A DNA stretch of 64,000 nucleotides from assembly GCA_976551045.1 (NCBI GenBank), contig CDPCPM010000037.1, positions 8,060,001 through 8,124,000 on the forward strand, given 5' to 3'. Position 1 is the stretch's first letter. Each line of letters begins with the position of its first letter. Below are positions 1-64,000 of this stretch, piece after piece. The DNA comes from Glaucostegus cemiculus (Eukaryota). Made by a program: the position numbers and the translations under genes. The notes beneath the pieces are model-generated. The model saw only the letters and a program-made list of their open reading frames with translations, was not told where the DNA came from and searched no databases.

Positions 1-559
1 CTACCTGAAATCTGAATTGTGTGAGTATTGGGTCTTGACCACTCTCCTGCCCCCAAGTAATGCAATGAACTTGCACTTTATCACCTTTTCTTCATTGTCC
101 ATCCAAGGTTTTCCATGAGGTATCTTCCCACATTTCTTCCCGAGTATATGCAGTAAGTTATTCTACAGGATTTTAAAGTTGTCTCTTCTCATATTGTCTC
201 TCTGATTTTACTGCCTTCCTCTATTCCATCCAGACAGGTGAACTTTCTCTTCTTTGTTCACAGCAAAATCCTCAGCTATGAACTCTTACAGGTTTCTCCA
301 CATACATAGCTGAGTGTTATCAATCTCAGGCAAGGCCATCTCTGATAATTTCTCCCTCATCAGACTGCCCTCTATCCACTTTGAGTCTCAATGCTTTCTG
401 TATCTTTCCCTGGAGAAAACATCTGCAATGTGTTAATTTTTGACCTATTCACCATGATACCTGTGCAACTGTTGATTTGGTAAACTAATCATTTAAAAGA
501 CAATTATCCATTTATTGTTATCTAGACTCATCTATTTCACTGTTTTTTGTCTGCTCTTC

Positions 560-745
560 CTTTATCTTCACATCCAAAACTTTGATCTCTATCCTAACTC
601 ACACCAGGTCTTGATTAAGCACTCCTTGCTTGCTGAACTGTATTGACACTCAGTAGAGAAATGCATCAAATGTTAAATTCTCACCAGATAAATTTTTGAC
701 CTTGCCACTCTTTGATCCATGATCTCCTCCAGCCATACTGTCTTC
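560..745 (+). mobile_element. Decayed L2 LINE ORF2 C-terminal fragment
   Basis: Degenerate match to the L2 C-terminal pattern IQN..ARILT...ITP.LA.LHWLP...FKIL (catccaaaactttgatctctatcctaactcacacc...actccttgcttgctgaactgtattgac...ttaaattctc). Confidence 0.45.
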
Positions 746-749
746 CGAT

Positions 750-870
750 AAATCACCCTCAATCTACATCACAAAAGCATTAACTGGTCGTTATCACATT
801 GTGATGTGTGAGTGAGTGCATTTGTACATAATTTGGCTGTTATGTTTTATACATTGCAACATAATGGGAA
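750..870 (+). mobile_element. DeuSINE/SacSINE1-like SINE, partial
   Basis: ctggtcgttatcacattg...ttggctgttatgttttatacattgcaaca corresponds to the 3' half of the copies at 23907-24398 and 42400-42801. Confidence 0.5.
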
Positions 871-1052
871 ACTATTCAACCTCCAGTAATTACACTCCAG
901 AATTAAGGTCACCAAAACCTCAGTCGTTGGGCTGTAGTATGCAGACAATGCTTGCATTTGCGTACGCTCAGAAGCCATCATGAAGCTTTTACTGAAGCAT
1001 ACGAGAAGAGGCACCTTACCCTCAATGTTCACAAGGCAAAGTTCTCTACCAA

Positions 1053-1228
1053 GGTAGTAAGCTGCTGGAGAACTCAGAGGGTCAGGTAGCAGCTATGGAG
1101 GCAAAGGGATAGTCGATGTTTTGGGTTGAGACCCTGCACCAGTCCTGATGTAGCATCTTGATCTGAAATGTGAATATCCTTATTCATTGCTCCAGATCTC
1201 AGCATCTGGAGTCCTTTGTGTCTCCATA
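1053..1228. mobile_element. Short palindromic Penelope-like element derivative with two degenerate hammerhead motifs
   Basis: gctgctggagaactcag...gaccctgcacc / agtcctgatg...gaaa...agcatctggagtcctttgtgtctc; 11-bp TSD TTCTCTACCAA at 1042-1052 and 1229-1239. Confidence 0.7.
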
Positions 1229-1339
1229 TTCTCTACCAACCTGCCCCTCTCCACTCTGACTTCTGACGATAAAGGTTCACAGCTTCGTGCTGAAGAGCAT
1301 GGTGCATTTTCATTATCTTGAGAACTATCACTTGGCTAG

Positions 1340-1975
1340 CATGCATTTGAACAAAATTCATGGTCTAATGAGCAGTAGTGATCCCTGCCCTCCCATATGC
1401 TTGACTACCAAGGCCAGGTACCTTGGGGCTCCAGTGTTGTCTCCAATTCAGCGGAAAGACAAGTGAACCAATGTCAGTGTCTTCCCTGAGGCTGATGTCC
1501 CTGTATTGAGGGCCTTGTATTGAGGGCCTAGTTGCACTCAGTTGTTTCTGAATGACGATGCGAACCTTTGACAAAGGGCAGGCCATGTTATCCACAAGCC
1601 AGACATCAGACTCTTGAAACAGACACTCTACTCTGACCTCAATGTTGTGCTCACATACTTGAAGGAATGCAACACTCCCAATTGGGAATCTCTGGCCCAT
1701 GACTGCTCAAAGTGGAGAAGGAACATTCAGGATGATGGAGTCCATGCACTGGGAGCACACAGGGACCCTGCAATGAGATGGAAGGAGCAGACAACCTCAT
1801 AAACTACAACCCCCCCATCCCCTCAGCCACCACCAGCCACCCCAGCCCCCGGCCCCTGTGGAAGAGTTTGTAATTTCCAAATTGGCCTCTGTTGCCATCT
1901 CAGAGGCCAAATAACTAGAGTGAAAATAAATTATCCTCAATCCCCAGGGACTGCCAAAAGAAAAAAGATAACCGT
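1340..1975 (+). mobile_element. RTE-clade LINE 3' fragment (decayed)
   Basis: Reads as AVVIPAL.YA...TNVSV...KQTLYS...WESLAHDCSKWRRNIQ, typical of the RTE C-terminus; stops and frameshifts present. Confidence 0.7.
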
Positions 1976-2081
1976 GATGAAAGTTCAAAAATACTTCATT
2001 GTCTGCAACGGCACTTTGGGTGATCTGAGACTGGGAAAGGTGCTAATATAAATATACATCTTGATAACATAATGGAGCAAG

Positions 2082-2489
2082 TGTCATGATTCTGAGTACT
2101 GGCCCTTGATTTGGCTCCTTGGATGCCTCATTGTACAGCACATGGATTCCATGCTGGACTGATTGCATAATGACACACACCTGAGCCCCATCAGGGGCCT
2201 AGCATAAGTACCTGGGTTTCTCTAGCACTAGTTGCCAGAGGATTGGTCAACCTTGAAGATTCAGTTTGGTTCCTAGCTGCTTAGTGTGGTCTACTCCAGA
2301 GCAGTCCTGTGTTTTCTATTCCTGCTTGAAGATTCAGCTTGTGTTGGGATTACTACTCAGATCTCTGAGGCAAGATTTCCTTCCAGTGTTGCCTGTGTCC
2401 GGTCCTGAGGAAGTATCCTGATTCCAGTCTTGTACCAGTGTGCTGCATTTGGGTCTCTCTGATCTTGTTCTTCAATCAACATTGTGACC
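2082..2489 (+). mobile_element. Solo LTR, copy 1 (408 bp), probably Gypsy
   Basis: Begins TGTCATGAT, ends ATTGTGACC; 5-bp TSD GCAAG (2077-2081 and 2490-2494); aligns along its length with 11210-11594 and the reverse complement of 53050-53458. Confidence 0.85.
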
Positions 2490-2571
2490 GCAAGAGTTTC
2501 AAAATATTTTATGAGCTTTGAATAAGGACCTTTTGTTTAACTAGGTTACTTTTTTTGCCCATCTTATTTGC

Positions 2572-3235
2572 TAAGAAGAATGAGAGGGGATCTTATAGAA
2601 ACATGTAAAATTATGAAATGGATGTATATGATAGAGGCAGGAAAGTTGTTTCCACTAGTAGGTGAGACTAGAACAAGGGGACATAGCGTCAAGTTTCGGG
2701 GGAATAGATTTGGGACAGATGAGATTAGGGTAGGCATGGTATTGTAGTGGTTGCTGTAATGCTATCACAGCACCAGTGACTGGGGTTCAATTCTGGACAC
2801 TGTCTATAAGGAGTTTGTATGTTCTCCCTGTGTCTGCGTGGGTTTCCTCCCAGATTCCAAAGGTGTATGGGTTAGGAAGTTGTGGGCATGATATGTTGGC
2901 ACTGTAAGCATGGTGACACTTGTGGGCTGTCCCCCAGAACACTACACAAAAAGATGTGTTTTGAATAAAGGTATCTTAAATTGCTTTTCCCAGAGAGTAG
3001 TGAATCTGTGGAATTCTCTGCCCAGGGAAATTAAGCAGTAGAGGCTACATCATTAAATATATTTAAGACAGTTAGATTTTTGGATAATAGAGAAATTAAA
3101 GGTTCTGGGGGAAAAGGCAGGTCAGTGGATCTGAGTCCACAGCCAGATCAGCCATGAGTTTACTGAATGGTGAAGCAGGCTCAACAAGCCAGATGGCCTA
3201 CTCCTGCTCCTATTTCTTATGCTCTTATGTTCTTA
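2572..3235 (+). mobile_element. CR1 LINE 3' end (ORF2 C-terminus plus 3' UTR), interrupted by a SINE
   Basis: RRMRGDLIET.KIM...LFPLVGETRTRGH...FSQRVVNLWNSLP; tail cctactcctgctcctatttcttatg(ttcttatg). Confidence 0.85.
2728..2978 (+). mobile_element. tRNA-derived V-SINE (HE1-like), Rex-type tail subfamily, nested in CR1
   Basis: Box A/B head (tagtggtt...gggttcaattc), V-domain tgcgtgggtttcctcc, tail shared with 39328-39623. Confidence 0.85.
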
Positions 3236-4904
3236 ACTCTAAGAGTCTTTCATGTCATTCATGTTATCACATATAGACAGCAGTTAAGAGTGGCAAGTTT
3301 GATTCCCTGGACGATATTGGGGAACAATCCATGTTAATACAATAATCCAATGACTTCCACAATCATTCTTCTGGTAATTGACCAGAATATTGAATATTAA
3401 ATTGAATTGAATATAAGCATGTTTTTGATATTCAGCCACTGTAATATAACTTCAGTGCCTACTAAATATAACAATGCAGGGCATAACTACTGCTCCAGCT
3501 CTTTCCATTTCATAAGCCAAAAACAGATTCCTGAAAATCATTTGCCAACTCTTCAAGAAAAAGCTGAGAGCAGATCACACAGTTTCATTCACTTTCCCAT
3601 CCTTGGGGCACATCCAACTATTACATTTCAAAGAAAAAAAGAAACATTTCATTACATTTGAGAATTGAAAATTGCTTTATGTTTTGTTTGATCACACAAA
3701 ATCATATTGTTTTTCATGTATTGTGGAAGAGACATTGTACTCGTTGGATGAACTTCATATCCTGTGTTCCAGGGCAGGAGATAGCTCTTACAAGCAGAAC
3801 TAAAAATGACATGAATTTCTGTGCAAATTTAAAACATCAAAAAAATAAAGCTATCTTTCCCTGTGATTTAGTTATATATTTATTTCTACCAGTAGAACAT
3901 TCACTTTTGAATAATCAATGTTTCATTACCATGCGAGCATAACTGGATTTTTACAAGTAAATGTAAATGATTAAATGAGAGTTTGCATTAATTCTATTTT
4001 TCATAAATTAGAGTAACTGAATTATAGTTTATTCCCAGAAGAGTCTAGTAAGATAGCCAATCATAGTATTATAAACTCACTAATAAATCCAGCCATAACT
4101 GAACAAATAATAGTGGGTCAGCTATTCTTATCGAAAGGCATCAGCTCCTTCAGTAGAATGGTGGTGCAATAATTTAAATGTGTTAAGTTCTCTTGATCAC
4201 TCAAACTTTGGGAGTGGTTCAAACCTATTGTATAAATGAGGACTATTCGAAATCAATCTATCTAAACAAAAAAAAATTAAGCAAGTGAAAAAAATTGGTC
4301 AACTTTGATAATGGCTTTTAGTTAACTTAGTGCTAAGTGCTACTTCCTGCATTCACATACTGAATTGGAGTTGTCTGCACCCTGCTAAGTGCATTGTTCC
4401 TTGATCATACTTACACAAAACTTCCTCATTCTGAAGTAATGTGTTGCCATCATGTTTAAACTTGGTGTGTGAGTAGACTTATTTATGCATGATTTATTAT
4501 CACAAGAGGTTCAAGAATAATTGCAATGAGAAATGATGCAAGGTCAGAATGCCTGAACATTTGCTGAGTGTCTCCACAACTAGTTCTGTCAGATGCTGTC
4601 TGAACTCTCCAGCCCCTCCTCCTCCTCACAACAGGCCATCATTGCCATGATAATCCCAAAGGCACATACAGACAGGCGCAGAGGGACCTGTCTGCACATA
4701 CCCATTCATACATACGTGCACAGGTGCCCTTGCTCACTGCTTCTGCCCTGCTTCCCACCCCACCCTTTCCTTCATCTCTCTCACTCAGTGAGAGTGATCA
4801 TGACTTCCTCCCTTCCTCCCTTAGTTATCCTTCCTCCAACCTCTACATCCCTCTGCCCCTCTCTTGCACCCTGACACTTTGTTACCTTCTCCCTTCCTTT
4901 CACT

Positions 4905-5115
4905 GGGTACCAAAGGGTGGTGGGTATATGGAATGAGCTGCAGAGGCAGGTACAATTACAGTGTTTAAAAGGACACGTACATGGATTGGAAAGGTTTAGA
5001 GGGATATGAGCCAAACGCAGGCACCTGGGATTAGCTTGAATAAACATCTTGGTTGGCGTGGACGAATTGGGCCAAAAGGCTACTTCCATACTATATAGCT
5101 CTGTGAATCCATGAC
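4905..5115 (+). mobile_element. CR1 3' end fragment
   Basis: gtggtgggtatatggaatgagctg...gcaggtacaattacagtgtttaaaagg...gggccaaaaggc...ctctgtgaatccatga. Confidence 0.7.
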
Positions 5116-5622
5116 ACGTTCCACCCCTTCTTTTTCCATGACCCTTTTTCTTCACCCTCTCTGCCTTCCATCCAGCACCTCACATCCTCCTCATCTACCT
5201 GCACCCAAATCCCTACCGTGCATTATCTCGCTCTGAGAACACCTGCCCCCACCACTGGCAGCTTCCCCTCAGCAATAGGCCTGGCCAGAACGTCTGATAA
5301 AATATTTGATGCATGGTCTTGTCATGAGAGAGACAAGTGAGAGACATGTACAAGATCTCATGGCAATAATCCCTGTCCTCACAATGGCACCCGTTACATT
5401 CTACCATCACCTGAGTGAGACAGTACAAGGAATACTACAAGGAAAGATACAAGAGACTACAGCAGGTACCAATGTCCACCACCCAATCTGCTCTGTTAAC
5501 TTCATCAACCTGACCCAAAACAATGGCAGCAACAGAAATATTGTTGCCTGAAAATGTTAAAGATATCGAGAATCTCACCAAGAGAGTTCTTTTCAGGCAG
5601 TACTTCACAAACAGCCTGATCG

Positions 5623-5998
5623 CTATTGGTATTGGCATTGGTTTATTATTGTCACTTGTACTGAGGTACAGTGAAAAAGTTGTCTTGCACACCGATCATA
5701 CAGGTCAATTCATTACACAGTGCAGTTACATTGAGTTAGTATGGCGTGCATTGAGATAGTACAGGTAAAAACAATAACAGTACAGAGTAAAGTGTCACCG
5801 CTACGGAGGAAGTGCATTGCAGGTAGACAATAAGGTGCAAAGTCACAACAAAGTAGATTGTGAGGTCAGATCCATCTCATCGGAAAAGGGGACTGTTCAA
5901 TAGTCTTATCACCATGGGATAGAAGCTGTCCTTGAGCCTGGTGGTATGTGCCCTCAGGCTCCTGTATCTTCTGCCTGATGGGAAAGGAGAGAAGAGAG
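5623..5998 (-). mobile_element. Rex1/Babar-type LINE 3' end
   Basis: Minus strand encodes LFSPFPSGRRYRSLRAHTTRLKDSFYPMVIRLLN*; 3' UTR ends gtgacaataataaa(ccaata)n. Confidence 0.75.
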
Positions 5999-6679
5999 CT
6001 CTAGACGGGTTGGGCCTTGGGACTTGGCCTGTGCAGGTCAGGCCTCGGCGTCGGGTACTCTGGTGGGGTCCAGGAGTCGGGTTGTGGTGGTGGGGCTCAA
6101 TGGGGTCGTCTCTTTGCTCTGCAAAAGCTTCCACATGGATGGGCCTGTCCTAGTGTTTCCTTCTGGGTTCGGGAGTCAGGTCCGTTTCACAGTTGTTCCT
6201 GGAGGTCAGAAGATTGCCAGCCCTGTAAGAAGATTTAAAAGAATATTATTAGTAATAGTAAGTGACATAGAATTTAAATTTAAAAGCGTAGAACGATTAT
6301 AGTAAGGGTAATGAGCAGATCTGTAGAGAAAAGCTTGCAATGAGTCGCCAAGCTTCGGAGCCACCTCTACCACATCTCAAGAAAAAGTAAAGAGCTCCAT
6401 AGGACCTGAAGTTCAAGGTCCAACAGAAAACCTGTGATTTGAAGAACAGATGGTGAGTGGAAGGAGAACGGTAAATCTAACAACTCATTGACAAGCATGA
6501 TATGTGCAGATTCTTCAGCTCTGTTACACCTACCTGTGGCCCAAATACCTAAGGGCCTCCCTGCTTTGAGCCAAGAGGAGGGGTGGACTTATTAAGGATG
6601 GAGGGGTAGTAGATCCTCAACTGTGATGCTGTCCTTAACGTGAGTGTCATTTACACTGTTCCACCACCATCCCTGGTCG

Positions 6680-7390
6680 ACAATTTGAGAAGGCCATATG
6701 TCAACAGAGAAACGTCAAGGGCTCGGGAGTAGATGATATCCTCGTTGAAATTATATAAAATGGCAGAGAGGAAATTTAGACATAAATTCACAGCTTCACC
6801 TCCCATGTTTGGTTTGAGAAGAAATGCCACAGAATCTTAGAGATGCAGTGATGGCAATCATCATCAAGAAAGAAGTGAAATCCAATCACAATATTGACAG
6901 AGGGGATTCCCTGTTCTCTGCCATAGGGAAAGTCATTAACAGGGTTCTGCTCAACTGCCAGCTCCCAAAAGGCACTGAACTGCTCCCCAAATTGCAGTGT
7001 GATTTCCAAACATCAAAAGACATGATGGACATGTTTACCATTCGATAATTCCAAGAGAAGTAGAGGGAGAAGCAGTAGCCACCATACATGGCCCTTATAT
7101 CCTGACAAAAACCATTGACTTCATCACTTGAGAAGGAATGGAGCACCTTTCTCAAACTTGGCTGGCTGCAGAAAGTCTTCACCATCTTATTCTAAAACTG
7201 ACAATCTCAGTCCATCAACACCAAAACCGTCTTTATCACACTGTGCTGCACCTTACCTCCAACAAATTTCTTGCAACAATAGAGCTGATCAGCAGGATAA
7301 ATGAGAAATTGTTCAACCCTCTTCACCTCTGCTCCAGGACCAACGTGACCCCAACTTCAGTCATTGGGTTGCAATACACAGAAAATACAG
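6680..7390 (+). mobile_element. RTE-clade reverse transcriptase fragment (decayed)
   Basis: MPQNLRDAVMAIIIKK...RGDSLFSAIGKVINRVLLN...LLPKLQCDF...DMFTIR*FQEK is a degenerate RTE RT N-terminal region (PQD.RDA.I..IFKKGD...YRGISLLS..GK...LPESQCGFR). Confidence 0.8.
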
Positions 7391-8960
7391 CTGATATATT
7401 TTTAAGTAGTTCCACATCTTCTCAATTTGATTGATAGTTGAATGTTCTAAAGTGCTTGGGTATTCTGATGACATTTTGATGAGCATCAAGTCACTCAGTG
7501 CAGAAGCAGGCCCTTCGGCCCACTTCATTCATGCTGACCATCAAGTATAAAGCTGGTTCTTTTCTGTCAGTCTCCATTAAACATCTCCAGTAACAAACTA
7601 TGTTGATCATACTGGGCAAGAAACTTATTACAGCTTCAAAGAAAATGCTGTCTTGCTTTTCAAACTCAGTTCAATTCAAATAAACCAATTTTGCAAATTT
7701 TTTGTTGTCTTGTCATCCATTTGTGAAATTTGTCCTCTTATTTTTGACAATATTTTTATTCTCCCTGATGTTTTCCTCCTGTGAAACTCACCCAAATTAT
7801 ACCAACAGCATTGCAAAGTGCAATGTTCGAAATTCATCTGCAGTGATCTTAGACTGAGCCTTTATTGTTGACTGAAACCATTCTTTGTAAAGGGCCCACT
7901 CAAAGTGTGGGCTTTGTAACTTCATATGACCTCAGCTCACATGTGTGTTGATGCCTTTGCTCAAGGAGGTCAGGATTATGGTCATTGTCAACTTTGTAGC
8001 CCCATGATCATTGCAGGCTGCTGCTGCTGATTTTTGCCACATTTGCTGCTTGGTGCTGCATTAAGAAGGTCACTCATACTCCAGATTGAAGGAGAAAGAC
8101 TTTATCTACTTTTTCTTCAGTCCAGTTGCTGTGTTACAAAGTTCACGGATCCCTGGTAACCCCCTGCCAGAAGCAACTGGCTGTAGATCTAGAGGGTCTC
8201 CACGGCCCACATAAACATAGAAGATATCTCCTGTGGGCTCTGCTCTTAACCAGCTCATCTAGGTCCCTCTGATCCCTAGGGATCATTCCCCTACCTCCAT
8301 TGTATTATCCGTACATTCAATCGCAACCTTCCCCTGTAGATGGAGGTGTGTTTCTTGCATTGCAATACATCCACTTAAGAAATAGACATCATGCTAACAA
8401 CTGTGAGACCTTCAGTAGGAAACACTGCATTGAAACCAATAACGTTACACAGGGAAACTCCACAATGACATTCTGTGAACCTTTCGATTGAGATTCTACT
8501 CTTTATGCAAATTTCACAAACACGATGGTGACCTGTAGTACTGCTTTAATACCAAAATAACTTAAAGAGAGTCACCAAGTCTTAGGTATGTTGGGAAGAT
8601 GTGTTCATGGCATTGTCATCTCCTTTGGATAGGGATTCAAAGGAGTATGACATTATCCTGGAACCTGGACCTCCACAGGATGTGGGGTTAGTTGCAATCT
8701 TCCCAATAATAATATTATTTGCTTCTGAAAAGCCACAAATATGAACAATCTTTGATCAGCAGTAGAGATAGCAGTCATGTACGCAGAAATGTAGTGGGTC
8801 AACCCACATAATTCTTGCCACTAGCTGTGTTGTACTTTGCCTCCACTGGGGCTTTCAGCATGGTGGATTTGACTGGAGAGGGTGAACAGCTTTGTTGGGG
8901 ACAGGAGAACTGCATTTTCCCTGTCTGCTCAAGCAGCAAATCTATTCTCTTTTCCAGCAT

Positions 8961-9032
8961 GTATTGGTATTGGTATTGGTTTATTATTGTCATTTGTACC
9001 GAGGTACAGTGAAGAGCTTGTCTTACAAACCG
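8961..9032 (-). mobile_element. Rex1/Babar-type 3' tail stub
   Basis: gtattggtattggtattggtttattattgtcatttgtaccgaggtacagtgaa, nearly the same as the tail at 5623-5695. Confidence 0.7.
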
Positions 9033-10244
9033 ATCGAAAGACATGCTTTTCATGGCAAGGTGTCAGAAATAAGGAAGGCTGAATATCCACAGTCAAAGGG
9101 ATCAGGAAAACCCAACTTGATTCATCTTGCTGGACAAAAGAGGAAAAATACTGGAAAGGAAACTGGTCAACAAGATGTGACAATATTTAATTGTCTCCAG
9201 ATTTATAGACCATTGTCTCAGTTATTTTGAAACTGCTGGAACGCAATGACTTTTTAAAAGTTTTATGCAAAATCTTGGGGACTTCCTCAAAATTCTACTT
9301 CTTCTGGTTTATTTTTAAATGGTAATATCACTGTTATAGAAGCTGCACTTTTCTAGGGACATCATTATGTTGTTCTGTGTTTAATTTTGGATTGTGGGAG
9401 AGCAGCATCTGTGCACTTGCACTCAAGGCTCACAATGTTAATTTTCAAACCACAGAATGAACTGTTTCTTTTCAAGCATCCTTTTGTAAATATTATTTGA
9501 TTTTTAACTTGTATAACAGAAGTACTTTATGAGACAAACATCATTCAACAAAAATCTATTGATGTAAGTATTATTAGTGTAATATATTTACTGTTTTGGA
9601 AGTAGTACAATGGATATCATTATTTAACTGGTGACTTGTCCACATGTGATTTTTATTTTATTCACGTTCTCATGGAAAGGTCCTCTGTGAGTTCACTGAA
9701 ATTTTGCTGAGAACTCCTCCCACATCATCAAATTAAATATTCCTGTTGTGAAAGTATCTTCAGCTTTTCTCCATGGGTGAGAAAAATTTCTCTGCTCTCT
9801 GTGAGAAGCAACTACCACTGAGAGTTCCACAGTAAGTACTAAAACATTATGGTCCACCAATACATCTAATAAATTGGTGGTTAACTATTTTTATATACAA
9901 AAATATCTTCATTTAATAATATATTTCTAGAAGCAGTCTTTAAAGGATAAAGCCTTTAACCAGATTCTTAGCATGTTCTATGTTTGACTCATCAGTTCAC
10001 TCACTTCTGGAGCTTCCCTCTCTCTTTCCCTCCCCCATATTCTCCCCTCCTTCATGGAGGTGCTGGCTCTTTCTTGGGAACAGGCATGTGATGCATTTTT
10101 TAAACTAAATAGCCCTTGGCAGCAGACTATGTAATCTAAGAGCATGACAGTTCAGAGAAAACCTGCCCTCATCCTAACTCTACCCACATGCAATTTCACC
10201 ATGCATTTCAAGACCAATCAGGAATAGGAGAAGAAAAGCAACAG

Positions 10245-11745
10245 TAACAGCTTGTATTTATATAGTGTGTTTTAAAGAGTACAACATCTGAAGGCACTTC
10301 ACTGGAGCATAACCAGATTTAAACCTACCTGAAGCCAAAGGAGGAGAATTTGTGTTTTGCTCAGTTAATCTCAGTCGTGGAGATATGTTTTTAAAAGTAT
10401 CTTAAAGAAGCGGAGGTGGGAGATTAGGGAGGGAAGTTCAGAACTTAAAGCCTAACCGCTTGAAGGCATAGTCACTAATGGTGCTGAGCCCCAATGAGTG
10501 AAAGAAGTGAGGAGCATACAATTAGGTGGAATGGAAGAATGCAAAGTTCCTGGATTACTGCAGGACTGGAGGAAGTTACAGAGATGTTCAGAAGAGGCAA
10601 GGCTAAGGAGGGAATTAAACATGAGAACCTTTTAATTGAAGCATTGGCAGTGTAGAAACCAACATAGGTTAGCAAGTATGGGATTGATGATTGATTGGAA
10701 CTTGGCACAAATGGGGCTACGGGCAACAGGGTTTTGGATGAATTTTAGTTATGGAGGATGGAAGATGGAGGCTAGTCAGCAGAGAACTGGAATAATTCAA
10801 GCAGAGTTAGCCTAAGTATGAATGGGGGTTTCAGCAGCAGATGGGCTGAAGCAAAGGTGGAGACGATAGATATTTTGGAGCTAGCAGTATGCCACCCAAG
10901 TTTGGAGCAGATGGAAAATATTTTTGATTGTTAGGTCTTGACGATTGAAAAGACAAAGTTATGATGCACAGGGTCATGGGAACAGAGAAGTCAGGGAGAT
11001 GGTGTTGCAGGACTGGTAGAGGTAAGCAAAATAGACAAGTGAGTTAATGGTAGAACTTAAACTGGGGGATGAAAACTTTAAATTGTTGAAGGACGGGGAG
11101 CAGTTTTATGTTGGTAAGAATAAGGGAGATTGACACACACGCACACCATGAAATGGACAGGATATGGGCAGCAAGAAATTTTGCTTGAGTCTCTTTGATA
11201 GGGTGTTAGTGTCATGATTCTGAGTACTGGCCCTTGATTTGGCTCCTTGGATGCCTCGTTGTACAGCACATGGATTCCATGCTGGACTGATTGCATAATG
11301 ACACACACCTGAGCCTAGCATAAGTACCTGGGTTTCTGTTGCACTAGTTGCCAGAGTATTGGTCAACCTTTGGCTCTTTGCTGCTTAGAGTGGTCTACTC
11401 TAGAGCAGTCCTGCATTCTCTAGTCCTGCTTGAAGATTCAGTTTGTGTTGGGATTACTACTCAGATCTCCGAGGCAAGATTTCTTCCAGTTGCTGCCTGT
11501 GTTTGGTCCTGAACAAGTATCCTGACTCCAGTCTTGTACCAGTGTGCCACATTTGGGTTCTCTGTGAGCTTGCTCTTCAATCAACATTGTGACAGTTAGA
11601 ACTCTACCCTGAAAATGGCAAGGACGTAGATAAGTGTGGGTGGATGAGTGTGGAACAGAGATGGGTGATGTTATAAAAGTAGAAGTAGGCAGATTTAGAA
11701 TGGTGGATGTGGGTAAAGTTATCCTGAGAATGCAAAGTAGCCATT
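10245..11745 (-). mobile_element. Old L2 LINE fragment, interrupted by solo LTR copy 2
   Basis: Starts with an inverted L2-type tail (cttgtatttatatag...aaggcacttcac) followed by purine-rich antisense L2 ORF2 sequence. Confidence 0.5.
11210..11594 (+). mobile_element. Solo LTR, copy 2 (385 bp)
   Basis: TGTCATGAT...ATTGTGACA; perfect 5-bp TSD GTTAG (11205-11209 and 11595-11599). Confidence 0.9.
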
Positions 11746-11748
11746 TTT

Positions 11749-12514
11749 GAGTCATAGAGTTATACGGCACAGAAATGGGGCCTTTGGCCTAACTAGTCCA
11801 TGCTGATTGTGATGCCTGTCTACACTAATTCTATTTGCCTGCATTAAATCTATAACCGCTATTCCCTTCCCATCCAAGTACCTGTCCAAATGCCTTTTAA
11901 GTGTTGCAATTGTATCTTCCTCTACCATTTCCTCTGGTAGTTTGTTCCATATAACCACCTACTTTTGTGTGGAAAATTTGTCCATCAGAACTCCCCCCTC
12001 TCACCTTCAACCTATGCCCTCTAATTTTAGACTCCCCTATCCTAGGAAGTGTCCCTCATACTTTTATAAACTTCTGTAAGGTCACCCTGTAGCCTCCTAC
12101 ATTCTGGTAAGAATAAATGCAATCTATCTAATCTCTCTTTATAAGTAATTCCAGGCCACATCCTGGTGAATCTCTTCTATACTTTGTCTAAAGCTACCAC
12201 ATCTTTCCTGTGGCGATCAGAACTGTACACAATACTCCAAGTGTGGCCTGATGAATGTTTTGTACTGCTGCAACATGACATCCCAAGGCTTATTACTCAA
12301 TGCCTCGGCCTATGAAGGCCAGTGTACCGAATGCCTTCTTCACCACTCTATCCACCAATGTCACTATTTTCAAGGAGCAATGAACTTGCACCCCAAGGTC
12401 CCTCAGTACATCAACTGTCCCGAGGTCCCTGCCATTTACAAGATATGCACTGTTAGTATTTGTCATCCCAAAATGCATTACCTCATAACTGTCTGAATTA
12501 AATTCCATCTGCTG
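11749..12514 (-). mobile_element. CR1 LINE 3' fragment
   Basis: Minus-strand QMEFNSD.YEVMHFG...RDLGVQVHCSLK...VDRVVKKAFGTLAFIGRGIE and WNKLPEEMVE; tail ctgtataactctatgactc. Confidence 0.85.
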
Positions 12515-13153
12515 CTGCGGAGGATGAAGAGTTTCTGATGGGAGCCCAGTACAATAGCTTGGATTTCGCTGACTGCTAGAATTCACCTAATAATTCACCT
12601 GACTGATAGAACCCTGATCCCCTCATCCATGTGTTTAAAAGTACAAACACCAAACTTGCTGCTCGACAGCCTCCTGGACCCAATTGACAAGGCCTTGTAT
12701 GGTGCTGGGGCCTTATACAAATTAGTCAGATAATGTGGGTGGGTCAGGCAAATTCTTGCCTACAAAATCACTGAGGACATCCCTGGCAAATGGCAAAGCT
12801 ACACCCTTGGCTTTGCCTGTTCTCAGATTTGAGTTATTTGGAATGCCTCTAAATATCCTGGGAATTTTGGGAGCATTCAAAATTAGCAATTAAAGAGTAC
12901 TAAAAATGTACCATTTTCCCCAACAGTAATCACTTAAACCTACCCAAAACATTTTAAAATAATTAAAAGCCAAACTTCTATAATTGAAAAGAACATAATG
13001 TACCTTTGTTCCATACAGAATTAAGACCTTCATTGAGATGGTGGGCTTGCAGATCCTGTGCCAGGATAGAGCATTCTACTTCGCTTCTGAAATTCATTAT
13101 GGTTGAACTCAATGGAACTGAATGTTGGAGGAAAAATATTGCCCAGTGTGTCC

Positions 13154-13220
13154 ACCAAATAGTGTGTTTGGTGCTACTGATGGGGGATGAACATCAGTAA
13201 CACTAAACACACTATTTGGT
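13154..13220. other. Long near-perfect inverted repeat (29-bp stem, 9-nt loop)
   Basis: accaaatagtgtgtttggtgctactgatg-ggggatgaa-catcagtaacactaaacacactatttggt; 27 of 29 positions are Watson-Crick pairs. Confidence 0.9.
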
Positions 13221-14044
13221 AGAGTATTGTGATATGTGCGTGCCTGCTTTATCTCTTGAAGGAATGTTATTTATGCAAGCCACCTGCAACTCTCTCGGCC
13301 GATCTACTGAGCTATCACTCAGAGCACCTAAGCTTTTGGTCAAGATGTGATATTTCCTTAGGAGGGTCTGTGCCAGATGTTGTGTTACTACTTTGCTATG
13401 ATGTGTTGTAAGAAACTTTATTTTGGTAAAGATGTTATATCAATCATGGTTCTAACTGGCTCATATACAATATCCTAGGAGAGATAAAAATTGAAGTTAT
13501 CTTTAATTGTCTTCTGAGTTGTTCTTAGTTTTCCAAGGTATTTACATCAAGGAGGTCCAATCGGCTCCTCAAGTGCATTGATTCCACAAGAAAACAATAT
13601 GACAAAATCCTTGGAGACTCACGTTCCTGTGGATCTGTTGAGCTGTTGAAGAAACCTGAAACATGAATACTAGATCTCTTTGCTTTTACTTTGAGTAGGG
13701 AGTCACTTAAATCACAACTAGGGAAACTGAAGGACTCAGATACCTACAACAGTGGAAGATGAGTAGAATTCGGGGTGATACAATAATCAGCCATCTGAGA
13801 GATGACAATCTGCTAAGTACTCCATTGTGCACATATGGACCTGAATTCACCGAAAGAATACCACAAGCATTTGATCATTAAATACAGTTAATTATCTGCT
13901 AAAAGTCAAAACTCTTCTATTTTTGCATCTACTGTCATTTCTATTAATTACACTTGGTGAGGCTTTAAACAATAAGGGTCCAAAGACAAATATTGCAAGT
14001 TAAGTCTTATTATTATTTTATATCATTACTAATCTGGTAATCAA

Positions 14045-16698
14045 TAGAAAGAAGGGACAAAGGGTCAGAAGAAGTGGATGGAGCTAAGAATGGCAAGGGT
14101 AAAAGGACAATAATAGCAGTTATATATAGGCCCCCTAACAGCAGCTGGGATATGTACTATAAGTTACAGTTAGAAATAGAAAAAGTGTGTCAGAGAGACA
14201 ATGTCAAGATAATTATGGGGGATTTTAATGTGAAGGTGGATTGCGAAAGCCAGGAAGGCAGTGGATCTCAGGAGAATGAGTTTGTGGAATGTCTACAGGA
14301 TGGCTTTTTGGAGCAACTTGTTGATGAGCCCACCAGGGCATCGGCTGTTTTGGATTGAGTGCTGTGTAATGAACCAAAGGTGATTAGGGAACTAAAGGTA
14401 AAAGAACCATTAGGAACTAGCGATCACAATATGATTGAGTTCAGTTTCAAATTTGAAAAGGAGAAGCTGATAGCAGGTGCATCAATATTTCAGTGGAACA
14501 AAGGAAATTACAGTGGCACATGAGAGGAGCTGGCCCAGATTGATTGGAAAAGTAGCTAGTTGGAGGGATGGCAGAGCAGAACTGGATGGAATTCCTACAA
14601 TAAATAAGGAAAATGCAGGATAGATATATTCTGAGAAAAAAGGTTATGATTGGAAAAATAGCACATATGTGGATAACAAGAGATGTTAAGGCTAAAATAA
14701 AAGCATAAGGGAAGGCATACAAGGAAGCAAAAATTAGTGGGAAAACAGAAGACTGGGAAGCTTTTAATAACTTACAGAAAGAAACTAAGAAGGTCATTAG
14801 GAAAGAAAAGATGAATTATGAAAGGAAATTGGCAGAAAACATTCAAAAGGAGTTTTTTCAAATATATGAAGAGTAAAAGAGAGACACAGGTTGATATAGG
14901 ACCAATTGAAAACGGTGTAAGAGAGATTATAATGGATAACAAAAGAGATAGCAGAGGAAGTAAATGAGTATTTTGGATCAGTCTTCACTGTGGAGGACAT
15001 CAGCAATATACTTGATAGTCAGGGGTCTCGGGATAGAACTGAGTTCAGTCAAGATTACTGGAGAGAAGGTGCTCAGGAAGCTAAATGAGCTAAAGACAGA
15101 TAAGTCTCCCGGACCAGATGAAGTGCACCCTCGGATTCTGAAGGAAGTGGCTTTAGAGATTGCGGAGGCGTTGGTGATCATTTTCCAGGTATCAATAGAC
15201 TCTGGCATGGTTCAGAAGGACTGAAGGGTCGCAAATGTAGTTCTGCTGTATAAGAAAGGTGGGAGGCAGCATAAAGGAAATCACAGACCTATTAGTCTGA
15301 CATTGGTGGTTGGAAAGTTATTGGACTCGATCCTCAAGGATGAGATTATGGAATACCTAGAGCTGCAAGGCAAGATAGGTCCAAGCCAGCATGGTTTCAT
15401 GAAGGGAAGATCCTGCCTGACCAACCTATTGGAGTTTTTTGAGGAAATCTCAGGTAGAGTGGATAAGGGAGAGGCTGTGGATGTTGTGTATTTAGACTTT
15501 CAAAAGGCCTTCGACAAGGTGCCACACAAGAGGCTGATTAATAAGATGAGAGCTCATGAAATTACAGGTAGGATATTAGAAAGGGTGGAGTATTGGCTGG
15601 TAGGCAGAAAACAAAGGGTAGGGATAAAGGGATCCTGTTCCGGTTGGCTACCAGTTACCAGTGGTGTTCTGCAGGGGACAGTATCGGGGCCGCTTCTTTT
15701 TACATTGTACATTAATGATTTGGATGATGGAATAAATGGTTTTGTGGCTAAGTTTGCAGATGACACCAAAATAGGAGTAGGAGTAGGGAGTATTGAAGAA
15801 ACAGGAAGGTTGTAGAGAGACTTAGATAGTTTAGGAGTATGGGCAAAGAAATGGCAGATGAGATTCAATATTGAGAAATGTGCAGTTGGATACTTTGGAA
15901 AAGGAAATAAATGGGCAGATTATTATCTAGATAGGGAGAAAATTCAAAGTACAGAAGTGCAAAGGGACTCAGGGGTCCTCGTGCAGGATACCCTGAAGGT
16001 TAACCAGCAGGTCAGATCAGTGGTAAAAAAAAACGAATGATATGTTGGCATTCATTTCAAGAAGTATAACGTATAAAAGTAAGGAAGTGTTGATGAGGCT
16101 CTGTGGGGCACTGGTGAGGCCTCATTTGGAATACTGTGTGCAGTTTTGGGCCCCTTATCTTAGGAAGGATGTGCTGATGTTGGAGAGGGTTCAGAAAAGA
16201 TTTACGAGGATGATTCCTGGAATGAGAGGGCTTACTTATGAACTTTTGTTGGCAATTGGACTGTACTCACTCGAGTACAGAAGAATGAGAGGGGACCTCA
16301 TAGAAACATTTAGAATGTTGAAAGGAATAGACAGAGTAGATGTGGCTAAACTGTTTCCCTTGTTGGGTGAGTCCAGGACTAGGAGGTACAGTCTTAGAAT
16401 TAGAGGGTACCGGTTTAAAACAGAAATGAGAAGAAATTTCTTTAGCCAGTGGGTTGTAGAGTTATGGAATTCTGTGCCACATACAGCTGTGGAGGCCTAA
16501 TCATTTGGAGTGTTTAAGGACGAGATTGATAGGTATCTAATTCATCAATGTATCAAGGGATATAGGGATAAGGCTAGATAGGAATTGTTTTCCTATCCTA
16601 AATTGGGGCTAGATAGGAATAGTTTTAGTTTAGCTCATGGAGCAGATTCGATGGGCCAAATGGCTTACTTTTGCTCCTTTGTCTTGTGATCTTGTGAT
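14045..16698 (+). mobile_element. 5'-truncated CR1 LINE (part of the APE endonuclease, RT and 3' UTR), inactivated by stops and frameshifts
   Basis: APE motifs VIYRPPNS, IIMGDFN, SDH; RT motifs KSPGPDEVHPRILKE, QHGFMKGRSCLTNLLEFFE, YLDFQKAFDKVPH, GVLQGTVSGPLLF, FADDTK; C-terminal VRPHLEYCVQFWAPY; tail (tcttgtga)n. Confidence 0.95.
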
Positions 16699-17884
16699 TA
16701 TTTAGTTTACAAAAATGCATCGACCCCTCCTGCAGGTAACTTGCAGCCTTCTGATTTTGTGTGCCTTATGATGGAAAGGCATTGCTTTGTTTTATTATGT
16801 TATGAAAACTTTTCCTGACTTCCTGCACATCTTAGTGGATAGGGATAAGGACTGACTGTTGACATTGTCATTATTGGCTTTGTGATATGACCTGATTCCT
16901 TGCATTCAACATTACTATCTCCCTTAATGATTTATCCTTAAAAGATTTGGCATTTTTCAACTTAGTTGACAACTAATATTTAGTGAATGATTCTTAACTT
17001 TCGTAAAGAAATTTGTGATTAGTACATTGGATTCAAAACTATTTTGTTTCTTAAAAAGCATAAAAGGCTCTTTTCCTGCTTCAGATGTTAATCACAATGG
17101 GATTATAGTTAAGTTGATAATCATGGCCCTGTTCTGATTAATTTACTAAATATAGAAAGTACAATAGATGTTGGTTGTTTCATGATGGAAATAACAATCC
17201 TACCATATAGTGGCAACGTGTTTATCCTGCACAAACAATTATTCCATTAAAGACTCTTAGCAATCAACACCTGGAAAATTGCTGGCTTTATTTTTCCCCA
17301 ATGTAAGTTATTCTATCTTTCAACTTTCTGCAAATAACAATAACTCGGGGTGGAGACTGGATAACTTATCCACCTATATGCTAGGTTTGATTATGGATCA
17401 CTTACTGAGTTTTCCTTTATCTTGTTTCTGAAAAGGAGAGCATTGGTTATGAAACCTCTCTTACTCCATTCGAGAATTAGCTAAGGCAGGGCTTGCTAAT
17501 GATTAAGTTGAAACATTCATTATATCTCATATTTCTGTCTAACAAATGAAGGGCATTTTGATCCATCAAATCCATGTCGCTTTCAAAGCAATCCCATCAA
17601 CTCCATTCCCACACTTATTTCACTGTAAACTATTCTCTTGCACATGCCCATCAACTCCCCTCTGATCTTTCTACTACCCACCTGCACTAGCAGTGATTTA
17701 GAGTAGCTATTTAAACTGCCAATCATCGTATCTTCAGGATGTGGGGGCAGGGGTATAAAATCCATTTCAAAGCATAATTGTTATCACAATGAATTAAATA
17801 AAACAATGTACGTGACCTGAAACTTGATGATCCATCTCTGATCCAGTACTGTATGTTGAAGGGAATGGAGTCACTGAGCCTGGT

Positions 17885-18037
17885 GCAAGCTCAGCATTCA
17901 GATTTCCCGGTGTAACTGGGATTGCGGGGAGAATAAAATGGGATTAGTGTAGGTTTAGTGTAAAAGGATGCTTGATAGTCTCTGTAGACTTGATGGGCCA
18001 AAGGGCCTATTTCCATGCCATGTGATTCTATGTGACT
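17885..18037 (+). mobile_element. SINE/CR1-derived 3' tail fragment
   Basis: gagaataaaatgggattagtgtagg...gatgggccaaagggcctatttccatgccatgtgattctatgtgactat. Confidence 0.55.
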
Positions 18038-18758
18038 ATTGTGAAACTGCAGGATGTTGATTCTGTCAGTGGACTCCGTTAGCAATCCAATGTTAGACTG
18101 CAATCAGAATAAAAGCTACTGGGACGCACAGTAAACTTGAGACTTCCCTGATCCCATATGTGGCTCTTAGAAATAGTATGGATTGGCAATTTGGCCATGT
18201 CCTCAATAAAGTTGTGCAGCACATGTTTAATATTGCACCAGGTGGTGCAATTTACTCCCCTGGCAACTGGAGGAACTAAATGGATAACAATGCAATATTT
18301 TTTCAATGAATGTGAAAATAGCATCACAGAGACCCCCTGTGCTGAGAGCCCACACTAGTTTTAGGCACCAACGTCAAAAGTGTGGCAGAATAGGCCTTAC
18401 ATGTCAACATGCACCCAAAGCTCCTCCCTACATGATATTCCACCATTGTGGAGAGTGGAGTCATGGAGGAAGTGCACAGGTCAACAAATTTAGACAAAGA
18501 AGATGACAGGTGGGGAAGGCCAGGTCAGGGAGGTTGACAGACGATGATGGTGGAGAGTTTAGGGAGATGGGTTGGGTGGTAGTTGAAGAGTTGAGTGGAG
18601 AATTAACGGCTGGGATGGATCTGAGGAAATGATTGGAATTCAGCCCTGTGGAGAAAAGGAATTGATCTGGGAGATGATCAGAGGTAAGAAGATAATTAGA
18701 CATGGAGTGCCAGGGAATAATTTGGAGAGGGACTTGAGGAGAAGTCTGAGTGCCCATA

Positions 18759-18915
18759 TTGTTTTTAACCTGTACTACATCAATGCACTCTGTACTAACT
18801 CAATGTAACTGCACTGTGTAATGAATTGACCTGTACGATAGGTATGCAAGACAAGTTTTTCACTGTACCTCGGTATAAGTGACAATAATAAACCAATACC
18901 TTTACCAATGCCAAT
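18759..18915 (+). mobile_element. Rex1/Babar-type 3' UTR fragment
   Basis: Reverse complement of the 5625-5775 segment; ends gtgacaataataaaccaatacc. Confidence 0.75.
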
Positions 18916-19871
18916 ATCAATCAGCAGAGAAGGGGTGGACTGGGCTGGTGGAGATGATCATCAAGGATGAAAACTTAACGAAAAAATCTACCTTGAGGAA
19001 AGAGTATATCATGCACCTCTAAGTGGTGGTCTGGATGGTGTTAAATGGCTGGAAGTTACAATATTAAATGTTTAAAAAATATTGTTAAAACAGCATTGTG
19101 AATCAAGCACATTCTGTTTGTGAAAGTTGCATTAAGATCTAGATCTTCAATTGCAAGATTCAAGGAACAGCATTGTTAGGGTTCACTAGGTAATGCCAAG
19201 CTGAAAGTGAAATTTTCAGTTTCAGCATGCATTCCTTATTGAAGTCCCACAGGTTCAATCTCTACAGTCAATTCTTAAAGGGAAATGCCACAAAGCATGC
19301 AACACTTTTCTAACTACTTGTGAGTGTTGTTGATGAACGAGTGGATGAACAAGTGGATAGCAGGGGTTGGGAGTGCACTCCTGTGCAGTCAGAGGGATTT
19401 TGAAAGGCTGCTGAAGGACAAGGCCCTTAGGGGGCATGATCTTTGTACAAGAGGGTCAGGAACCCTCCAGCCAAACATCTCTGGCAGGACATTGCTAAGG
19501 ATGTCTCTGTAAGGACATGAGTGCAGTATCTGAATCCTGGCTCTTTGGGGAAACCATTCATGCAGGAAAATGACAGTGTCCACTTTCCTGTTTCTGGGAA
19601 CTGAAAGAAGAAAATGATGAAGTCTTCCCTATATCGTGGAGGTTGAGTGACTCTACTCTCTCCACCCCCAATGAAGCAGTGCCTAGCCAACTATGAGATG
19701 TGACACAGATTGGCAGCAGGTGGGTGGAATGACCCCGAGGCTCAGTGTGGACAAAACGTGCACTCGATGGAACTTTGAATCATGCAGATTTCAGGGGAAA
19801 TGCCTTTAGTAAAACCTAGTTGTTCTGTGAATAAATAAAAATGTTTGCTTTTCAGAATAGTGAGAGTGAGA

Positions 19872-20150
19872 TAAAAACAGAAAACTCTAGAAGTACTCTT
19901 CAACCTGAAATGTAAACTCAAGAGACGCAAGAGACTGCAGATGCTGGAATCTGAAGCAACAAACAATCTGCTGGAGGAACTCGGCAGGTCGAGCAGCATC
20001 TGTGGGAGGAAAGAAGTTGCTAACATTTTGGGTCAAAACCCTGCATCAGGATTGTAAACTCTGTTTCTCTTGCCACAGGTGCTGCCTGACCTGCCGAGGA
20101 TTTCTAGCCTTTTCTACTTTTATTTTAGATTTCCAGCAACTGCTGTGTTT
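19872..20150. mobile_element. Nested Penelope-like derivatives: a younger copy (19920-20052) inside an older copy
   Basis: Younger copy gagacgcaagagactgcagatgctggaatc...ggtcaaaaccctgcatcagga is flanked by the 9-bp TSD TGTAAACTC (19911-19919, 20053-20061); removing it restores caacctgaaatgtaaactctgtttctc...gctgcctgacctg. Confidence 0.75.
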
Positions 20151-23100
20151 TATTTTGGTTTTCACTTAGTGAGATTAAGAACCTTGCTGTAGATAAATTT
20201 GGCAAGTGGCAGTACTGCTGATGTCATTTGACAGATTTTTAAGGCCAAACAAAACTCCTTCCTACACATTAGGTTCGAATTTCCTGATGGTCACCAAGAC
20301 AGCTAGAATCGTATGTTAAGTTCCTTTGCTCTCAGAAACCAATCTTTTATAGATTTGTGCAAACAAATTTTCAGGCTAACATTTTCAATTAATACAGGAG
20401 CAGATCTCAACCATCTGGTTAAGACTTGCTCCAATGCTCATGAGTAATGCTGCTTGCAGGCCTCTTATGAGCATTAGAACTTCATTTGGTTGAAGTCAAT
20501 TGAATGTTATGTGCTGATTGATGTTCCTGTCTGTGCATTGCCCAGGGACCTCTGTGCACATGCCTATCGTATAGCTGGAGGATGTGGATAAAGTATCCCA
20601 AACCCAATCAAGTATCATGTAAAATTCACTCACATAGCACAAAGAAACTTGGTGGTATGAAATCAGATTTCTTATTGATATATGTAGGATAGCCAAACAA
20701 AATACCTGGAGATTAACATAATAGAATCATTTTTGGATCCTGATGGATTATGATGCATAAATTTACTGAGGAGTTTTTTTTATACTTCAATAATGACCAC
20801 ACTTCAAATATGCTTAATTGTTTCAAAGCTTCTTCAGTTTGTGAAAGGTGCTATATAATTGCAAAACTAAGTTTTTTTTGCAGATAGTGCAGTATAGAAG
20901 GCATCCCAGGAGTGCATGGGAACAGTCAGTGCTGGCTTAATCAAACTCAGGAGTGAGAGCTTCAGTGGTACAGAGTCTGTACCATCTTCCAGTATGATTC
21001 ACTGATCTTAAGACAGGGACAAAAGGGATTTGTATGAAAATACATTTTATGTTACCTCTAGACTACATTCCCCTCTAATGGTACAGTACTTAGATAATTC
21101 TTCATTTCCAGGTAATTCCTAGTTTGCTGAATTTCTTGCAAGTCTTGGTCACAATGGAAATTTATTTTTCCCCAGTGTCAATGCACTTGAAGAATGGGCT
21201 GTGTCAGTACGACGAAATGAATTGATCACTTTGAACAGAGAGAGGGATGTGAGTTCAAATTATGCAAGTCAGAGGCAGGGTGAAGAAATGTTGGGGGTGG
21301 GAGTGAGAGAAAAATCAATGTACTTTTATCTGAGATTATTTTGTTAAAATTGTTTTATATTCTAGTCAAAAATAATCCTAACAGCAGGAAAGGATGTTCT
21401 ATAAAGTGATTTATGACCTTCAAAATGAATAACCCAGCAAAAGGGCCATATCACCAGAAACACTGCACTCGAATGCAGCATTCCAAGCACTACATTAAAT
21501 GCATGGCTGAATTCTCATGAGGTTACATTATACAGAAAATGGTGGAAAACAATGAAAGACTGAGTGAAAGGCAAAACATTTGAATACATCTGCTTCGATC
21601 TTTTCTTCCTTTGTCATTCTGTCACTGTCACACCAACCTAGACTTGTAGAGTTGTATAAAAAATTGCATAAGGGCTTTAAAAATAAATTAAGAGTATGAA
21701 GAATACATACCGATTGCATAACTTGGAACAGAATGAAAGAAGAGTTCTGAATAGAAACAAATGTCTGATTAAAATACCAATTGTAGTAGTTGCTAAATGG
21801 ACAGTTTGAGGGAAAACATTAAATTTATAGAACATAAGTAAATCACAAGATTAGGCAAATAAATATAGTCAAAAGTGAAAATAACTTCCTGAACTTAAAA
21901 CACATTTCTTGAAACATAATCACGTGGAAAATTATTTTCTATTTGTGTTATGCTGACAGAGAGAGTTAGCCCCAGTTTTTATTAGTCCACTGACTTTTAA
22001 AAATGTACAGGACCATATTTAAGACTAAAGTATTCGCCCTGATATGTATTAATGTATACCTTTGTATTTAGATTGCTTTTTATAGAGATTTTTGTAGACT
22101 TTTTTTCCCAAATTCATTAAAAAATATTAAAAAAGCACAATTGTGCCCGTAGCTAAGCAGCCTCACTTACAACCTTAATTTATTTTAATTATGACTCTAC
22201 ATCAGCACAGCTGCTAAACAGGCATAAGTCACACAAATCTCCAGTTTCCACGTAATCAGCTTCTCATTCAACCCACATGTTCCGGCCTATCTTGAATATC
22301 TAGCGATGCAAGTACACCCATCCCCCCACTGGCACACCGAGTACAAGCCATCAGGGGGTGACTTCATTGTTCCTCAAATAATGCAGAACTTCTTCAATAG
22401 CGCATTTAAGTACTTAAATACAGAGACCTTTATAACTTCTATAAAGTATTCTGCTTCCACAAAACAAGCTTTAACCTTAAAAGAAATCAAGAATGCGTGT
22501 TTAGGAAATTTATCATCACCTTTCAACTAATTGCGAACGAATCAGTTTTTTTACTGGAAATGATCAGGAGGTTGGTCTTTTTAATTTGCACCATTTCATG
22601 TGGTGAAGTGTTAGAATTCTGCACATGTTTCAATGCCACTATTGTAAGCAAGAAATAATGCAGTAGTGTATTAGATATCAACAGGACCAGTGAGTTTCAC
22701 TGCAATTGCTTCTTGAACTTTTGTATCTATGAATACACAGGCAATTTCCCTTCTTCTTAAAAGTAGTGATGGTGCAAAAATGAAGGTGGTGGGCCCCAAA
22801 TGATTGATCACCACAAACAAACTGCAGGAGGGAGGAAATTATTCCAGAGTTACTGTAACAGAAACATCTAGCAGCTGATTGCAAATGTAAAATAAGCATC
22901 AGTAAGCAAAATGTCAGAGAGTGTTATTACATATTCCTCTGCAGAAATGTACTTTTTAAAGTACTTAGTTAATTAACACCTAATCTTTCCTCTCTTTCCA
23001 TTAAACAATGAGGCATCCCGCATTACCAGGCATGCTCATTTATTGCTCAAGTTAAGTAATTAAGAACGTCAGACATGTAAAAACGTAATTTGCAAACTAA

Positions 23101-23229
23101 ATCTTCATAAAACTTCAAAGGACCAATCAAACAAAGAACTGTTAGATTGACAACAGATGTTCAACCAAAAATGTCATTCTTTGCACTTCCTGAACAGTCA
23201 GTAATTTTTCTATTTTGATTTCAACATCC

Positions 23230-23357
23230 ATGCACATATACAGAAACAAAACACACACAAGTATAGACACAAACATACACAATTATATATAAAATTTATG
23301 TATATAAATGCATGTGTGTATATGTGTGTGTGCATGTCTGTGTGTGTGCACGTGTGC
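23230..23357. repeat. Compound imperfect (CA)n/(TA)n/(TG)n microsatellite
   Basis: acacacacaagtatagacac...tatatataaa...tgtgtgtatatgtgtgtgtgcatgtctgtgtgtgtgc. Confidence 0.7.
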
Positions 23358-23906
23358 AAAATAGTTCTCCACTGCCTTCGCTGGTTTATCTAGTCAGTTG
23401 ACGACTAAGCAAGAAGGAAGAAAGTTCTATAAATTCTATCCCCTAACTGTGCTAAAAGTGTCAGGTTGCTGAGTAGAGGCTCTGCTACTGATTTCAGTCT
23501 CTTTCAGTTGGAGAAGGGAAATCAGTCAGGGTGATCAACAATCCAACATCCGGAGAATTCTGCTGGATTTGCAAATTTATGAACATCAGTAATGGGATTA
23601 GGTTTGGTTGTGATGATTTCCACATCTGAATAGTCCATCAACACTTATTGTCAAGACTCAGACATGAATAATGGATACTTGGAACAGGCATGGATTTGGG
23701 GCAGGGAGGAGGAGGGTGCTGTCTGGCACCTGTAGAACCACATTCCATTAAGAAAGACAATGTGTTTCAATGAAAAAGGAAGAGAAAGAAAAGTAGCAAG
23801 CAGAGGGTAGAAGTACATTAATACACAGATTAACTTTATTACTTGATCACTAGAGCAAAACACACATAAATTCAAATGGATCTATTTCACTGCAGTTGTG
23901 TATTAG

Positions 23907-24398
23907 TGTGTCAGCTGTGGCTCATGCTTAATTGATGACATTCTTGCCTTTGAATTGGAAGGTTCAGAGTTCAAATCACAATTCAGAGATCTGAGAATGA
24001 AAACATTGGCAGATATTCTGGTGCAGTAGGAAGGGGAAGTTGCACTGTCTGATGCATCTTTCAGGTGAAATGGTAATTGAGGACCTATGTGTTCTCTCAG
24101 GTTGAAGTAAATGGTCCTGTGATAGTATCTGACAAAGAGCGGGGGAGTTGTCCTCCAGAGTTCTGGCTAATGTTTATCCCCCAATAAGGGTCAATTTCAA
24201 TATGTTTTAAAGAGGCACTTTAAAAAGGTCTTGCAATGGCTGGGCAAGTCTGTGCACATTGAAATTCTGAGATCTTGCAAAGTGCAAATGCTGTTACATT
24301 TCATTCATTGCAACATGACGACATTTCAAAAGTGTTTTATTGGCTGTAAAACCATTAGGGGGAGCTGAAAGGGACTTGAAAGGTGCTACACAAATGCT
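23907..24398 (+). mobile_element. Full-length old DeuSINE (SacSINE1-like)
   Basis: tRNA-like head gtgtcagctgtggctca...gagttcaaatc; Deu-like core ctctcaggttgaagtaaa...gggggagttgtcctccagagttctggctaatgtttatccc; tail attggctgtaaa...gaaaggtgctacacaaatgc. Confidence 0.7.
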
Positions 24399-24745
24399 TT
24401 GGTATGTAGCAGGTCTTTATCATCAAAGTTAACTAATTTTTGGATTTACCCTTGTATCCTTTTTTTATCAAAGCTGTAACATTTGCAAATCTCTAATCTT
24501 TTTGAGAGATTATGACCAGTACCTTTGCAATTCTACCATTCTTGCCTCAGCAGCTTGGGTTGCAACCAAATCAGGCTACGTGTGTGTCTCAAATATAGCA
24601 GGTCCTTCTCGAGCATCTGCTTAACCGACGAACTATTAAGCACCTTGTTATCAATTTTTTAGCCTAACCTGTGTTTAAGAACTGAAATTTCTTTTTATCT
24701 ACCTGCCTCTTTAAACTCTCCTTAATACAATTTATATTTTGCAGC

Positions 24746-24823
24746 AACAAATAATCTGCTGGAGGAACTCAGTAGGTCATGAAGCATCTGTGGGAATTGT
24801 CGACATTTCAGGATCAAAACCTG
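24746..24823. mobile_element. Truncated Penelope-like derivative
   Basis: aatctgctggaggaactcagtaggtc...gtcgacatttcagg; 11-bp TSD TATTTTGCAGC (24735-24745, 24824-24834). Confidence 0.7.
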
Positions 24824-25074
24824 TATTTTGCAGCTTTTATTTCACTTTATGTGTATCAATTAAATCTAATTTCCTGCTTTACACTTCCTTGTTTGGACTC
24901 TGATGTCAGGGAAGATTCTTCAATTAGATTGGTTGAAGAGATTTGCTATTCTCGCTGCAGATGCCCTCAAGAGGACATCAAATGCCAGATATCAGCAAAT
25001 TTGTGCTCTCTCGCTTGCCAAAACCTTGTAGGCAGCTGTCAGCAAGGTAATTTATTTACTTAACTACCTATTTA

Positions 25075-25445
25075 TTTATCTTTCAGAATCTGGGTGTCAG
25101 TGGCAAGCCAGCATTTATTGCCCATCCCTAATTGCCCTTGAGAAGGCGGTAGGGAGCTATATACAGATGAGTGGTTTGTTAGGTCTCTTAAGAGTGCACT
25201 TCTGAGTCAATCACATATAGACCAGTCTGGGTAAGGGTGGTAGATTTCCTCCTGTGAAGGACATTAGTAAACCAGATGAGCTTTTACAACAATCCCATTG
25301 TTTTTGTGGCCCATCATTATTAAGACCAGTTGTTAACTGAATTGAAATTCTACAGCTGTCGTGGTGGGTTTTCAGCTTGGATCACTGGATTATTAGTCCA
25401 GACATCTAAATACCAGTCCAGTAATTTAACCATTGTGTTACCACT
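25075..25445 (-). mobile_element. LINE-derived dispersed repeat (CR1/L2-group 3' end)
   Basis: ggcaagccagcatttattgcccatccctaattgcccttgagaagg; the same tail occurs in the opposite orientation at 52060-52162. Confidence 0.55.
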
Positions 25446-25549
25446 ATACTCAGGAATGCAGATTCCTGTTCCTTTGCCACTTACCTCAAGATCTAGTTCA
25501 AGAAATATATTGATGGTTAATGGATAAATGCTGGAAAACTCCTCCACTG

Positions 25550-25738
25550 TTGTTAAAGATCACCTACTGGATCTTTTATATCCACTCTAGAAGGCAGACA
25601 GGGCCTCAGCTTAATAAGGCATCTAAGGGACTATCCAACAGCACAGCTCTCATTCAAATCATGAGTTTAGAGTTATGGAGTGGGGTTTGAAACCATGACC
25701 TTCTGATATCCAGTACTATAACTGAGCTAAGGCTGACC
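25550..25738 (-). mobile_element. DeuSINE/SacSINE1-like 5' part
   Basis: ggatcttttatatccac...gcagacagggcctc...ggagtggggtttgaaaccatgaccttctga...actgagctaaggctgac. Confidence 0.6.
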
Positions 25739-25741
25739 TTA

Positions 25742-25989
25742 TTTTTTTTTAAATTTTATTTACAGCATGGTAACAGGCCCTTTTGGACCAACGAGTCCGA
25801 GCCGCCCATTTTAAACCCCCAAATTAACCTACCCGTACGTCTTTTAGAGTGTGGGAGGAAACCGGAGCACCTGGAGGAAACCTACGCAGACACGGGAGAA
25901 CGTACAAACTCCTTACAGTCAGCGCTGGGAATCGAACCCCAATCGGTGGCACTGTAACAGTGTCACGCTAACCGCTATGCTATCGTGAC
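25742..25989 (-). mobile_element. tRNA-derived V-SINE, CR1-tail/poly(A) subfamily
   Basis: Reverse complement closely matches 39012-39264; poly(T) at 25742; V-domain ggaggaaaccggagcacc. Confidence 0.9.
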
Positions 25990-26004
25990 GAATATCAGGA
26001 TGAA

Positions 26005-26195
26005 ATTAAAGCAGGAGATGCTGGAAACACTAAGCAGCATCTGTAGAAAAAGAAACTGTCAAGGCTGTCAAGGTTTCAGGTCTGGGACTCTTCATCAGAA
26101 CTGGGTAAGAGAGAGAACAAGCTAATCTTAGGTATTTTCATTTTACGCTTTCCCATTTTGTTTTAATTTCAGATTTCCAGAATCTGCAGTTTTTA
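26005..26195. mobile_element. Penelope-like derivative with hammerhead core on the minus strand (26065-26103)
   Basis: atgctggaaacactaagcagcatctgtag...; minus strand cagtt-CTGATGA-agagtcccagacct-GAAA-cctt-gacag; inverted end ttcagatttccagaatctgcag. Confidence 0.65.
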
Positions 26196-28114
26196 AAAAT
26201 TTTCATTATGGTGAAGAAACCTGTTTTTTCACACCATCTGAAATCTTTACCTCACTGGCTGTCTTTGTAATGGCTTTTTTTTACCCGTGCTCGAACTTTG
26301 TTTTGTAAATTCAGAGATTGTTAATAACAGCTGTAGATGCATGGACAGTTGTTCTAAAATCGTCTTAACAACTGCATTTTAGTGATGGACATAAAGATCA
26401 AGAGAAGATCTGTTACGGCAGCTCTAAGGAAAGTTACCAGCAGCAGCCATTTATCTTTGCCAATGGCAATAGTTTTCCTACTCTGTGGGGACAGGGGAGT
26501 TAGTGTGATATAGGGACAAATATGGACTTTCAAGCAGTAGGGAAAAGGGCAATTATCGATTGAAAATATTTTGGGGAATGTATTCCCCTCCCCCCTCCCC
26601 AAAGACTGCATCTATATGAAGTAGTCTCCAAAGTCATGCTCATGTTTTATTTATCCTAAAATACTACTTGCAATGGCACAGTGAAATTAGGTGATGAATC
26701 AAAAATGTGCATTGCTCTTGGAATAAGCTATTCCACAATTTTATTGGCTGCTGGTATCAAAACACTAAAAGACCCCAAGAAGTTTTGTTAAACCTGATTT
26801 CAGCAAAGTGTTTTATGGATTTAAATACATTTTTATCTCTTTCTGGTGTTGTCTTAACAATGGAGAGTGACGTATGCAGACGTTTGTACAAGACTGAGAG
26901 TAAGAAACAATACACTTGAAGCTGCATCGGGTTCACAGAATGTGTAGTGCTATTGTATGGACATTGCCAACAGTTCTTCTGGTGATAACGCACCATTGAA
27001 CATAGTAACAACACAGCTTTATCTGTGAAAATATCTTTGCTGCAACCTGGTTAAACTAGGTCCCTCCCCCTCCAAACAGTCTTCGATAAACTAAACAAAA
27101 TATTCCACTGAGAACACTCTATTACCAAAATAGATACAGCATTACACCCACAGTATTAAGCCTATCTTTCTTTTTCAAATGTTGACAGACTTACAGTGTG
27201 CTTTCAGTGCTTTCTATTTTTAATTTCAACTGCCATGTTAATCTGAACTAAATATTTTAACTCAATTTTTATTGTTATGTTTTCTGTGTGGCTTTAAAAC
27301 AATATTTAAAATATATTTCTTTTAGAAATAGGGATATGTTGGAACTCATAATAAAGAGCAGACATTGTTAGCTGGCAAGTGTGGTTATGGAGCCAGAGCT
27401 GTGTGCCAAATCTCTCAAACTGTTGAAAAGGTAAACATCTGGTCAGTGCTTGGGGAAGCTTCAAGGTTTTCTTCAGAATCAGCAATTCAGCTGTTTTTGT
27501 TTCTGGCTCCAGACTCTTATGAGCTATTACTTGTTGTTGGCTTATATTGTAGCTAACATCAGGGCAATCTGATTAAAATAGCTTGGTTGAAAATTCTGTT
27601 ATGCTCAATGGCTTATTCTGTGACTCAATGACATCACTGCATTACTGATCATGTGATTGTCTGTGCTTTAATATATAAAAAATAATGTAATGAGGAGGGA
27701 TATTGTCTCTTCTGAAACAAACTAAGTCTTAAAAGTGGTAGGGAAATTTTCTGCCATTCATTGCATGTACCCAAATGTTAAATACATTAGTTACATTCAT
27801 TTTTAGCAGTTAAGGTCTAATAGCAAACAGAGGATAAACACTTTATGGGGACTATGGGATCATTAGGCAGCAATATAATGACCCATTCTCTCACAGTTGT
27901 AAATGTAAACGGCTGTGTTTGAGAAACAGTGAAGGCAGAGTTTACTGTGGGCACTTTACTGGGAACTGCCAATGCATGCAGCAGCTCCATTTCTATCACT
28001 GGATGGAGATTGGCGTTGAGTGGAATATTAAATACATGAAGACAGCATCAAACAGTAAGTATATCACCACTCTCCCAAAATTGGGAATAATAAAATAAAT
28101 AAGATTAACAAAAT

Positions 28115-28390
28115 AAACAACTTGCACTTTTATGGCACTTTCAATATAAAAATGATGTACCATTGAGAATCAATCAGGAAAAAAAACAGGCAGCAAGCTA
28201 AAGGAAGAAATTGTAGATGTGGAATTGAAGAAACTAATAAAAGAGATGTTTAAAAAGAATCTTAAAGAAAAAAAATCAAAGAATGGAAAAACCAAGTGCA
28301 TTGGATATAGGTGGCTGAAAGCACTGTTGCTAATGGTGGGGCAAAGACAGTGAATTAATTTGTCTGAAAACCACAAAGGAATGAAAATAA
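28115..28390 (-). mobile_element. Old L2 3' fragment
   Basis: Parallels 10245-10520 (caacttgcacttttatggcac...ggctgaaagcactgttgctaatggtg). Confidence 0.45.
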
Positions 28391-28737
28391 CTAACATAGG
28401 GGGAAATTTGATCAAGAAAAGTTAAACTGTTTTCATTTTAAAGTAAGGGATTCCATTAGCATTTACATTGATCTATCCTAATTTACCACAAATATTGCAC
28501 CTAAAAATAATCTACATAGCAATCAGAAAATGAGATTTATGAATTTTACATTGAAATATATAATCTTATGGCATTGATTGCTCCTATTTTCATAATGCAG
28601 TGAGATTCTGTTGTGAAATAATAAATTTCTGCTGGAGGATAGCTAATAGTAAGAATGTGATTTTCCTGTTATATATCTTGGATAGATTATATTGGCTTTA
28701 TTTTTATATGCATTATTGTATATAGTATTATATATTG

Positions 28738-29060
28738 AATTATACAGCATGGAAACAGGCCCTTCAGCCCATCATGTCCATGCTGACCACAGCACAAATA
28801 TACATGAATCTCATTTTTCCTCTTGCAGTTTATTATTTCTTCTCCTGTTCACAATTCTCCTGCCATCTGCCTATGTTATTGACAATTTACAGTGGCTATT
28901 TAACCTACCAACCTACACACCTTTGGGATGTGGGAGAGAACTGGAGCACCTAGGCAGTACCCACGTGGTTACAGGGAGAACATGCAAATTCCACGCAGAC
29001 AGCACCCAAGGCCAGGGTCAAACATCTAGGACTGTGAGAAAGCAGTACCATTTTATCATG
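28738..29060 (-). mobile_element. Older HE1-like V-SINE with CR1-derived tail
   Basis: acagcatggaaacaggcccttcagccc...ctttgggatgtgggagagaactggagcacc...acagggagaacatgcaaattccacgcagacagcacc. Confidence 0.75.
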
Positions 29061-29109
29061 GGATGACTTTATATTGCTAAATTTACAATCCTGATTAAAA
29101 ACAAAACTT

Positions 29110-29372
29110 TTCATTAATGAATCTGGTTAAAGCCTGTTAATTTGTCCCTCTGGAATTACCTCCCCTGAATAGCTGAAGAGACCGGGACAATTCAAGCATT
29201 CCAATCTTTGACAGATATGTATTCCTAGATATTCCTATATGTATGACATTCATTTGGACATGTTGTAGCTACAGAACCAAAGTGTATAGGGGAGTTAAAA
29301 TTACCATCAGCCAAGATTCAAATGAATGGTAGAACAGGTTTCAAGGGCTGAGTGGTCTGCTCCTGTTTCTAT
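29110..29372 (+). mobile_element. Old CR1 3' end fragment
   Basis: ctctggaattacctcccctgaatagctgaagag...atcagccaagattcaaatgaatggtagaacagg...aagggctgagtggtctgctcctgtttcta. Confidence 0.55.
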
Positions 29373-32119
29373 TAGCCAAAGCTACTGTTGTAAGCGGTAA
29401 CTTCGAAGATTGCAATGATGGAGAAGGAACTTAGTTTGTATTATTTGCCTGATTTAAACATCGGCAGTTTAATTGGTGGGAACTGTATTAGTTTCAATAA
29501 GGAGTGAATTTCTTGAATTTCTTCAATGACTTAAACTGACATAACATCTGGTTTCCATTAGGGACATATGTTGGATGGGAAACAAAGCCACTCAATTGTA
29601 CATGTTATTTTTCTTCTTTTACAATATGAAGATAAATGTTATTTTTTCTAAAAAGGCAACATTACCACATCTAATACCTGCCACTTCTTATATAAATTGC
29701 TCACATGCTTCTCGTGTGGCTACATGGGGGTCTAATCCAGGAATAAAAAAAATCGCCTTTACAGATACTTTGCTATTGGTGTATGTGTTAATTAGATGCT
29801 GCCAGCCCTGTTCTTATGTATGTATTGTAGTTAGCAGGGAAATGTTTTACCTTCATGTCAGTATTGAAAGTTGAAAAGGAAAATTTCAAAAGAGATGGAT
29901 TTAGTGTTGACCAAAAAAAAGTGAGTGAATAAATGGTTAGGAGGGGCTCTGATTCTTCTGTTAAATGTGTGTTAACTGATGATACCCATATGGCAGACTA
30001 ACTTGAAATATCAATGCAAGCTTTTAATGTTGTTTTTGCAAATGTTACTTCATTAAAATGAAGCAGTTTTCTTTTAATTAAGGAGGTCACCTTTTAAAGC
30101 TATTTGTCTTTTTTTCTATCACAAATTGAATGGAAAAATGAGAAAAATACTTAAGAGTTATTCATTTAAGAGTACTCAGAGTCCATCTTTAATTCATTTC
30201 TACACTATAGCAGCTACTCTTGCTACTTAGTCCCTTTTTTACTTATTTCCTGAACCATTCCTTGGATCTCTGTGTGAACAAGAAACAAAAATGCAAATTA
30301 GTTCAAGTCATTCAAGTACAAAAGAAAATAAATGGATTTTTCATGGGCTGCAGAATCCATTCTTTACCATTTCATTTATCTTTCAAAAAAGACAGTTGCT
30401 TTCAACTTTTGATCTACTTACACTCAATCAGATAAAGTTGTTGTTACAGTCTTGTTTTCTATCAACTAGTTAAATCATGTTTCATATCATTTATTATCTA
30501 TTATTCAGATCAAGTAAATTAAACAAATCTAATTGTAAAATCAGAATAGATGTGATTAATTGCAGGAGGTACATACAGTACATATATCAATACAGATTAC
30601 TGTTATGAGTGTAATATGAGTCCAACTTCTGGTACTTAACAGGGAGTCTAAGAGTTAGTGTGGTTGTGGACACATTTAAATGTTATGTTTTGTAGTAGAC
30701 TGACATGAGTTATTTATATTTCATCATTTTAGGTCAGGTCTCAGCTTGGAAAACCATTATTGTCATTGTGAAGAATGTTCTATTAATTTTAATTAAAATG
30801 GAGCTCCTCTTTCAAAGATTTGATATGAAGAAAAACAATGTGAAATATACCTGGCCTCCTAAACAATCACTTTAAAATAATTAAATGTGACTTCCGGAAA
30901 ATAACAGTATTTCTTATGACCAAATGGGAAGTGCTTAAAACTCATTAAGGGCCCTCTTAATTAGAGTAGTAAAGGGTTTGCACCATTGTTCCTTTGAAAA
31001 TCATGTGGCCAATGTGAACAGGATTCGATGAATGATCCACATTTCCTCACCTACTTTGCTAATTTTCTGGCATATTTTTGTTATTGGCAAACAAGTTTTT
31101 TTTACAGTTTTCTCTCTTAGACTCCTGGATAGACTTTTACCAAAACCTTCTAATTTCAGAAATAATTGCAAGTGAGTTGGATTAACTCCATAGTTTATTG
31201 GATAAACATTTGAAAGAGAAAAAAAAAATTACAGGGAGTTAGGGGAAGAGTTTAGAGATAATTGCACGTCTCTTTCAAATATTTGGCACACACATACATG
31301 ATGGATGGAAAAAACCCTCTATGTGTTTGTTCCATGAATCTATAATCTTATCTCAACTCTGAAAATTTTTCCTATATTCAACATCAGATCGGACATGAGA
31401 CTGATATAATTTGTATTGCTACAGCATGAATCCCAATCTATGAGGATTCTATCTGGATAATGTGTCACTTTGGCTCAAATATTTTAATTCTCAGAAATCT
31501 ATGAGTCTGCCTCAGGTCTGATCTTTTAATCTAGTTGACCTTTAATTACAGTGGTGAAGAGCACTAATTTTTTTAAAGTGATTACATTTGGAAAGTACTC
31601 CATTGGCTGTAAAGGATCTGAGGCATCCTTTTTTGTCCAGAAATGTTGCAATATAAATGCAAGTCTTCATTCTAAAGTTGGAACCATTTTCAACCTTTTA
31701 ATTTCCAGTGAAAGCCCGGTCTGTCAGGATGTTGAGTAATGTGTTACACTCCCAGGTAATATTCGTCTTTTCACAATTAATGTTCTTCCGGCATCATTGG
31801 CGCACGATGGTTTCATCAATGTGTGAGATGCTTATCTCAAAGTAATGGCAGAAATGGAGTGAAAATATGCAGCTTGTGATCTTTGCTGCTAAATCCCAGT
31901 AAAACAATATGCTAACTCCATAAAAAATCATTAAGCCATGAACTAATGGTTTGCAAAAGAAGCACTGATGTGTTGCCATCTACTTGTACCTGCCTGAGTG
32001 TTTGATGCTGCGCAAGTTTGTTGGTGTATAATAGGATCAAGAGCACTCACCTCAAGGATAGAGTTACAATTAAGAAGATTTTTTAAGGGTTCCTTCTAGC
32101 CAGCACCAACTTCCTTTCT

Positions 32120-32510
32120 GTCCTTGGTAGGTTCATCTTCATTCTTAGCTCTCAGTGGGTTGGGGCTTTGGGAGTTTGAGTTTAAGATGGTCCTGATAGC
32201 ACTGAAGGACCCATGCATGTCATAGCCATCAGCATGTTCCTATGTCTCTTGCACTCTTTCCAGCTGCTGATTGTTCTTTAAGGCACAAGTTTTCTGCTGG
32301 ACTTTGGCCCTTAGGTTCCTATAGAAATTTTTCTTTTCCCTTGAGGAATAGCAGAATCTCCAATCCAACAATACCTTGCATTTTTGGTTACACGGCTCCT
32401 GGCCATTCTCATCAAATTGGTCTTGGTTCTTCTTGATAGAGAGACAAGCCATGTCATTTACTAGTCTGACACCAGGTTTCTGAAACAGAAACTCCATGTT
32501 GAGCTCTGTC
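32120..32510 (-). mobile_element. RTE 3' fragment
   Basis: Minus-strand counterpart of 1560-1900 (gacaagccatgtc...ccagac/ctgacaccag segment, gcatgttcc, agactcc). Confidence 0.45.
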
Positions 32511-32556
32511 ACAGGAAGAAATTAACAGGTAGATAGAGGAAAAGATTCAAGAATAT

Positions 32557-33416
32557 TTTTATTTTAAGATGGCGGCACACACATTTGCAGCGGCCTCTCC
32601 CAGGTCTGTAGTGCTTGTGTTTCTTTGTTAGTCTTTTAGTGTTTTTTTTTGCTTTTTTTTTGTGTGTTCTTTGTTCCTGATGTTTGTGTGCTTGGTGTTC
32701 GTTTTTGTGGAGTCGTTGTCTGTGCTGACGGCTCCGACGGCTCGTCGGAGTTCATCGAAGGCGACAGCGTATCAAAGGCCCTGGAGCCTCGTGGTGGCGT
32801 TGGGATGCGGGCGGTGAGGGGGCTGCTCGGGCCATAGGTGGTTGGCCTGCGGGGCTGGAGGTCGTCGGACTGCGGAGCCGGTCTGCGGGGCTGGAGGTCG
32901 TCGGACTGCGGAGCTGGAATTCGGGGCTGGAGGTCGTCGGACTGCGGGGCCGGAGGCGAAGGAGCCGGGGATCGTCGGCCTGCGGGGCCAGAGGTCGTCG
33001 GCCTGCGGAGCCGGAGGCAAAGGAGCCGGAGGTCGTCAGACTGCGGGGCCGGAGGCGAAGGAGCCGGAGGTGGTCGGACTGCGGGGCCGGAGGTGGTCGG
33101 ACTGCGGGGCCGGAGGTGGTCGGACTGCGGGGCCGGAGGCGAAGGAGCCGGAGGTGGTCGGACTGCGGGGCCGGAGGTGGTCGGACTGTGGGCCGGAGGT
33201 TGTTGATGGACTGTGGGCCCCGAGGTTGTAGGACTGCAGGGGTTGGAGGTAGTCGTCAGTGCGGGGTGAGGCTGGGGGCTGTTAATGTTTTGACGTTTTT
33301 GTCCCGTTGTCCTTTATTGTCTTTAATGTCTTTTGCACATTGGCCTGTGGAGAAACAATATCTCGCCTTCATGTATACGTGAAAGTGACAATAAATTAAT
33401 TCTGATTCTGATTCTG
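32557..33416 (+). mobile_element. Young 860-bp non-autonomous retroelement with 5' YY1 motif, internal GC-rich minisatellite and Rex/Babar-type tail
   Basis: AAGATGGCGGC at 32566-32576; ends gtgacaataaattaa(ttctga)3; 8-bp TSD AAGAATAT (32549-32556, 33417-33424). Confidence 0.75.
32845..33245 (+). repeat. GC-rich minisatellite: 23-bp unit gccggaggt(g/c)gtcggactgcggg interspersed with 15-bp gccggaggcgaagga
   Basis: Directly visible tandem units, most homogeneous at 33063-33200. Confidence 0.9.
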
Positions 33417-33454
33417 AAGAATATGTTCAAAGCTTCCTTAATAAAATGCAACAG

Positions 33455-33630
33455 CCCCACTCACTTCTGGGAATCCCTGGCCCTCAAAGTGGGGAGAGAA
33501 CATTCAGGATGGCTCTAAGACCTTGAGCCCAAGCACCTTCTCCCCACCTTCCATATGTGGTAGAGTCTGTGGATCACATAACTCACCCCAGAATTCAGAG
33601 AATTGGAGTGGAAACAGGTCATCCTCAAGA
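33455..33630 (+). mobile_element. RTE 3' fragment
   Basis: ctgggaatccctggccctcaaagtggggagagaacattcaggatgg...ggagtggaaacaggtcatcctcaa, homologous to 1683-1940. Confidence 0.65.
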
Positions 33631-35111
33631 GAAAGGTAAGTTTGTTATATTATTACTGAGTCTCATAGTGTTGATTGTAAGTTTTCAAAATCATGCATGA
33701 CATCGATATTCTGCAATCCCTACCTGAATACTGAGCCCATGCTTTGCAGTAGTGACATAGTAGTCCACCAACAAGAATGCTCCTACGGTGTTGGGTAGTA
33801 TGACCAATCACATTGAAGATGCAGGTTATGCTTCCCTTGTGTTTTCCCTCATTTCCGTGGCAGCCATTTATGCTGCTGTACTGTGGTTACCAGGGAAGAT
33901 GTGACATGCTTCCCATGATTCTCCACAGCAATAGGCACAACAGCCGCTATTGGAAACAGTTCAGGCTGCATTTTAACATATTAGATTTCCTGGTAACCTT
34001 TTCTCACTCATCAGCTCCCCCCTCATATCACTCACCTAACTAGGGGTAATTTACAGTAGAGGCTTGCATGCAGTCTGTGGAGCTACCACCATTCCCAATG
34101 GGTGATACTTCAGGAATCCTAGCAACCTGCTGAACAGTAGGTTGCTGGGCTGCTGTTAGTCCACAGCTGTGAAGACAGCCTCCTGAACTTACCCAGGAGC
34201 AGGGTGGACTTCCTCTGCAGCACCTATGGAACCGTATTCCTTCACGCTCCTTGGCATCGAAAGTCTTTCTGGCCGTCAGCCCCAATCCACCAAAGATTTC
34301 TTTGTTCGTGCTCATTAGCTTTCTTTATAGGCTGCTCCATTAGCTGAATATACTGCAGCAGAACTCATGGTGATCATCTCCACCAGGGAGCTGGACCCAG
34401 CACTATTCCTTTCTCCTGCATTAAGCAGCAAGATACATTTGCCTGCCATGCAGATCCTTTTCCTCTGAATTACATGAAGGTTCAACATTTGAGCTACTTG
34501 CCACAACTGTGAAGCAGTGTCTCAGTGTTTCATCATCAGCAGCAGGGTTCTCTTCCTCTTCCTGTGGTTACTGGACAGGCTGCATTTCTTGGGAATCCAG
34601 AATGAAACAAAAACACAGGAGTAAGGTAGTGGTTTGGGGAGATGAGTCCATATTTATATGGATACCAGTCTGGAAGAGTCCATGATCATTAACACATGAG
34701 AAGAAGAATTAGAGACAAGAGTACCACTGTCTTCAGGTTTCTGTTTGCCATGGCTTCAACGATAATGACCAACATTCTCATCCCATGGGGCTTCAAGCAT
34801 ACAGGCAACCAGCCCTTTCGTGGTAATGACACCAATGCATCTGGTTACATGCCATCTTGATTTGCAGAGAAAGGATAATGGCTGTCATTCCATTTGTTTG
34901 GATGGTGTACCTGTCATGGTTGAATAGCTGATATGCAAGTCCAATTGTAAGATGAGGCTTGTAGCAATGCTACGTATATGATGGTGTGGGAAGTATATGA
35001 CTGTTAGGCATTATGCTTGAATGATACAGATTATGGTAGATGAGTAGTGTGGGTCTGGTGCACTGAAGATCTGTGGTTCTGAAGGCAGGAACCCTTAAGT
35101 AATATTTTACA

Positions 35112-35211
35112 CCATAAGACATAGAAGCAAAATTAGGGCACTCAGCCCATCGAGTGTGCTCTACCATTCAATCATGGCTGTTTTTCTCGACCCTATCCTC
35201 CTGTCTTCTCC
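35112..35211 (-). mobile_element. CR1 3' tail (resumes at about 36092-36120)
   Basis: accataagacatagaagcaaaattaggg...ccattcaatcatggctg...cctgtcttctcc, continuing as gtaaccgttaatccccttaccaatcaa. Confidence 0.65.
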
Positions 35212-35512
35212 ACAAGACAAGACAAGATACCTTTATTAGTCACGTGTACTTTGAAACACAGTGAAATGCATCTTCCATGTAGAGTGTTCTGGGGACAGCC
35301 TGCAAGTGTCGCCACACTTCCGGCGCCAACATAGCATGCCCACAACTTCCTAACCTGTACATCTTTGGAATATGGAAGGAAACCAGAGCACCCGGAGGAA
35401 ACCCACTCAGACACAGGGAGAACGTGCAAACTCGTCACAGACAGCAGCCAGAATTGAACCTGGGTCACTGGCGCTGTAGTAGTGTTACGCTAACCACTAC
35501 ACTACACTACCC
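35212..35512 (-). mobile_element. tRNA-derived V-SINE, Rex-type tail subfamily
   Basis: Reverse complement of the 39328-39623 type; tail acaagacaagacaagatacctttattagtcac. Confidence 0.9.
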
Positions 35513-35521
35513 ATGCCTGCC

Positions 35522-36090
35522 CTTAGGAATAGTAAAGGGAAAAAAGCAACTGGTGAGAGTTGTCTATAGGCCACCAAATAATAATATTACAGTGGAACAG
35601 GCAATAAACCAAGAAATAGATGTAGCAGAGGATGCGGATAGTCTACAGAGAGATATGGAGTGGTTAAGTGAGTGGGCAGGGGTCTGGCAGATGGAGTACA
35701 ATGTTGGTAAATGGGAGGTCATCCACTTTGGAAGGAAAAATAGAAGCTCAGATTATTATTTAAATGGTGAAAGATTGCAGCATGCTGTTCTTGTGCAGAG
35801 GGACTCAGGAGTGCTTGTGCACGAATTACAAAAGGTTGGTTTGCTGCAACTGGACAGGGTACTGGTGAGGCTGCACCTGGAGTACTGCGTGCAGTGCTGG
35901 TCTCCCTGAGCAGATATATTGGTTTTGGAGGCGGTGCAGAGGAGGTTCACCAAGTTGATTCTGGAGCTGAGGGGGTTAGCCTATGAGGAGAAATTGAGTT
36001 GCCTGGGACTATACTCACTGGAATTCAGAAGAATAAGAGGGAAATCTACAGAACATATAAGATTATTAAAGAGATAGATAAGGGATAGAT
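35522..36090 (+). mobile_element. Internally deleted CR1 (APE segment fused to post-RT segment)
   Basis: VVYRPPNN...INQEI joined directly to DADSLQRDMEWLSEWAGVWQMEYNVGKWEVIHFG...VRLHLEYCVQCWSP. Confidence 0.8.
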
Positions 36091-38134
36091 AGGTAACCGT
36101 TAATCCCCTTACCAATCAACTGAATGAACAGCCTCAGCCCATAGTTCACCATCTCTTCTCCAATTACCACTAAGATGGAAATGGGATGGCATTGATGTAC
36201 ATTTCACTCATATTCCAGATAGTTAATGTTTTAACCTCGAACCTGACCCCAACTCAGCTGTTCCTGGGTTAGGTTTCAATGGGGGCAAAACTCGTCTTTG
36301 GCTATAATACTCAATGCAATTTGAGCTATCAGTATGACAGTCCACTCACCTCTGCTCATTCTGTTCCAATGAAGTCAGTGTAATGGAATGTGCAGAATTC
36401 AATACAACCTGTAGTTGATTCTCGTGTACACTTTGGCCAAGAAGTTCAATCATGTCGCAGTTTTTCGGTGTTATGCAATTGAACTATTGATTTTTCTGGT
36501 AGGTGAGATGCAGTTTTGACCCTTTTCTGGGTTGCTTCACATTGCTCAGGAAATGTGACCAGCATTACATGACATGAGCGAGCTTTGCTTATCTGAGGCA
36601 ATTTCCGTGGCAGCTGAGTGTGGAGTGATGTCATTCTCCATGTAATGTTGGATTTGGAGACTGCAGGGCAACTTAGGCCAAGTCATCCTGTGATGGGCCA
36701 TGTTGGAAACTTTCTGGCCAGCCTGATTTTCACACTGTGGTGCATCATTGGGACCCCTATAAGTCCTTTGTTGCCTTTCATCTTATCCCATCCCTCTCCA
36801 ACCCAATGTTCCTCCTGGAATCCTCCACCATGCACTAGGCTTTGGCTCTTTGGTCTTCCGAGTACCCTCCCTACAACCCCTAAAGCTTCCCATGGAAGCT
36901 TTGACCTTGAACCACTCCTGCTTACTCAGTCACTGACATTGGCTGCACTCTTTGAACCACCACATCCCTTGGGGTTCCTCCCCAGTCCTCTGTTATGATC
37001 TTTGAGCCTTTCCACCATTCATTCTTTCTGCTGCAACCATTCTTCCCCCCTCGCCTCTCCTCCCATCCTCCCCCTCAACCACAGCACAGGCATCATTCAG
37101 TTCTTCTTTCCCTTCCCCAGTGATCTTGGCATTGGCACCCATTGTTTCCCACACTTCCCCACCCCATGGGACCCCATTGTTCTTGTCTACACCATCATCC
37201 CATCTTAGTCCCAACAACAGCACAGGCACCAGTTATTCATTCTATGAGCTCAGTACTGTGCATAATCAAGCCTCCAGTCACCAGCCATTTGCAAGCCCAA
37301 AATGCCTAATCTTGGTTTTCAATGTCACCCTTTTGTTCCTGAAAAGCTGTACGAGCTGAAATTTCCATTAGGAAGACCTTGACCAAAACCGTTGTTCGTA
37401 GCCTGCAGTGATATCAGTCTTGCACACCCATTTGGCATGACTACAATTTCCAAGCACTTCAAAGCCAGCATAGAGATGAATTATTCACCTCATACCTTAT
37501 GTTACTGAGATATGAAATGTGGCATTTATTGCTAATTAACTGGAAGGACTCCATGGAGTTGAGCGAGTAATCACAACTGAGTTATCCAAATCTTTATATT
37601 TTAATATAAAAAGGCTGGTCTGTGTATTCTTATTTCAGCACTGCTTGCTAATCACTACACCAAAGCTACTTTAGCTAAAGTTTCTAAAGAACATTTTGCT
37701 GTCCATCTTTGCAGATTAGAGCTAATTCAGACTGATTATTTCCTGTAGCAGTTTGTTTTATATTAATTTACCATAATGTACTAGTTCTTTGTGATGTGGC
37801 TATATTAGTAAACAGTTCATTGTGAAATGGTCTAAAGATCAGCCATAAAGATCTGTCAGTTAAAAATCTCATTAAAAATAAAAGTGAAATGAAATCACAG
37901 TACTGTAATAATTAACAAATTATGTTACCTTCATATAGATGATATTTTCCCAAGAAGATACATTTCCCTTCAGACTCATGTCAGACAGCATGAAAGCAGG
38001 CTTTAGTCTAACTGGTCCATGCCAAGCAAGTGCCATTTGCCCATGTTTGACCCATTTTGCAATTGACTGATGGTTCTGCACTGTCAAGAAAATTCATTTT
38101 TCAATTGAGACATTAAACCAAGTTTCCTTCAGGA

Positions 38135-38625
38135 TAGTACCATGGAATCTGTACTATCCAGCAGAGAAGCCAGCATGTCTATTGCAGATATATATATAAG
38201 GACCGATGTGTCAGAAAGGCCACAAACATAATGTCTGACCCTTCTCACCCCTCCTACCACCTCTTTACACTCTTGCCATCCGGAAGAAGGCTCCAGTGCA
38301 TCCGGGCAAGGACTACCAGACTGTGCAATAGCAATGATTCCCGCCAACACCAAAGGATGCTAGGCATACAGAAATGCACCAGCACTTTAAATGTCTGTTG
38401 TCTGCTGCCTCAGTACGCTCACTTTAAGATTGTTTATTTGAGTCACTATTTAACTTTGTGGTTCCAATGTTTTTAATGTCTTCCTGTCTTTGTGTCTCTC
38501 ATTGTTTGTTTCTCTTTTTAATGTGATGAGCACCTTGATCTGTAGAGTACGGTATTTTGCTCCTGTGCATACTAAATGTGTATATAGTAGTGACAATAAA
38601 AACTGACTTTGATTCTGATTCTGAT
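38135..38625 (+). mobile_element. Rex1/Babar LINE 3' end, copy A
   Basis: IMSDPSHPSYHLFTLLPSGRRLQCIRARTTRLCNS; tail gtgacaataaaaactgactttgattctgattctgat. Confidence 0.85.
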
Positions 38626-38920
38626 CCTTCCCATAAGTTATCAGAACCATGAACTCCCTCATCCCTCCCACCAACACCAAAGGATGCTAGGCGTACAAAA
38701 ATGCACTGGCACTTTAAATATCCATTGTCTGCTGCCTCAGTACGCTCACTCTAAGATTGTTTATTCCAGTCACTATTTAATTTTGTGGTTCCAGTATTGT
38801 TAATGTCTTTCTGTCATTGTTTTTTTAATGTGACGAACACCTTGATCTGTGGAGTACGGTATTTTACTCCTATGTATGCTGAATGTGTATATGGTAGTGA
38901 CAATAAAACTGATTCTGATG
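38626..38920 (+). mobile_element. Rex1/Babar LINE 3' end, copy B (in tandem with copy A)
   Basis: Repeats 38344-38625 from ccaacaccaaaggatgctaggc to gtgacaataaaactgattctgat. Confidence 0.85.
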
Positions 38921-39011
38921 TCCTCAGTTTATCTCATGTGAATGGTGGTACCTCCACCAGTACAGCACCCACTCAAGTGTTCAAGCTAGATTTATGGGTT
39001 CAAGTCTCTGT

Positions 39012-39264
39012 GGGTGGCACGATAGCCTAGCGGTTAGCATGATGCTGTTACAGCGCCAGCGATCGGGGTTCGATTCTCGTCGCTGACTGTAAGGAGTTTG
39101 TACATTCTCCCATGTCTGCGTGGGTTTCCTCCGGGTGCTCTGGTTCCTCCCACATTCTAAAAGACATACGGGTAGGTTAGTTTGGGGGTTTAAAATGGGC
39201 GGCGCAGACTCATTGGGCCGAAAAGGCCTGTTACCACGCTGTAAATAAAACTTAAAAAAAAAAA
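39012..39264 (+). mobile_element. tRNA-derived V-SINE, CR1-tail/poly(A) subfamily
   Basis: Box A (tagcctagcgg), box B (ggttcgattc), V-domain tgcgtgggtttcctccgggtgctctggttcctcccaca, tail gggccgaaaaggcctgttaccacgctgtaaataaaac plus A11. Confidence 0.9.
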
Positions 39265-39327
39265 TTTGAATCCACAACCTCCAAGTTCCTAGATGGCATC
39301 TGATACCTGGAAAAATATCAATTAATA

Positions 39328-39623
39328 GCGGACACATTAGCATAGTGGTCACCGTAATGCTTTACAGCGCCAGTGACCCGAGTTCAATTCTGGCTGCTGT
39401 CTGTAAGGAATTTGTACGTTCTCCCAGTGTCTGCATGGGTTTCCTCCGGGTGCTCCAGTTTCCTCCCACATACCAAAGATGTATGTGTTAGGAAGTTGTG
39501 GGCATGCTATGTTGGCGCCAGAACCATAGCGACACTTACGGGCTGCCCCCAGAACACACTACACAAAAAATGCATTTCACTGTGTTCTTCGATGTACATG
39601 TGACTAATAAAGAGATCTCTTAT
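39328..39623 (+). mobile_element. tRNA-derived V-SINE, Rex-type tail subfamily
   Basis: Same head and V-domain, then ggaagttgtgggcatgc...catttcactgtg...gtacatgtgactaataaagagatctctta. Confidence 0.9.
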
Positions 39624-39712
39624 ACTGTGAAGATTTATCAGCTTAGAAAAGAATTTGTAGATTATTAAAAGAATATTTTCTGGATTCTGATTGACTAACA
39701 TTTTTGATTACA

Positions 39713-39834
39713 ACACACAAAATACTGGAGGAACTCAGCAGGTCAGGCAGCATCTGTGGAGGGAAATAAACAGTCAACATTTCAGGTCGAGACCCTTCAT
39801 CAGGACTGGAAAGGAAGAGGGCAGAAGCCAGAAT
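39713..39834 (-). mobile_element. Penelope-like element terminal fragment
   Basis: acacacaaaatactggaggaactcagcaggtcaggcagcatctgtggagggaaataaacagtcaacatttcaggtcgagacccttcatcaggactggaaagg. Confidence 0.75.
39771..39808 (-). ncRNA. Minimal type I hammerhead ribozyme motif
   Basis: Minus strand: CAGUC (stem I)-CUGAUGA-AGGGUCUCGACCU (stem II)-GAAA-UG-UU (predicted cleavage)-GACUG (stem I'); conserved core intact. Confidence 0.7.
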
Positions 39835-40093
39835 CTTCGATTACAAATTGGACATTAATGTTCAAATAACTCCCAAAAGAAATTTCAACAGATTTATATA
39901 TATCACAATAAATATGTATAAGCACAGTTAAAAATGTAACATTATTGTTACCGATTTTGGTCTTTTTGCATATTTGTAAGTTGTCTAGAAATTCCATTGC
40001 ATGACAAAGTGTTTTTAGGTGCTACCTGATGGTGAAATCTGGAAATCTGGAAATCAATGAGTAAAATCATCAACAACTGTGTGGACATTGTGG

Positions 40094-40132
40094 ACACTGC
40101 AATTCCCAACAACTGTTTGGGAATTGCAGTGT
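40094..40132. other. Perfect 16-bp inverted repeat with 7-nt loop
   Basis: acactgcaattcccaa-caactgt-ttgggaattgcagtgt. Confidence 0.85.
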
Positions 40133-40279
40133 GTGTGTGATATGCCTATGTGCAAAGGCCAGCAATGAAATCAAACTGAATGCAACTCAAGAATCACATC
40201 AGTGTTGTGCTGTTACATCCTAATTATGCACTTTGGACATAGCATAGGCCTTGAACACAGTTATATGAAGGCATGTTCT

Positions 40280-40730
40280 GGCATAGGTTAAAAGATGTCA
40301 CTCTCTGAGCCACTGTTGGAGAGCCCACCAGTGAAGCATGTCTTTGAGTCCTGAGGATGGTTTCATTTTTGAATCTTGAGAATGGCCTCAATGTCTTCAA
40401 GGCAACCTCCCTTCTTTCTTAACCTGCCAGTCTCTGTGCTCCATGCCCACATCTGATGACGCAATGTCCCATTAGCTCTTGGAGATGCCTGATCCAATCA
40501 CCTATTGTTACCTGACCATCACCCCAAAGTGGCCCCATTATCTGAGGTAGCAGTTCCTGTCAGGTCAGGAGCTTATGCTGCAAAATTCATGCCCTTTTTG
40601 TTAATTTGTGACCAGCACATGGTTTCTTCACATATTTGCAGAAGGCACCAGAGCAGCGATCCTATCATCCATTTTCCATGTGAGAAAGTTGTTAACCTCC
40701 CCCATACATCTCAGGCTTACCCCAGGGACT
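40280..40730 (+). mobile_element. Possible highly decayed PIF/Harbinger transposase remnant
   Basis: LICDQHMVSSHICRRHQSS resembles the Harbinger motif LVCDH...I..V.ARYPGS; GLNVFKATS resembles ALNFYASGS. Confidence 0.3.
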
Positions 40731-42399
40731 GTTTTAATATATGTATTTAAGCATAGAAAAATATGTAGGTTCATGTGTTCGGTTAGTCCCTTCCAAAATA
40801 AGAAGGCTGAATGTGTAAGCCATAAATATACTTTTAAGTGCATTTGTCTAAACATTTAATTTGTTTATGTCTCTAACAGAAGCAGCCAGTACAGAACTGA
40901 AGTAAGGATATGATTAGGATTTTACAGATTATTTCATCAAGTTTACTTTATATTCCAAGGAAATTCTAGAATAAAGAGACGTGAAGCAGCTGCCAGCTTC
41001 TTTGCTAGAACTCTTGTGGTTTGTTTTTGCACATTGATGAAACCTTTTTAATGTTATTTGTAAATGAAAAGCAATTTAATATCGTATGACTAAGCTAGGT
41101 TTAAAGGAAAGCAAACAACAGAAATAAATTGAGTCACTGCCAGGGCATGAAGTTTCAGTAAATGCCATTGTTTTTTAGTCAGATTTGGAATGACTATGAA
41201 ATTAATGCAACAAATTTGCTAACATAATTAATTTTAAGGAAGGTGGAGTCATGTTCATTAATTTAACTGTTTTGCAAGGAAAATAATGAAGCACAACAAA
41301 AGCTCCTTAAAATTAAAGTGCAGCATAAATGATATGTTAAATTACCTACACCATAATTGTCCGGGACCTTTGCTCCACATAATGTGTTCTACTGCTTACT
41401 TTTGTCATTGCAAAGACATTTGTCTGTAAGGAAACCTGTACAATATATTCACAATATCTTAAATAAATAGCTATTACCTAAAACTTCTTTTTAAAACATT
41501 GCAATGCAATCTGATGATGCAAAAATACGAAAACTACAATAAATTTCTAGGCTAGATTGGTTATTCCACGAATGTTGAAGATTGTCAGAATCTGTGACCA
41601 TGAAGCCTTACAACAGAGTTGATACTAACTATGTCTTGAACAGGGGTTGATGAGTACCCAGAATCATGTCTATTTTTTCCACTTCTCCATGGATACGAAT
41701 GATATCAAATTTGCTTTCCAATCCCTAGATTGTAATTAGTTGTAAATTCACTGGAATATTCTGGGGTAATATAAGAGGCTAAGTAAATGCAAGCCTTTTT
41801 TTCAAATGACTAGTGTCTGGCTGAAATTAGTTAACTAAAAATGGGCTATTGACAGTATCTGAAACAATGATTGTGAGGACAGCCTGGCTTCATACCATGT
41901 AAGGACAATGAACGAGCAAGGATGAAGTCATTTTTATTTATGAAAGGCAGGAATATTTCCAAAGAATATTTTGAACTTTCCTGGTGACTCAACAGGTGAG
42001 TGCCGCCTTGTGTGTTACACAGTGAAACTGATCAAGGAGCTCCAGGGCTAGTTCTGGCCAAGTCTGGTGTTAGGCAAGTTGGGAGGCTACAAATGGCCTT
42101 AATAACTTTGCCCATTCGTGAGGGAAAGTGTGGGAACATAGGGAAAAAACTGAATTAGCTGGGAATTAGAAGGTTGTTTCACATCGGTATGGAGAAGTGA
42201 TATGAACAGGGATTAGGGATTTGCTTTCATCTCGAGGAAACCACAGCCAAACAAGCCAACAGCCTCTGAAGAAAATTAACCCACTTTCCACCCTACACCC
42301 CACCAAAAGAAGGCTTTTGCTGATCCTGTGTACTGATACTGATACAGCTCAACATATTTTGCTGTGATCTGAACATCATGAACTTTAGCACGTATTAAA

Positions 42400-42801
42400 C
42401 CATTGCTTTTATGTAGCATCTTCACATCTTTTTCAGGAAATCTCAAAGCACTTTACAGCAAATTAAATACTTCTGAAGTCACTGCAGTAACTAGGAAACA
42501 GGGAACCCAACTGGCAATCAACAATTCATGAAAAACAGTAATGTGATAATGACTAGGCAGTTTGTTTTATAAATGTTGATTGAGTTCAATAATTAGATAG
42601 GTCGAAGCAGTAATTTCCCTCCAAAATGGCACTTGAGGTCTTTTACATCCTGGAGAGTGCGAACAGGCATTAGTTTAAAGTCTCATTGAAAAGTATCATT
42701 TCTTCAGTATCAGCCTAGATTTTTCTACTCAAGTCTTTAGGGTAAATCTTGAACCATAATCTTCTGACTCAGAGTGCTACCAACTGAACCACAGCTGACA
42801 C
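42400..42801 (-). mobile_element. Full-length old DeuSINE (SacSINE1-like)
   Basis: caaagcactttacagc...aatgtgataatgactag...tcttttacatcc...cttctgactcagagtgctaccaactgaaccacagctgacac. Confidence 0.75.
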
Positions 42802-43904
42802 TGCAGCTAAACAGATTATTAGCCAACACACTAATAAAATGCACTACTGGAGGAGGCGCGCTGTGAGTTTTGAAATACTACACTGAACTAGGCTAGACTG
42901 AATCTTAAAATTGCCCAGCATGTGTAAAGTCTGTTGCTAGAGATCACAGGGAAAAAAACAATGATATACGGCATTAATATATCAAATGGTGACTCTCTTT
43001 TTATACAAAATCATTACTTGGAAAAGCTTCAAAGGCTGTGATAGCTGACATTTATATCTGGTTACTAAATTAACCTCTGCCAGAGGTCACAGTATTTACT
43101 TTCCATTTGCCAATAGTGGTCATGTGGAATTAAGCTTGATTGTTTTCATGCTTTCTCACTCATTATTTTATATAATAGTTACTAGTGTATAATATTTTTG
43201 CAATAAGTAAATATATCTAAGTAATATGACTTAATATAACTCAAAGCTCTCCAACTGACAATTACCACACAACTTAGCACAGAAGTGTCTGATATCTGTT
43301 ATCTAACTATAATGGCCAGGAGCATTGTGTCTTAGTCAAAACCCGTAAGATCTCTGTCACATACAGGGATCTGTATTTAATAATTCTCGATACAAAGCTG
43401 TATAAATCCCAACAAGACTTTTCACTTTTACGGGACTGGAAATAAATTTTGACCACATTAAATCACTGCTTTTCTTTATTAACATTAAAGTTAGTTCCCC
43501 ATTAAAGCAGAAAAAGGATCTTTCCTTTCAAAGTTAGGAAGGATGGCAACAGCTATTTGCTCAAAAAATTATGTTCTCATCTAATGAATGGGTGACTACA
43601 TAAATTAGAAATATCCACACACACAGCAAATCCTCTCATCAGTAAAACAATTAATATTCTGTAAGATAAACATGTAAGGAGGATTTAAAGAGCTATCTGG
43701 TTTGAGTACATTAAAGAATTTTTGTGTGCGATCTTCTGACCTTAGGTGCCTTTGGTCAGAATCCAAATTAAATTTAAAATACATGAATATTAAGGAACTT
43801 CAGTTCAGACTAAAAGACTAAAAGATATAAATGCTTCAGTGATGTATAATTAATGATCGTTAATGTGACTGTTTAATGACAGTTTTTTTTACTGGGCATT
43901 TTCT

Positions 43905-44720
43905 GAGACTTTTTAGGCACTCCCTTGGGATAGAGGATGACTTGTTTCTCTGGGTCCAGTGCAGGATCTACAGATTCCATGGTAGGTAGGATAGGTGGAG
44001 ATTGACTGATAAATGGTTGGGCTGATGGATTGTATTATGGTCCTTTGCTGCCTGCATGCACTTCCATCAGAGAGGTTCAGAATGCTCAGTACCTTTCTGT
44101 ATACTTCTCTAAGAGGTTGGAGGACCTTGGTAATGGGATTGCTGATGTGGATGATGTGGCCACCTGATTGGAACCAGCTAATGTGTGATCAGAGCCTTGA
44201 TGCTGGCAGGGTTTTGACCTGAGAGAGATGCTGACCTTGCACTGCCCATCAGTGGAATTAGAGGATTCTTCAGACAGCTTTGGCTAAACTCCTCCAGTGC
44301 TTTGCAATGCCTTCTGTTGGTAGTCCATGTCTCAGAAGCAGATAGGACAGGGATCCCTGATGTTTAGTAGACTGTGAGATTGGTAACAAATTGAGGGATT
44401 ACTCTTCAAACACTCTTTTTCACAGCTTGGTTAAGGCTGCATTGAAGCACGAGAGACAATGGAGGATTTTGTCCTCAATATCTGCCTTCGTTAAGATAAG
44501 GAAATTGATATGTAAAGTGGGCCAGGGTCTCACATTGTTAGGGGGTGTCATTGTGCACCAGGAGCTAGTTGGGAAAGAATGTTTGTCTTCTGGATGTTTG
44601 GTGTGAGGCCCATCATCTTGACATCTTTGGTGAAGGAATCAGTGACAGTTCAGAGTTTACCTTTCAGTTGTGTACACACACAAGGATCTTCTGTTTACTA
44701 TAACTTTGACAGCGAGGGCT
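43905..44720 (-). mobile_element. RTE LINE 3' part (decayed)
   Basis: Tail taggcactcccttgggatagaggatgacttg and antisense RTE ORF remnants (cagggatccctga...tcttcaaacactct...aatatctgcc...gtgtgaggccc). Confidence 0.6.
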
Positions 44721-44988
44721 TTTCTAAGTCACAGTTATTTAGTTATCCATTTAAATCAATGATGTTGGGTTGCTAGTTAATGGAGTTCATGGAACTTCTC
44801 TTCAAGACATGACCATTAAGGAGTTCCTTTAGTGATTTCAACAGTGTCTATATAAAAATGCTTCAGTTAATGTGTTTGTCATGTAATCCAAATTGTAAAC
44901 CTAATTGCCAGCTGATTGCTTGGTTGAACTTACAAACCATCAAAACCAGTTTAAGCAGTTAGCCTTTCTACTTAGAGAACTTTGTTAA

Positions 44989-45294
44989 AAGATAGATAAG
45001 ATATTTATTAGTCACAGGTACATTGAAACACACAGTGAAATACATCTTTTTGTGTTACTGAGAATGTGCTGGGAGCAGCCTGCAAGTTTCGCCTCTCTTC
45101 CAGCGTCAACATGGCATTGCCCACATCTCCTAACCTGTATGTCTTTGGAATGTGGGAGGAAACCAAAGTACCCGGAGGAAACCCATGCAGACATGGGAAG
45201 AATGCACAAACTCCTTACAGAAAACAGCAGGAATTGTACCCAGGTCACTGGCACCGTAATAGTGTTACGCTAACCGCTACACTACCACACTGCC
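44989..45294 (-). mobile_element. tRNA-derived V-SINE, Rex-type tail subfamily
   Basis: agatagataagatatttattagtcac...tgtgggaggaaacc...cccggaggaaacccatgcagacatggg...acgctaaccgctacactacc. Confidence 0.9.
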
Positions 45295-45469
45295 GTTATC
45301 ATTCAGTACTGAGTAAGGTCACTGTGATTGGTTTATGGGGACTTGCAAGTGTATTGACAGCCAGTGATATGACCAGTTCCAATATCATCTGAAGCTATCT
45401 CCCTGTGAGAAATTTTGCTCAACATCTTCAATGCCAAAAGCTTTTCCAAGGGGCTTGGCTGAAAATGTC

Positions 45470-45840
45470 TAAATTCAAAGTTGAGTTGATTGTCGTATGC
45501 ATCAGTACATGTATGCACAGGTACAAAGAAAAGCTTACTTGCAGCAGCATCACAGGACATAGCATAACATAAGCAGCATTCACAAGAAAAACATAAATTA
45601 AACATAAATTATACACAACCTTTACAAAAAAAACACAATCAGAACAAAAAAAATACAAAGTCTATTTTTGTGCAAAGTGATCAGAGTGGTCACAACCAAC
45701 CATTGTGGTGATTAGGGTTTAGCTGGTTGGTTCGAGAACTGAATAGTTGATGGGAAGTAGCTGTTCTTGAACCTGGTGGTGTGGGACTTGAGGCTTCTGT
45801 ACCTCCTGCCCGCTGGGAGCTGTGAAAAGATGGCACGGCC
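45470..45840 (-). mobile_element. Rex1/Babar-type 3' end
   Basis: gaagtagctgttcttgaacctggtggtgtgggacttgaggcttctgtacctcctgcc is antisense to GRRYRSLKSHTTRFKNSYF; homologous to 53525-53948. Confidence 0.8.
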
Positions 45841-46419
45841 TCAGGATTCAATTTCCAGCTCATTTTACAAGCTCAGCTTAGTTCAATGATAGATTGTTTG
45901 GGCATAACATATAACAGCAGGACTTGAGTATTATTTGAGAAAAAAAAAATCAATTCAATGATTTTGATCTTCTTTCTGGCCTCTCTAAAACTCATCTTCA
46001 ACTTTAGTAGGGTTATTCAAGAAATTCTGCCATTTACTCAGATTCATGTGTTTACAAGAAGCTTTAAATCAGCCTATACACATGGATGCATGGATTTGTT
46101 TCTTTGCTGCAACACAACTGAAAATTATTTTGTTTCCCCGGAGTGGAATGATATTGTGATCAGTTCTGAAAGTAATCACTACCCTCTGGAAATTTTGCTG
46201 GGCATTTTTGGTCACAGTTCACATTTGCATGCCCAATGCAGTTTCTGTGTCAGTGGCACACCAGCATGATGTCATTCCCTGCCAAACATTCCTCTTGTAG
46301 TGTGTTGTTTTGAGAGCAACTACCATTAGGTTCTCCATGACCAATCAAGTCTTCAGGATACAACTCTGGATTAGACTGCTGAGAATGTAAGTTTCATACT
46401 TGCCTTTTATTGTTGAGGC

Positions 46420-46790
46420 ATAGAGTCAGCACAGCACAGAATCAGGTCCCTTGGTCCACCCTGTCCATGCTGACTATAAGTTCCTATCTATTTTAATCCC
46501 ATTTATCAGCACTTGGTTTGCAGTCTTCTATGCCTTAGTGATTCAAGTGATTGTCTAGATACTAATTAAATATTGTGATGGTGCCTGTCTCTACAATCCA
46601 CTCAAGTGCGATCCAGATTCCAACCATCCATTGGTTAAGTCTGTTTTTCACAGCTCCCCTCTGTCCCTTATCCCAGATCCTAAACCTATGCCTTCTAGTT
46701 TTAAACAACTCAGTTATAGGGAAGTATTTTTTAGTATCAATCCTATTTATGCCCCTCAATTTTGTACAGCTCTATTGAGTCCCTCCCTAA
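46420..46790 (-). mobile_element. CR1 3' end fragment
   Basis: Minus strand MRGINRIDTKKYFP...KTRRHRFRI...QWMVGIWIAL. Confidence 0.75.
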
Positions 46791-47483
46791 CATAGCAGCA
46801 AACCCCCACTAACCCTTCCTACTCCACACCACACTCTCCGATCTGACACACAACCTACCAACTGGCCGGGTTCCCTGACCCCCAATGATGGAGGGAATTT
46901 GGTGAGAGATTCCAGTTCCAGTCAGCACAAGTATGTGCTTGTCAAAGTGAGAATAAAATTAGTCAAAATGTTCAGCCTCATCTCCACTTCCTCCCCTGAC
47001 TGCCTCCCTACATTCTGGCAACTTCTCAACATTAATTGGCTAGTTGAATAAGGACTAGTGAAACTGAATTCTGAGAAAATGTCAGTACTCTCATGAGAAA
47101 AGGGGATAGGCTAAAAATTGCTTTCGTGGCATTGGATAATGATATCGTGATGACTCAGTGGAATACAAATCAATGAATAATGTGCAAACTGAAATAAGGT
47201 ATTAAATTAAAATATTTCTGGTCATGTTTCAATTTTTAAATTACTGCTTTAAGATGAGGATTCTGGCATTAGAAAATTCTTTTCTATTTTTTCTGTATTT
47301 TTTCCTATTTGCTTACTAAACACTGATCTTTGCTGGAAAATGCTCATATGAATTTTGAATGGACACAGGATCCAAATCATATTTAATATTGCCTTTGGTT
47401 GAATAACTTGCTGACCTTCATTCCCAAGGTTTATATTTCACAATTGTTTACCTGAGTGAGATACACACAAACATCATGACACA

Positions 47484-47830
47484 CAAGAACATAAGAAACA
47501 GAGGCAAGAGGAAACACAAGAGACTGCAGATGCTTGAATCGAAGTGAAGCACAAAATGCTGGAGGAACTTAGTGGTTCAGGCAGCATCTATGGAGGGAAA
47601 TTGACAGCCGACGTTTCGGGTCAAGACCCTTCATCTAGACCCTGAAGGGTCTCAATCTGAAACTTCAATTGTCCATTTCCCTCCACAGATGCTGCCTGAC
47701 CCAATGAGAGGCAAGAGGATGCCTTTCAGTTCTTCATACCCACTGTGCCATTCAGTCAGATCATAGCTTGTCTTTCACCTCAACACAGCTCTCCTTCACT
47801 AACCCCAAAGTCCTGGATTCCATTATTTGC
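47484..47830 (-). mobile_element. CR1 3' tail interrupted by a Penelope-like hairpin element
   Basis: caagaacataagaaacagaggcaagagga [insert] tgcctttcag...gccattcagtcagatcatagct. Confidence 0.6.
47513..47706. mobile_element. Palindromic Penelope-like derivative
   Basis: Arms 47578-47633 and 47643-47700 are inverted; 13-bp TSD AGAGGCAAGAGGA (47500-47512, 47707-47719). Confidence 0.85.
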
Positions 47831-47995
47831 TTAGAGTATTTGCTGGCAATTTTAGAAGAGAAACAGAAAGCATAAAATTGGGAACTTACTTAAAGCATCT
47901 AATATTGCTTAATTGAGGCTCTATCAGAATAAAAATAAATTCCAAGAGATCTTCATGGAGCAATTTCCCCAGCAATTAAAAAGTTAATCATTAAC

Positions 47996-48048
47996 TGGTG
48001 AAAGATGTTCCATAGCATAATGGTGAAAGATGTTCCATAACAGAATGG
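47996..48048. repeat. 25-bp tandem duplication
   Basis: tggtgaaagatgttccatagcataa tggtgaaagatgttccataacagaa tgg. Confidence 0.8.
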
Positions 48049-48487
48049 GATGCAAAAAAAAAGTTTATTTGGCAAGAACCCACAAATGTTTTCAGTTAAA
48101 GGTTAAACTGAACTTGATTTGATTTGCTGCGCTGTGGCTGCACGGTATAACTAGTGCTAGAGTCTAACCAAACCAATACTTTGGTCAATTTTATTCAATA
48201 GTTTAATGTGAGTTGCATTTCTAAATTCTGTGACAGAACTAAAGGTATGTGTGGGGGTTAACTCTGGTAGCTTTTAGAGGGCTTGCACATGCATGCAACT
48301 GGATGAAGGCACATGTTTTCTCACATACCCGAGATTATTTTTTGGATTATTAGTTCTTGTGCCCCTTCTCACTATCCTATCCCAACATGCACTCTCTGGG
48401 ATGGAGCAGATATGATAATAAACCAAGGCTTTTAGAAACAGAAGGATTATAAATACCAGTGCTAGATAGAAGACTACTTTAACTAAC

Positions 48488-48996
48488 TACTACAGATGCA
48501 CTGTTGAAGGTATCCTAACTGCATCACAGCCTGGTATGGCATTTCCAATGCATAGGAATGCAAGAGGCTGCAGGGAGTTGTGGACATGGCCCAGTCCCTC
48601 ATAGGCACAGCCCTCCCTATCACTGACAGCATCTACAGGAGGTGCTACCTCAGGAATGTGACACCTATCAAGGATTCCCACCATTTGGGTCATACCCTCT
48701 TCTCACTGCTACTGTCAGGCAGGAGGTACAGATGCCAGAAATCCCACACCACCAGGTTCAGGAATATCTATTTTCCTACAATCATCAGGTTCTTGAACCT
48801 ACTTGCACAACCCTAACCCTGCCTCATCAATGGAACATGGTGGACCACCTCTTTGCACTACCATGGGCTAGTCTTCGATTGTGTCTTTGTGCAAACACAG
48901 GACCTCAGTGCAAAAACAAAATCTTTTTTCAGTGTAAGGTATAATTTTAAGTATAATTTATATTCTGTGTGTTGTCTGCACCTACATGCTTGTGAT
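48488..48996 (+). mobile_element. Rex1/Babar LINE 3' fragment
   Basis: YRCTVEGILT.CITAWYG...RLQGVVDMAQSLIGTALP...IKDSHHLGHTLFSLLLSGRRYRCQKSHTTRFRNIYFPTIIRFLN. Confidence 0.85.
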
Positions 48997-49074
48997 GGTT
49001 GGAAGTCAGAAAGAGTGATGATGATTGATAATTGCATAGTTCAGTTTATAGCTCTTCAGAAAATGAAACCATCC

Positions 49075-49800
49075 ATGCCTGCAGATAGCATGACCTAGAA
49101 AACACTCAGGGATGGTTTGGTGAATGGCAAATAACATTTGTAGCACACAAGCGCAAGTCAATGACCAGTCCCAACAAGAGGGAGTCTGGCTACCTTCCTT
49201 TGACATGCAATGGCATTACCTTTGCCAATTACCCCACCGTCAACATCAGAAAGGGCATGAGGTCACCATTAACCAGAACTTCAACTGAAACAGCCACATC
49301 AATAGGGCAGTTCAGTGGCTAGGTGTCCTTCAGTGAGTGATCCATTTTCTGCCTCCCAAATTTTTCTTCCATCAAATAGGCACAAGTCAGAACTGTGATG
49401 GAGTTCAAATCCTGCTATCCATTGACCTGGATGTGTGCAGTTGCAGAGAGTACAAAAACCTTGACACCACTACAAGCACATCACGGCAAGTGTCATTGAG
49501 TTATACAGTAAGGAAACAGGCCCTTCAGCCCAATCATTCATGTTGACTAAGTTGCCCATCTGAGCTACTCCCATTTGCTGCAGTGAATATCATCTACAAA
49601 ATGCATGACTGTAACGAACCAAGACTCCTTCACCAGCAGCTTCCAAACCTTTACCTTCAAACATCAAGAAAGATGAGGATAGCGGGCACAGGGGAATGTT
49701 ATCAACTGCAATTTCCTCCTGAAGTCACACGCTCTTCTAAATTAGGAATTTATCACTGATCCTTCATTGATGTTGGCTCTAGAAATACAAATCACTTCAC
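49075..49800 (+). mobile_element. Old CR1/L2-group LINE fragment, post-RT region
   Basis: EWQITFVAHKRKSMTSPNKRES..LPLTCNGIT...GVTINQNFN*NSHIN; a short CR1-type tail is inserted at about 49490-49580. Confidence 0.55.
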
Positions 49801-49989
49801 CGTCTATAGACTATGCAATGTTGCTATTTGCAAAGCTGAATAACAGACCAGATCTAATCACAGAACTCTCTTTACTGAGGTAGTAAGCTCTCAACTAATT
49901 GAAATGTCAGACACTAGAACGTATCAAAAGACATGCCACAAGTTATACTCAGTTCATTGTGGTGCACTTAGACATACATTCCACTGCCT

Positions 49990-51690
49990 ACCCAATATAG
50001 AAAAGTATTAAATCCATGCAGACCATCAACTATTTACAAGTACAGGGTATCCCATTAGGACTGTTCCACATCCTTGTCCACTATGTCCATGGCAAATCAG
50101 ATTACACCTTTACTATTTGTTACTTTCCACAGCCTATGCAAGGTGCCCTACCTCATGAGAATTGTAGCACCAGTTAATCTTGAATGGACTTTGAGGTTGG
50201 GTGTTTTCATGGTAAGGGCCCCCTTCTTTTGCCCCAACATGACTTGCAGCCTTCACATTTTTGTGCACTCATATCACCTGTTAATTTGCTGCTGAACCCA
50301 CTTTTCTTTAATCAAAATAAACTTTATTCATAATAAAAGACAAACTATAATAAAACAGTGCAAACCTTTACATTTGTGTACAGATCAATCATTAATGTTA
50401 GTTTTTATAAAACCCTCAGCACTGATGCCACTTGCGTGGCTCCCTGGGGTCCCAATAGGGCAGTCCCATGTTTACAGTCTTTAAGGGGCTTCCTTGCCTG
50501 ACCCCACCCCTCCCTCTCCTGTGGCAGAAGAACCCTAAACTGTTGTCCTTCCCCACCGAGCCCTTGCGCTGGCTGCACCCAGCTTCAGTGAGTCCCTCAG
50601 TACGTAGTCCTGCAGCGTGGAATGCGCCAGTCGGCAGCATTCCCCTACGGACATCTCACAGTGCTGGGAGACCAACAAGCTTCGGGCAGACCAAAGAGCA
50701 CCTTTCACTGAGATGATGACCTTCCAGCAACAGTTGATGCCCATCTCTGTGTGTGTCCCCGGGAACAGCCCATAGGTCAGAGAATCCTCTGTTACACAGC
50801 TGCTGGGGATGAAACGTGACAAGGACCTTTGCATCTTTCGCCACACCCTCCTCGCAAACCCACAGCCAGCAAAGAGGTGGGAGACCATCTCGTCCCCACT
50901 GCAGTCCACCCAGGGACAGCACGTGCTGGGAGTGATGTTCCGACCATGCAGGAAGGATCTGACTGGGAGGGCCCCTCTCACTGCCAGCTAAGCAAGGTCT
51001 TGATGCTTGTTTCTGAGTTCTGGCGATGAGGCATTCTGCCAGATGGTCTGGACAGTCTGCTCAGGAAACCACCCTATAGTATCCATTGAGTCCTTCTGCT
51101 GCAGTGTCTGTAGGATGTTACGTGCTGACCACTGCCTGATGAACCCACTTTGCATCCATGTGACTCAGCTGTGGAGAAGGCAACCATGCCATCATTACCA
51201 TTTCTGTAAGCTATTTCCCAACTACCTCAGGTTTTCAAGTGTTACCTCCATACCAGTGAGCATTATGTCTGCCTTATCAAGTGGTTTCGCCTGAATTCTC
51301 TCATTTGCTAATCAACTTACAAGATGGTCTCACAGCACCCGAATAAAAAAAGGGCTGTGAACTTGCACCTCTTTGCTGATATCTTCAGCCTGCTCACATA
51401 TTTGTCAGTTATTTTGTCTGGTCCCTAACTGCGTGCAAACCCGTAGCTCTCAAGAACTCCAATGGTGCTGGATTAAAGTATCCTTTCAAGGTTTTCATCT
51501 TGGCCTCCTATGAGATCATGACTGTAATTCATGGTGCTGGTGGACTCACAAATACTTCATATGTCTCTGACAACAATATTGTCTTTCTTTTCTTCTGTTC
51601 TGTATCATTTGTATCATTTTCTAAGACTTCCACTGGGATACTGTTTACTAGATACACCCTCAGGAACATTCCCACTCACTTCAAATGGCA
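49990..51690 (-). mobile_element. Decayed Gypsy/Ty3 gag remnant (capsid region plus zinc knuckle), split by a Tx1 insertion
   Basis: Minus strand, with frameshifts: QKKRKTILLSETYEVFVSPPAP...MKTLKGYFNPAP...ESYGFARS*GPDKITDKYVSRLKISAKRCKF...L*DHLVS*LANERIQAKPL (about 51620-51260) and SPFKINWCYNSHEVGHLA*A (about 50195-50128). Confidence 0.7.
50305..51139 (-). mobile_element. Tx1-clade LINE 3' fragment (zinc-finger C-terminus plus 3' UTR)
   Basis: RGALPVRSFLH...CPWVDCSGDEMVSHLFAGCGFARRVW...ALWSARSLLV; tail tatgaataaagttattttg; 12-bp TSD TGAACCCACTTT (50293-50304, 51140-51151). Confidence 0.9.
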
Positions 51691-52059
51691 TGTATCTCTT
51701 GAATTCACCATATCTGCTACATACATGCCTGCTCTACATAGGGAACTCTGTTCTTCATTTTCTTCACACTGAACCATTGTCCTGCTACTCCCTCAAGGAG
51801 CAACATCCCAAACTCAGTGTCAATGTAGTGTCTATAGATTCTTTAGTGTTGCTGCTTGCAAACACAAATTACTGTGATACATCTATCAATAGAGCATCCT
51901 TTATTAAAGACAATAAACTCTCCACAAATGAGACTGTCTGGTACAACAATATCAAAAATCATATTACATGCTGCACTCATTTCTTAAAGCAATACTATGC
52001 TTTTATGCTCTCCATCAACAGCACTGTGGGAGTACATTCGCTACTGAGACTGTAAAGGT

Positions 52060-52162
52060 TGAAAAATGTTGCTCACCTTTACTTCCTTAAGGGCAATTAC
52101 GGATGGGCAATGTACACTGGCCTTGCCAGTGGCATCCACATCTCACAACTAAATAAAAGAAA
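52060..52162 (+). mobile_element. LINE 3' tail (CR1/L2 group)
   Basis: aagggcaattacggatgggcaatgtacactggccttgccagtggcatccacatctcacaactaaataaaa. Confidence 0.55.
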
Positions 52163-53049
52163 GGTAATGAAAAGGTGTAAAGTTAGGGGATGTGATTGGA
52201 AATGAAGCCACTGTGGACAATCCGTAAATGTAGTCAGCAATCATCGCTATTTCTTCTCCCCATAGGTATTGCAATACCATCCACCCAAACGAAAGAAGGA
52301 GAATACAGAGAGAATAAAATAACGATGAAGCAGATAAAAGGAGAAGTAGAAAGAAAGAAAAGATAAATGAATGATATAACCATTATTCACCGGCCTACCA
52401 CTTGCAATACCACAGATCCCCTTTTAGGGTTAGGAGTCTTTCTTTTAGCATATACCTTCTGCACATTACTCTGTTTCTGGAACATTTTCTCCATCACATA
52501 TTCTGGTCGTGCTTTATTTATGATTAATTAATTAACTAACAGCATTGATTAATTGGATAGCCTGAATAGTGATAGAAAGACTAGAGCTTGACAAGTTGGG
52601 ATGAGGAAGTGAATTGGAGTGAAGGGAAGAAACTTGAAATGGTGAGGTAAATGTAGGGTCTGTAGAGCAAAGCGTGACCATGGAGATCATTGAATCAGAG
52701 AGGAATAACTATGGGAGGGGGGGGAGGCGTTCAAACTCTCGGAGGGTGGGTGGGTTCATTCACAAGGGGAGTTCTAAAAGCACTAACCTGTTGACAACTC
52801 TCACCTCCATTTTATTACCAGGTTGCCAGGTCTCTTGAAAATCCTGGAAGCATTTGTTAAGTTCATCTCAGGTTCCCATTGTACTGTGGAAGCAGTCCAA
52901 TTTAAATATTACAATTCAGTGTCCCAGCCACTGCACACCCCATAATCTGCCTTGTAAGACATGTGGGTAGGTGGCCAGGGGTAGTTGGGTACATCTTGAG
53001 AAGAGTCAGGGCACGCACCAAGAACTGTGTATTCTTGGTGGGGCAAAAT

Positions 53050-53458
53050 TGTCACAATGTTGATTGAAGAGCAAGCTCACAGAGAATCCAAATGTGGCAC
53101 ACTGGTACAAGACTGAAGTCAGGATACTTCCTCAGGACCAAACACAGGCAGCAACTGGAAGGAAATCTTGCCTCAGAGATCTGAGTAGTAATCCCAACAC
53201 AAACTGAATCTTCAAGCAGGAAAAGAGAACACAGGACTGCTCTGGAGTAGACCGCTCTAAGCAGCTAGGAGCCAAAGTATACCTGAAGGTTGACCAATCC
53301 TCTGGCAACTAGTGCTACAGAAACCCAGGTACTTATGCTAGGCCCCTGATGGGGCTCAGGTGTGTGTCATTATGCAGTCAGTCCAGCATGGAATCCATGT
53401 GCTGTACAATGAGACATCTAAGGAACCAAATCAAGGGTCAGTACTCAGAATCATGACA
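53050..53458 (-). mobile_element. Solo LTR, copy 3 (409 bp, inverted)
   Basis: TGTCACAAT...ATCATGACA; TSD AAAAT/GAAAT with one mismatch. Confidence 0.88.
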
Positions 53459-53524
53459 GAAATGGAAACTGTGAATGTTGGGAGCAGCTCGCTCTTTAGA
53501 TTGTGTGAAAAAACCTGGTCATCA

Positions 53525-53948
53525 GGTCAAAGCCAAAGTCAAGCTTGTTGTCATATACACAGGCGTAATGTAAAACTTACTTGCAGCAGCATCACAGGCA
53601 CATAGCATCACATAAGCAGCATACACAAGAAAAACATAAATTAAACATACACAATATTTACAAGAAAGAACACAACTGGAACAAAAAAAAAGACTAAGTC
53701 CATTTTAGTGCAAAGTGATCAAAGTGGTCGTAGTGTTGCTGTACTGTAGTGATTAAGATTGTGCTGTTTGGTTCAAGAACTGAATGGTTGGAGGGAAGTA
53801 GCTGTTGTTGAACCTGGTGCTGTGGGACTTCAGATTTCTGTATCTCCTGCCTGATGGTAGCTGTGAGAAGATGGCATGTCCCGGATGGTTGGGATCTTTG
53901 ATAATGGATGTTACCTTCTTGCGGCAATGCCTCTTGTAGGTACTACCT
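53525..53948 (-). mobile_element. Rex1/Babar-type 3' end
   Basis: Minus strand YKRHCRKKVTSIIKDPNHPGHAIFSQLPSGRRYRNLKSHSTRFNNSYFPPTIQFLN. Confidence 0.85.
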
Positions 53949-54814
53949 AAGCGAGGTGCAAGGTGCTCTTGGGATTGCTGAATGTGGCACAGCAGTAGCT
54001 TAGAGCCCATTCCAAAGCTCAGCCTGTTTATCTCAGAATTGAAAATTGACCACAGTTAAAGAGATGTGATGTAGAAATCTCCAGAGAAAGGAGTGAAAAA
54101 CGTAACCAATATGCATTCATCCTGATGGCGACCTATGCATTCAGTTGCATCAAGCTGCCATAGCACACAGATTAGTTGAAATCTGTGTTAAATCCCCATG
54201 ACCTATTTACTTAAAGTTGTGAATAAATAATAACTGATGACATGTTGATGTTAAGTAATGGAAATAACATAATTTGTTATGAAAATGTTGACTTGAATGA
54301 TCTGTATTACATAATTTTCAGAATTTTTGTGAATAAACTATATTTTGAAATGTTAAAAAAAAGTAAAATGTACATAGACCCGAGTGTGATGTGCTGATTT
54401 TTCTGTCAGGTGTTGCTAAAGATGGCTCTGGTCATGTTGGTGTGGAACATTCCTCTCAGCTCAACTCTGCTGTATCACTTGTCCCTCATAGAAAACATTA
54501 ACCAGAAGACTAAGTTTGACATGTCACTCAGGCGGTTGACTTACGATATATCCTTAAGGCCTTGTGGGAAAAGGAGATGGTGGATATGTAGGCTGTCAAA
54601 GTCACTTAATTGAACACCTCATCACCAGAACTTTCAAACAATCACCGAGACTTTGCTTGGCTTGTTGTGATCGTCATCAGATCCTTCATGCACAGCCAGA
54701 GTCTCAACTCCATTGCAGCTTCCCTGAGGGAGTGATGTTGGCAATGACACCATCATATAACTACTTCAGGAATGCTTATTTGCAAAAGAAATGCAATGGT
54801 CTTTGTTAAGTTTT

Positions 54815-55303
54815 TTTTGCAAACAGATGAATAATAGAGGACTCTATGCTCTATGGGCTGTTCACAGGGACACACACTGAGACAACCATCAAATGCTGCT
54901 GAAAGATTATCTACCTGGTGAAAGACACGTTCTTGACTGCTTGAAATTTGCTGGTCTTACAGTGCAAGGAGCTGTCCACAACTGAATGTTGCAGATTGAC
55001 ACTTTCCAAGGTACAAGTCTATGTACTGAGAGATGTACTGAAGTTTGGTGCAGCTGGAGCAAGGGCTTTGGGGAAGAATCATTGTTGAAAGCCCTTTAAC
55101 CGTTATACACCTAGGGGGTGGGAACCTGTGTTTAAAAAACCTTCAAACCATTTGCACAAGGAGAGTACTTGAAGAACAATTGATGTCATGCTGATGTGAG
55201 GTAAATGGAATTTTATTTCTTAAACTTAGAATGGTGACATCTCAATGCATTTTCTTAAATATTTGGAAATCTTATGAATGAAGTAATATTTTAGAAAATA
55301 AAA
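54815..55303 (+). mobile_element. Older Tx1-clade 3' fragment
   Basis: aatagaggactctatgctctatgggctgttcacagggacacacactgag is homologous to the reverse complement of 50745-50793; ends ttatgaatgaagtaatattttagaaaataaaa. Confidence 0.75.
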
Positions 55304-56859
55304 TTAATTGCATGCTCCATCCATGTCAGCAATCTGCTTTTTGTAATGGGTGTAAATACCAAGAACTTGGTATCAAAAGTGGGAAGAATTGTCTGATTTG
55401 TGGGATCACTTATGGAGACACCTCAGTGGATCCAATTCATATTTCCTTAGCCTAAAACTGAAATAGGTAGAAGATCACAGAAAACTCCTAGTAACTATGC
55501 ATTTGGTTCAATAGTACTTTTCAGTGACAAGATTAGGGTATTCCTGGCTAGAAGAAGCTATTGATCATGACAGCTTGAGTGAGCTGAATTAAATCATCTT
55601 GTATTTCAGTTAGAACATTGCAATTATTCCAACAGCCTTGGATAATGACTGTCTTTGCTAATATTATATCAGCTCCTTCATACTTAGATTTGCCCTCAGC
55701 CTGATCATCTGCTGCTGTCATCAGCAGTTAATCTTAATGCAAAAAGATTAAAATAATATTGGCATCCTAGACATTGAAATTTTGAAATTAATCATGATTC
55801 CTTGTTGTATTTGACAAAGAGACTCCAAATATGAAAGTATGGATTCAAACAACAATACATGTGATCATATTTCCAGTGATCTGACTGTGTAGGCAAACAG
55901 GTTTCAGTAATCAATTGTCAGTGATCATATTTAAGTGTAATGTATTCTTCACAATGATATGACTATTCTGCACTAAAAGTTGATGGAGACACTTAGCATC
56001 ACCCTCTGTTTGCAAGGTTAATGCAAATGATCAAGTTGCAAGAGGTTACCAGAATACTTTTTGATAGTATAAATGAAGTTATATCCATAAAGCCCTTGCA
56101 ATTTAGGTTATCTAGTTCTATCAGACAAGGTAATTTCAGGTCACTGTGATTTTAGTGAACAATTTTAACAGTGAAGAACAGGTACACCAGCTTTAGATAA
56201 AATAGATATATTCAATGTGCATAAGTAGAACAGATGCCTTTGTCAGCAGCCCACATAAGGTGTTTCAACATTATCAAAGGTCAGATCTGCATTACACACT
56301 CTGCGGCAGCAGTCACAATAAACGGCTGCAGTTCCTTTGAAACACTATGAAGGTTTTTTTTTGCTGCTTTCCTTCTTTAATTCAAAACCAATAGCACATA
56401 AAGTATATACACACTGGTCTGAGTGTGAAAGTAGAAACAAAAATGAAGTGACCTAGAAATTTGATCCTGCAGTGCATTGTTAATGAGTACAATAAGGTAG
56501 AGTTTTATAGGAAAATTGATTGCATTGTGCTTTGTATAATTTGAAGTTCACAATATTGGTTTGGGTCATTGATGCATATAATAAGCTTATGCACAGAGAC
56601 ACCTGGACAAGCACAGAAGGGTCCAACAGCATGAAACGGATATCCAGAAGCCTTTTCTGTGAAATTCATTCATGTTTATGTGGCCTGCAGGCCACTCACT
56701 ACAAACGTGAGGCATGCTGTGGTAATATTTAAAGGCGCTGCCTGAGTAAATCCCAGCCCATAGAATCTGCTGCTGGGAATTGGTTGCCTGGAGGTGCCCT
56801 TTAACTTATCAACTAATTGTAGAGTATGTAAGTATGCAGTATGAGATATATTTAAGAGC

Positions 56860-57185
56860 TTCTTCTTTGGCAGTCTCTCAGAACTGAGGATGACTTGGTT
56901 CCACTCTAGATTTGATGGCTCCAAGGTGGCTGATGAGACCATTGTGGGAACTGCAGACTTGTCCATAGATGGGGCAGGAGGTGTCTGACAGGAGAGGTGG
57001 GTGGGTAGGCGGTGTATGTGGTGGTGCACTCCTTCCACCAATTGCGCAGAGTGTCTGTGTGTTCCCAATCAATGGAACCAAGATTCTCAACACCATTCTG
57101 AATGCTACTTCCCCACTTTGAGCAGTTAAGGACCAGAGATTCCCGGGAGTTAGTGGGGTTGATATATCTCTTCAGGGAGGCTTTG
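56860..57185 (-). mobile_element. RTE LINE 3' end
   Basis: Minus strand RESLVLNCSKWGSSIQNGVENL...TSCPIYGQVCSSHNGLISHL; tail caagtcatcctc...ctgccaaagaagaag. Confidence 0.75.
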
Positions 57186-58304
57186 CTCTGTGCATATGTG
57201 CAGTCGAAGTGTGTGGAATAAATAAGATACATATGTTTTAGAAGTTGTCAATGTGGTAACTCCTGGCACTATTTACTTTAGAACAAGGACCCACACATAC
57301 CTTTTATGAAACCCTCTTCTCCACCACCAAATCTCAAACTCACCCTTCTCCAGTTTGATAGTGAAATCAATCCTATGACCACATCCAACACTGAAGCTCT
57401 CGATTGCCTACAACCAAACCATGCACTGTCCTGCTGGGCTTCCCTCCAATGCAGTCACACACTTGTTCCCATCAGTCTGTGACCCACCTGTTGTGCATGC
57501 ATTAAACATTCTACATCTATTCCATTGCCCAGACCATCACTGCCTGGTTAGCAGTGAAAATTTGCAGTAGCAGGGCATTGCACACAATATACTTTGGCTT
57601 TCTAGGAACTCCATGTTTACCAGGCCTTCCCTGCTGTGGAAATAATTCTAGGCCACATACCTTTGAAATAAAAGACTCTGTGTTGGCTCTAATTTAACAG
57701 TGGCCTACTTTTACTGAATGTAATCCAGTGCACTTCTTAATGACAGAATACCAAGGCTCACTCTGTAGGCTGAAGTAACCTGGGGGGCCTAAATTCAACA
57801 TTGTTGCATTTTTTTCTTACTGCTTTCTCAGATTCAGATCCAGGACAAGATGTATTATTGTCAACACCAAAATGGTAAGTTAGGTATAGCCACATTAAAG
57901 TAAGTGTGCCATTCCCATCTACCATATTGGTGTCCAAAAGAATCAGCTCTCACACAACTGCCACCTTAAATGATGTTACAAATGTTGTTATAGAGTAGGG
58001 GAGTCTACTGAGGGTGGTGGGTATTTGGAATTTGGGACGTGGTAGAGGCAGGTACAATTACAACACTGGAAAGATTTAGAAGGACATGAGAAGGACCTGT
58101 TTCTGCGCTGTATAACACTATGACTTTACATAATACTAAGGGTGTTTACATTCATGAAAGATACTATTGCTGCTACCATTTATGTTTGACACCTCTAAAT
58201 TTAGGCTTGTTGGTGGCTTCTTTGTTGCCTCCTATCTTGCACCTTTCAAAAGGAGTAATGATTTTTAGTTTATTTAACTGAGTTTATAACATTTATGAGT
58301 CCCG

Positions 58305-58685
58305 GTATCTGAACAAGGCTACAAACATCATTAAGGACTCTACCCACCCGGCCCATCACCTCTTCAGTCTGCTCCCCTCAAAGAAACGCTTCAGGACATT
58401 CCACACATCCACGGCCAGATTGAGGAATAGCTTCTTCCCCAATGCCGTGAAAATCTTAAACAAGGACTTTAAATTTCAAAGATTGCACTAGTTCTTTCTC
58501 GCTTCTTCTCTCTCTCCCTCTAATACATCAAGTAAACCCTACAGTGTAAACTCTAACTTAATTTATTCTCTATTTATTTAATATTTAAGTACTGTGCCTA
58601 TTGTCTGACATGGGAGTGCCAATGAAATCTCGTTGTTCTGTTGTCTCAACGGCTCAATGACAATAAAGCAATCTTGAATCTTGAA
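58305..58685 (+). mobile_element. Rex1/Babar LINE 3' end
   Basis: KATNIIKDSTHPAHHLFSLLPSKKRFRTFHTSTARLRNSFFPNAVKILN; tail gacaataaagcaatcttgaatcttga. Confidence 0.85.
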
Positions 58686-59984
58686 AAGTTTAAATAATTC
58701 TGTTTTGTATTATTTTGTCAATTCTGGTGAAAAAAGTGCTTCCTGTTCAGTCTTGCGTAATTTTACAGGAACGTGCAAAGAATCTCACTTTTAGTGCAAT
58801 GTTACTTCTGTTGTTGCAGAATGCTAGTGCATGTTCTTCATCTGACAAATTAACAAAGAATTATTGAGATTTGGGAATAAAAATAACTAGCAAGCCCCCA
58901 GGGGTTGCAAGTAATACCCAGTCCAGTTAAATTCCACCCTGCCCAGATGAAGAAGATAGTTCATCTGACAGAACTTTTGCAAGCTTGTTTGCTGTGGTAA
59001 TGATTATGCTCCTTTCTCGCAACATCCTTCAAACAAATCTTTGTCTGATTTCTTCCATCTCAGCTTGTCAATGTGAATTCTCTTTAATACAAAGCCTGGA
59101 ATTCAATCAAGCAGGGGAGCCATTATGGACAATGACTAGCAAGGGAAACAGACCAGAAATCAAGTATTCATCAACATTTCCAGCTACTGTGCACAAAAAT
59201 AGACGGGCATAAGGGCTTGAGGTTCTGCCTGAGTTAAAGAGTACACTAGAATGACCCACAGCCAGGTTCTGCCCGAGCCAGCAACCAAGAAGAGTCCAGG
59301 CATTGTGTCTAGGGTAAAAAATATTATGTCAGCAACCAAAATTGATATCGATGATTCTTCAACTGTAGTGTAGTTTAGATCGCAAATGAACATAACAACA
59401 AATCCATGGAGCAACTATCAATATTCATGTAACTAACAAGACTGGGTTGATATCTTTAGAGGACAGGCAGGCAGATGGTCAAGTCCATTCCCCAGACAAC
59501 TTGCATAATGTGGATTTTATACATCAATTCTTTATTTTGTGTTTTATGTATTTATTGCTGTTGAAATATTTTTTGTAATTGAATTTAAGTTTCTGCAGAA
59601 ATATGCATTTAAAAACAATCCTTTCTGTATTTTTATACGAGAGAGATGAGGAAATGTTAAACAAATCAGTTCAAAGTGAACTGGGAAGCATTAAGGGGGT
59701 GGGCTCGGAAGAGTGGGTGTCAGGCTGTAGGAGACAGCAGGAGGTGGTCAGTTGATTTGCCAATGTTCTTCTTTTCTCTCTGCTCACAGTGTAATTCCTT
59801 AATTTAAGGCACCAACCTGCTGCAGTATCTTAAGTTAATGGGGTCATTATGGTGGCCCATGTTCGTGGTGTTAAATAAAACATGTAAGAACAGTCAGGAA
59901 TGGACACTTTTGCTGAGATCAACTCCTTATGGACTAGAAAGTGAACCACAGAGTTTTCGAACTCTGGATTGCTCGGAAGATTCG

Positions 59985-60295
59985 TAGAGAGGTACAGGAT
60001 ATAAGCAGGCCCTTTGGCCAGCCGATTCTCCATCAGTCGTCAATCACCCATTTTTAAACTCATCCCAGCCCTTTCATTCCCCCTGCATTCTATCATTCAT
60101 TTACACACCCGTGTCCAATTAACCTACTTGCCCACATGTCTTTGGGATCTGGGATGAAACCAGTGCATCTGAGAAATCAGGCGGTCACAGGGAGAACATG
60201 CAGACTCCACACAAACAGTACCAGAGGTCAGGATCAAACCCAGGTCACTGGAGCTGTGAGTGGCAACTCTACCAGCTGCTCCACTGTGTCACCCA
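59985..60295 (-). mobile_element. Older HE1-like V-SINE
   Basis: gcaggccctttggcc...tctttgggatctgggatgaaacc...gtcacagggagaacatgcagactccacacaaacag...caaacccaggtcactggagctgtgag. Confidence 0.75.
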
Positions 60296-63200
60296 CCAAA
60301 CAACACATTTGATCAACAAAAAGTTGTAGAATCTCTAAGAATTCACCTTCCTGTACAAGGAAATTATTGTGAAGTGTCTTTAACCTAATCAGAAGAAAGG
60401 CACCAGAAATGGTCATCAGTTTATAAATAATGGCTACATTCAAACTGTGGACTTCCCTGATGCATAAATCACAACAACCATTTTATCATGTCGCGGGAAA
60501 AGCATTTGATGCAACATTTGGCCTGCAGTGATATCTGGAGGAAATGACATTTATCACACAGGGACAAATTGTATCAGGCCGATAAGTGTCATATGATGTG
60601 TGCAGCTGGTCCTCTTCCAATCTGTGAATTAGGAAGCTTTGTGAATGCACAACAGAGTATAATAGCTTGATAAATTTTATATCAAATCAGGCTGCCGTTA
60701 CCTCACATGTCTCTTGAACAAAATAATTCAACAGATTTGTAAACAGGCTGGCCCACAATGTGATTGGGAATATATAATTGGATCATTAATCATATCTGCT
60801 CTTATATGTTCAAATTTTGATAGACAGTAAAATAATTGTGCTCCATAATGTCTCATACATTATGCCTACTGTAGGATGAACTTAGCCTGGTGTCCAGTAA
60901 AATGACATTTAGATGAATTTGTACAGTCAGCTATTTCAGGAGTAGCTTTTATAAGAGCTCTCCAATGTCGTGACATTTCAACTTCAAGTCATAAATTTCC
61001 AGGTTGAATAAACATGTGGGTGAGAGAAGGGTTATTTTATTTTTAATATCATTTAAGGTGTTTGCATTAAAAGTTTTTACATATGCATTACATGCGCCAC
61101 GTCTAACAACTTACAAGGAGATTAAGATGAAATAAATTCTCTCAACAAATACTTATTAGAACATTGTGATCCCAGCTGCAAGAATATATTAAATATATTC
61201 CATTTGGTTTGACTTAAGCAACACAGAATGTGGTAGAGGTAAATCGACAAGTATTACAGAATGTTTTATTCATCAGCTGTTCCTTAGATGCACTGAACAA
61301 AATCTCCTGCTTGATGGCAAAGTCGCACATATCATGGCTGTGTATGTTGAAAATATCTTCATGTTGCATTTGTGAGTTTTGCCACATCAGCTGACAGGCA
61401 GTAAAAACACCAGTGTGGTAATATTCAGGCTCCAGTTGTGATTTGCAAGCAGTTTCTGATTTTAGATTTGTTAGAACAAAAAAGATAATTGTTCATCTCT
61501 AAATCATCTGAACATTTTATACCTTTCTTGTCAGAATATATTAAATTAACAGGTGATGAAAACTGTACTCAGGAATGGATTAAAATCTTGTCTTTTGTCA
61601 GACTTGTCTCGAATTAAAATGAACCCTTACTTTTGTCCATAGCAAAAACACATAAATTAGGAGTAGAAAGGACCAAGGGACCCAAAGAAATCCCATTGTG
61701 ATCGACCCCATTTTGAATTGACAATCTGTTGTTTGATACCTACTTTATTAAAGAAGGAGAGAAGCCGCAAAGCCACCAAGTAATAAAACATAATTATCCT
61801 TCCAAAGGTACAACCTTTGTACTTTTCCAGAGAGTTCCAATACTTCTGATATTATCTGTCATATGTAATCCTTCCAGATACAGTGTAATTCACAGATAAA
61901 CATTACTTTAAGGCTTGGGTGGCTGTATGCAAACGCTTCAAAAAGCCCCTGGCGATTATTTAATGATGCACATGCACAAGCTGATTTTGTACAATTTACT
62001 CACTATCAGACTGAACTTTGCTGGGATAAGCCTTTGACCTATTTCTCAGAATCTTGTTCTCTGACTCATTCTGCATACCCTAATTAAGATAGGTCACTGC
62101 AAATTGATCAGATCAGAAAATTCATGTCTATACTGGATTGCAGGGTGGTTATCATTCAAACAACAAACACCGGCCTTCTCTGCGCAGGCCTTCCTGGACT
62201 GGTTTATTTCCATGATTTCATAAGGTACCATTTATTCCTGTGAAATAAATTTACTTTAAATATTCCACATGCAAGTACAATTGACTTGAAATGTGTGTTA
62301 AATAACACAAAGTTCTGGGAAAGATGACTAATCATGTTTCACTCTTCACAGAACATTCTGAAATAATCATTTGCTATGCATATATTTATTAAACAAAGCT
62401 AGTTGGGAGAAATAATGATTAGAAGTTTAGTGATTGGATAAGGTGCTTGAAGAACTAAAAGAACCTTGATTTGTAAGGAGTACCTTAATGTATGGCATAT
62501 GCTGCAGCCTTTTAGCTAATTCACATGTCTGTCTGCACTAATAATAGAGGAGGTTACATGCCAATTATTCAGGGTGAAATCAGCCAGTAAGCTCAGTACA
62601 ATAGAAGCAGTGTTCAAGCCCTTGATGTGGCACATTTTTTAAACACATTATCACCAGCTGCTTCAGAACAGTCCTGATACATTATGGTCTCCAACTATAT
62701 CCAGGAATCCAAATTGCTTTAAATTGACAATATATATTATTTTATCTTTACATATTGTAATATGCACCAGATCCTTCATCATGCTGCATTTTCACAAAAT
62801 GATTTCCATATATATTGTCACTTTTTGCATTAGAACATGTAGATTATTGTCAGCTGAAATTGGACATCCATTAAAATGCTTTGTCTCCGACACCACACAC
62901 ACACACACTGTTTTTCATTATCAGTAGCCTTACCTTCATAGCCCACTGAAACTAATGCAGATTATTGAGGTTTGGTCTGAGACAATGCAAAATTGTAGTT
63001 GGTTTTACATGCTGCAGTTATACAGAATAATGGAGAGTCAGAAAATAATAATTAGCATCTAATAGGTTGTTATGTTGGAAACATAATCTGGGCAAAACTA
63101 ATCTCGGGTTATGTGCACATCTGTAATTGACCATAATTTGGATGACAATGCTTGCAGAATCATTAGAATTAAAGTCATATTCTATGTAGTTTAATTTCTG

Positions 63201-63454
63201 AACTAGTTAAAATATCTGATGTTCTGCCTGAAATGAAGCTCTTATATTTATATGGTAGACAGCTAGACAAAAATAACAGTTAACAGTTTAATTAAACTAT
63301 AAACAATACTGAAGGCTTAATTAAAAACATTTTCTTTTAATCTTGGCCAATTAAGGAGATTAATTTTTAAATGACAGCGAAACAAATTGCATCCAGAACA
63401 AGCACATCATGGATCAGATTTTAAGTCTATTTATTTTGCTCAGCAATATCCTTG

Positions 63455-63690
63455 GATACAGACTCTAAATAGGTCATTGAATGATATTTCATCCTTTCTT
63501 CTCTGGTACCTAGGTTCAAATTTGACTTGAAATGATGAGATAAAATCTCTTTTCAATCTTTGCCTATGAGTGCCTGAAATGAATTGAATTTATGTGATTT
63601 CCCAGTGTGTATGTATGTTGGCACTAATTGGCAATCTCACCCATAAACTGGCATGATTTCTGAGCTGGTTAAAATACCTGTTCTGGTGGC
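63455..63690 (+). mobile_element. Ancient LF-SINE-like fragment
   Basis: cctttcttctctgg...ggttcaaat (box B), tgaaatgaattg and ttggcactaattggca resemble the LF-SINE consensus as recalled; not checked by alignment. Confidence 0.4.
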
Positions 63691-64000
63691 TGATGGTTGA
63701 TTTAAATAAGAATCAAGAAAAACAAAATAAATAGTTATGTAACAGTGATGCAAATGGGTACTTTGCCCTGGCTGTTATTACTTCAGTCATGACTGAGTTC
63801 CATTTTTCAGCATCTTCATCATCATCACTCAGTTTAAAGATAGTAAGGATGATAACAATGACCAAACTCCTTGCTGGACTTAGAGGTTCAAGGGCTTCAA
63901 GGGTACTGGAGAACCTTTGGGGGTTGAAACCATCACAGAATATATTCAACATTATGTGGGCTTTGCAGACTGAGTCAGCACTTATTTTTCCATCCCTTGG

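Follow-up and report, generated by a model that had tools for sequence, protein, structure and literature searches.

Short hammerhead-containing insertions in a Glaucostegus cemiculus contig resemble truncated end-copies of Penelope-like elements

The window analyzed here, a 64-kb stretch of Glaucostegus cemiculus DNA, contains several tiny, mutually related insertions with a hammerhead ribozyme motif, which raises the question of whether they represent a mobile system of their own or the ends of larger elements. A sequence-only reading of the window favored a non-autonomous, retrozyme/SINE-like system mobilized by a Penelope reverse transcriptase (RT). We propose instead, with a probability of about 0.75, that the insertions are 5′-incomplete end-copies of Penelope-like elements (PLEs) made by target-primed reverse transcription.

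All six elements of the sequence-only reading are present: E1 (1053-1228), E2 (19920-20052), E3 (24746-24823), E4 (given as 26005-26195, with homology beginning near 26000; taken here as ~26000-26195), E5 (39713-39834), and E6 (47513-47706). Neighboring starts among the six are 1.26 to 18.9 kb apart. The elements are indeed related, with arms 60 to 85% identical in pairwise comparisons and blastn E-values between copies down to 5e−23. To these we add E7 (~19866-20166), absent from the earlier reading, whose left arm has an nhmmer E-value of 0.018 with a profile that includes that arm itself; a possible eighth copy at 4534-4619, whose E-value rose from 0.0027 with the first profile to 0.48 with the second, was left out. 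The description of the six as single units holds for E2, E3, and E5, while E1, E4, and E6 are head-to-head inverted two-arm structures (Table 1). Inverted pairs therefore make up three of the six listed elements, or four of the seven insertions when E7 is counted; the other three insertions have a single arm. The insertions comprise 78 to ~200 bp of their own sequence, all seven are without an ORF, and together they cover ~1.7% (1067 bp) of the window.

Table 1. Coordinates of insertion arms, the hammerhead motif, and target site duplications (TSDs) in the window
Feature	Position	Strand	Remarks
E1 left arm	1053-1142	-	5′ end at hammerhead core (CUGGUGC); short 3′ end
E1 right arm	1139-1228	+	inverted copy from helix I; internal deletion; long tail at end
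E7 left arm	19866-19898	-	short 3′-end piece of an older subfamily; weak alone
E7 right arm	19897-20166	+	split by E2 into 19897-19919 and 20062-~20152; long tail
E2	19920-20052	-	single arm; core CUGAUGC; long tail; antisense inside E7 hammerhead
E3	24746-24823	-	single arm cut off within core; short 3′ end
E4 left arm	26000-26133	-	core CUGAUGA; ~27-35 nt of pyrimidine-rich sequence upstream; short 3′ end
E4 right arm	26134-26195	+	inverted piece, tail only; clear homology 26154-26193
E5	39713-39834	-	single arm, best preserved; 31 nt upstream of core; short 3′ end
E6 left arm	47513-47637	-	long tail; 5′ end at core edge
E6 right arm	47636-47706	+	inverted copy from helix I; early end at ~+69
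E5 minimal type-I hammerhead	39771-39808	-	by anatomy and fold (−10.0 kcal/mol); predicted cleavage between 39776 and 39775
E1 TSD	1042-1052/1229-1239		11 bp, exact
E2 TSD	19911-19919/20053-20061		9 bp, exact; spans predicted cleavage position of host E7
E3 TSD	24735-24745/24824-24834		11 bp, exact
E5 TSD	39706-39713/39839-39846		8 bp, exact; 11 bp with one mismatch; missed earlier
E6 TSD	47500-47512/47707-47719		13 bp, exact
E7 candidate TSD	19858-19865/20167-20174		8 bp

The four exact TSDs reported previously, of 11, 9, 11, and 13 bp, were recovered and exceed chance: among 2000 random position pairs (boundary tolerance of ±10 nt), repeats of at least 8, 9, 11, and 13 bp occurred 28, 11, 2, and 0 times, respectively. 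Overall, TSD lengths are 8, 8, 9, 11, 11, and 13 bp, of which the two 8-bp ones (E5 and E7) are weaker, with a chance of 0.7 to 3%. In E4 there is no TSD, the best flanking repeat being 5 bp, and the TSD of E6 is not AT-rich (0.46). The TSD of E2 consists of the hammerhead sequence of its host, E7. Once E2 and one TSD copy are deleted, a 57-nt alignment that crosses the junction shows the E7 site to be 79% identical to E5 (E = 8e−9); this paralogous empty-site test is strong for E2. For E6 it is moderate, with a blast E-value of 0.008 and a gapped local alignment that passes through the junction, and no paralog was found for E1, E3, or E5. The empty E5 site was not seen in contigs of four organisms, none of which joins across E5; one contig of organism B has the E5 5′ end on that same right flank. 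The view that the elements inserted already short, with TSDs of varying length (8 to 13 bp), is supported. The same range bears on a MITE or fold-back DNA transposon, for which the long hairpin formed by E6 (predicted −49.1 kcal/mol) might speak. A fixed-length TSD was looked for and a variable one was found; moreover, three of the seven insertions have one arm only, the arms of the others are unequal, and the junction differs in every copy. We give this possibility almost no credence: copies with a single arm and TSDs of varying length refute a MITE or TIR DNA transposon, the latter being an outcome that would have refuted the sequence-only reading.

By its anatomy and predicted fold, the shared motif is a minimal hammerhead. 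In E5 it consists of helix I, CUGAUGA (C3 at 39803), an extra nucleotide, a 4-bp helix II, and GAAA, with no helix III, the same architecture as the minimal hammerheads described in PMC4209133. The hammerhead was absent among 12 Rfam matches up to E = 5, and cofolding two E5 cores gave no interpretable active dimer. The core variants of the sequence-only reading stand for CUGAUGA (E4 and E5), CUGAUGC (E2), CUGGUGC (E1), and the truncated core of E3; UAGAUGA in E6, however, sits on the inversion junction and so need not be a core variant. In one subfamily (E1, E2, and E3), C replaces A9. The role of PLE hammerheads is described as unclear in PMC8557442.

Two classes of 3′ end can be distinguished, ~30 to 40 nt apart. 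Counted from C3, five of the 11 arms end at ~+84 to +100, another five at +119 to +129, and one at +69; the copies carry no A-rich or simple-repeat tail. In all four inverted pairs the long end is found on one arm only. The one-armed long end and the inversion match the published PLE pattern of a 30- to 40-bp tail at one end and an adjacent inverted truncated copy (PMC8557442) and support the PLE reading. The Penelope-like origin suggested earlier is likewise supported by the minimal hammerhead, the two end classes, the one-armed tail, the inversions, and the TSDs.

Could the insertions be tRNA-like Pol III SINEs on the opposite strand, with only a secondary likeness to a hammerhead? An A-box/B-box-like pair does occur on the anti-hammerhead strand of six arms with 3, 3, 4, 4, 5, and 6 mismatches to the box consensus (random 122-nt windows: at most 3 mismatches in 15 of 1500 and at most 4 in 68 of 1500; three SINE-like controls: 1, 3, and 4). 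The arms are homologous, however, so that the match amounts to one post hoc observation, and what resembles a B box is just helix II read on the complementary strand. The anti-hammerhead strand would also have fixed 5′ ends, ragged 3′ ends, and no tail, the reverse of SINE retroposition. On the hammerhead strand, the boxes have 6 to 10 mismatches versus 1 to 4 in the three controls; ARAGORN, which is uninformative for SINE heads, found 0 genes. A SINE origin, which we consider extremely improbable, was rejected for want of a fixed 5′ end, an A-rich or simple tail, and 5′ A/B boxes on the copied strand.

The family extends well beyond the window. Contig records compared with E5 numbered 31,953 to 124,589 per run in all four runs, from four organisms; depth is not read as copy number. 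The family is very abundant, continues beyond the 5′ end of E5, and shows hundreds of different junctions. Behind 39834, the loose ends in three runs (142, 1589, and 2031 records) agree on one purine-rich consensus; the extension is visible over 30 letters, and its consensus is shared in three of the four runs. Loose ends ahead of 39711-39713 yield the E2/E6-type tail. Among 368 joints in all, 15 are listed, 13 of which are opposite-strand joints at many different places; the other two return to 39713, the short 3′ end, and are partial tandems, an arrangement not found in the window. The extension past E5 and the heterogeneous junctions argue against a fixed-length SINE.

The 5′ ends spread from ~−35 to ~+70 relative to the core, with two arms starting at ~+65 to +75. 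Yet seven of the 11 arms start within −6 to +12 nt, an 18-nt window at the core edge (P = 0.004 to 0.013 under a uniform null; 5 of 7, P = 0.03 to 0.06, with one arm per insertion), where positions were assigned by hand and the window was picked post hoc. The predicted cleavage position, +27, is neither the start nor the end of any of the 11 arms. This position matters for the view that the copies are non-LTR retrozyme monomers, made from linear or circular RNA that the ribozyme has processed out of tandem hammerhead repeats. Such an origin would fit a type-I hammerhead with TSDs longer than 4 bp (compare PMC7229834), a head-to-tail joint of 95 nt that runs from 39807 back to 39713 in nine contigs of three runs, and the derivation of retrozymes from pLTRs put forward in a preprint (bioRxiv 10.64898/2026.07.22.740005). 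None of the seven insertions is tandem, however, no arm is bounded by the cleavage position, no circular permutation was seen, and the motif is of the minimal kind that lacks helix III, unlike the canonical motifs of the retrozymes characterized in passages of PMC7229834. Retrozyme membership is therefore very improbable; it was rejected because no copy in the window is tandem and none ends at the predicted cleavage site, and these copies largely refute it for themselves.

Another candidate is a dedicated non-autonomous PLE-end family. Its short masters of ~95 or 130 nt would be transcribed from a fixed 5′ end, set by a start site or a splice junction immediately upstream of the hammerhead, and mobilized by PLE protein in trans. 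The clustering of arm starts fits such a family, as do the joints, since among those listed all 13 inversion joints and one tandem joint have one side at −7 to +3. Seven insertions lie in 64 kb with no ORF remnant seen by regexes or by Pfam on 12 ORFs, and pLTRs are able to act in trans according to PMC3846280. In E4 and E5, helix I is directly preceded by a pyrimidine tract ending in CAG, the point at which the intron of D. virilis Penelope terminates (PMC4209133); an intron near the start site is described in PMC2377424. On the other hand, E4 and E5 reach 27 to 35 nt further upstream, thousands of contig records pass E5, two arms begin far downstream, the 368 joints are heterogeneous, and run-off on transcripts of autonomous elements would cluster 5′ ends equally. 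We judge such a family unlikely, although the clustering at the upstream hammerhead edge makes a non-autonomous lineage possible. The dedicated retrozyme/SINE-like system of the sequence-only reading is not supported: 5′-truncated PLE copies also acquire TSDs, none of the 11 arms has an end at the cleavage site, no tandem is present in the window, 5′ ends range from ~−35 to +70, and the family continues past E5.

Among known systems, the insertion units of EN+ PLEs (Penelope/Poseidon and Neptune; PMC3846280, PMC8557442, PMC11167929, PMC8969392) combine a pLTR, an inverted 5′-truncated copy, and a 30- to 40-bp tail. The insertions share with them the minimal hammerhead near the 3′ end, two 3′-end classes, a one-armed tail, head-to-head inversion, TSDs of ~8 to 13 bp, and antisense nesting within a related copy (PMC3846280 reports 8- to 10-bp TSDs and an antisense nested insertion), but the seven are tiny and ORF-free, with 5′ ends enriched at the upstream hammerhead edge. 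Dispersed metazoan PLE hammerheads (PMC4209133) similarly lack helix III, have an extra nucleotide after A9 and a short helix I, and occur as many heterogeneous single copies, and most minimal hammerheads are reported there as dispersed single motifs that probably stem from truncated PLEs; unlike those, C replaces A9 in E1, E2, and E3, and helix II in the E5 fold has 4 bp. Metazoan non-LTR retrozymes (PMC7229834; bioRxiv 10.64898/2026.07.22.740005), reported in one chondrichthyan in the latter, are also non-coding and PLE-related, with type-I hammerheads and long TSDs, but are tandem hammerhead units with circular RNA, whereas our copies, single or inverted, have no end at the cleavage site. 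Putative non-autonomous PLEs of Chlamys such as MRC1 (PMC8557442) are non-coding as well and share their 3′ end with autonomous PLEs; unlike our copies, these non-autonomous elements form pLTRs and head-to-tail multimers, mostly without hammerheads. The insertions thus look like a further case of the published PLE end-copy pattern rather than a new short mobile element.

As truncated end-copies, the insertions would derive from endonuclease-positive PLEs of several related subfamilies, namely from their terminal module, a pLTR with a minimal hammerhead and, in some cases, a tail. The GIY-YIG endonuclease would nick the target with a stagger of 8 to 13 bp, as the TSDs suggest, and the RT would start inside the element RNA at either of two sites, ~60 to 70 or 90 to 100 nt downstream of the ribozyme cleavage position. 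In vitro work on the anole element PAc demonstrated this start-site mechanism, and two end classes are seen here; according to PMC11167929, the RT starts at either of two internal sites that lie downstream of the hammerhead, and cleavage is not required. The RT would then copy uncleaved RNA through the hammerhead and stop mostly at its upstream edge, and the second, inverted arm of four of the seven insertions may come from priming on the other target strand or from fold-back. The ribozyme would be a passenger, its cleavage not defining the unit. Many stumps likely arise when the RT uses the start site close to the transcript's 5′ end and soon runs off or switches template. As evidence against this explanation, no RT or GIY-YIG ORF was found attached to this end: in the window, six short motif regexes in six frames gave one unconvincing match, and Pfam, run on 12 of the 30 stop-free ORFs with 110 aa or more, detected RVT_1 and zf-RVT alone, at other loci; pattern scans returned 0 and 0 in metagenome contigs and 0 in viral contigs.

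A bolder version is that the stumps are a defined product: the RT would start at the tail sites, close to the transcript's 5′ end, and run off where a start site or splice acceptor bounds the RNA, by the upstream edge of an uncleaved hammerhead, giving ~95- or 130-nt units that would be retranscribed and remobilized as a very abundant non-autonomous family, including the subfamily without A9. We offer this tentatively, as an improbable conjecture.

As they stand, the insertions make an annotation point, since such stumps can readily be mistaken for SINEs, MITEs, or retrozymes. In a vertebrate, they also preserve a natural record of how PLEs insert, a reaction that is poorly understood, with two RT start sites, cleavage-free insertion, and frequent inverted arms. 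Should 5′ ends prove to cluster at the hammerhead edge genome-wide, this would locate the template boundary in vivo, and the role of the PLE hammerhead would become directly testable.

All six short elements (E1 to E6) described in the sequence-only reading are present and related, their arms being 60-85% identical to each other, and the four exact target-site duplications (TSDs) claimed for E1, E2, E3 and E6 hold. In the window, these loci alone score below E 0.4 with a profile built from the arms (best reversed-window decoy, E = 4.8). Among 2,000 random pairs compared with a tolerance of ±10 nt, repeats of at least 9 bp arose 11 times, of at least 11 bp twice, and of at least 13 bp never. 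Earlier overlooked were the TSD of E5 and the structure of E1, E4 and E6, each of which consists of two head-to-head arms with 3′ ends outward. Also unlisted was E7, an older two-arm copy that holds E2 in antisense; the tally in the window is 11 arms in 7 insertions. No TSD was found at the flanks of E4, where an adjoining tRNA-like SINE may have obscured it. The character of the repeats suggests a cartilaginous fish as host.

Elements, element-internal motifs and other repeats in the window (L and R, left and right arms; HH, hammerhead strand)
Feature	Position	Strand	TSD	Remarks
E1	1053-1228	HH minus in E1L	11 bp exact	3′ ends: E1L short, E1R long
E2	19920-20052	HH minus	9 bp exact (19911-19919 / 20053-20061)	3′ end long
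E3	24746-24823	HH minus	11 bp exact	3′ end short
E4	26000-26195	HH minus in E4L		3′ ends: E4L short, E4R long
E5	39713-39834	HH minus	8 bp exact, or 11 bp at one mismatch	3′ end short
E6	47513-47706	HH minus in E6L	13 bp exact	3′ ends: E6L long, E6R early stop at +69, outside both classes
E7	about 19866-20166		candidate 8 bp	3′ ends: E7L short, E7R long
Possible eighth copy	4534-4619	+		very degenerate; E 0.0027 with one profile, 0.48 with another
A-box/B-box-like pair	39728-39794	+		also in homologous arms; 3-6 mismatches
Splice-acceptor-like tract 1	39834-39806	-		pyrimidines then YAG; abuts helix I
Splice-acceptor-like tract 2	39770-39755	-		pyrimidines then YAG; about 20 nt past cleavage site
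Region entered by E1	900-1420			resembles decayed LINE reverse transcriptase, presumably RTE-type from its translations
LINE remnant	15225-16500	+		Pfam RVT_1, E 5e-24
LINE remnant	50535-50987	-		Pfam zf-RVT, E 2.5e-6
tRNA-like SINE	25742-25990	-		we take all five copies to be HE1-like; good A/B boxes in those tested
tRNA-like SINE	35255-35505	-		
tRNA-like SINE	2737-2934			
tRNA-like SINE	39018-39586			
tRNA-like SINE	45061-45287			
GC-rich minisatellite	32790-33250			23- and 15-bp units alternating; long stop-free frames on both strands
Young repeat, roughly 400 bp	2080-2454, 11208-11597, 53047-53458			87-99% identity in pieces

When E2 and one TSD are taken out, the restored site matches E5 across the junction with 79% identity over 57 nt (E 8e-9), which verifies the E2 TSD. 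For E6, a repeat near 3.1-3.2 kb provides a paralog, and its alignment with the empty site likewise crosses the junction. In a single case, the E2 TSD is centred on the predicted hammerhead cleavage position of its host E7, a placement that may be accidental or may reflect a preference for terminal repeats of the element itself.

E5 carries a predicted minimal type-I hammerhead (helix I, CUGAUGA, one extra nucleotide, a 4-bp helix II and GAAA, without helix III; fold, -10.0 kcal/mol), an architecture that PMC4209133 ascribes to metazoan Penelope-like element (PLE) hammerheads; Rfam did not detect the E5 motif. Of the core variants listed earlier, the C at position 9, common to E1L, E2 and E3, looks like a subfamily trait; UAGAUGA sits on the E6 inversion junction and CUGGUGC is probably the decay of a single copy. 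In coordinates with the core nucleotide C3 as 0, predicted cleavage follows +27, and none of the 11 arms ends there. The 3′ ends instead fall into a short class (about +84 to +100) and a long class (+119 to +129), and in all four inverted pairs the long end is confined to one arm. Hand assignment at the junctions, checked against local alignments, places the 5′ ends at about 0, -6, -2, +6, -35, -31, +2, -4, +11, +70 and +75.

We propose, with a probability of roughly three in four, that the short copies are 5′-incomplete products of the PLE insertion reaction. They have TSDs of 8-13 bp from staggered cuts, 3′ ends of two classes, irregular 5′ ends, second arms in inverted orientation and, internally, a hammerhead that is uncleaved. 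The protein of an anole PLE both nicks and extends the two strands of its target. It begins reverse transcription at two sites within the RNA that lie downstream from the hammerhead and match the genomic tail, and ribozyme cleavage is not required (PMC11167929). PMC3846280 and PMC8557442 describe inverted truncated PLE copies, tails of 30-40 bp at one end, TSDs of 8-10 bp and antisense nesting in a related element, features also summarized in PMC8969392. In every tested DNA feature with a clear outcome, the copies behave as PLE insertion units do; partial tandems, absent from the window, occur among the contig joints described below. The defining open reading frame (ORF), RT/GIY-YIG, was not tied to this end, and neither metagenome nor viral contigs yielded a match when scanned; in the window, motif searches gave one unconvincing match, and Pfam on 12 ORFs found RVT_1 and zf-RVT alone, both at unrelated loci.

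The absence of a linked RT/GIY-YIG ORF counts against this proposal, as does the non-uniformity of the 5′ ends: 7 of 11 lie within an 18-nt window at the upstream edge of the core (P = 0.004-0.013 versus uniform, post hoc), or 5 of 7 with one arm per insertion (P = 0.03-0.06, post hoc). An RNA boundary at helix I would explain the clustering. In E4 and E5, a pyrimidine tract ending in CAG directly precedes helix I, and the Drosophila virilis Penelope intron, located 46 bp from the start site (PMC2377424), ends at helix I (PMC4209133). With a boundary at helix I, the clustering could come from run-off when transcripts of autonomous elements are copied or, in a second version that we consider quite unlikely, from a separate short master copy. 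After the second splice-acceptor-like tract, E2, E5 and E6L have an ATG and a reading frame that stays open up to the arm end. The earlier argument from short copies with TSDs is sound in that the units landed short, but a dedicated short RNA template does not follow from a TSD. The bolder idea of a defined run-off unit that re-mobilises is doubtful.

The retrozyme/SINE-like system proposed earlier is not supported. In PMC7229834, bioRxiv 10.64898/2026.07.22.740005 and PMC5680766, the defining traits of retrozymes are hammerhead units in tandem and circular RNA. Because no insertion in the window is tandem or bounded by the cleavage site, we do not file the copies as retrozymes. The hammerhead strand lacks the Pol III boxes of a SINE (6-10 mismatches versus 1-4 in controls), and the weak A/B-box likeness of the other strand is opposed to the polarity of the copy ends. 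Random windows reach the level of at most 4 mismatches in 68 of 1,500 cases, and the B-like box is helix II read on the opposite strand; as speculation, the pair might be an antisense Pol III promoter. A MITE is excluded because TSD length varies and some copies are single-arm.

Contigs from 4 of the 24 sequencing runs containing part of the E5 region, representing four organisms, were mapped to 39600-40050 at 80% likeness, and none bridges an empty site. Beyond the E5 5′ end (39834), loose ends in the three runs listed share one purine-rich consensus (142, 1589 and 2031 records; agreement, 0.56-0.67); E5 is thus truncated here from a longer sequence. Ahead of 39711-39713, loose ends carry the same tail as E2 and E6. 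Among the 15 joints listed, out of 368, 13 connect opposite strands, with one side at -7 to +3 and the other at +36 to +51, in agreement with the 5′-end clustering at the core edge. Several (39766-39767 to 39806-39810) lie within a few nucleotides of both helix I strands, the geometry predicted by fold-back self-priming of cDNA on helix I, which is absent from the inverted pairs in the window itself. The other two listed joints return to the short 3′ end, one yielding a 95-nt head-to-tail unit; these rare tandem joints suggest that the family can form tandem units elsewhere.

A literature search, whose scope excludes Repbase, Dfam and the supplementary tables of the bioRxiv preprint, which cover one chondrichthyan, found no description of this particular family; the structural type is already published. 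Contig records per run number 31,953-124,589, nearly all on the E5 element, a figure that is not a copy number; from these totals, we conclude that this is a shared and highly abundant family.

What the first reader, a model, noticed from the sequence alone, without database searches (positions are those of the whole stretch)
39771..39808. Intact-core minimal hammerhead ribozyme motif in a Penelope-like element end
Seen: the minus strand reads CAGUC-CUGAUGA-AGGGUCUCGACCU-GAAA-UG-UU-GACUG. This gives a perfect 5-bp stem I, the conserved CUGAUGA and GAAA core boxes, a short stem II (AGG/CCU), a vestigial stem III and an NUH triplet (GUU). Established: Penelope-like elements carry minimal type I hammerheads whose palindromic stem III is thought to work through dimers (Cervera and de la Pena 2014). 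Inference: the ancestral stem III was ACGU, as retained at 47611-47614, and AUGU here is CpG decay. This would be a self-cleaving RNA motif spread by an abundant chondrichthyan repeat, which could cut any host transcript reading through it.
Basis: partly seen in the sequence, partly recalled or inferred. Interest (0 to 1): 0.8.

Follow-up and report, generated by a model that had tools for sequence, protein, structure and literature searches.

The report
Decayed Penelope-element minimal hammerhead copy
This is a real but ordinary leftover: a worn copy of the small self-cutting RNA motif that Penelope-type jumping genes carry at their ends, one of many thousands scattered through this shark- or ray-like genome and probably no longer working.

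Summary
The motif is real: 39808-39771 (minus strand) is a type I minimal hammerhead, with no like match in 200 shuffles. It sits in a 124-nt, 5'-truncated end of a Penelope-like element (PLE). Fifteen of 20 loci picked by the family's reverse transcriptase carry this end downstream, and the protein has the PLE order RT, Zn-finger linker, GIY-YIG.

CpG decay is confirmed but wider than stated: C11.1, C15.2 and C17 are all U here. The family's stem II is GGGU/RCCC after an extra A, not AGG/CCU. Copies look neutrally decayed: catalytic G12 is A in 14 of 46, a loop CpG G in 13 of 46. This lone copy is probably inactive; cutting of host RNA is unsupported.

The class was described in 2014, and this scan reported it six times before on other genomes. 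One side lead: sister subfamilies with fixed core changes (A9C, U4A) reached thousands of copies.

The parts
39712..39835 (-). 5'-truncated 3' end (pseudo-LTR region) of a Neptune/Nematis-type Penelope-like element; solo copy that stops before the optional tail
   Evidence: 40 best genome matches 93-97% identical over this span, upstream flank unrelated; same end downstream of RT in 15 of 20 RT-picked loci; tail present in 16 of 30 other copies
39771..39808 (-). type I minimal hammerhead motif; predicted cut between 39776 and 39775
39804..39808 (-). stem I, 5' strand (pairs with 39771-39775)
   Evidence: the innermost pair is C-G in this subfamily and U-A in a sister subfamily
39797..39803 (-). 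core box C3-A9 (CUGAUGA), intact; extra unpaired A at 39796
   Evidence: the extra base is a listed feature of PLE minimal hammerheads (PMC4209133)
39784..39795 (-). stem II, 4 pairs with CUCG loop; closing pair is G-U here because C11.1 (39784) decayed to U
39776..39783 (-). G12-A13-A14, stem III remnant AUGU (39780-39777; family ACGU, C>U at 39779) and U17 (39776; family C)
39771..39775 (-). stem I, 3' strand
39839..39846 (-). candidate target-site duplication, upstream copy (8 nt; 12 of 14 if extended)
   Evidence: a shared word this long in 20 of 5000 random pairs; 12 of 14 read
39706..39713 (-). candidate target-site duplication, downstream copy
47550..47708 (.). inverted pair of the same PLE end; minus copy keeps ACGU (47611-47614) but lacks C3-U4, plus copy is cut inside the core
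19958..20111 (.). inverted pair of sister PLE ends; the minus copy has the A9C core variant
26018..26104 (-). older sister-subfamily copy: core boxes intact, stems I and III damaged
1062..1171 (-). further decayed sister PLE end(s)
24746..24825 (-). truncated sister PLE end without the first core box

Best explanation
The motif is the minimal hammerhead of a PLE pseudo-LTR, left behind by a heavily 5'-truncated retrotransposition event. SHOWN: the hammerhead layout, the PLE link, the high copy number and CpG decay at three sites in this copy. INFERRED FROM KNOWN FAMILIES: in the once-active element the motif had a palindromic ACGU in place of stem III, and two motifs in a tandem transcript, or one helped by the element's protein, could fold an active core and cut after C17 to process element RNA. 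INFERRED: after insertion the copies decayed without selection, and this one (G-U at 10.1-11.1, AUGU, GUU, no near partner) has little or no activity in the cell.
For: Descriptor and shuffles. Abundance: 5022 genome matches to a core-intact pattern, 117 exact CpG-intact copies, 16 exact copies of the window's form, 10353 exact matches of the downstream 30-mer; reversed controls all 0. Link to the ORF: same-strand end about 0.7-1.1 kb past the RT block in 15 of 20 loci, with continuous DNA likeness in 11 of 20. Protein: RT, CX4CxxC linker and GIY-YIG with CCHH in relatives. PLE hallmarks: optional tail in 16 of 30 copies; back-to-back inverted pairs are the commonest close neighbours, 22 of 48. 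Neutral decay: G12>A in 14 of 46 against loop CpG G>A in 13 of 46; only 2 of 46 keep core, G-C pair, ACGU and C17 together; none of the 33 ends in 200 kb from arbitrary positions matches the intact-core descriptor.
Against: Pfam scores of the genome's own frames are below cut-off (RVT_1 E 0.0026-0.011 in 3 of 4 frames; GIY-YIG E 0.051 in 1 of 4; none in 4 shorter frames), so the domain call leans on homologs and motifs. Non-CpG core positions change less than the 3' flank (24 of 458 against 92 of 727, Fisher p 2e-5). I read this as conservation between subfamily founders plus selection of rows by a profile, but it is not a clean test. The window copy keeps every core-box base, GUU is listed as a cleavable triplet (PMC3138052, passages), and a sister subfamily has U at both 11.1 and 17, so residual activity is possible. 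No cleavage assay was run.
Confidence: 0.88

Rival explanations
1. This copy is an active or domesticated ribozyme that cuts a host transcript running along the minus strand, alone or by pairing with one of the many other copies.
For: Both core boxes and a 5-bp stem I are intact; partner sequences are abundant; GUU can be cut (PMC3138052, passages).
Against: Three CpG changes hit the stem II closing pair, stem III and position 17, and the AUGU duplex is unfavourable. The copy is no better kept than its relatives: 5 differences from the majority in 94 columns, 3 of them in the motif. No host gene was found (0 of 150 short frames hit Pfam, out of 505 candidates). Published monomers are inactive (PMC4209133).
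Confidence: 0.05
2. The motif spreads as a non-autonomous, SINE- or retrozyme-like unit with its own cycle rather than as truncated PLE ends.
For: Many copies are very short and begin near or inside the motif; animal retrozymes are proposed to derive from PLE pseudo-LTRs (bioRxiv 10.64898/2026.07.22.740005).
Against: 5' ends form a continuous ladder from 0 to over 600 nt upstream among 20 copies and reach the ORF in others. The window holds no tandem array of the motif. The retrozymes of that paper are tandem repeats.
Confidence: 0.06
3. The hammerhead-like sequence is a coincidence or serves only as a DNA or protein-binding signal, and never cleaved even in the founder elements.
For: Sister subfamilies with A9C or U4A reached thousands of copies. 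Hammerhead mutants did not reduce insertion in vitro for the anole element (PMC11167929). No Rfam hammerhead hit.
Against: The layout matches all four extra features listed for PLE minimal hammerheads (PMC4209133). There are compensatory pairs between subfamilies at 2.1-1.1 and 10.1-11.1, and N7 varies. Coincidence is excluded by the shuffles.
Confidence: 0.12

Closest known systems
Minimal hammerheads (min-HHR) in pseudo-LTRs of metazoan Penelope-like elements (Cervera and de la Pena 2014, PMC4209133)
   Same: Type I layout, 4-5 bp stem I, extra base between 9 and 10.1, G10.1-C11.1 and palindromic 15.2-16.2 in the family, mostly solo copies from truncated elements, pairs on opposite strands.
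   Different: Stem II is only 4 bp (6-8 bp in the schistosome and fly examples). Numbers are larger: at least 5022 core-intact matches to one pattern, against about 4000 and 9000 in total for coelacanth and Xenopus. Cartilaginous fishes are not named in the sections I read; supplements not seen. The window copy has lost three family features.
Neptune/Nematis clades of endonuclease-bearing PLEs (features as in PMC8557442)
   Same: C-terminal GIY-YIG with CCHH, CX2-5CxxC linker, DKG motif in intact relatives, 5' truncation, inverted upstream copies, optional tail.
   Different: No intact ORF or tandem direct pseudo-LTR pair was found among the copies examined. Neptune versus Nematis was not resolved (Neptune is my recalled guess). 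An 8-nt duplication-like word flanks this copy.
Anole Poseidon element PAc hammerhead (PMC11167929)
   Same: Pseudo-LTR hammerhead lying shortly before the tail region.
   Different: PAc belongs to the Poseidon clade, which lacks the linker finger. Its ribozyme was assayed (protein-assisted, dispensable for insertion in vitro); this one was not.
Non-LTR retrozymes (bioRxiv 10.64898/2026.07.22.740005)
   Same: Type I hammerhead, PLE connection, reported in one chondrichthyan genome.
   Different: Those are tandem repeats with a ribozyme in each unit; this is a dispersed solo end.

Membership tests
PLE minimal hammerhead | core boxes CUGANGA and GAAA, U16.1 and H17, type I layout | tested here: met
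PLE minimal hammerhead | extra base between A9 and 10.1 | tested here: met
   A at 39796; this register pairs in 96.5% of cells against 78.4% without it
PLE minimal hammerhead | G10.1-C11.1 pair (family level) | tested here: met
   G in 43 and C in 28 of 46 copies, the rest C>T at a CpG; the window copy itself has G-U
PLE minimal hammerhead | palindromic 15.1-16.1 (family level) | tested here: met
   CG 19, TG 14, CA 8 of 46; 117 exact ACGU copies; the window copy itself has AUGU
PLE minimal hammerhead | covariation in stems I and II | tested here: inconclusive
   score 0.249, 0 of 500 shuffles, but rows are related, 74 of 115 were picked by patterns, and the signal rests on about two subfamily-level changes
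PLE minimal hammerhead | self-cleavage as a dimer or with protein | not testable with these tools
   needs an in vitro assay
Rfam hammerhead families | covariance-model hit | tested here: not met
   no hammerhead hit at E<=10; not filed under an Rfam family
Penelope-like element (EN+) | end joined to a single RT plus C-terminal GIY-YIG frame | tested here: met
   15 of 20 RT-picked loci; motifs and homologs; Pfam scores of own frames below cut-off
Penelope-like element (EN+) | 5' truncation, inverted upstream copy, optional tail | tested here: met
Penelope-like element (EN+) | tandem direct pseudo-LTRs around a full ORF | tested here: inconclusive
   none clearly seen in 20 RT-picked and 15 motif-picked loci; only 150 of 19102 RT candidates were scored
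Neptune/Nematis clades | CX2-5CxxC linker before the endonuclease | tested here: met
   full CX4CxxC or CX3CxxC in 6 of 8 aligned proteins; the genome's own two frames each lack one cysteine
Neptune clade | RT phylogeny with reference Neptune elements | not tested
   no named reference sequences at hand
Non-LTR retrozyme | tandem repeat units each with a hammerhead | tested here: not met
   solo copy; no tandem array of the motif in the window

The most novel reading that the evidence does not exclude
PLE subfamilies in this genome fixed changes at normally conserved core positions (A9C, U4A) and still made thousands of copies each. Either these are working natural core variants (for A9C the next A may serve as A9 with the C looped out), or ribozyme cleavage is dispensable for PLE spread in vivo. 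Matched natural subfamilies would make that open question directly testable. Basis: 3547 A9C matches against 435 for G plus T at that place; 3537 matches with non-U at position 4, A in 84 of the first 100 listed; PLE ORF remnants upstream of 5 of 30 A9C and 4 of 14 U4A copies. Luense et al. 2017 on PLE hammerhead variants could not be read and may already cover these.
Probability: 0.3. Interest if true: 0.5.

Novelty: new member of a known kind. Interest (0 to 1): 0.2.

Why it matters
As a single site it matters little: it is one worn copy of a ribozyme class described in 2014, and this scan has met it before in other shark and ray genomes. The family is a useful resource. Rough scaling of 33 ends in 200 kb gives some hundreds of thousands of PLE ends in this genome, in several subfamilies with different hammerhead cores. 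These could test whether PLE hammerheads must cleave for the element to move, which is still open. If the host-cutting idea were true it would mean widespread cryptic RNA cleavage, but nothing here supports it.

Tried and rejected
Rfam: no hammerhead family at E<=10.

For this copy alone it is only 0.8 kcal/mol worse.

Host gene: none identified. Long frames were repeat-derived or unassigned by eye, and 0 of the 150 best-ranked of 505 short unmasked frames hit Pfam. A large intron is not excluded.

Intact or young element: the longest open frame among the RT matches listed was 774 aa, against about 890 aa in intact relatives. None of 15 loci around CpG-intact motifs held a long frame (longest 372 aa). 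Only 150 of 19102 candidates were scored.

Core-versus-flank rate test: confounded by mixed subfamilies. The G12 versus loop-CpG comparison was used instead.

Literature: a search for hammerhead ribozyme + Penelope + shark gave one review with no relevant use of 'shark'. A search for A9C/U4A gave nothing relevant. Penelope + cartilaginous fish gave 8 listings, none read. Luense et al. 2017 was not held, and the 2014 supplements were not searchable; either may already list chondrichthyan or variant-core examples. No passage giving rates for GUU versus GUC or for G10.1-U11.1 was found; that these changes slow cleavage is recalled.

Full report
OBSERVATION. A type I descriptor finds it as the only site in the window with stem I of at least 5 and stem II of at least 3 pairs. 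Such a hit arose in 2 of 200 shuffles with a loose stem III loop and in 0 of 200 with a short one. Folding energy is not unusual (z -0.91) and Rfam gives no hammerhead hit, so the case rests on the core boxes and on the family.

WHAT IT SITS IN. The motif lies in a 124-nt repeat, 39712-39835. Its 40 best genome matches are 93-97% identical. Nineteen of the 20 fetched continue upstream into shared sequence that the window copy lacks, so this copy is 5'-truncated about 27 nt before stem I. An 8-nt word flanks both ends, as a target-site duplication would; a shared word this long arose in 20 of 5000 random pairs. The genome holds 5022 matches to one core-intact pattern, 117 exact CpG-intact motifs, 16 exact copies of the window's form and 10353 exact copies of a downstream 30-mer; reversed controls are 0. 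A profile finds 33 related ends in 200 kb taken at arbitrary positions and 8 in the window, which scales roughly to several hundred thousand.

LINK TO A PENELOPE ORF. One of the 20 close copies (L019) runs upstream into RT and GIY-YIG-like frames. I searched with that RT and fetched 20 loci: the 16 best matches after the query itself and 4 with long open frames. Fifteen of 20 have this end on the same strand about 0.7-1.1 kb past the RT block, 11 of 20 with continuous DNA likeness; in four of the 15 the motif is partly deleted, missing or split; the other five lack it. Pfam scores for these decayed frames are below cut-off. A 525-aa natural frame retrieves 79 homologs. The six best are from cartilaginous fishes at 56-62% identity, and longer relatives carry RVT_1, four of them with GIY-YIG annotated. 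[quoted passage not shown] PMC8557442 (passages read) assigns that linker to the Neptune and Nematis clades. An optional tail follows the end in 16 of 30 copies, and back-to-back inverted pairs are the commonest close neighbours, 22 of 48; both are PLE hallmarks in that paper. No intact ORF or clear tandem direct pair was seen in the loci examined, but only 150 of 19102 RT candidates were scored.

STRUCTURE AND DECAY. Of 186 distinct ends in the first 90 loci and the window, 95 span the motif and 67 cluster with the window copy. I dropped 21 of these 67 (the window copy and the 20 picked by likeness to it), leaving 46. Their majority has an extra A after A9, G10.1-C11.1, ACGU and C17, the features listed for PLE minimal hammerheads in PMC4209133 (parts 1-2 of 4 read; supplements not searchable). 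The window copy differs inside the motif at three places, all CpG C>T: 39784 (C11.1), 39779 (C15.2) and 39776 (C17). The stem III self-duplex goes from -1.7 to +2.6 kcal/mol. Catalytic G12 is A in 14 of 46 copies, the same as a loop CpG G (13 of 46). Seventeen of 46 keep the core, 7 also the G-C pair, 3 also ACGU and 2 also C17. None of the 33 ends from arbitrary positions matches the intact-core descriptor. Against neutrality, non-CpG core sites change less than the 3' flank (5.2% against 12.7%); the set mixes subfamilies, so I read this as constraint on founders, not on copies.

COVARIATION. On 115 aligned copies the family register pairs 96.5% of stem II cells against 78.4% for AGG/CCU. The innermost stem I pair is C-G 44, U-A 20, U-G 12, other 38; pair 10.1-11.1 is G-U 47, G-C 33, A-U 32, other 2. 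The score beats all 500 shuffles, but rows are related and 74 were picked by patterns that fix part of stem II. The real signal is about two compensatory changes between subfamilies; the one in stem I was not fixed on its 5' side by any pattern.

MECHANISM. Shown: a hammerhead layout at a PLE end, copied in bulk and decayed. From the literature: such motifs are inactive as monomers and weak as dimers (PMC4209133; review PMC6765202, passages). The anole PLE hammerhead cuts only with the element's protein, its mutants still insert in vitro, and no RNA-seq ends were found at the site (PMC11167929, parts 1-2 of 4). Inferred: founder elements used the motif to process tandem transcripts, and this solo copy is a fossil. 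Its nearest same-strand relatives are 7.8 kb and 13.6 kb away and damaged. That G-U at 10.1-11.1 and GUU slow cleavage is recalled, not from a call; GUU is listed as cleavable (PMC3138052, passages), so a trace of activity is not excluded. No host gene was identified.

SIDE RESULT. Sister subfamilies carry fixed core changes. A9C has 3547 matches against 435 for G and T together. Non-U at position 4 has 3537 matches, A in 84 of the first 100 listed by my count. A third group with A10.1-U11.1 and U17 has 332 matches to a stricter pattern. PLE ORF remnants lie upstream on the same strand in 5 of 30, 4 of 14 and 1 of 30 copies respectively. One search found no paper on these changes, but Luense et al. 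2017, which deals with PLE hammerhead variants, was seen only as a reference line.

COMPARISON AND VERDICT. The motif works like, and at family level is, a PLE minimal hammerhead. It is not a tandem retrozyme (bioRxiv 10.64898/2026.07.22.740005, parts 1-2 of 5 and passages) and matches no Rfam family. Six earlier notes of this scan reached the same reading on other shark and ray genomes; they are unchecked and not counted as support. No note covers this place or sequence. Also consulted as passages only: PMC6155905, PMC544870, PMC2837043. Verdict: new member of a known kind, interest 0.2.

Noticed in passing
genome-wide; window 19968-20054 (-); loci L091-L140: PLE subfamilies with fixed hammerhead core changes A9C (3547 pattern matches) and U4A (about 84% of 3537).
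   Followed up: partly
L171-L177 (G000:C172, 0.65-1.42 Mb): Seven fetched CpG-intact copies sit in a large duplicated unit; four are over 99% identical across 4.6 kb. No Rfam or tRNA hit in the four tested. These are duplications of one insertion, not new jumps.
   Followed up: partly
window 39018-39586, also 25742-25987, 35255-35505, 45061-45287, 2737-2934: Several copies of a SINE-like repeat with a tRNA-like head just beside the motif; the likeness to shark HE1-type SINEs is recalled, not tested.
   Followed up: no
window 32790-33246: GC-rich tandem repeat with 23- and 15-nt spacing.
   Followed up: no
window 15225-16500 (+) and 35283-35909 (+): Decayed LINE-type reverse transcriptase frames, judged by eye as CR1-like.
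   Followed up: no
window 50535-50987 (-): 150-aa frame resembling the zinc-knuckle end of a Tx1/L1-type LINE, by eye.
   Followed up: no
window 2080-2454, 11208-11597, 53047-53458: Three copies of a younger repeat, 87-99% alike.
   Followed up: no
protein hits P0002, P0006, P0042, P0075: Database isoforms of host genes in rays and skates that match this PLE's ORF; probably annotation artefacts or exonised repeat.
   Followed up: no
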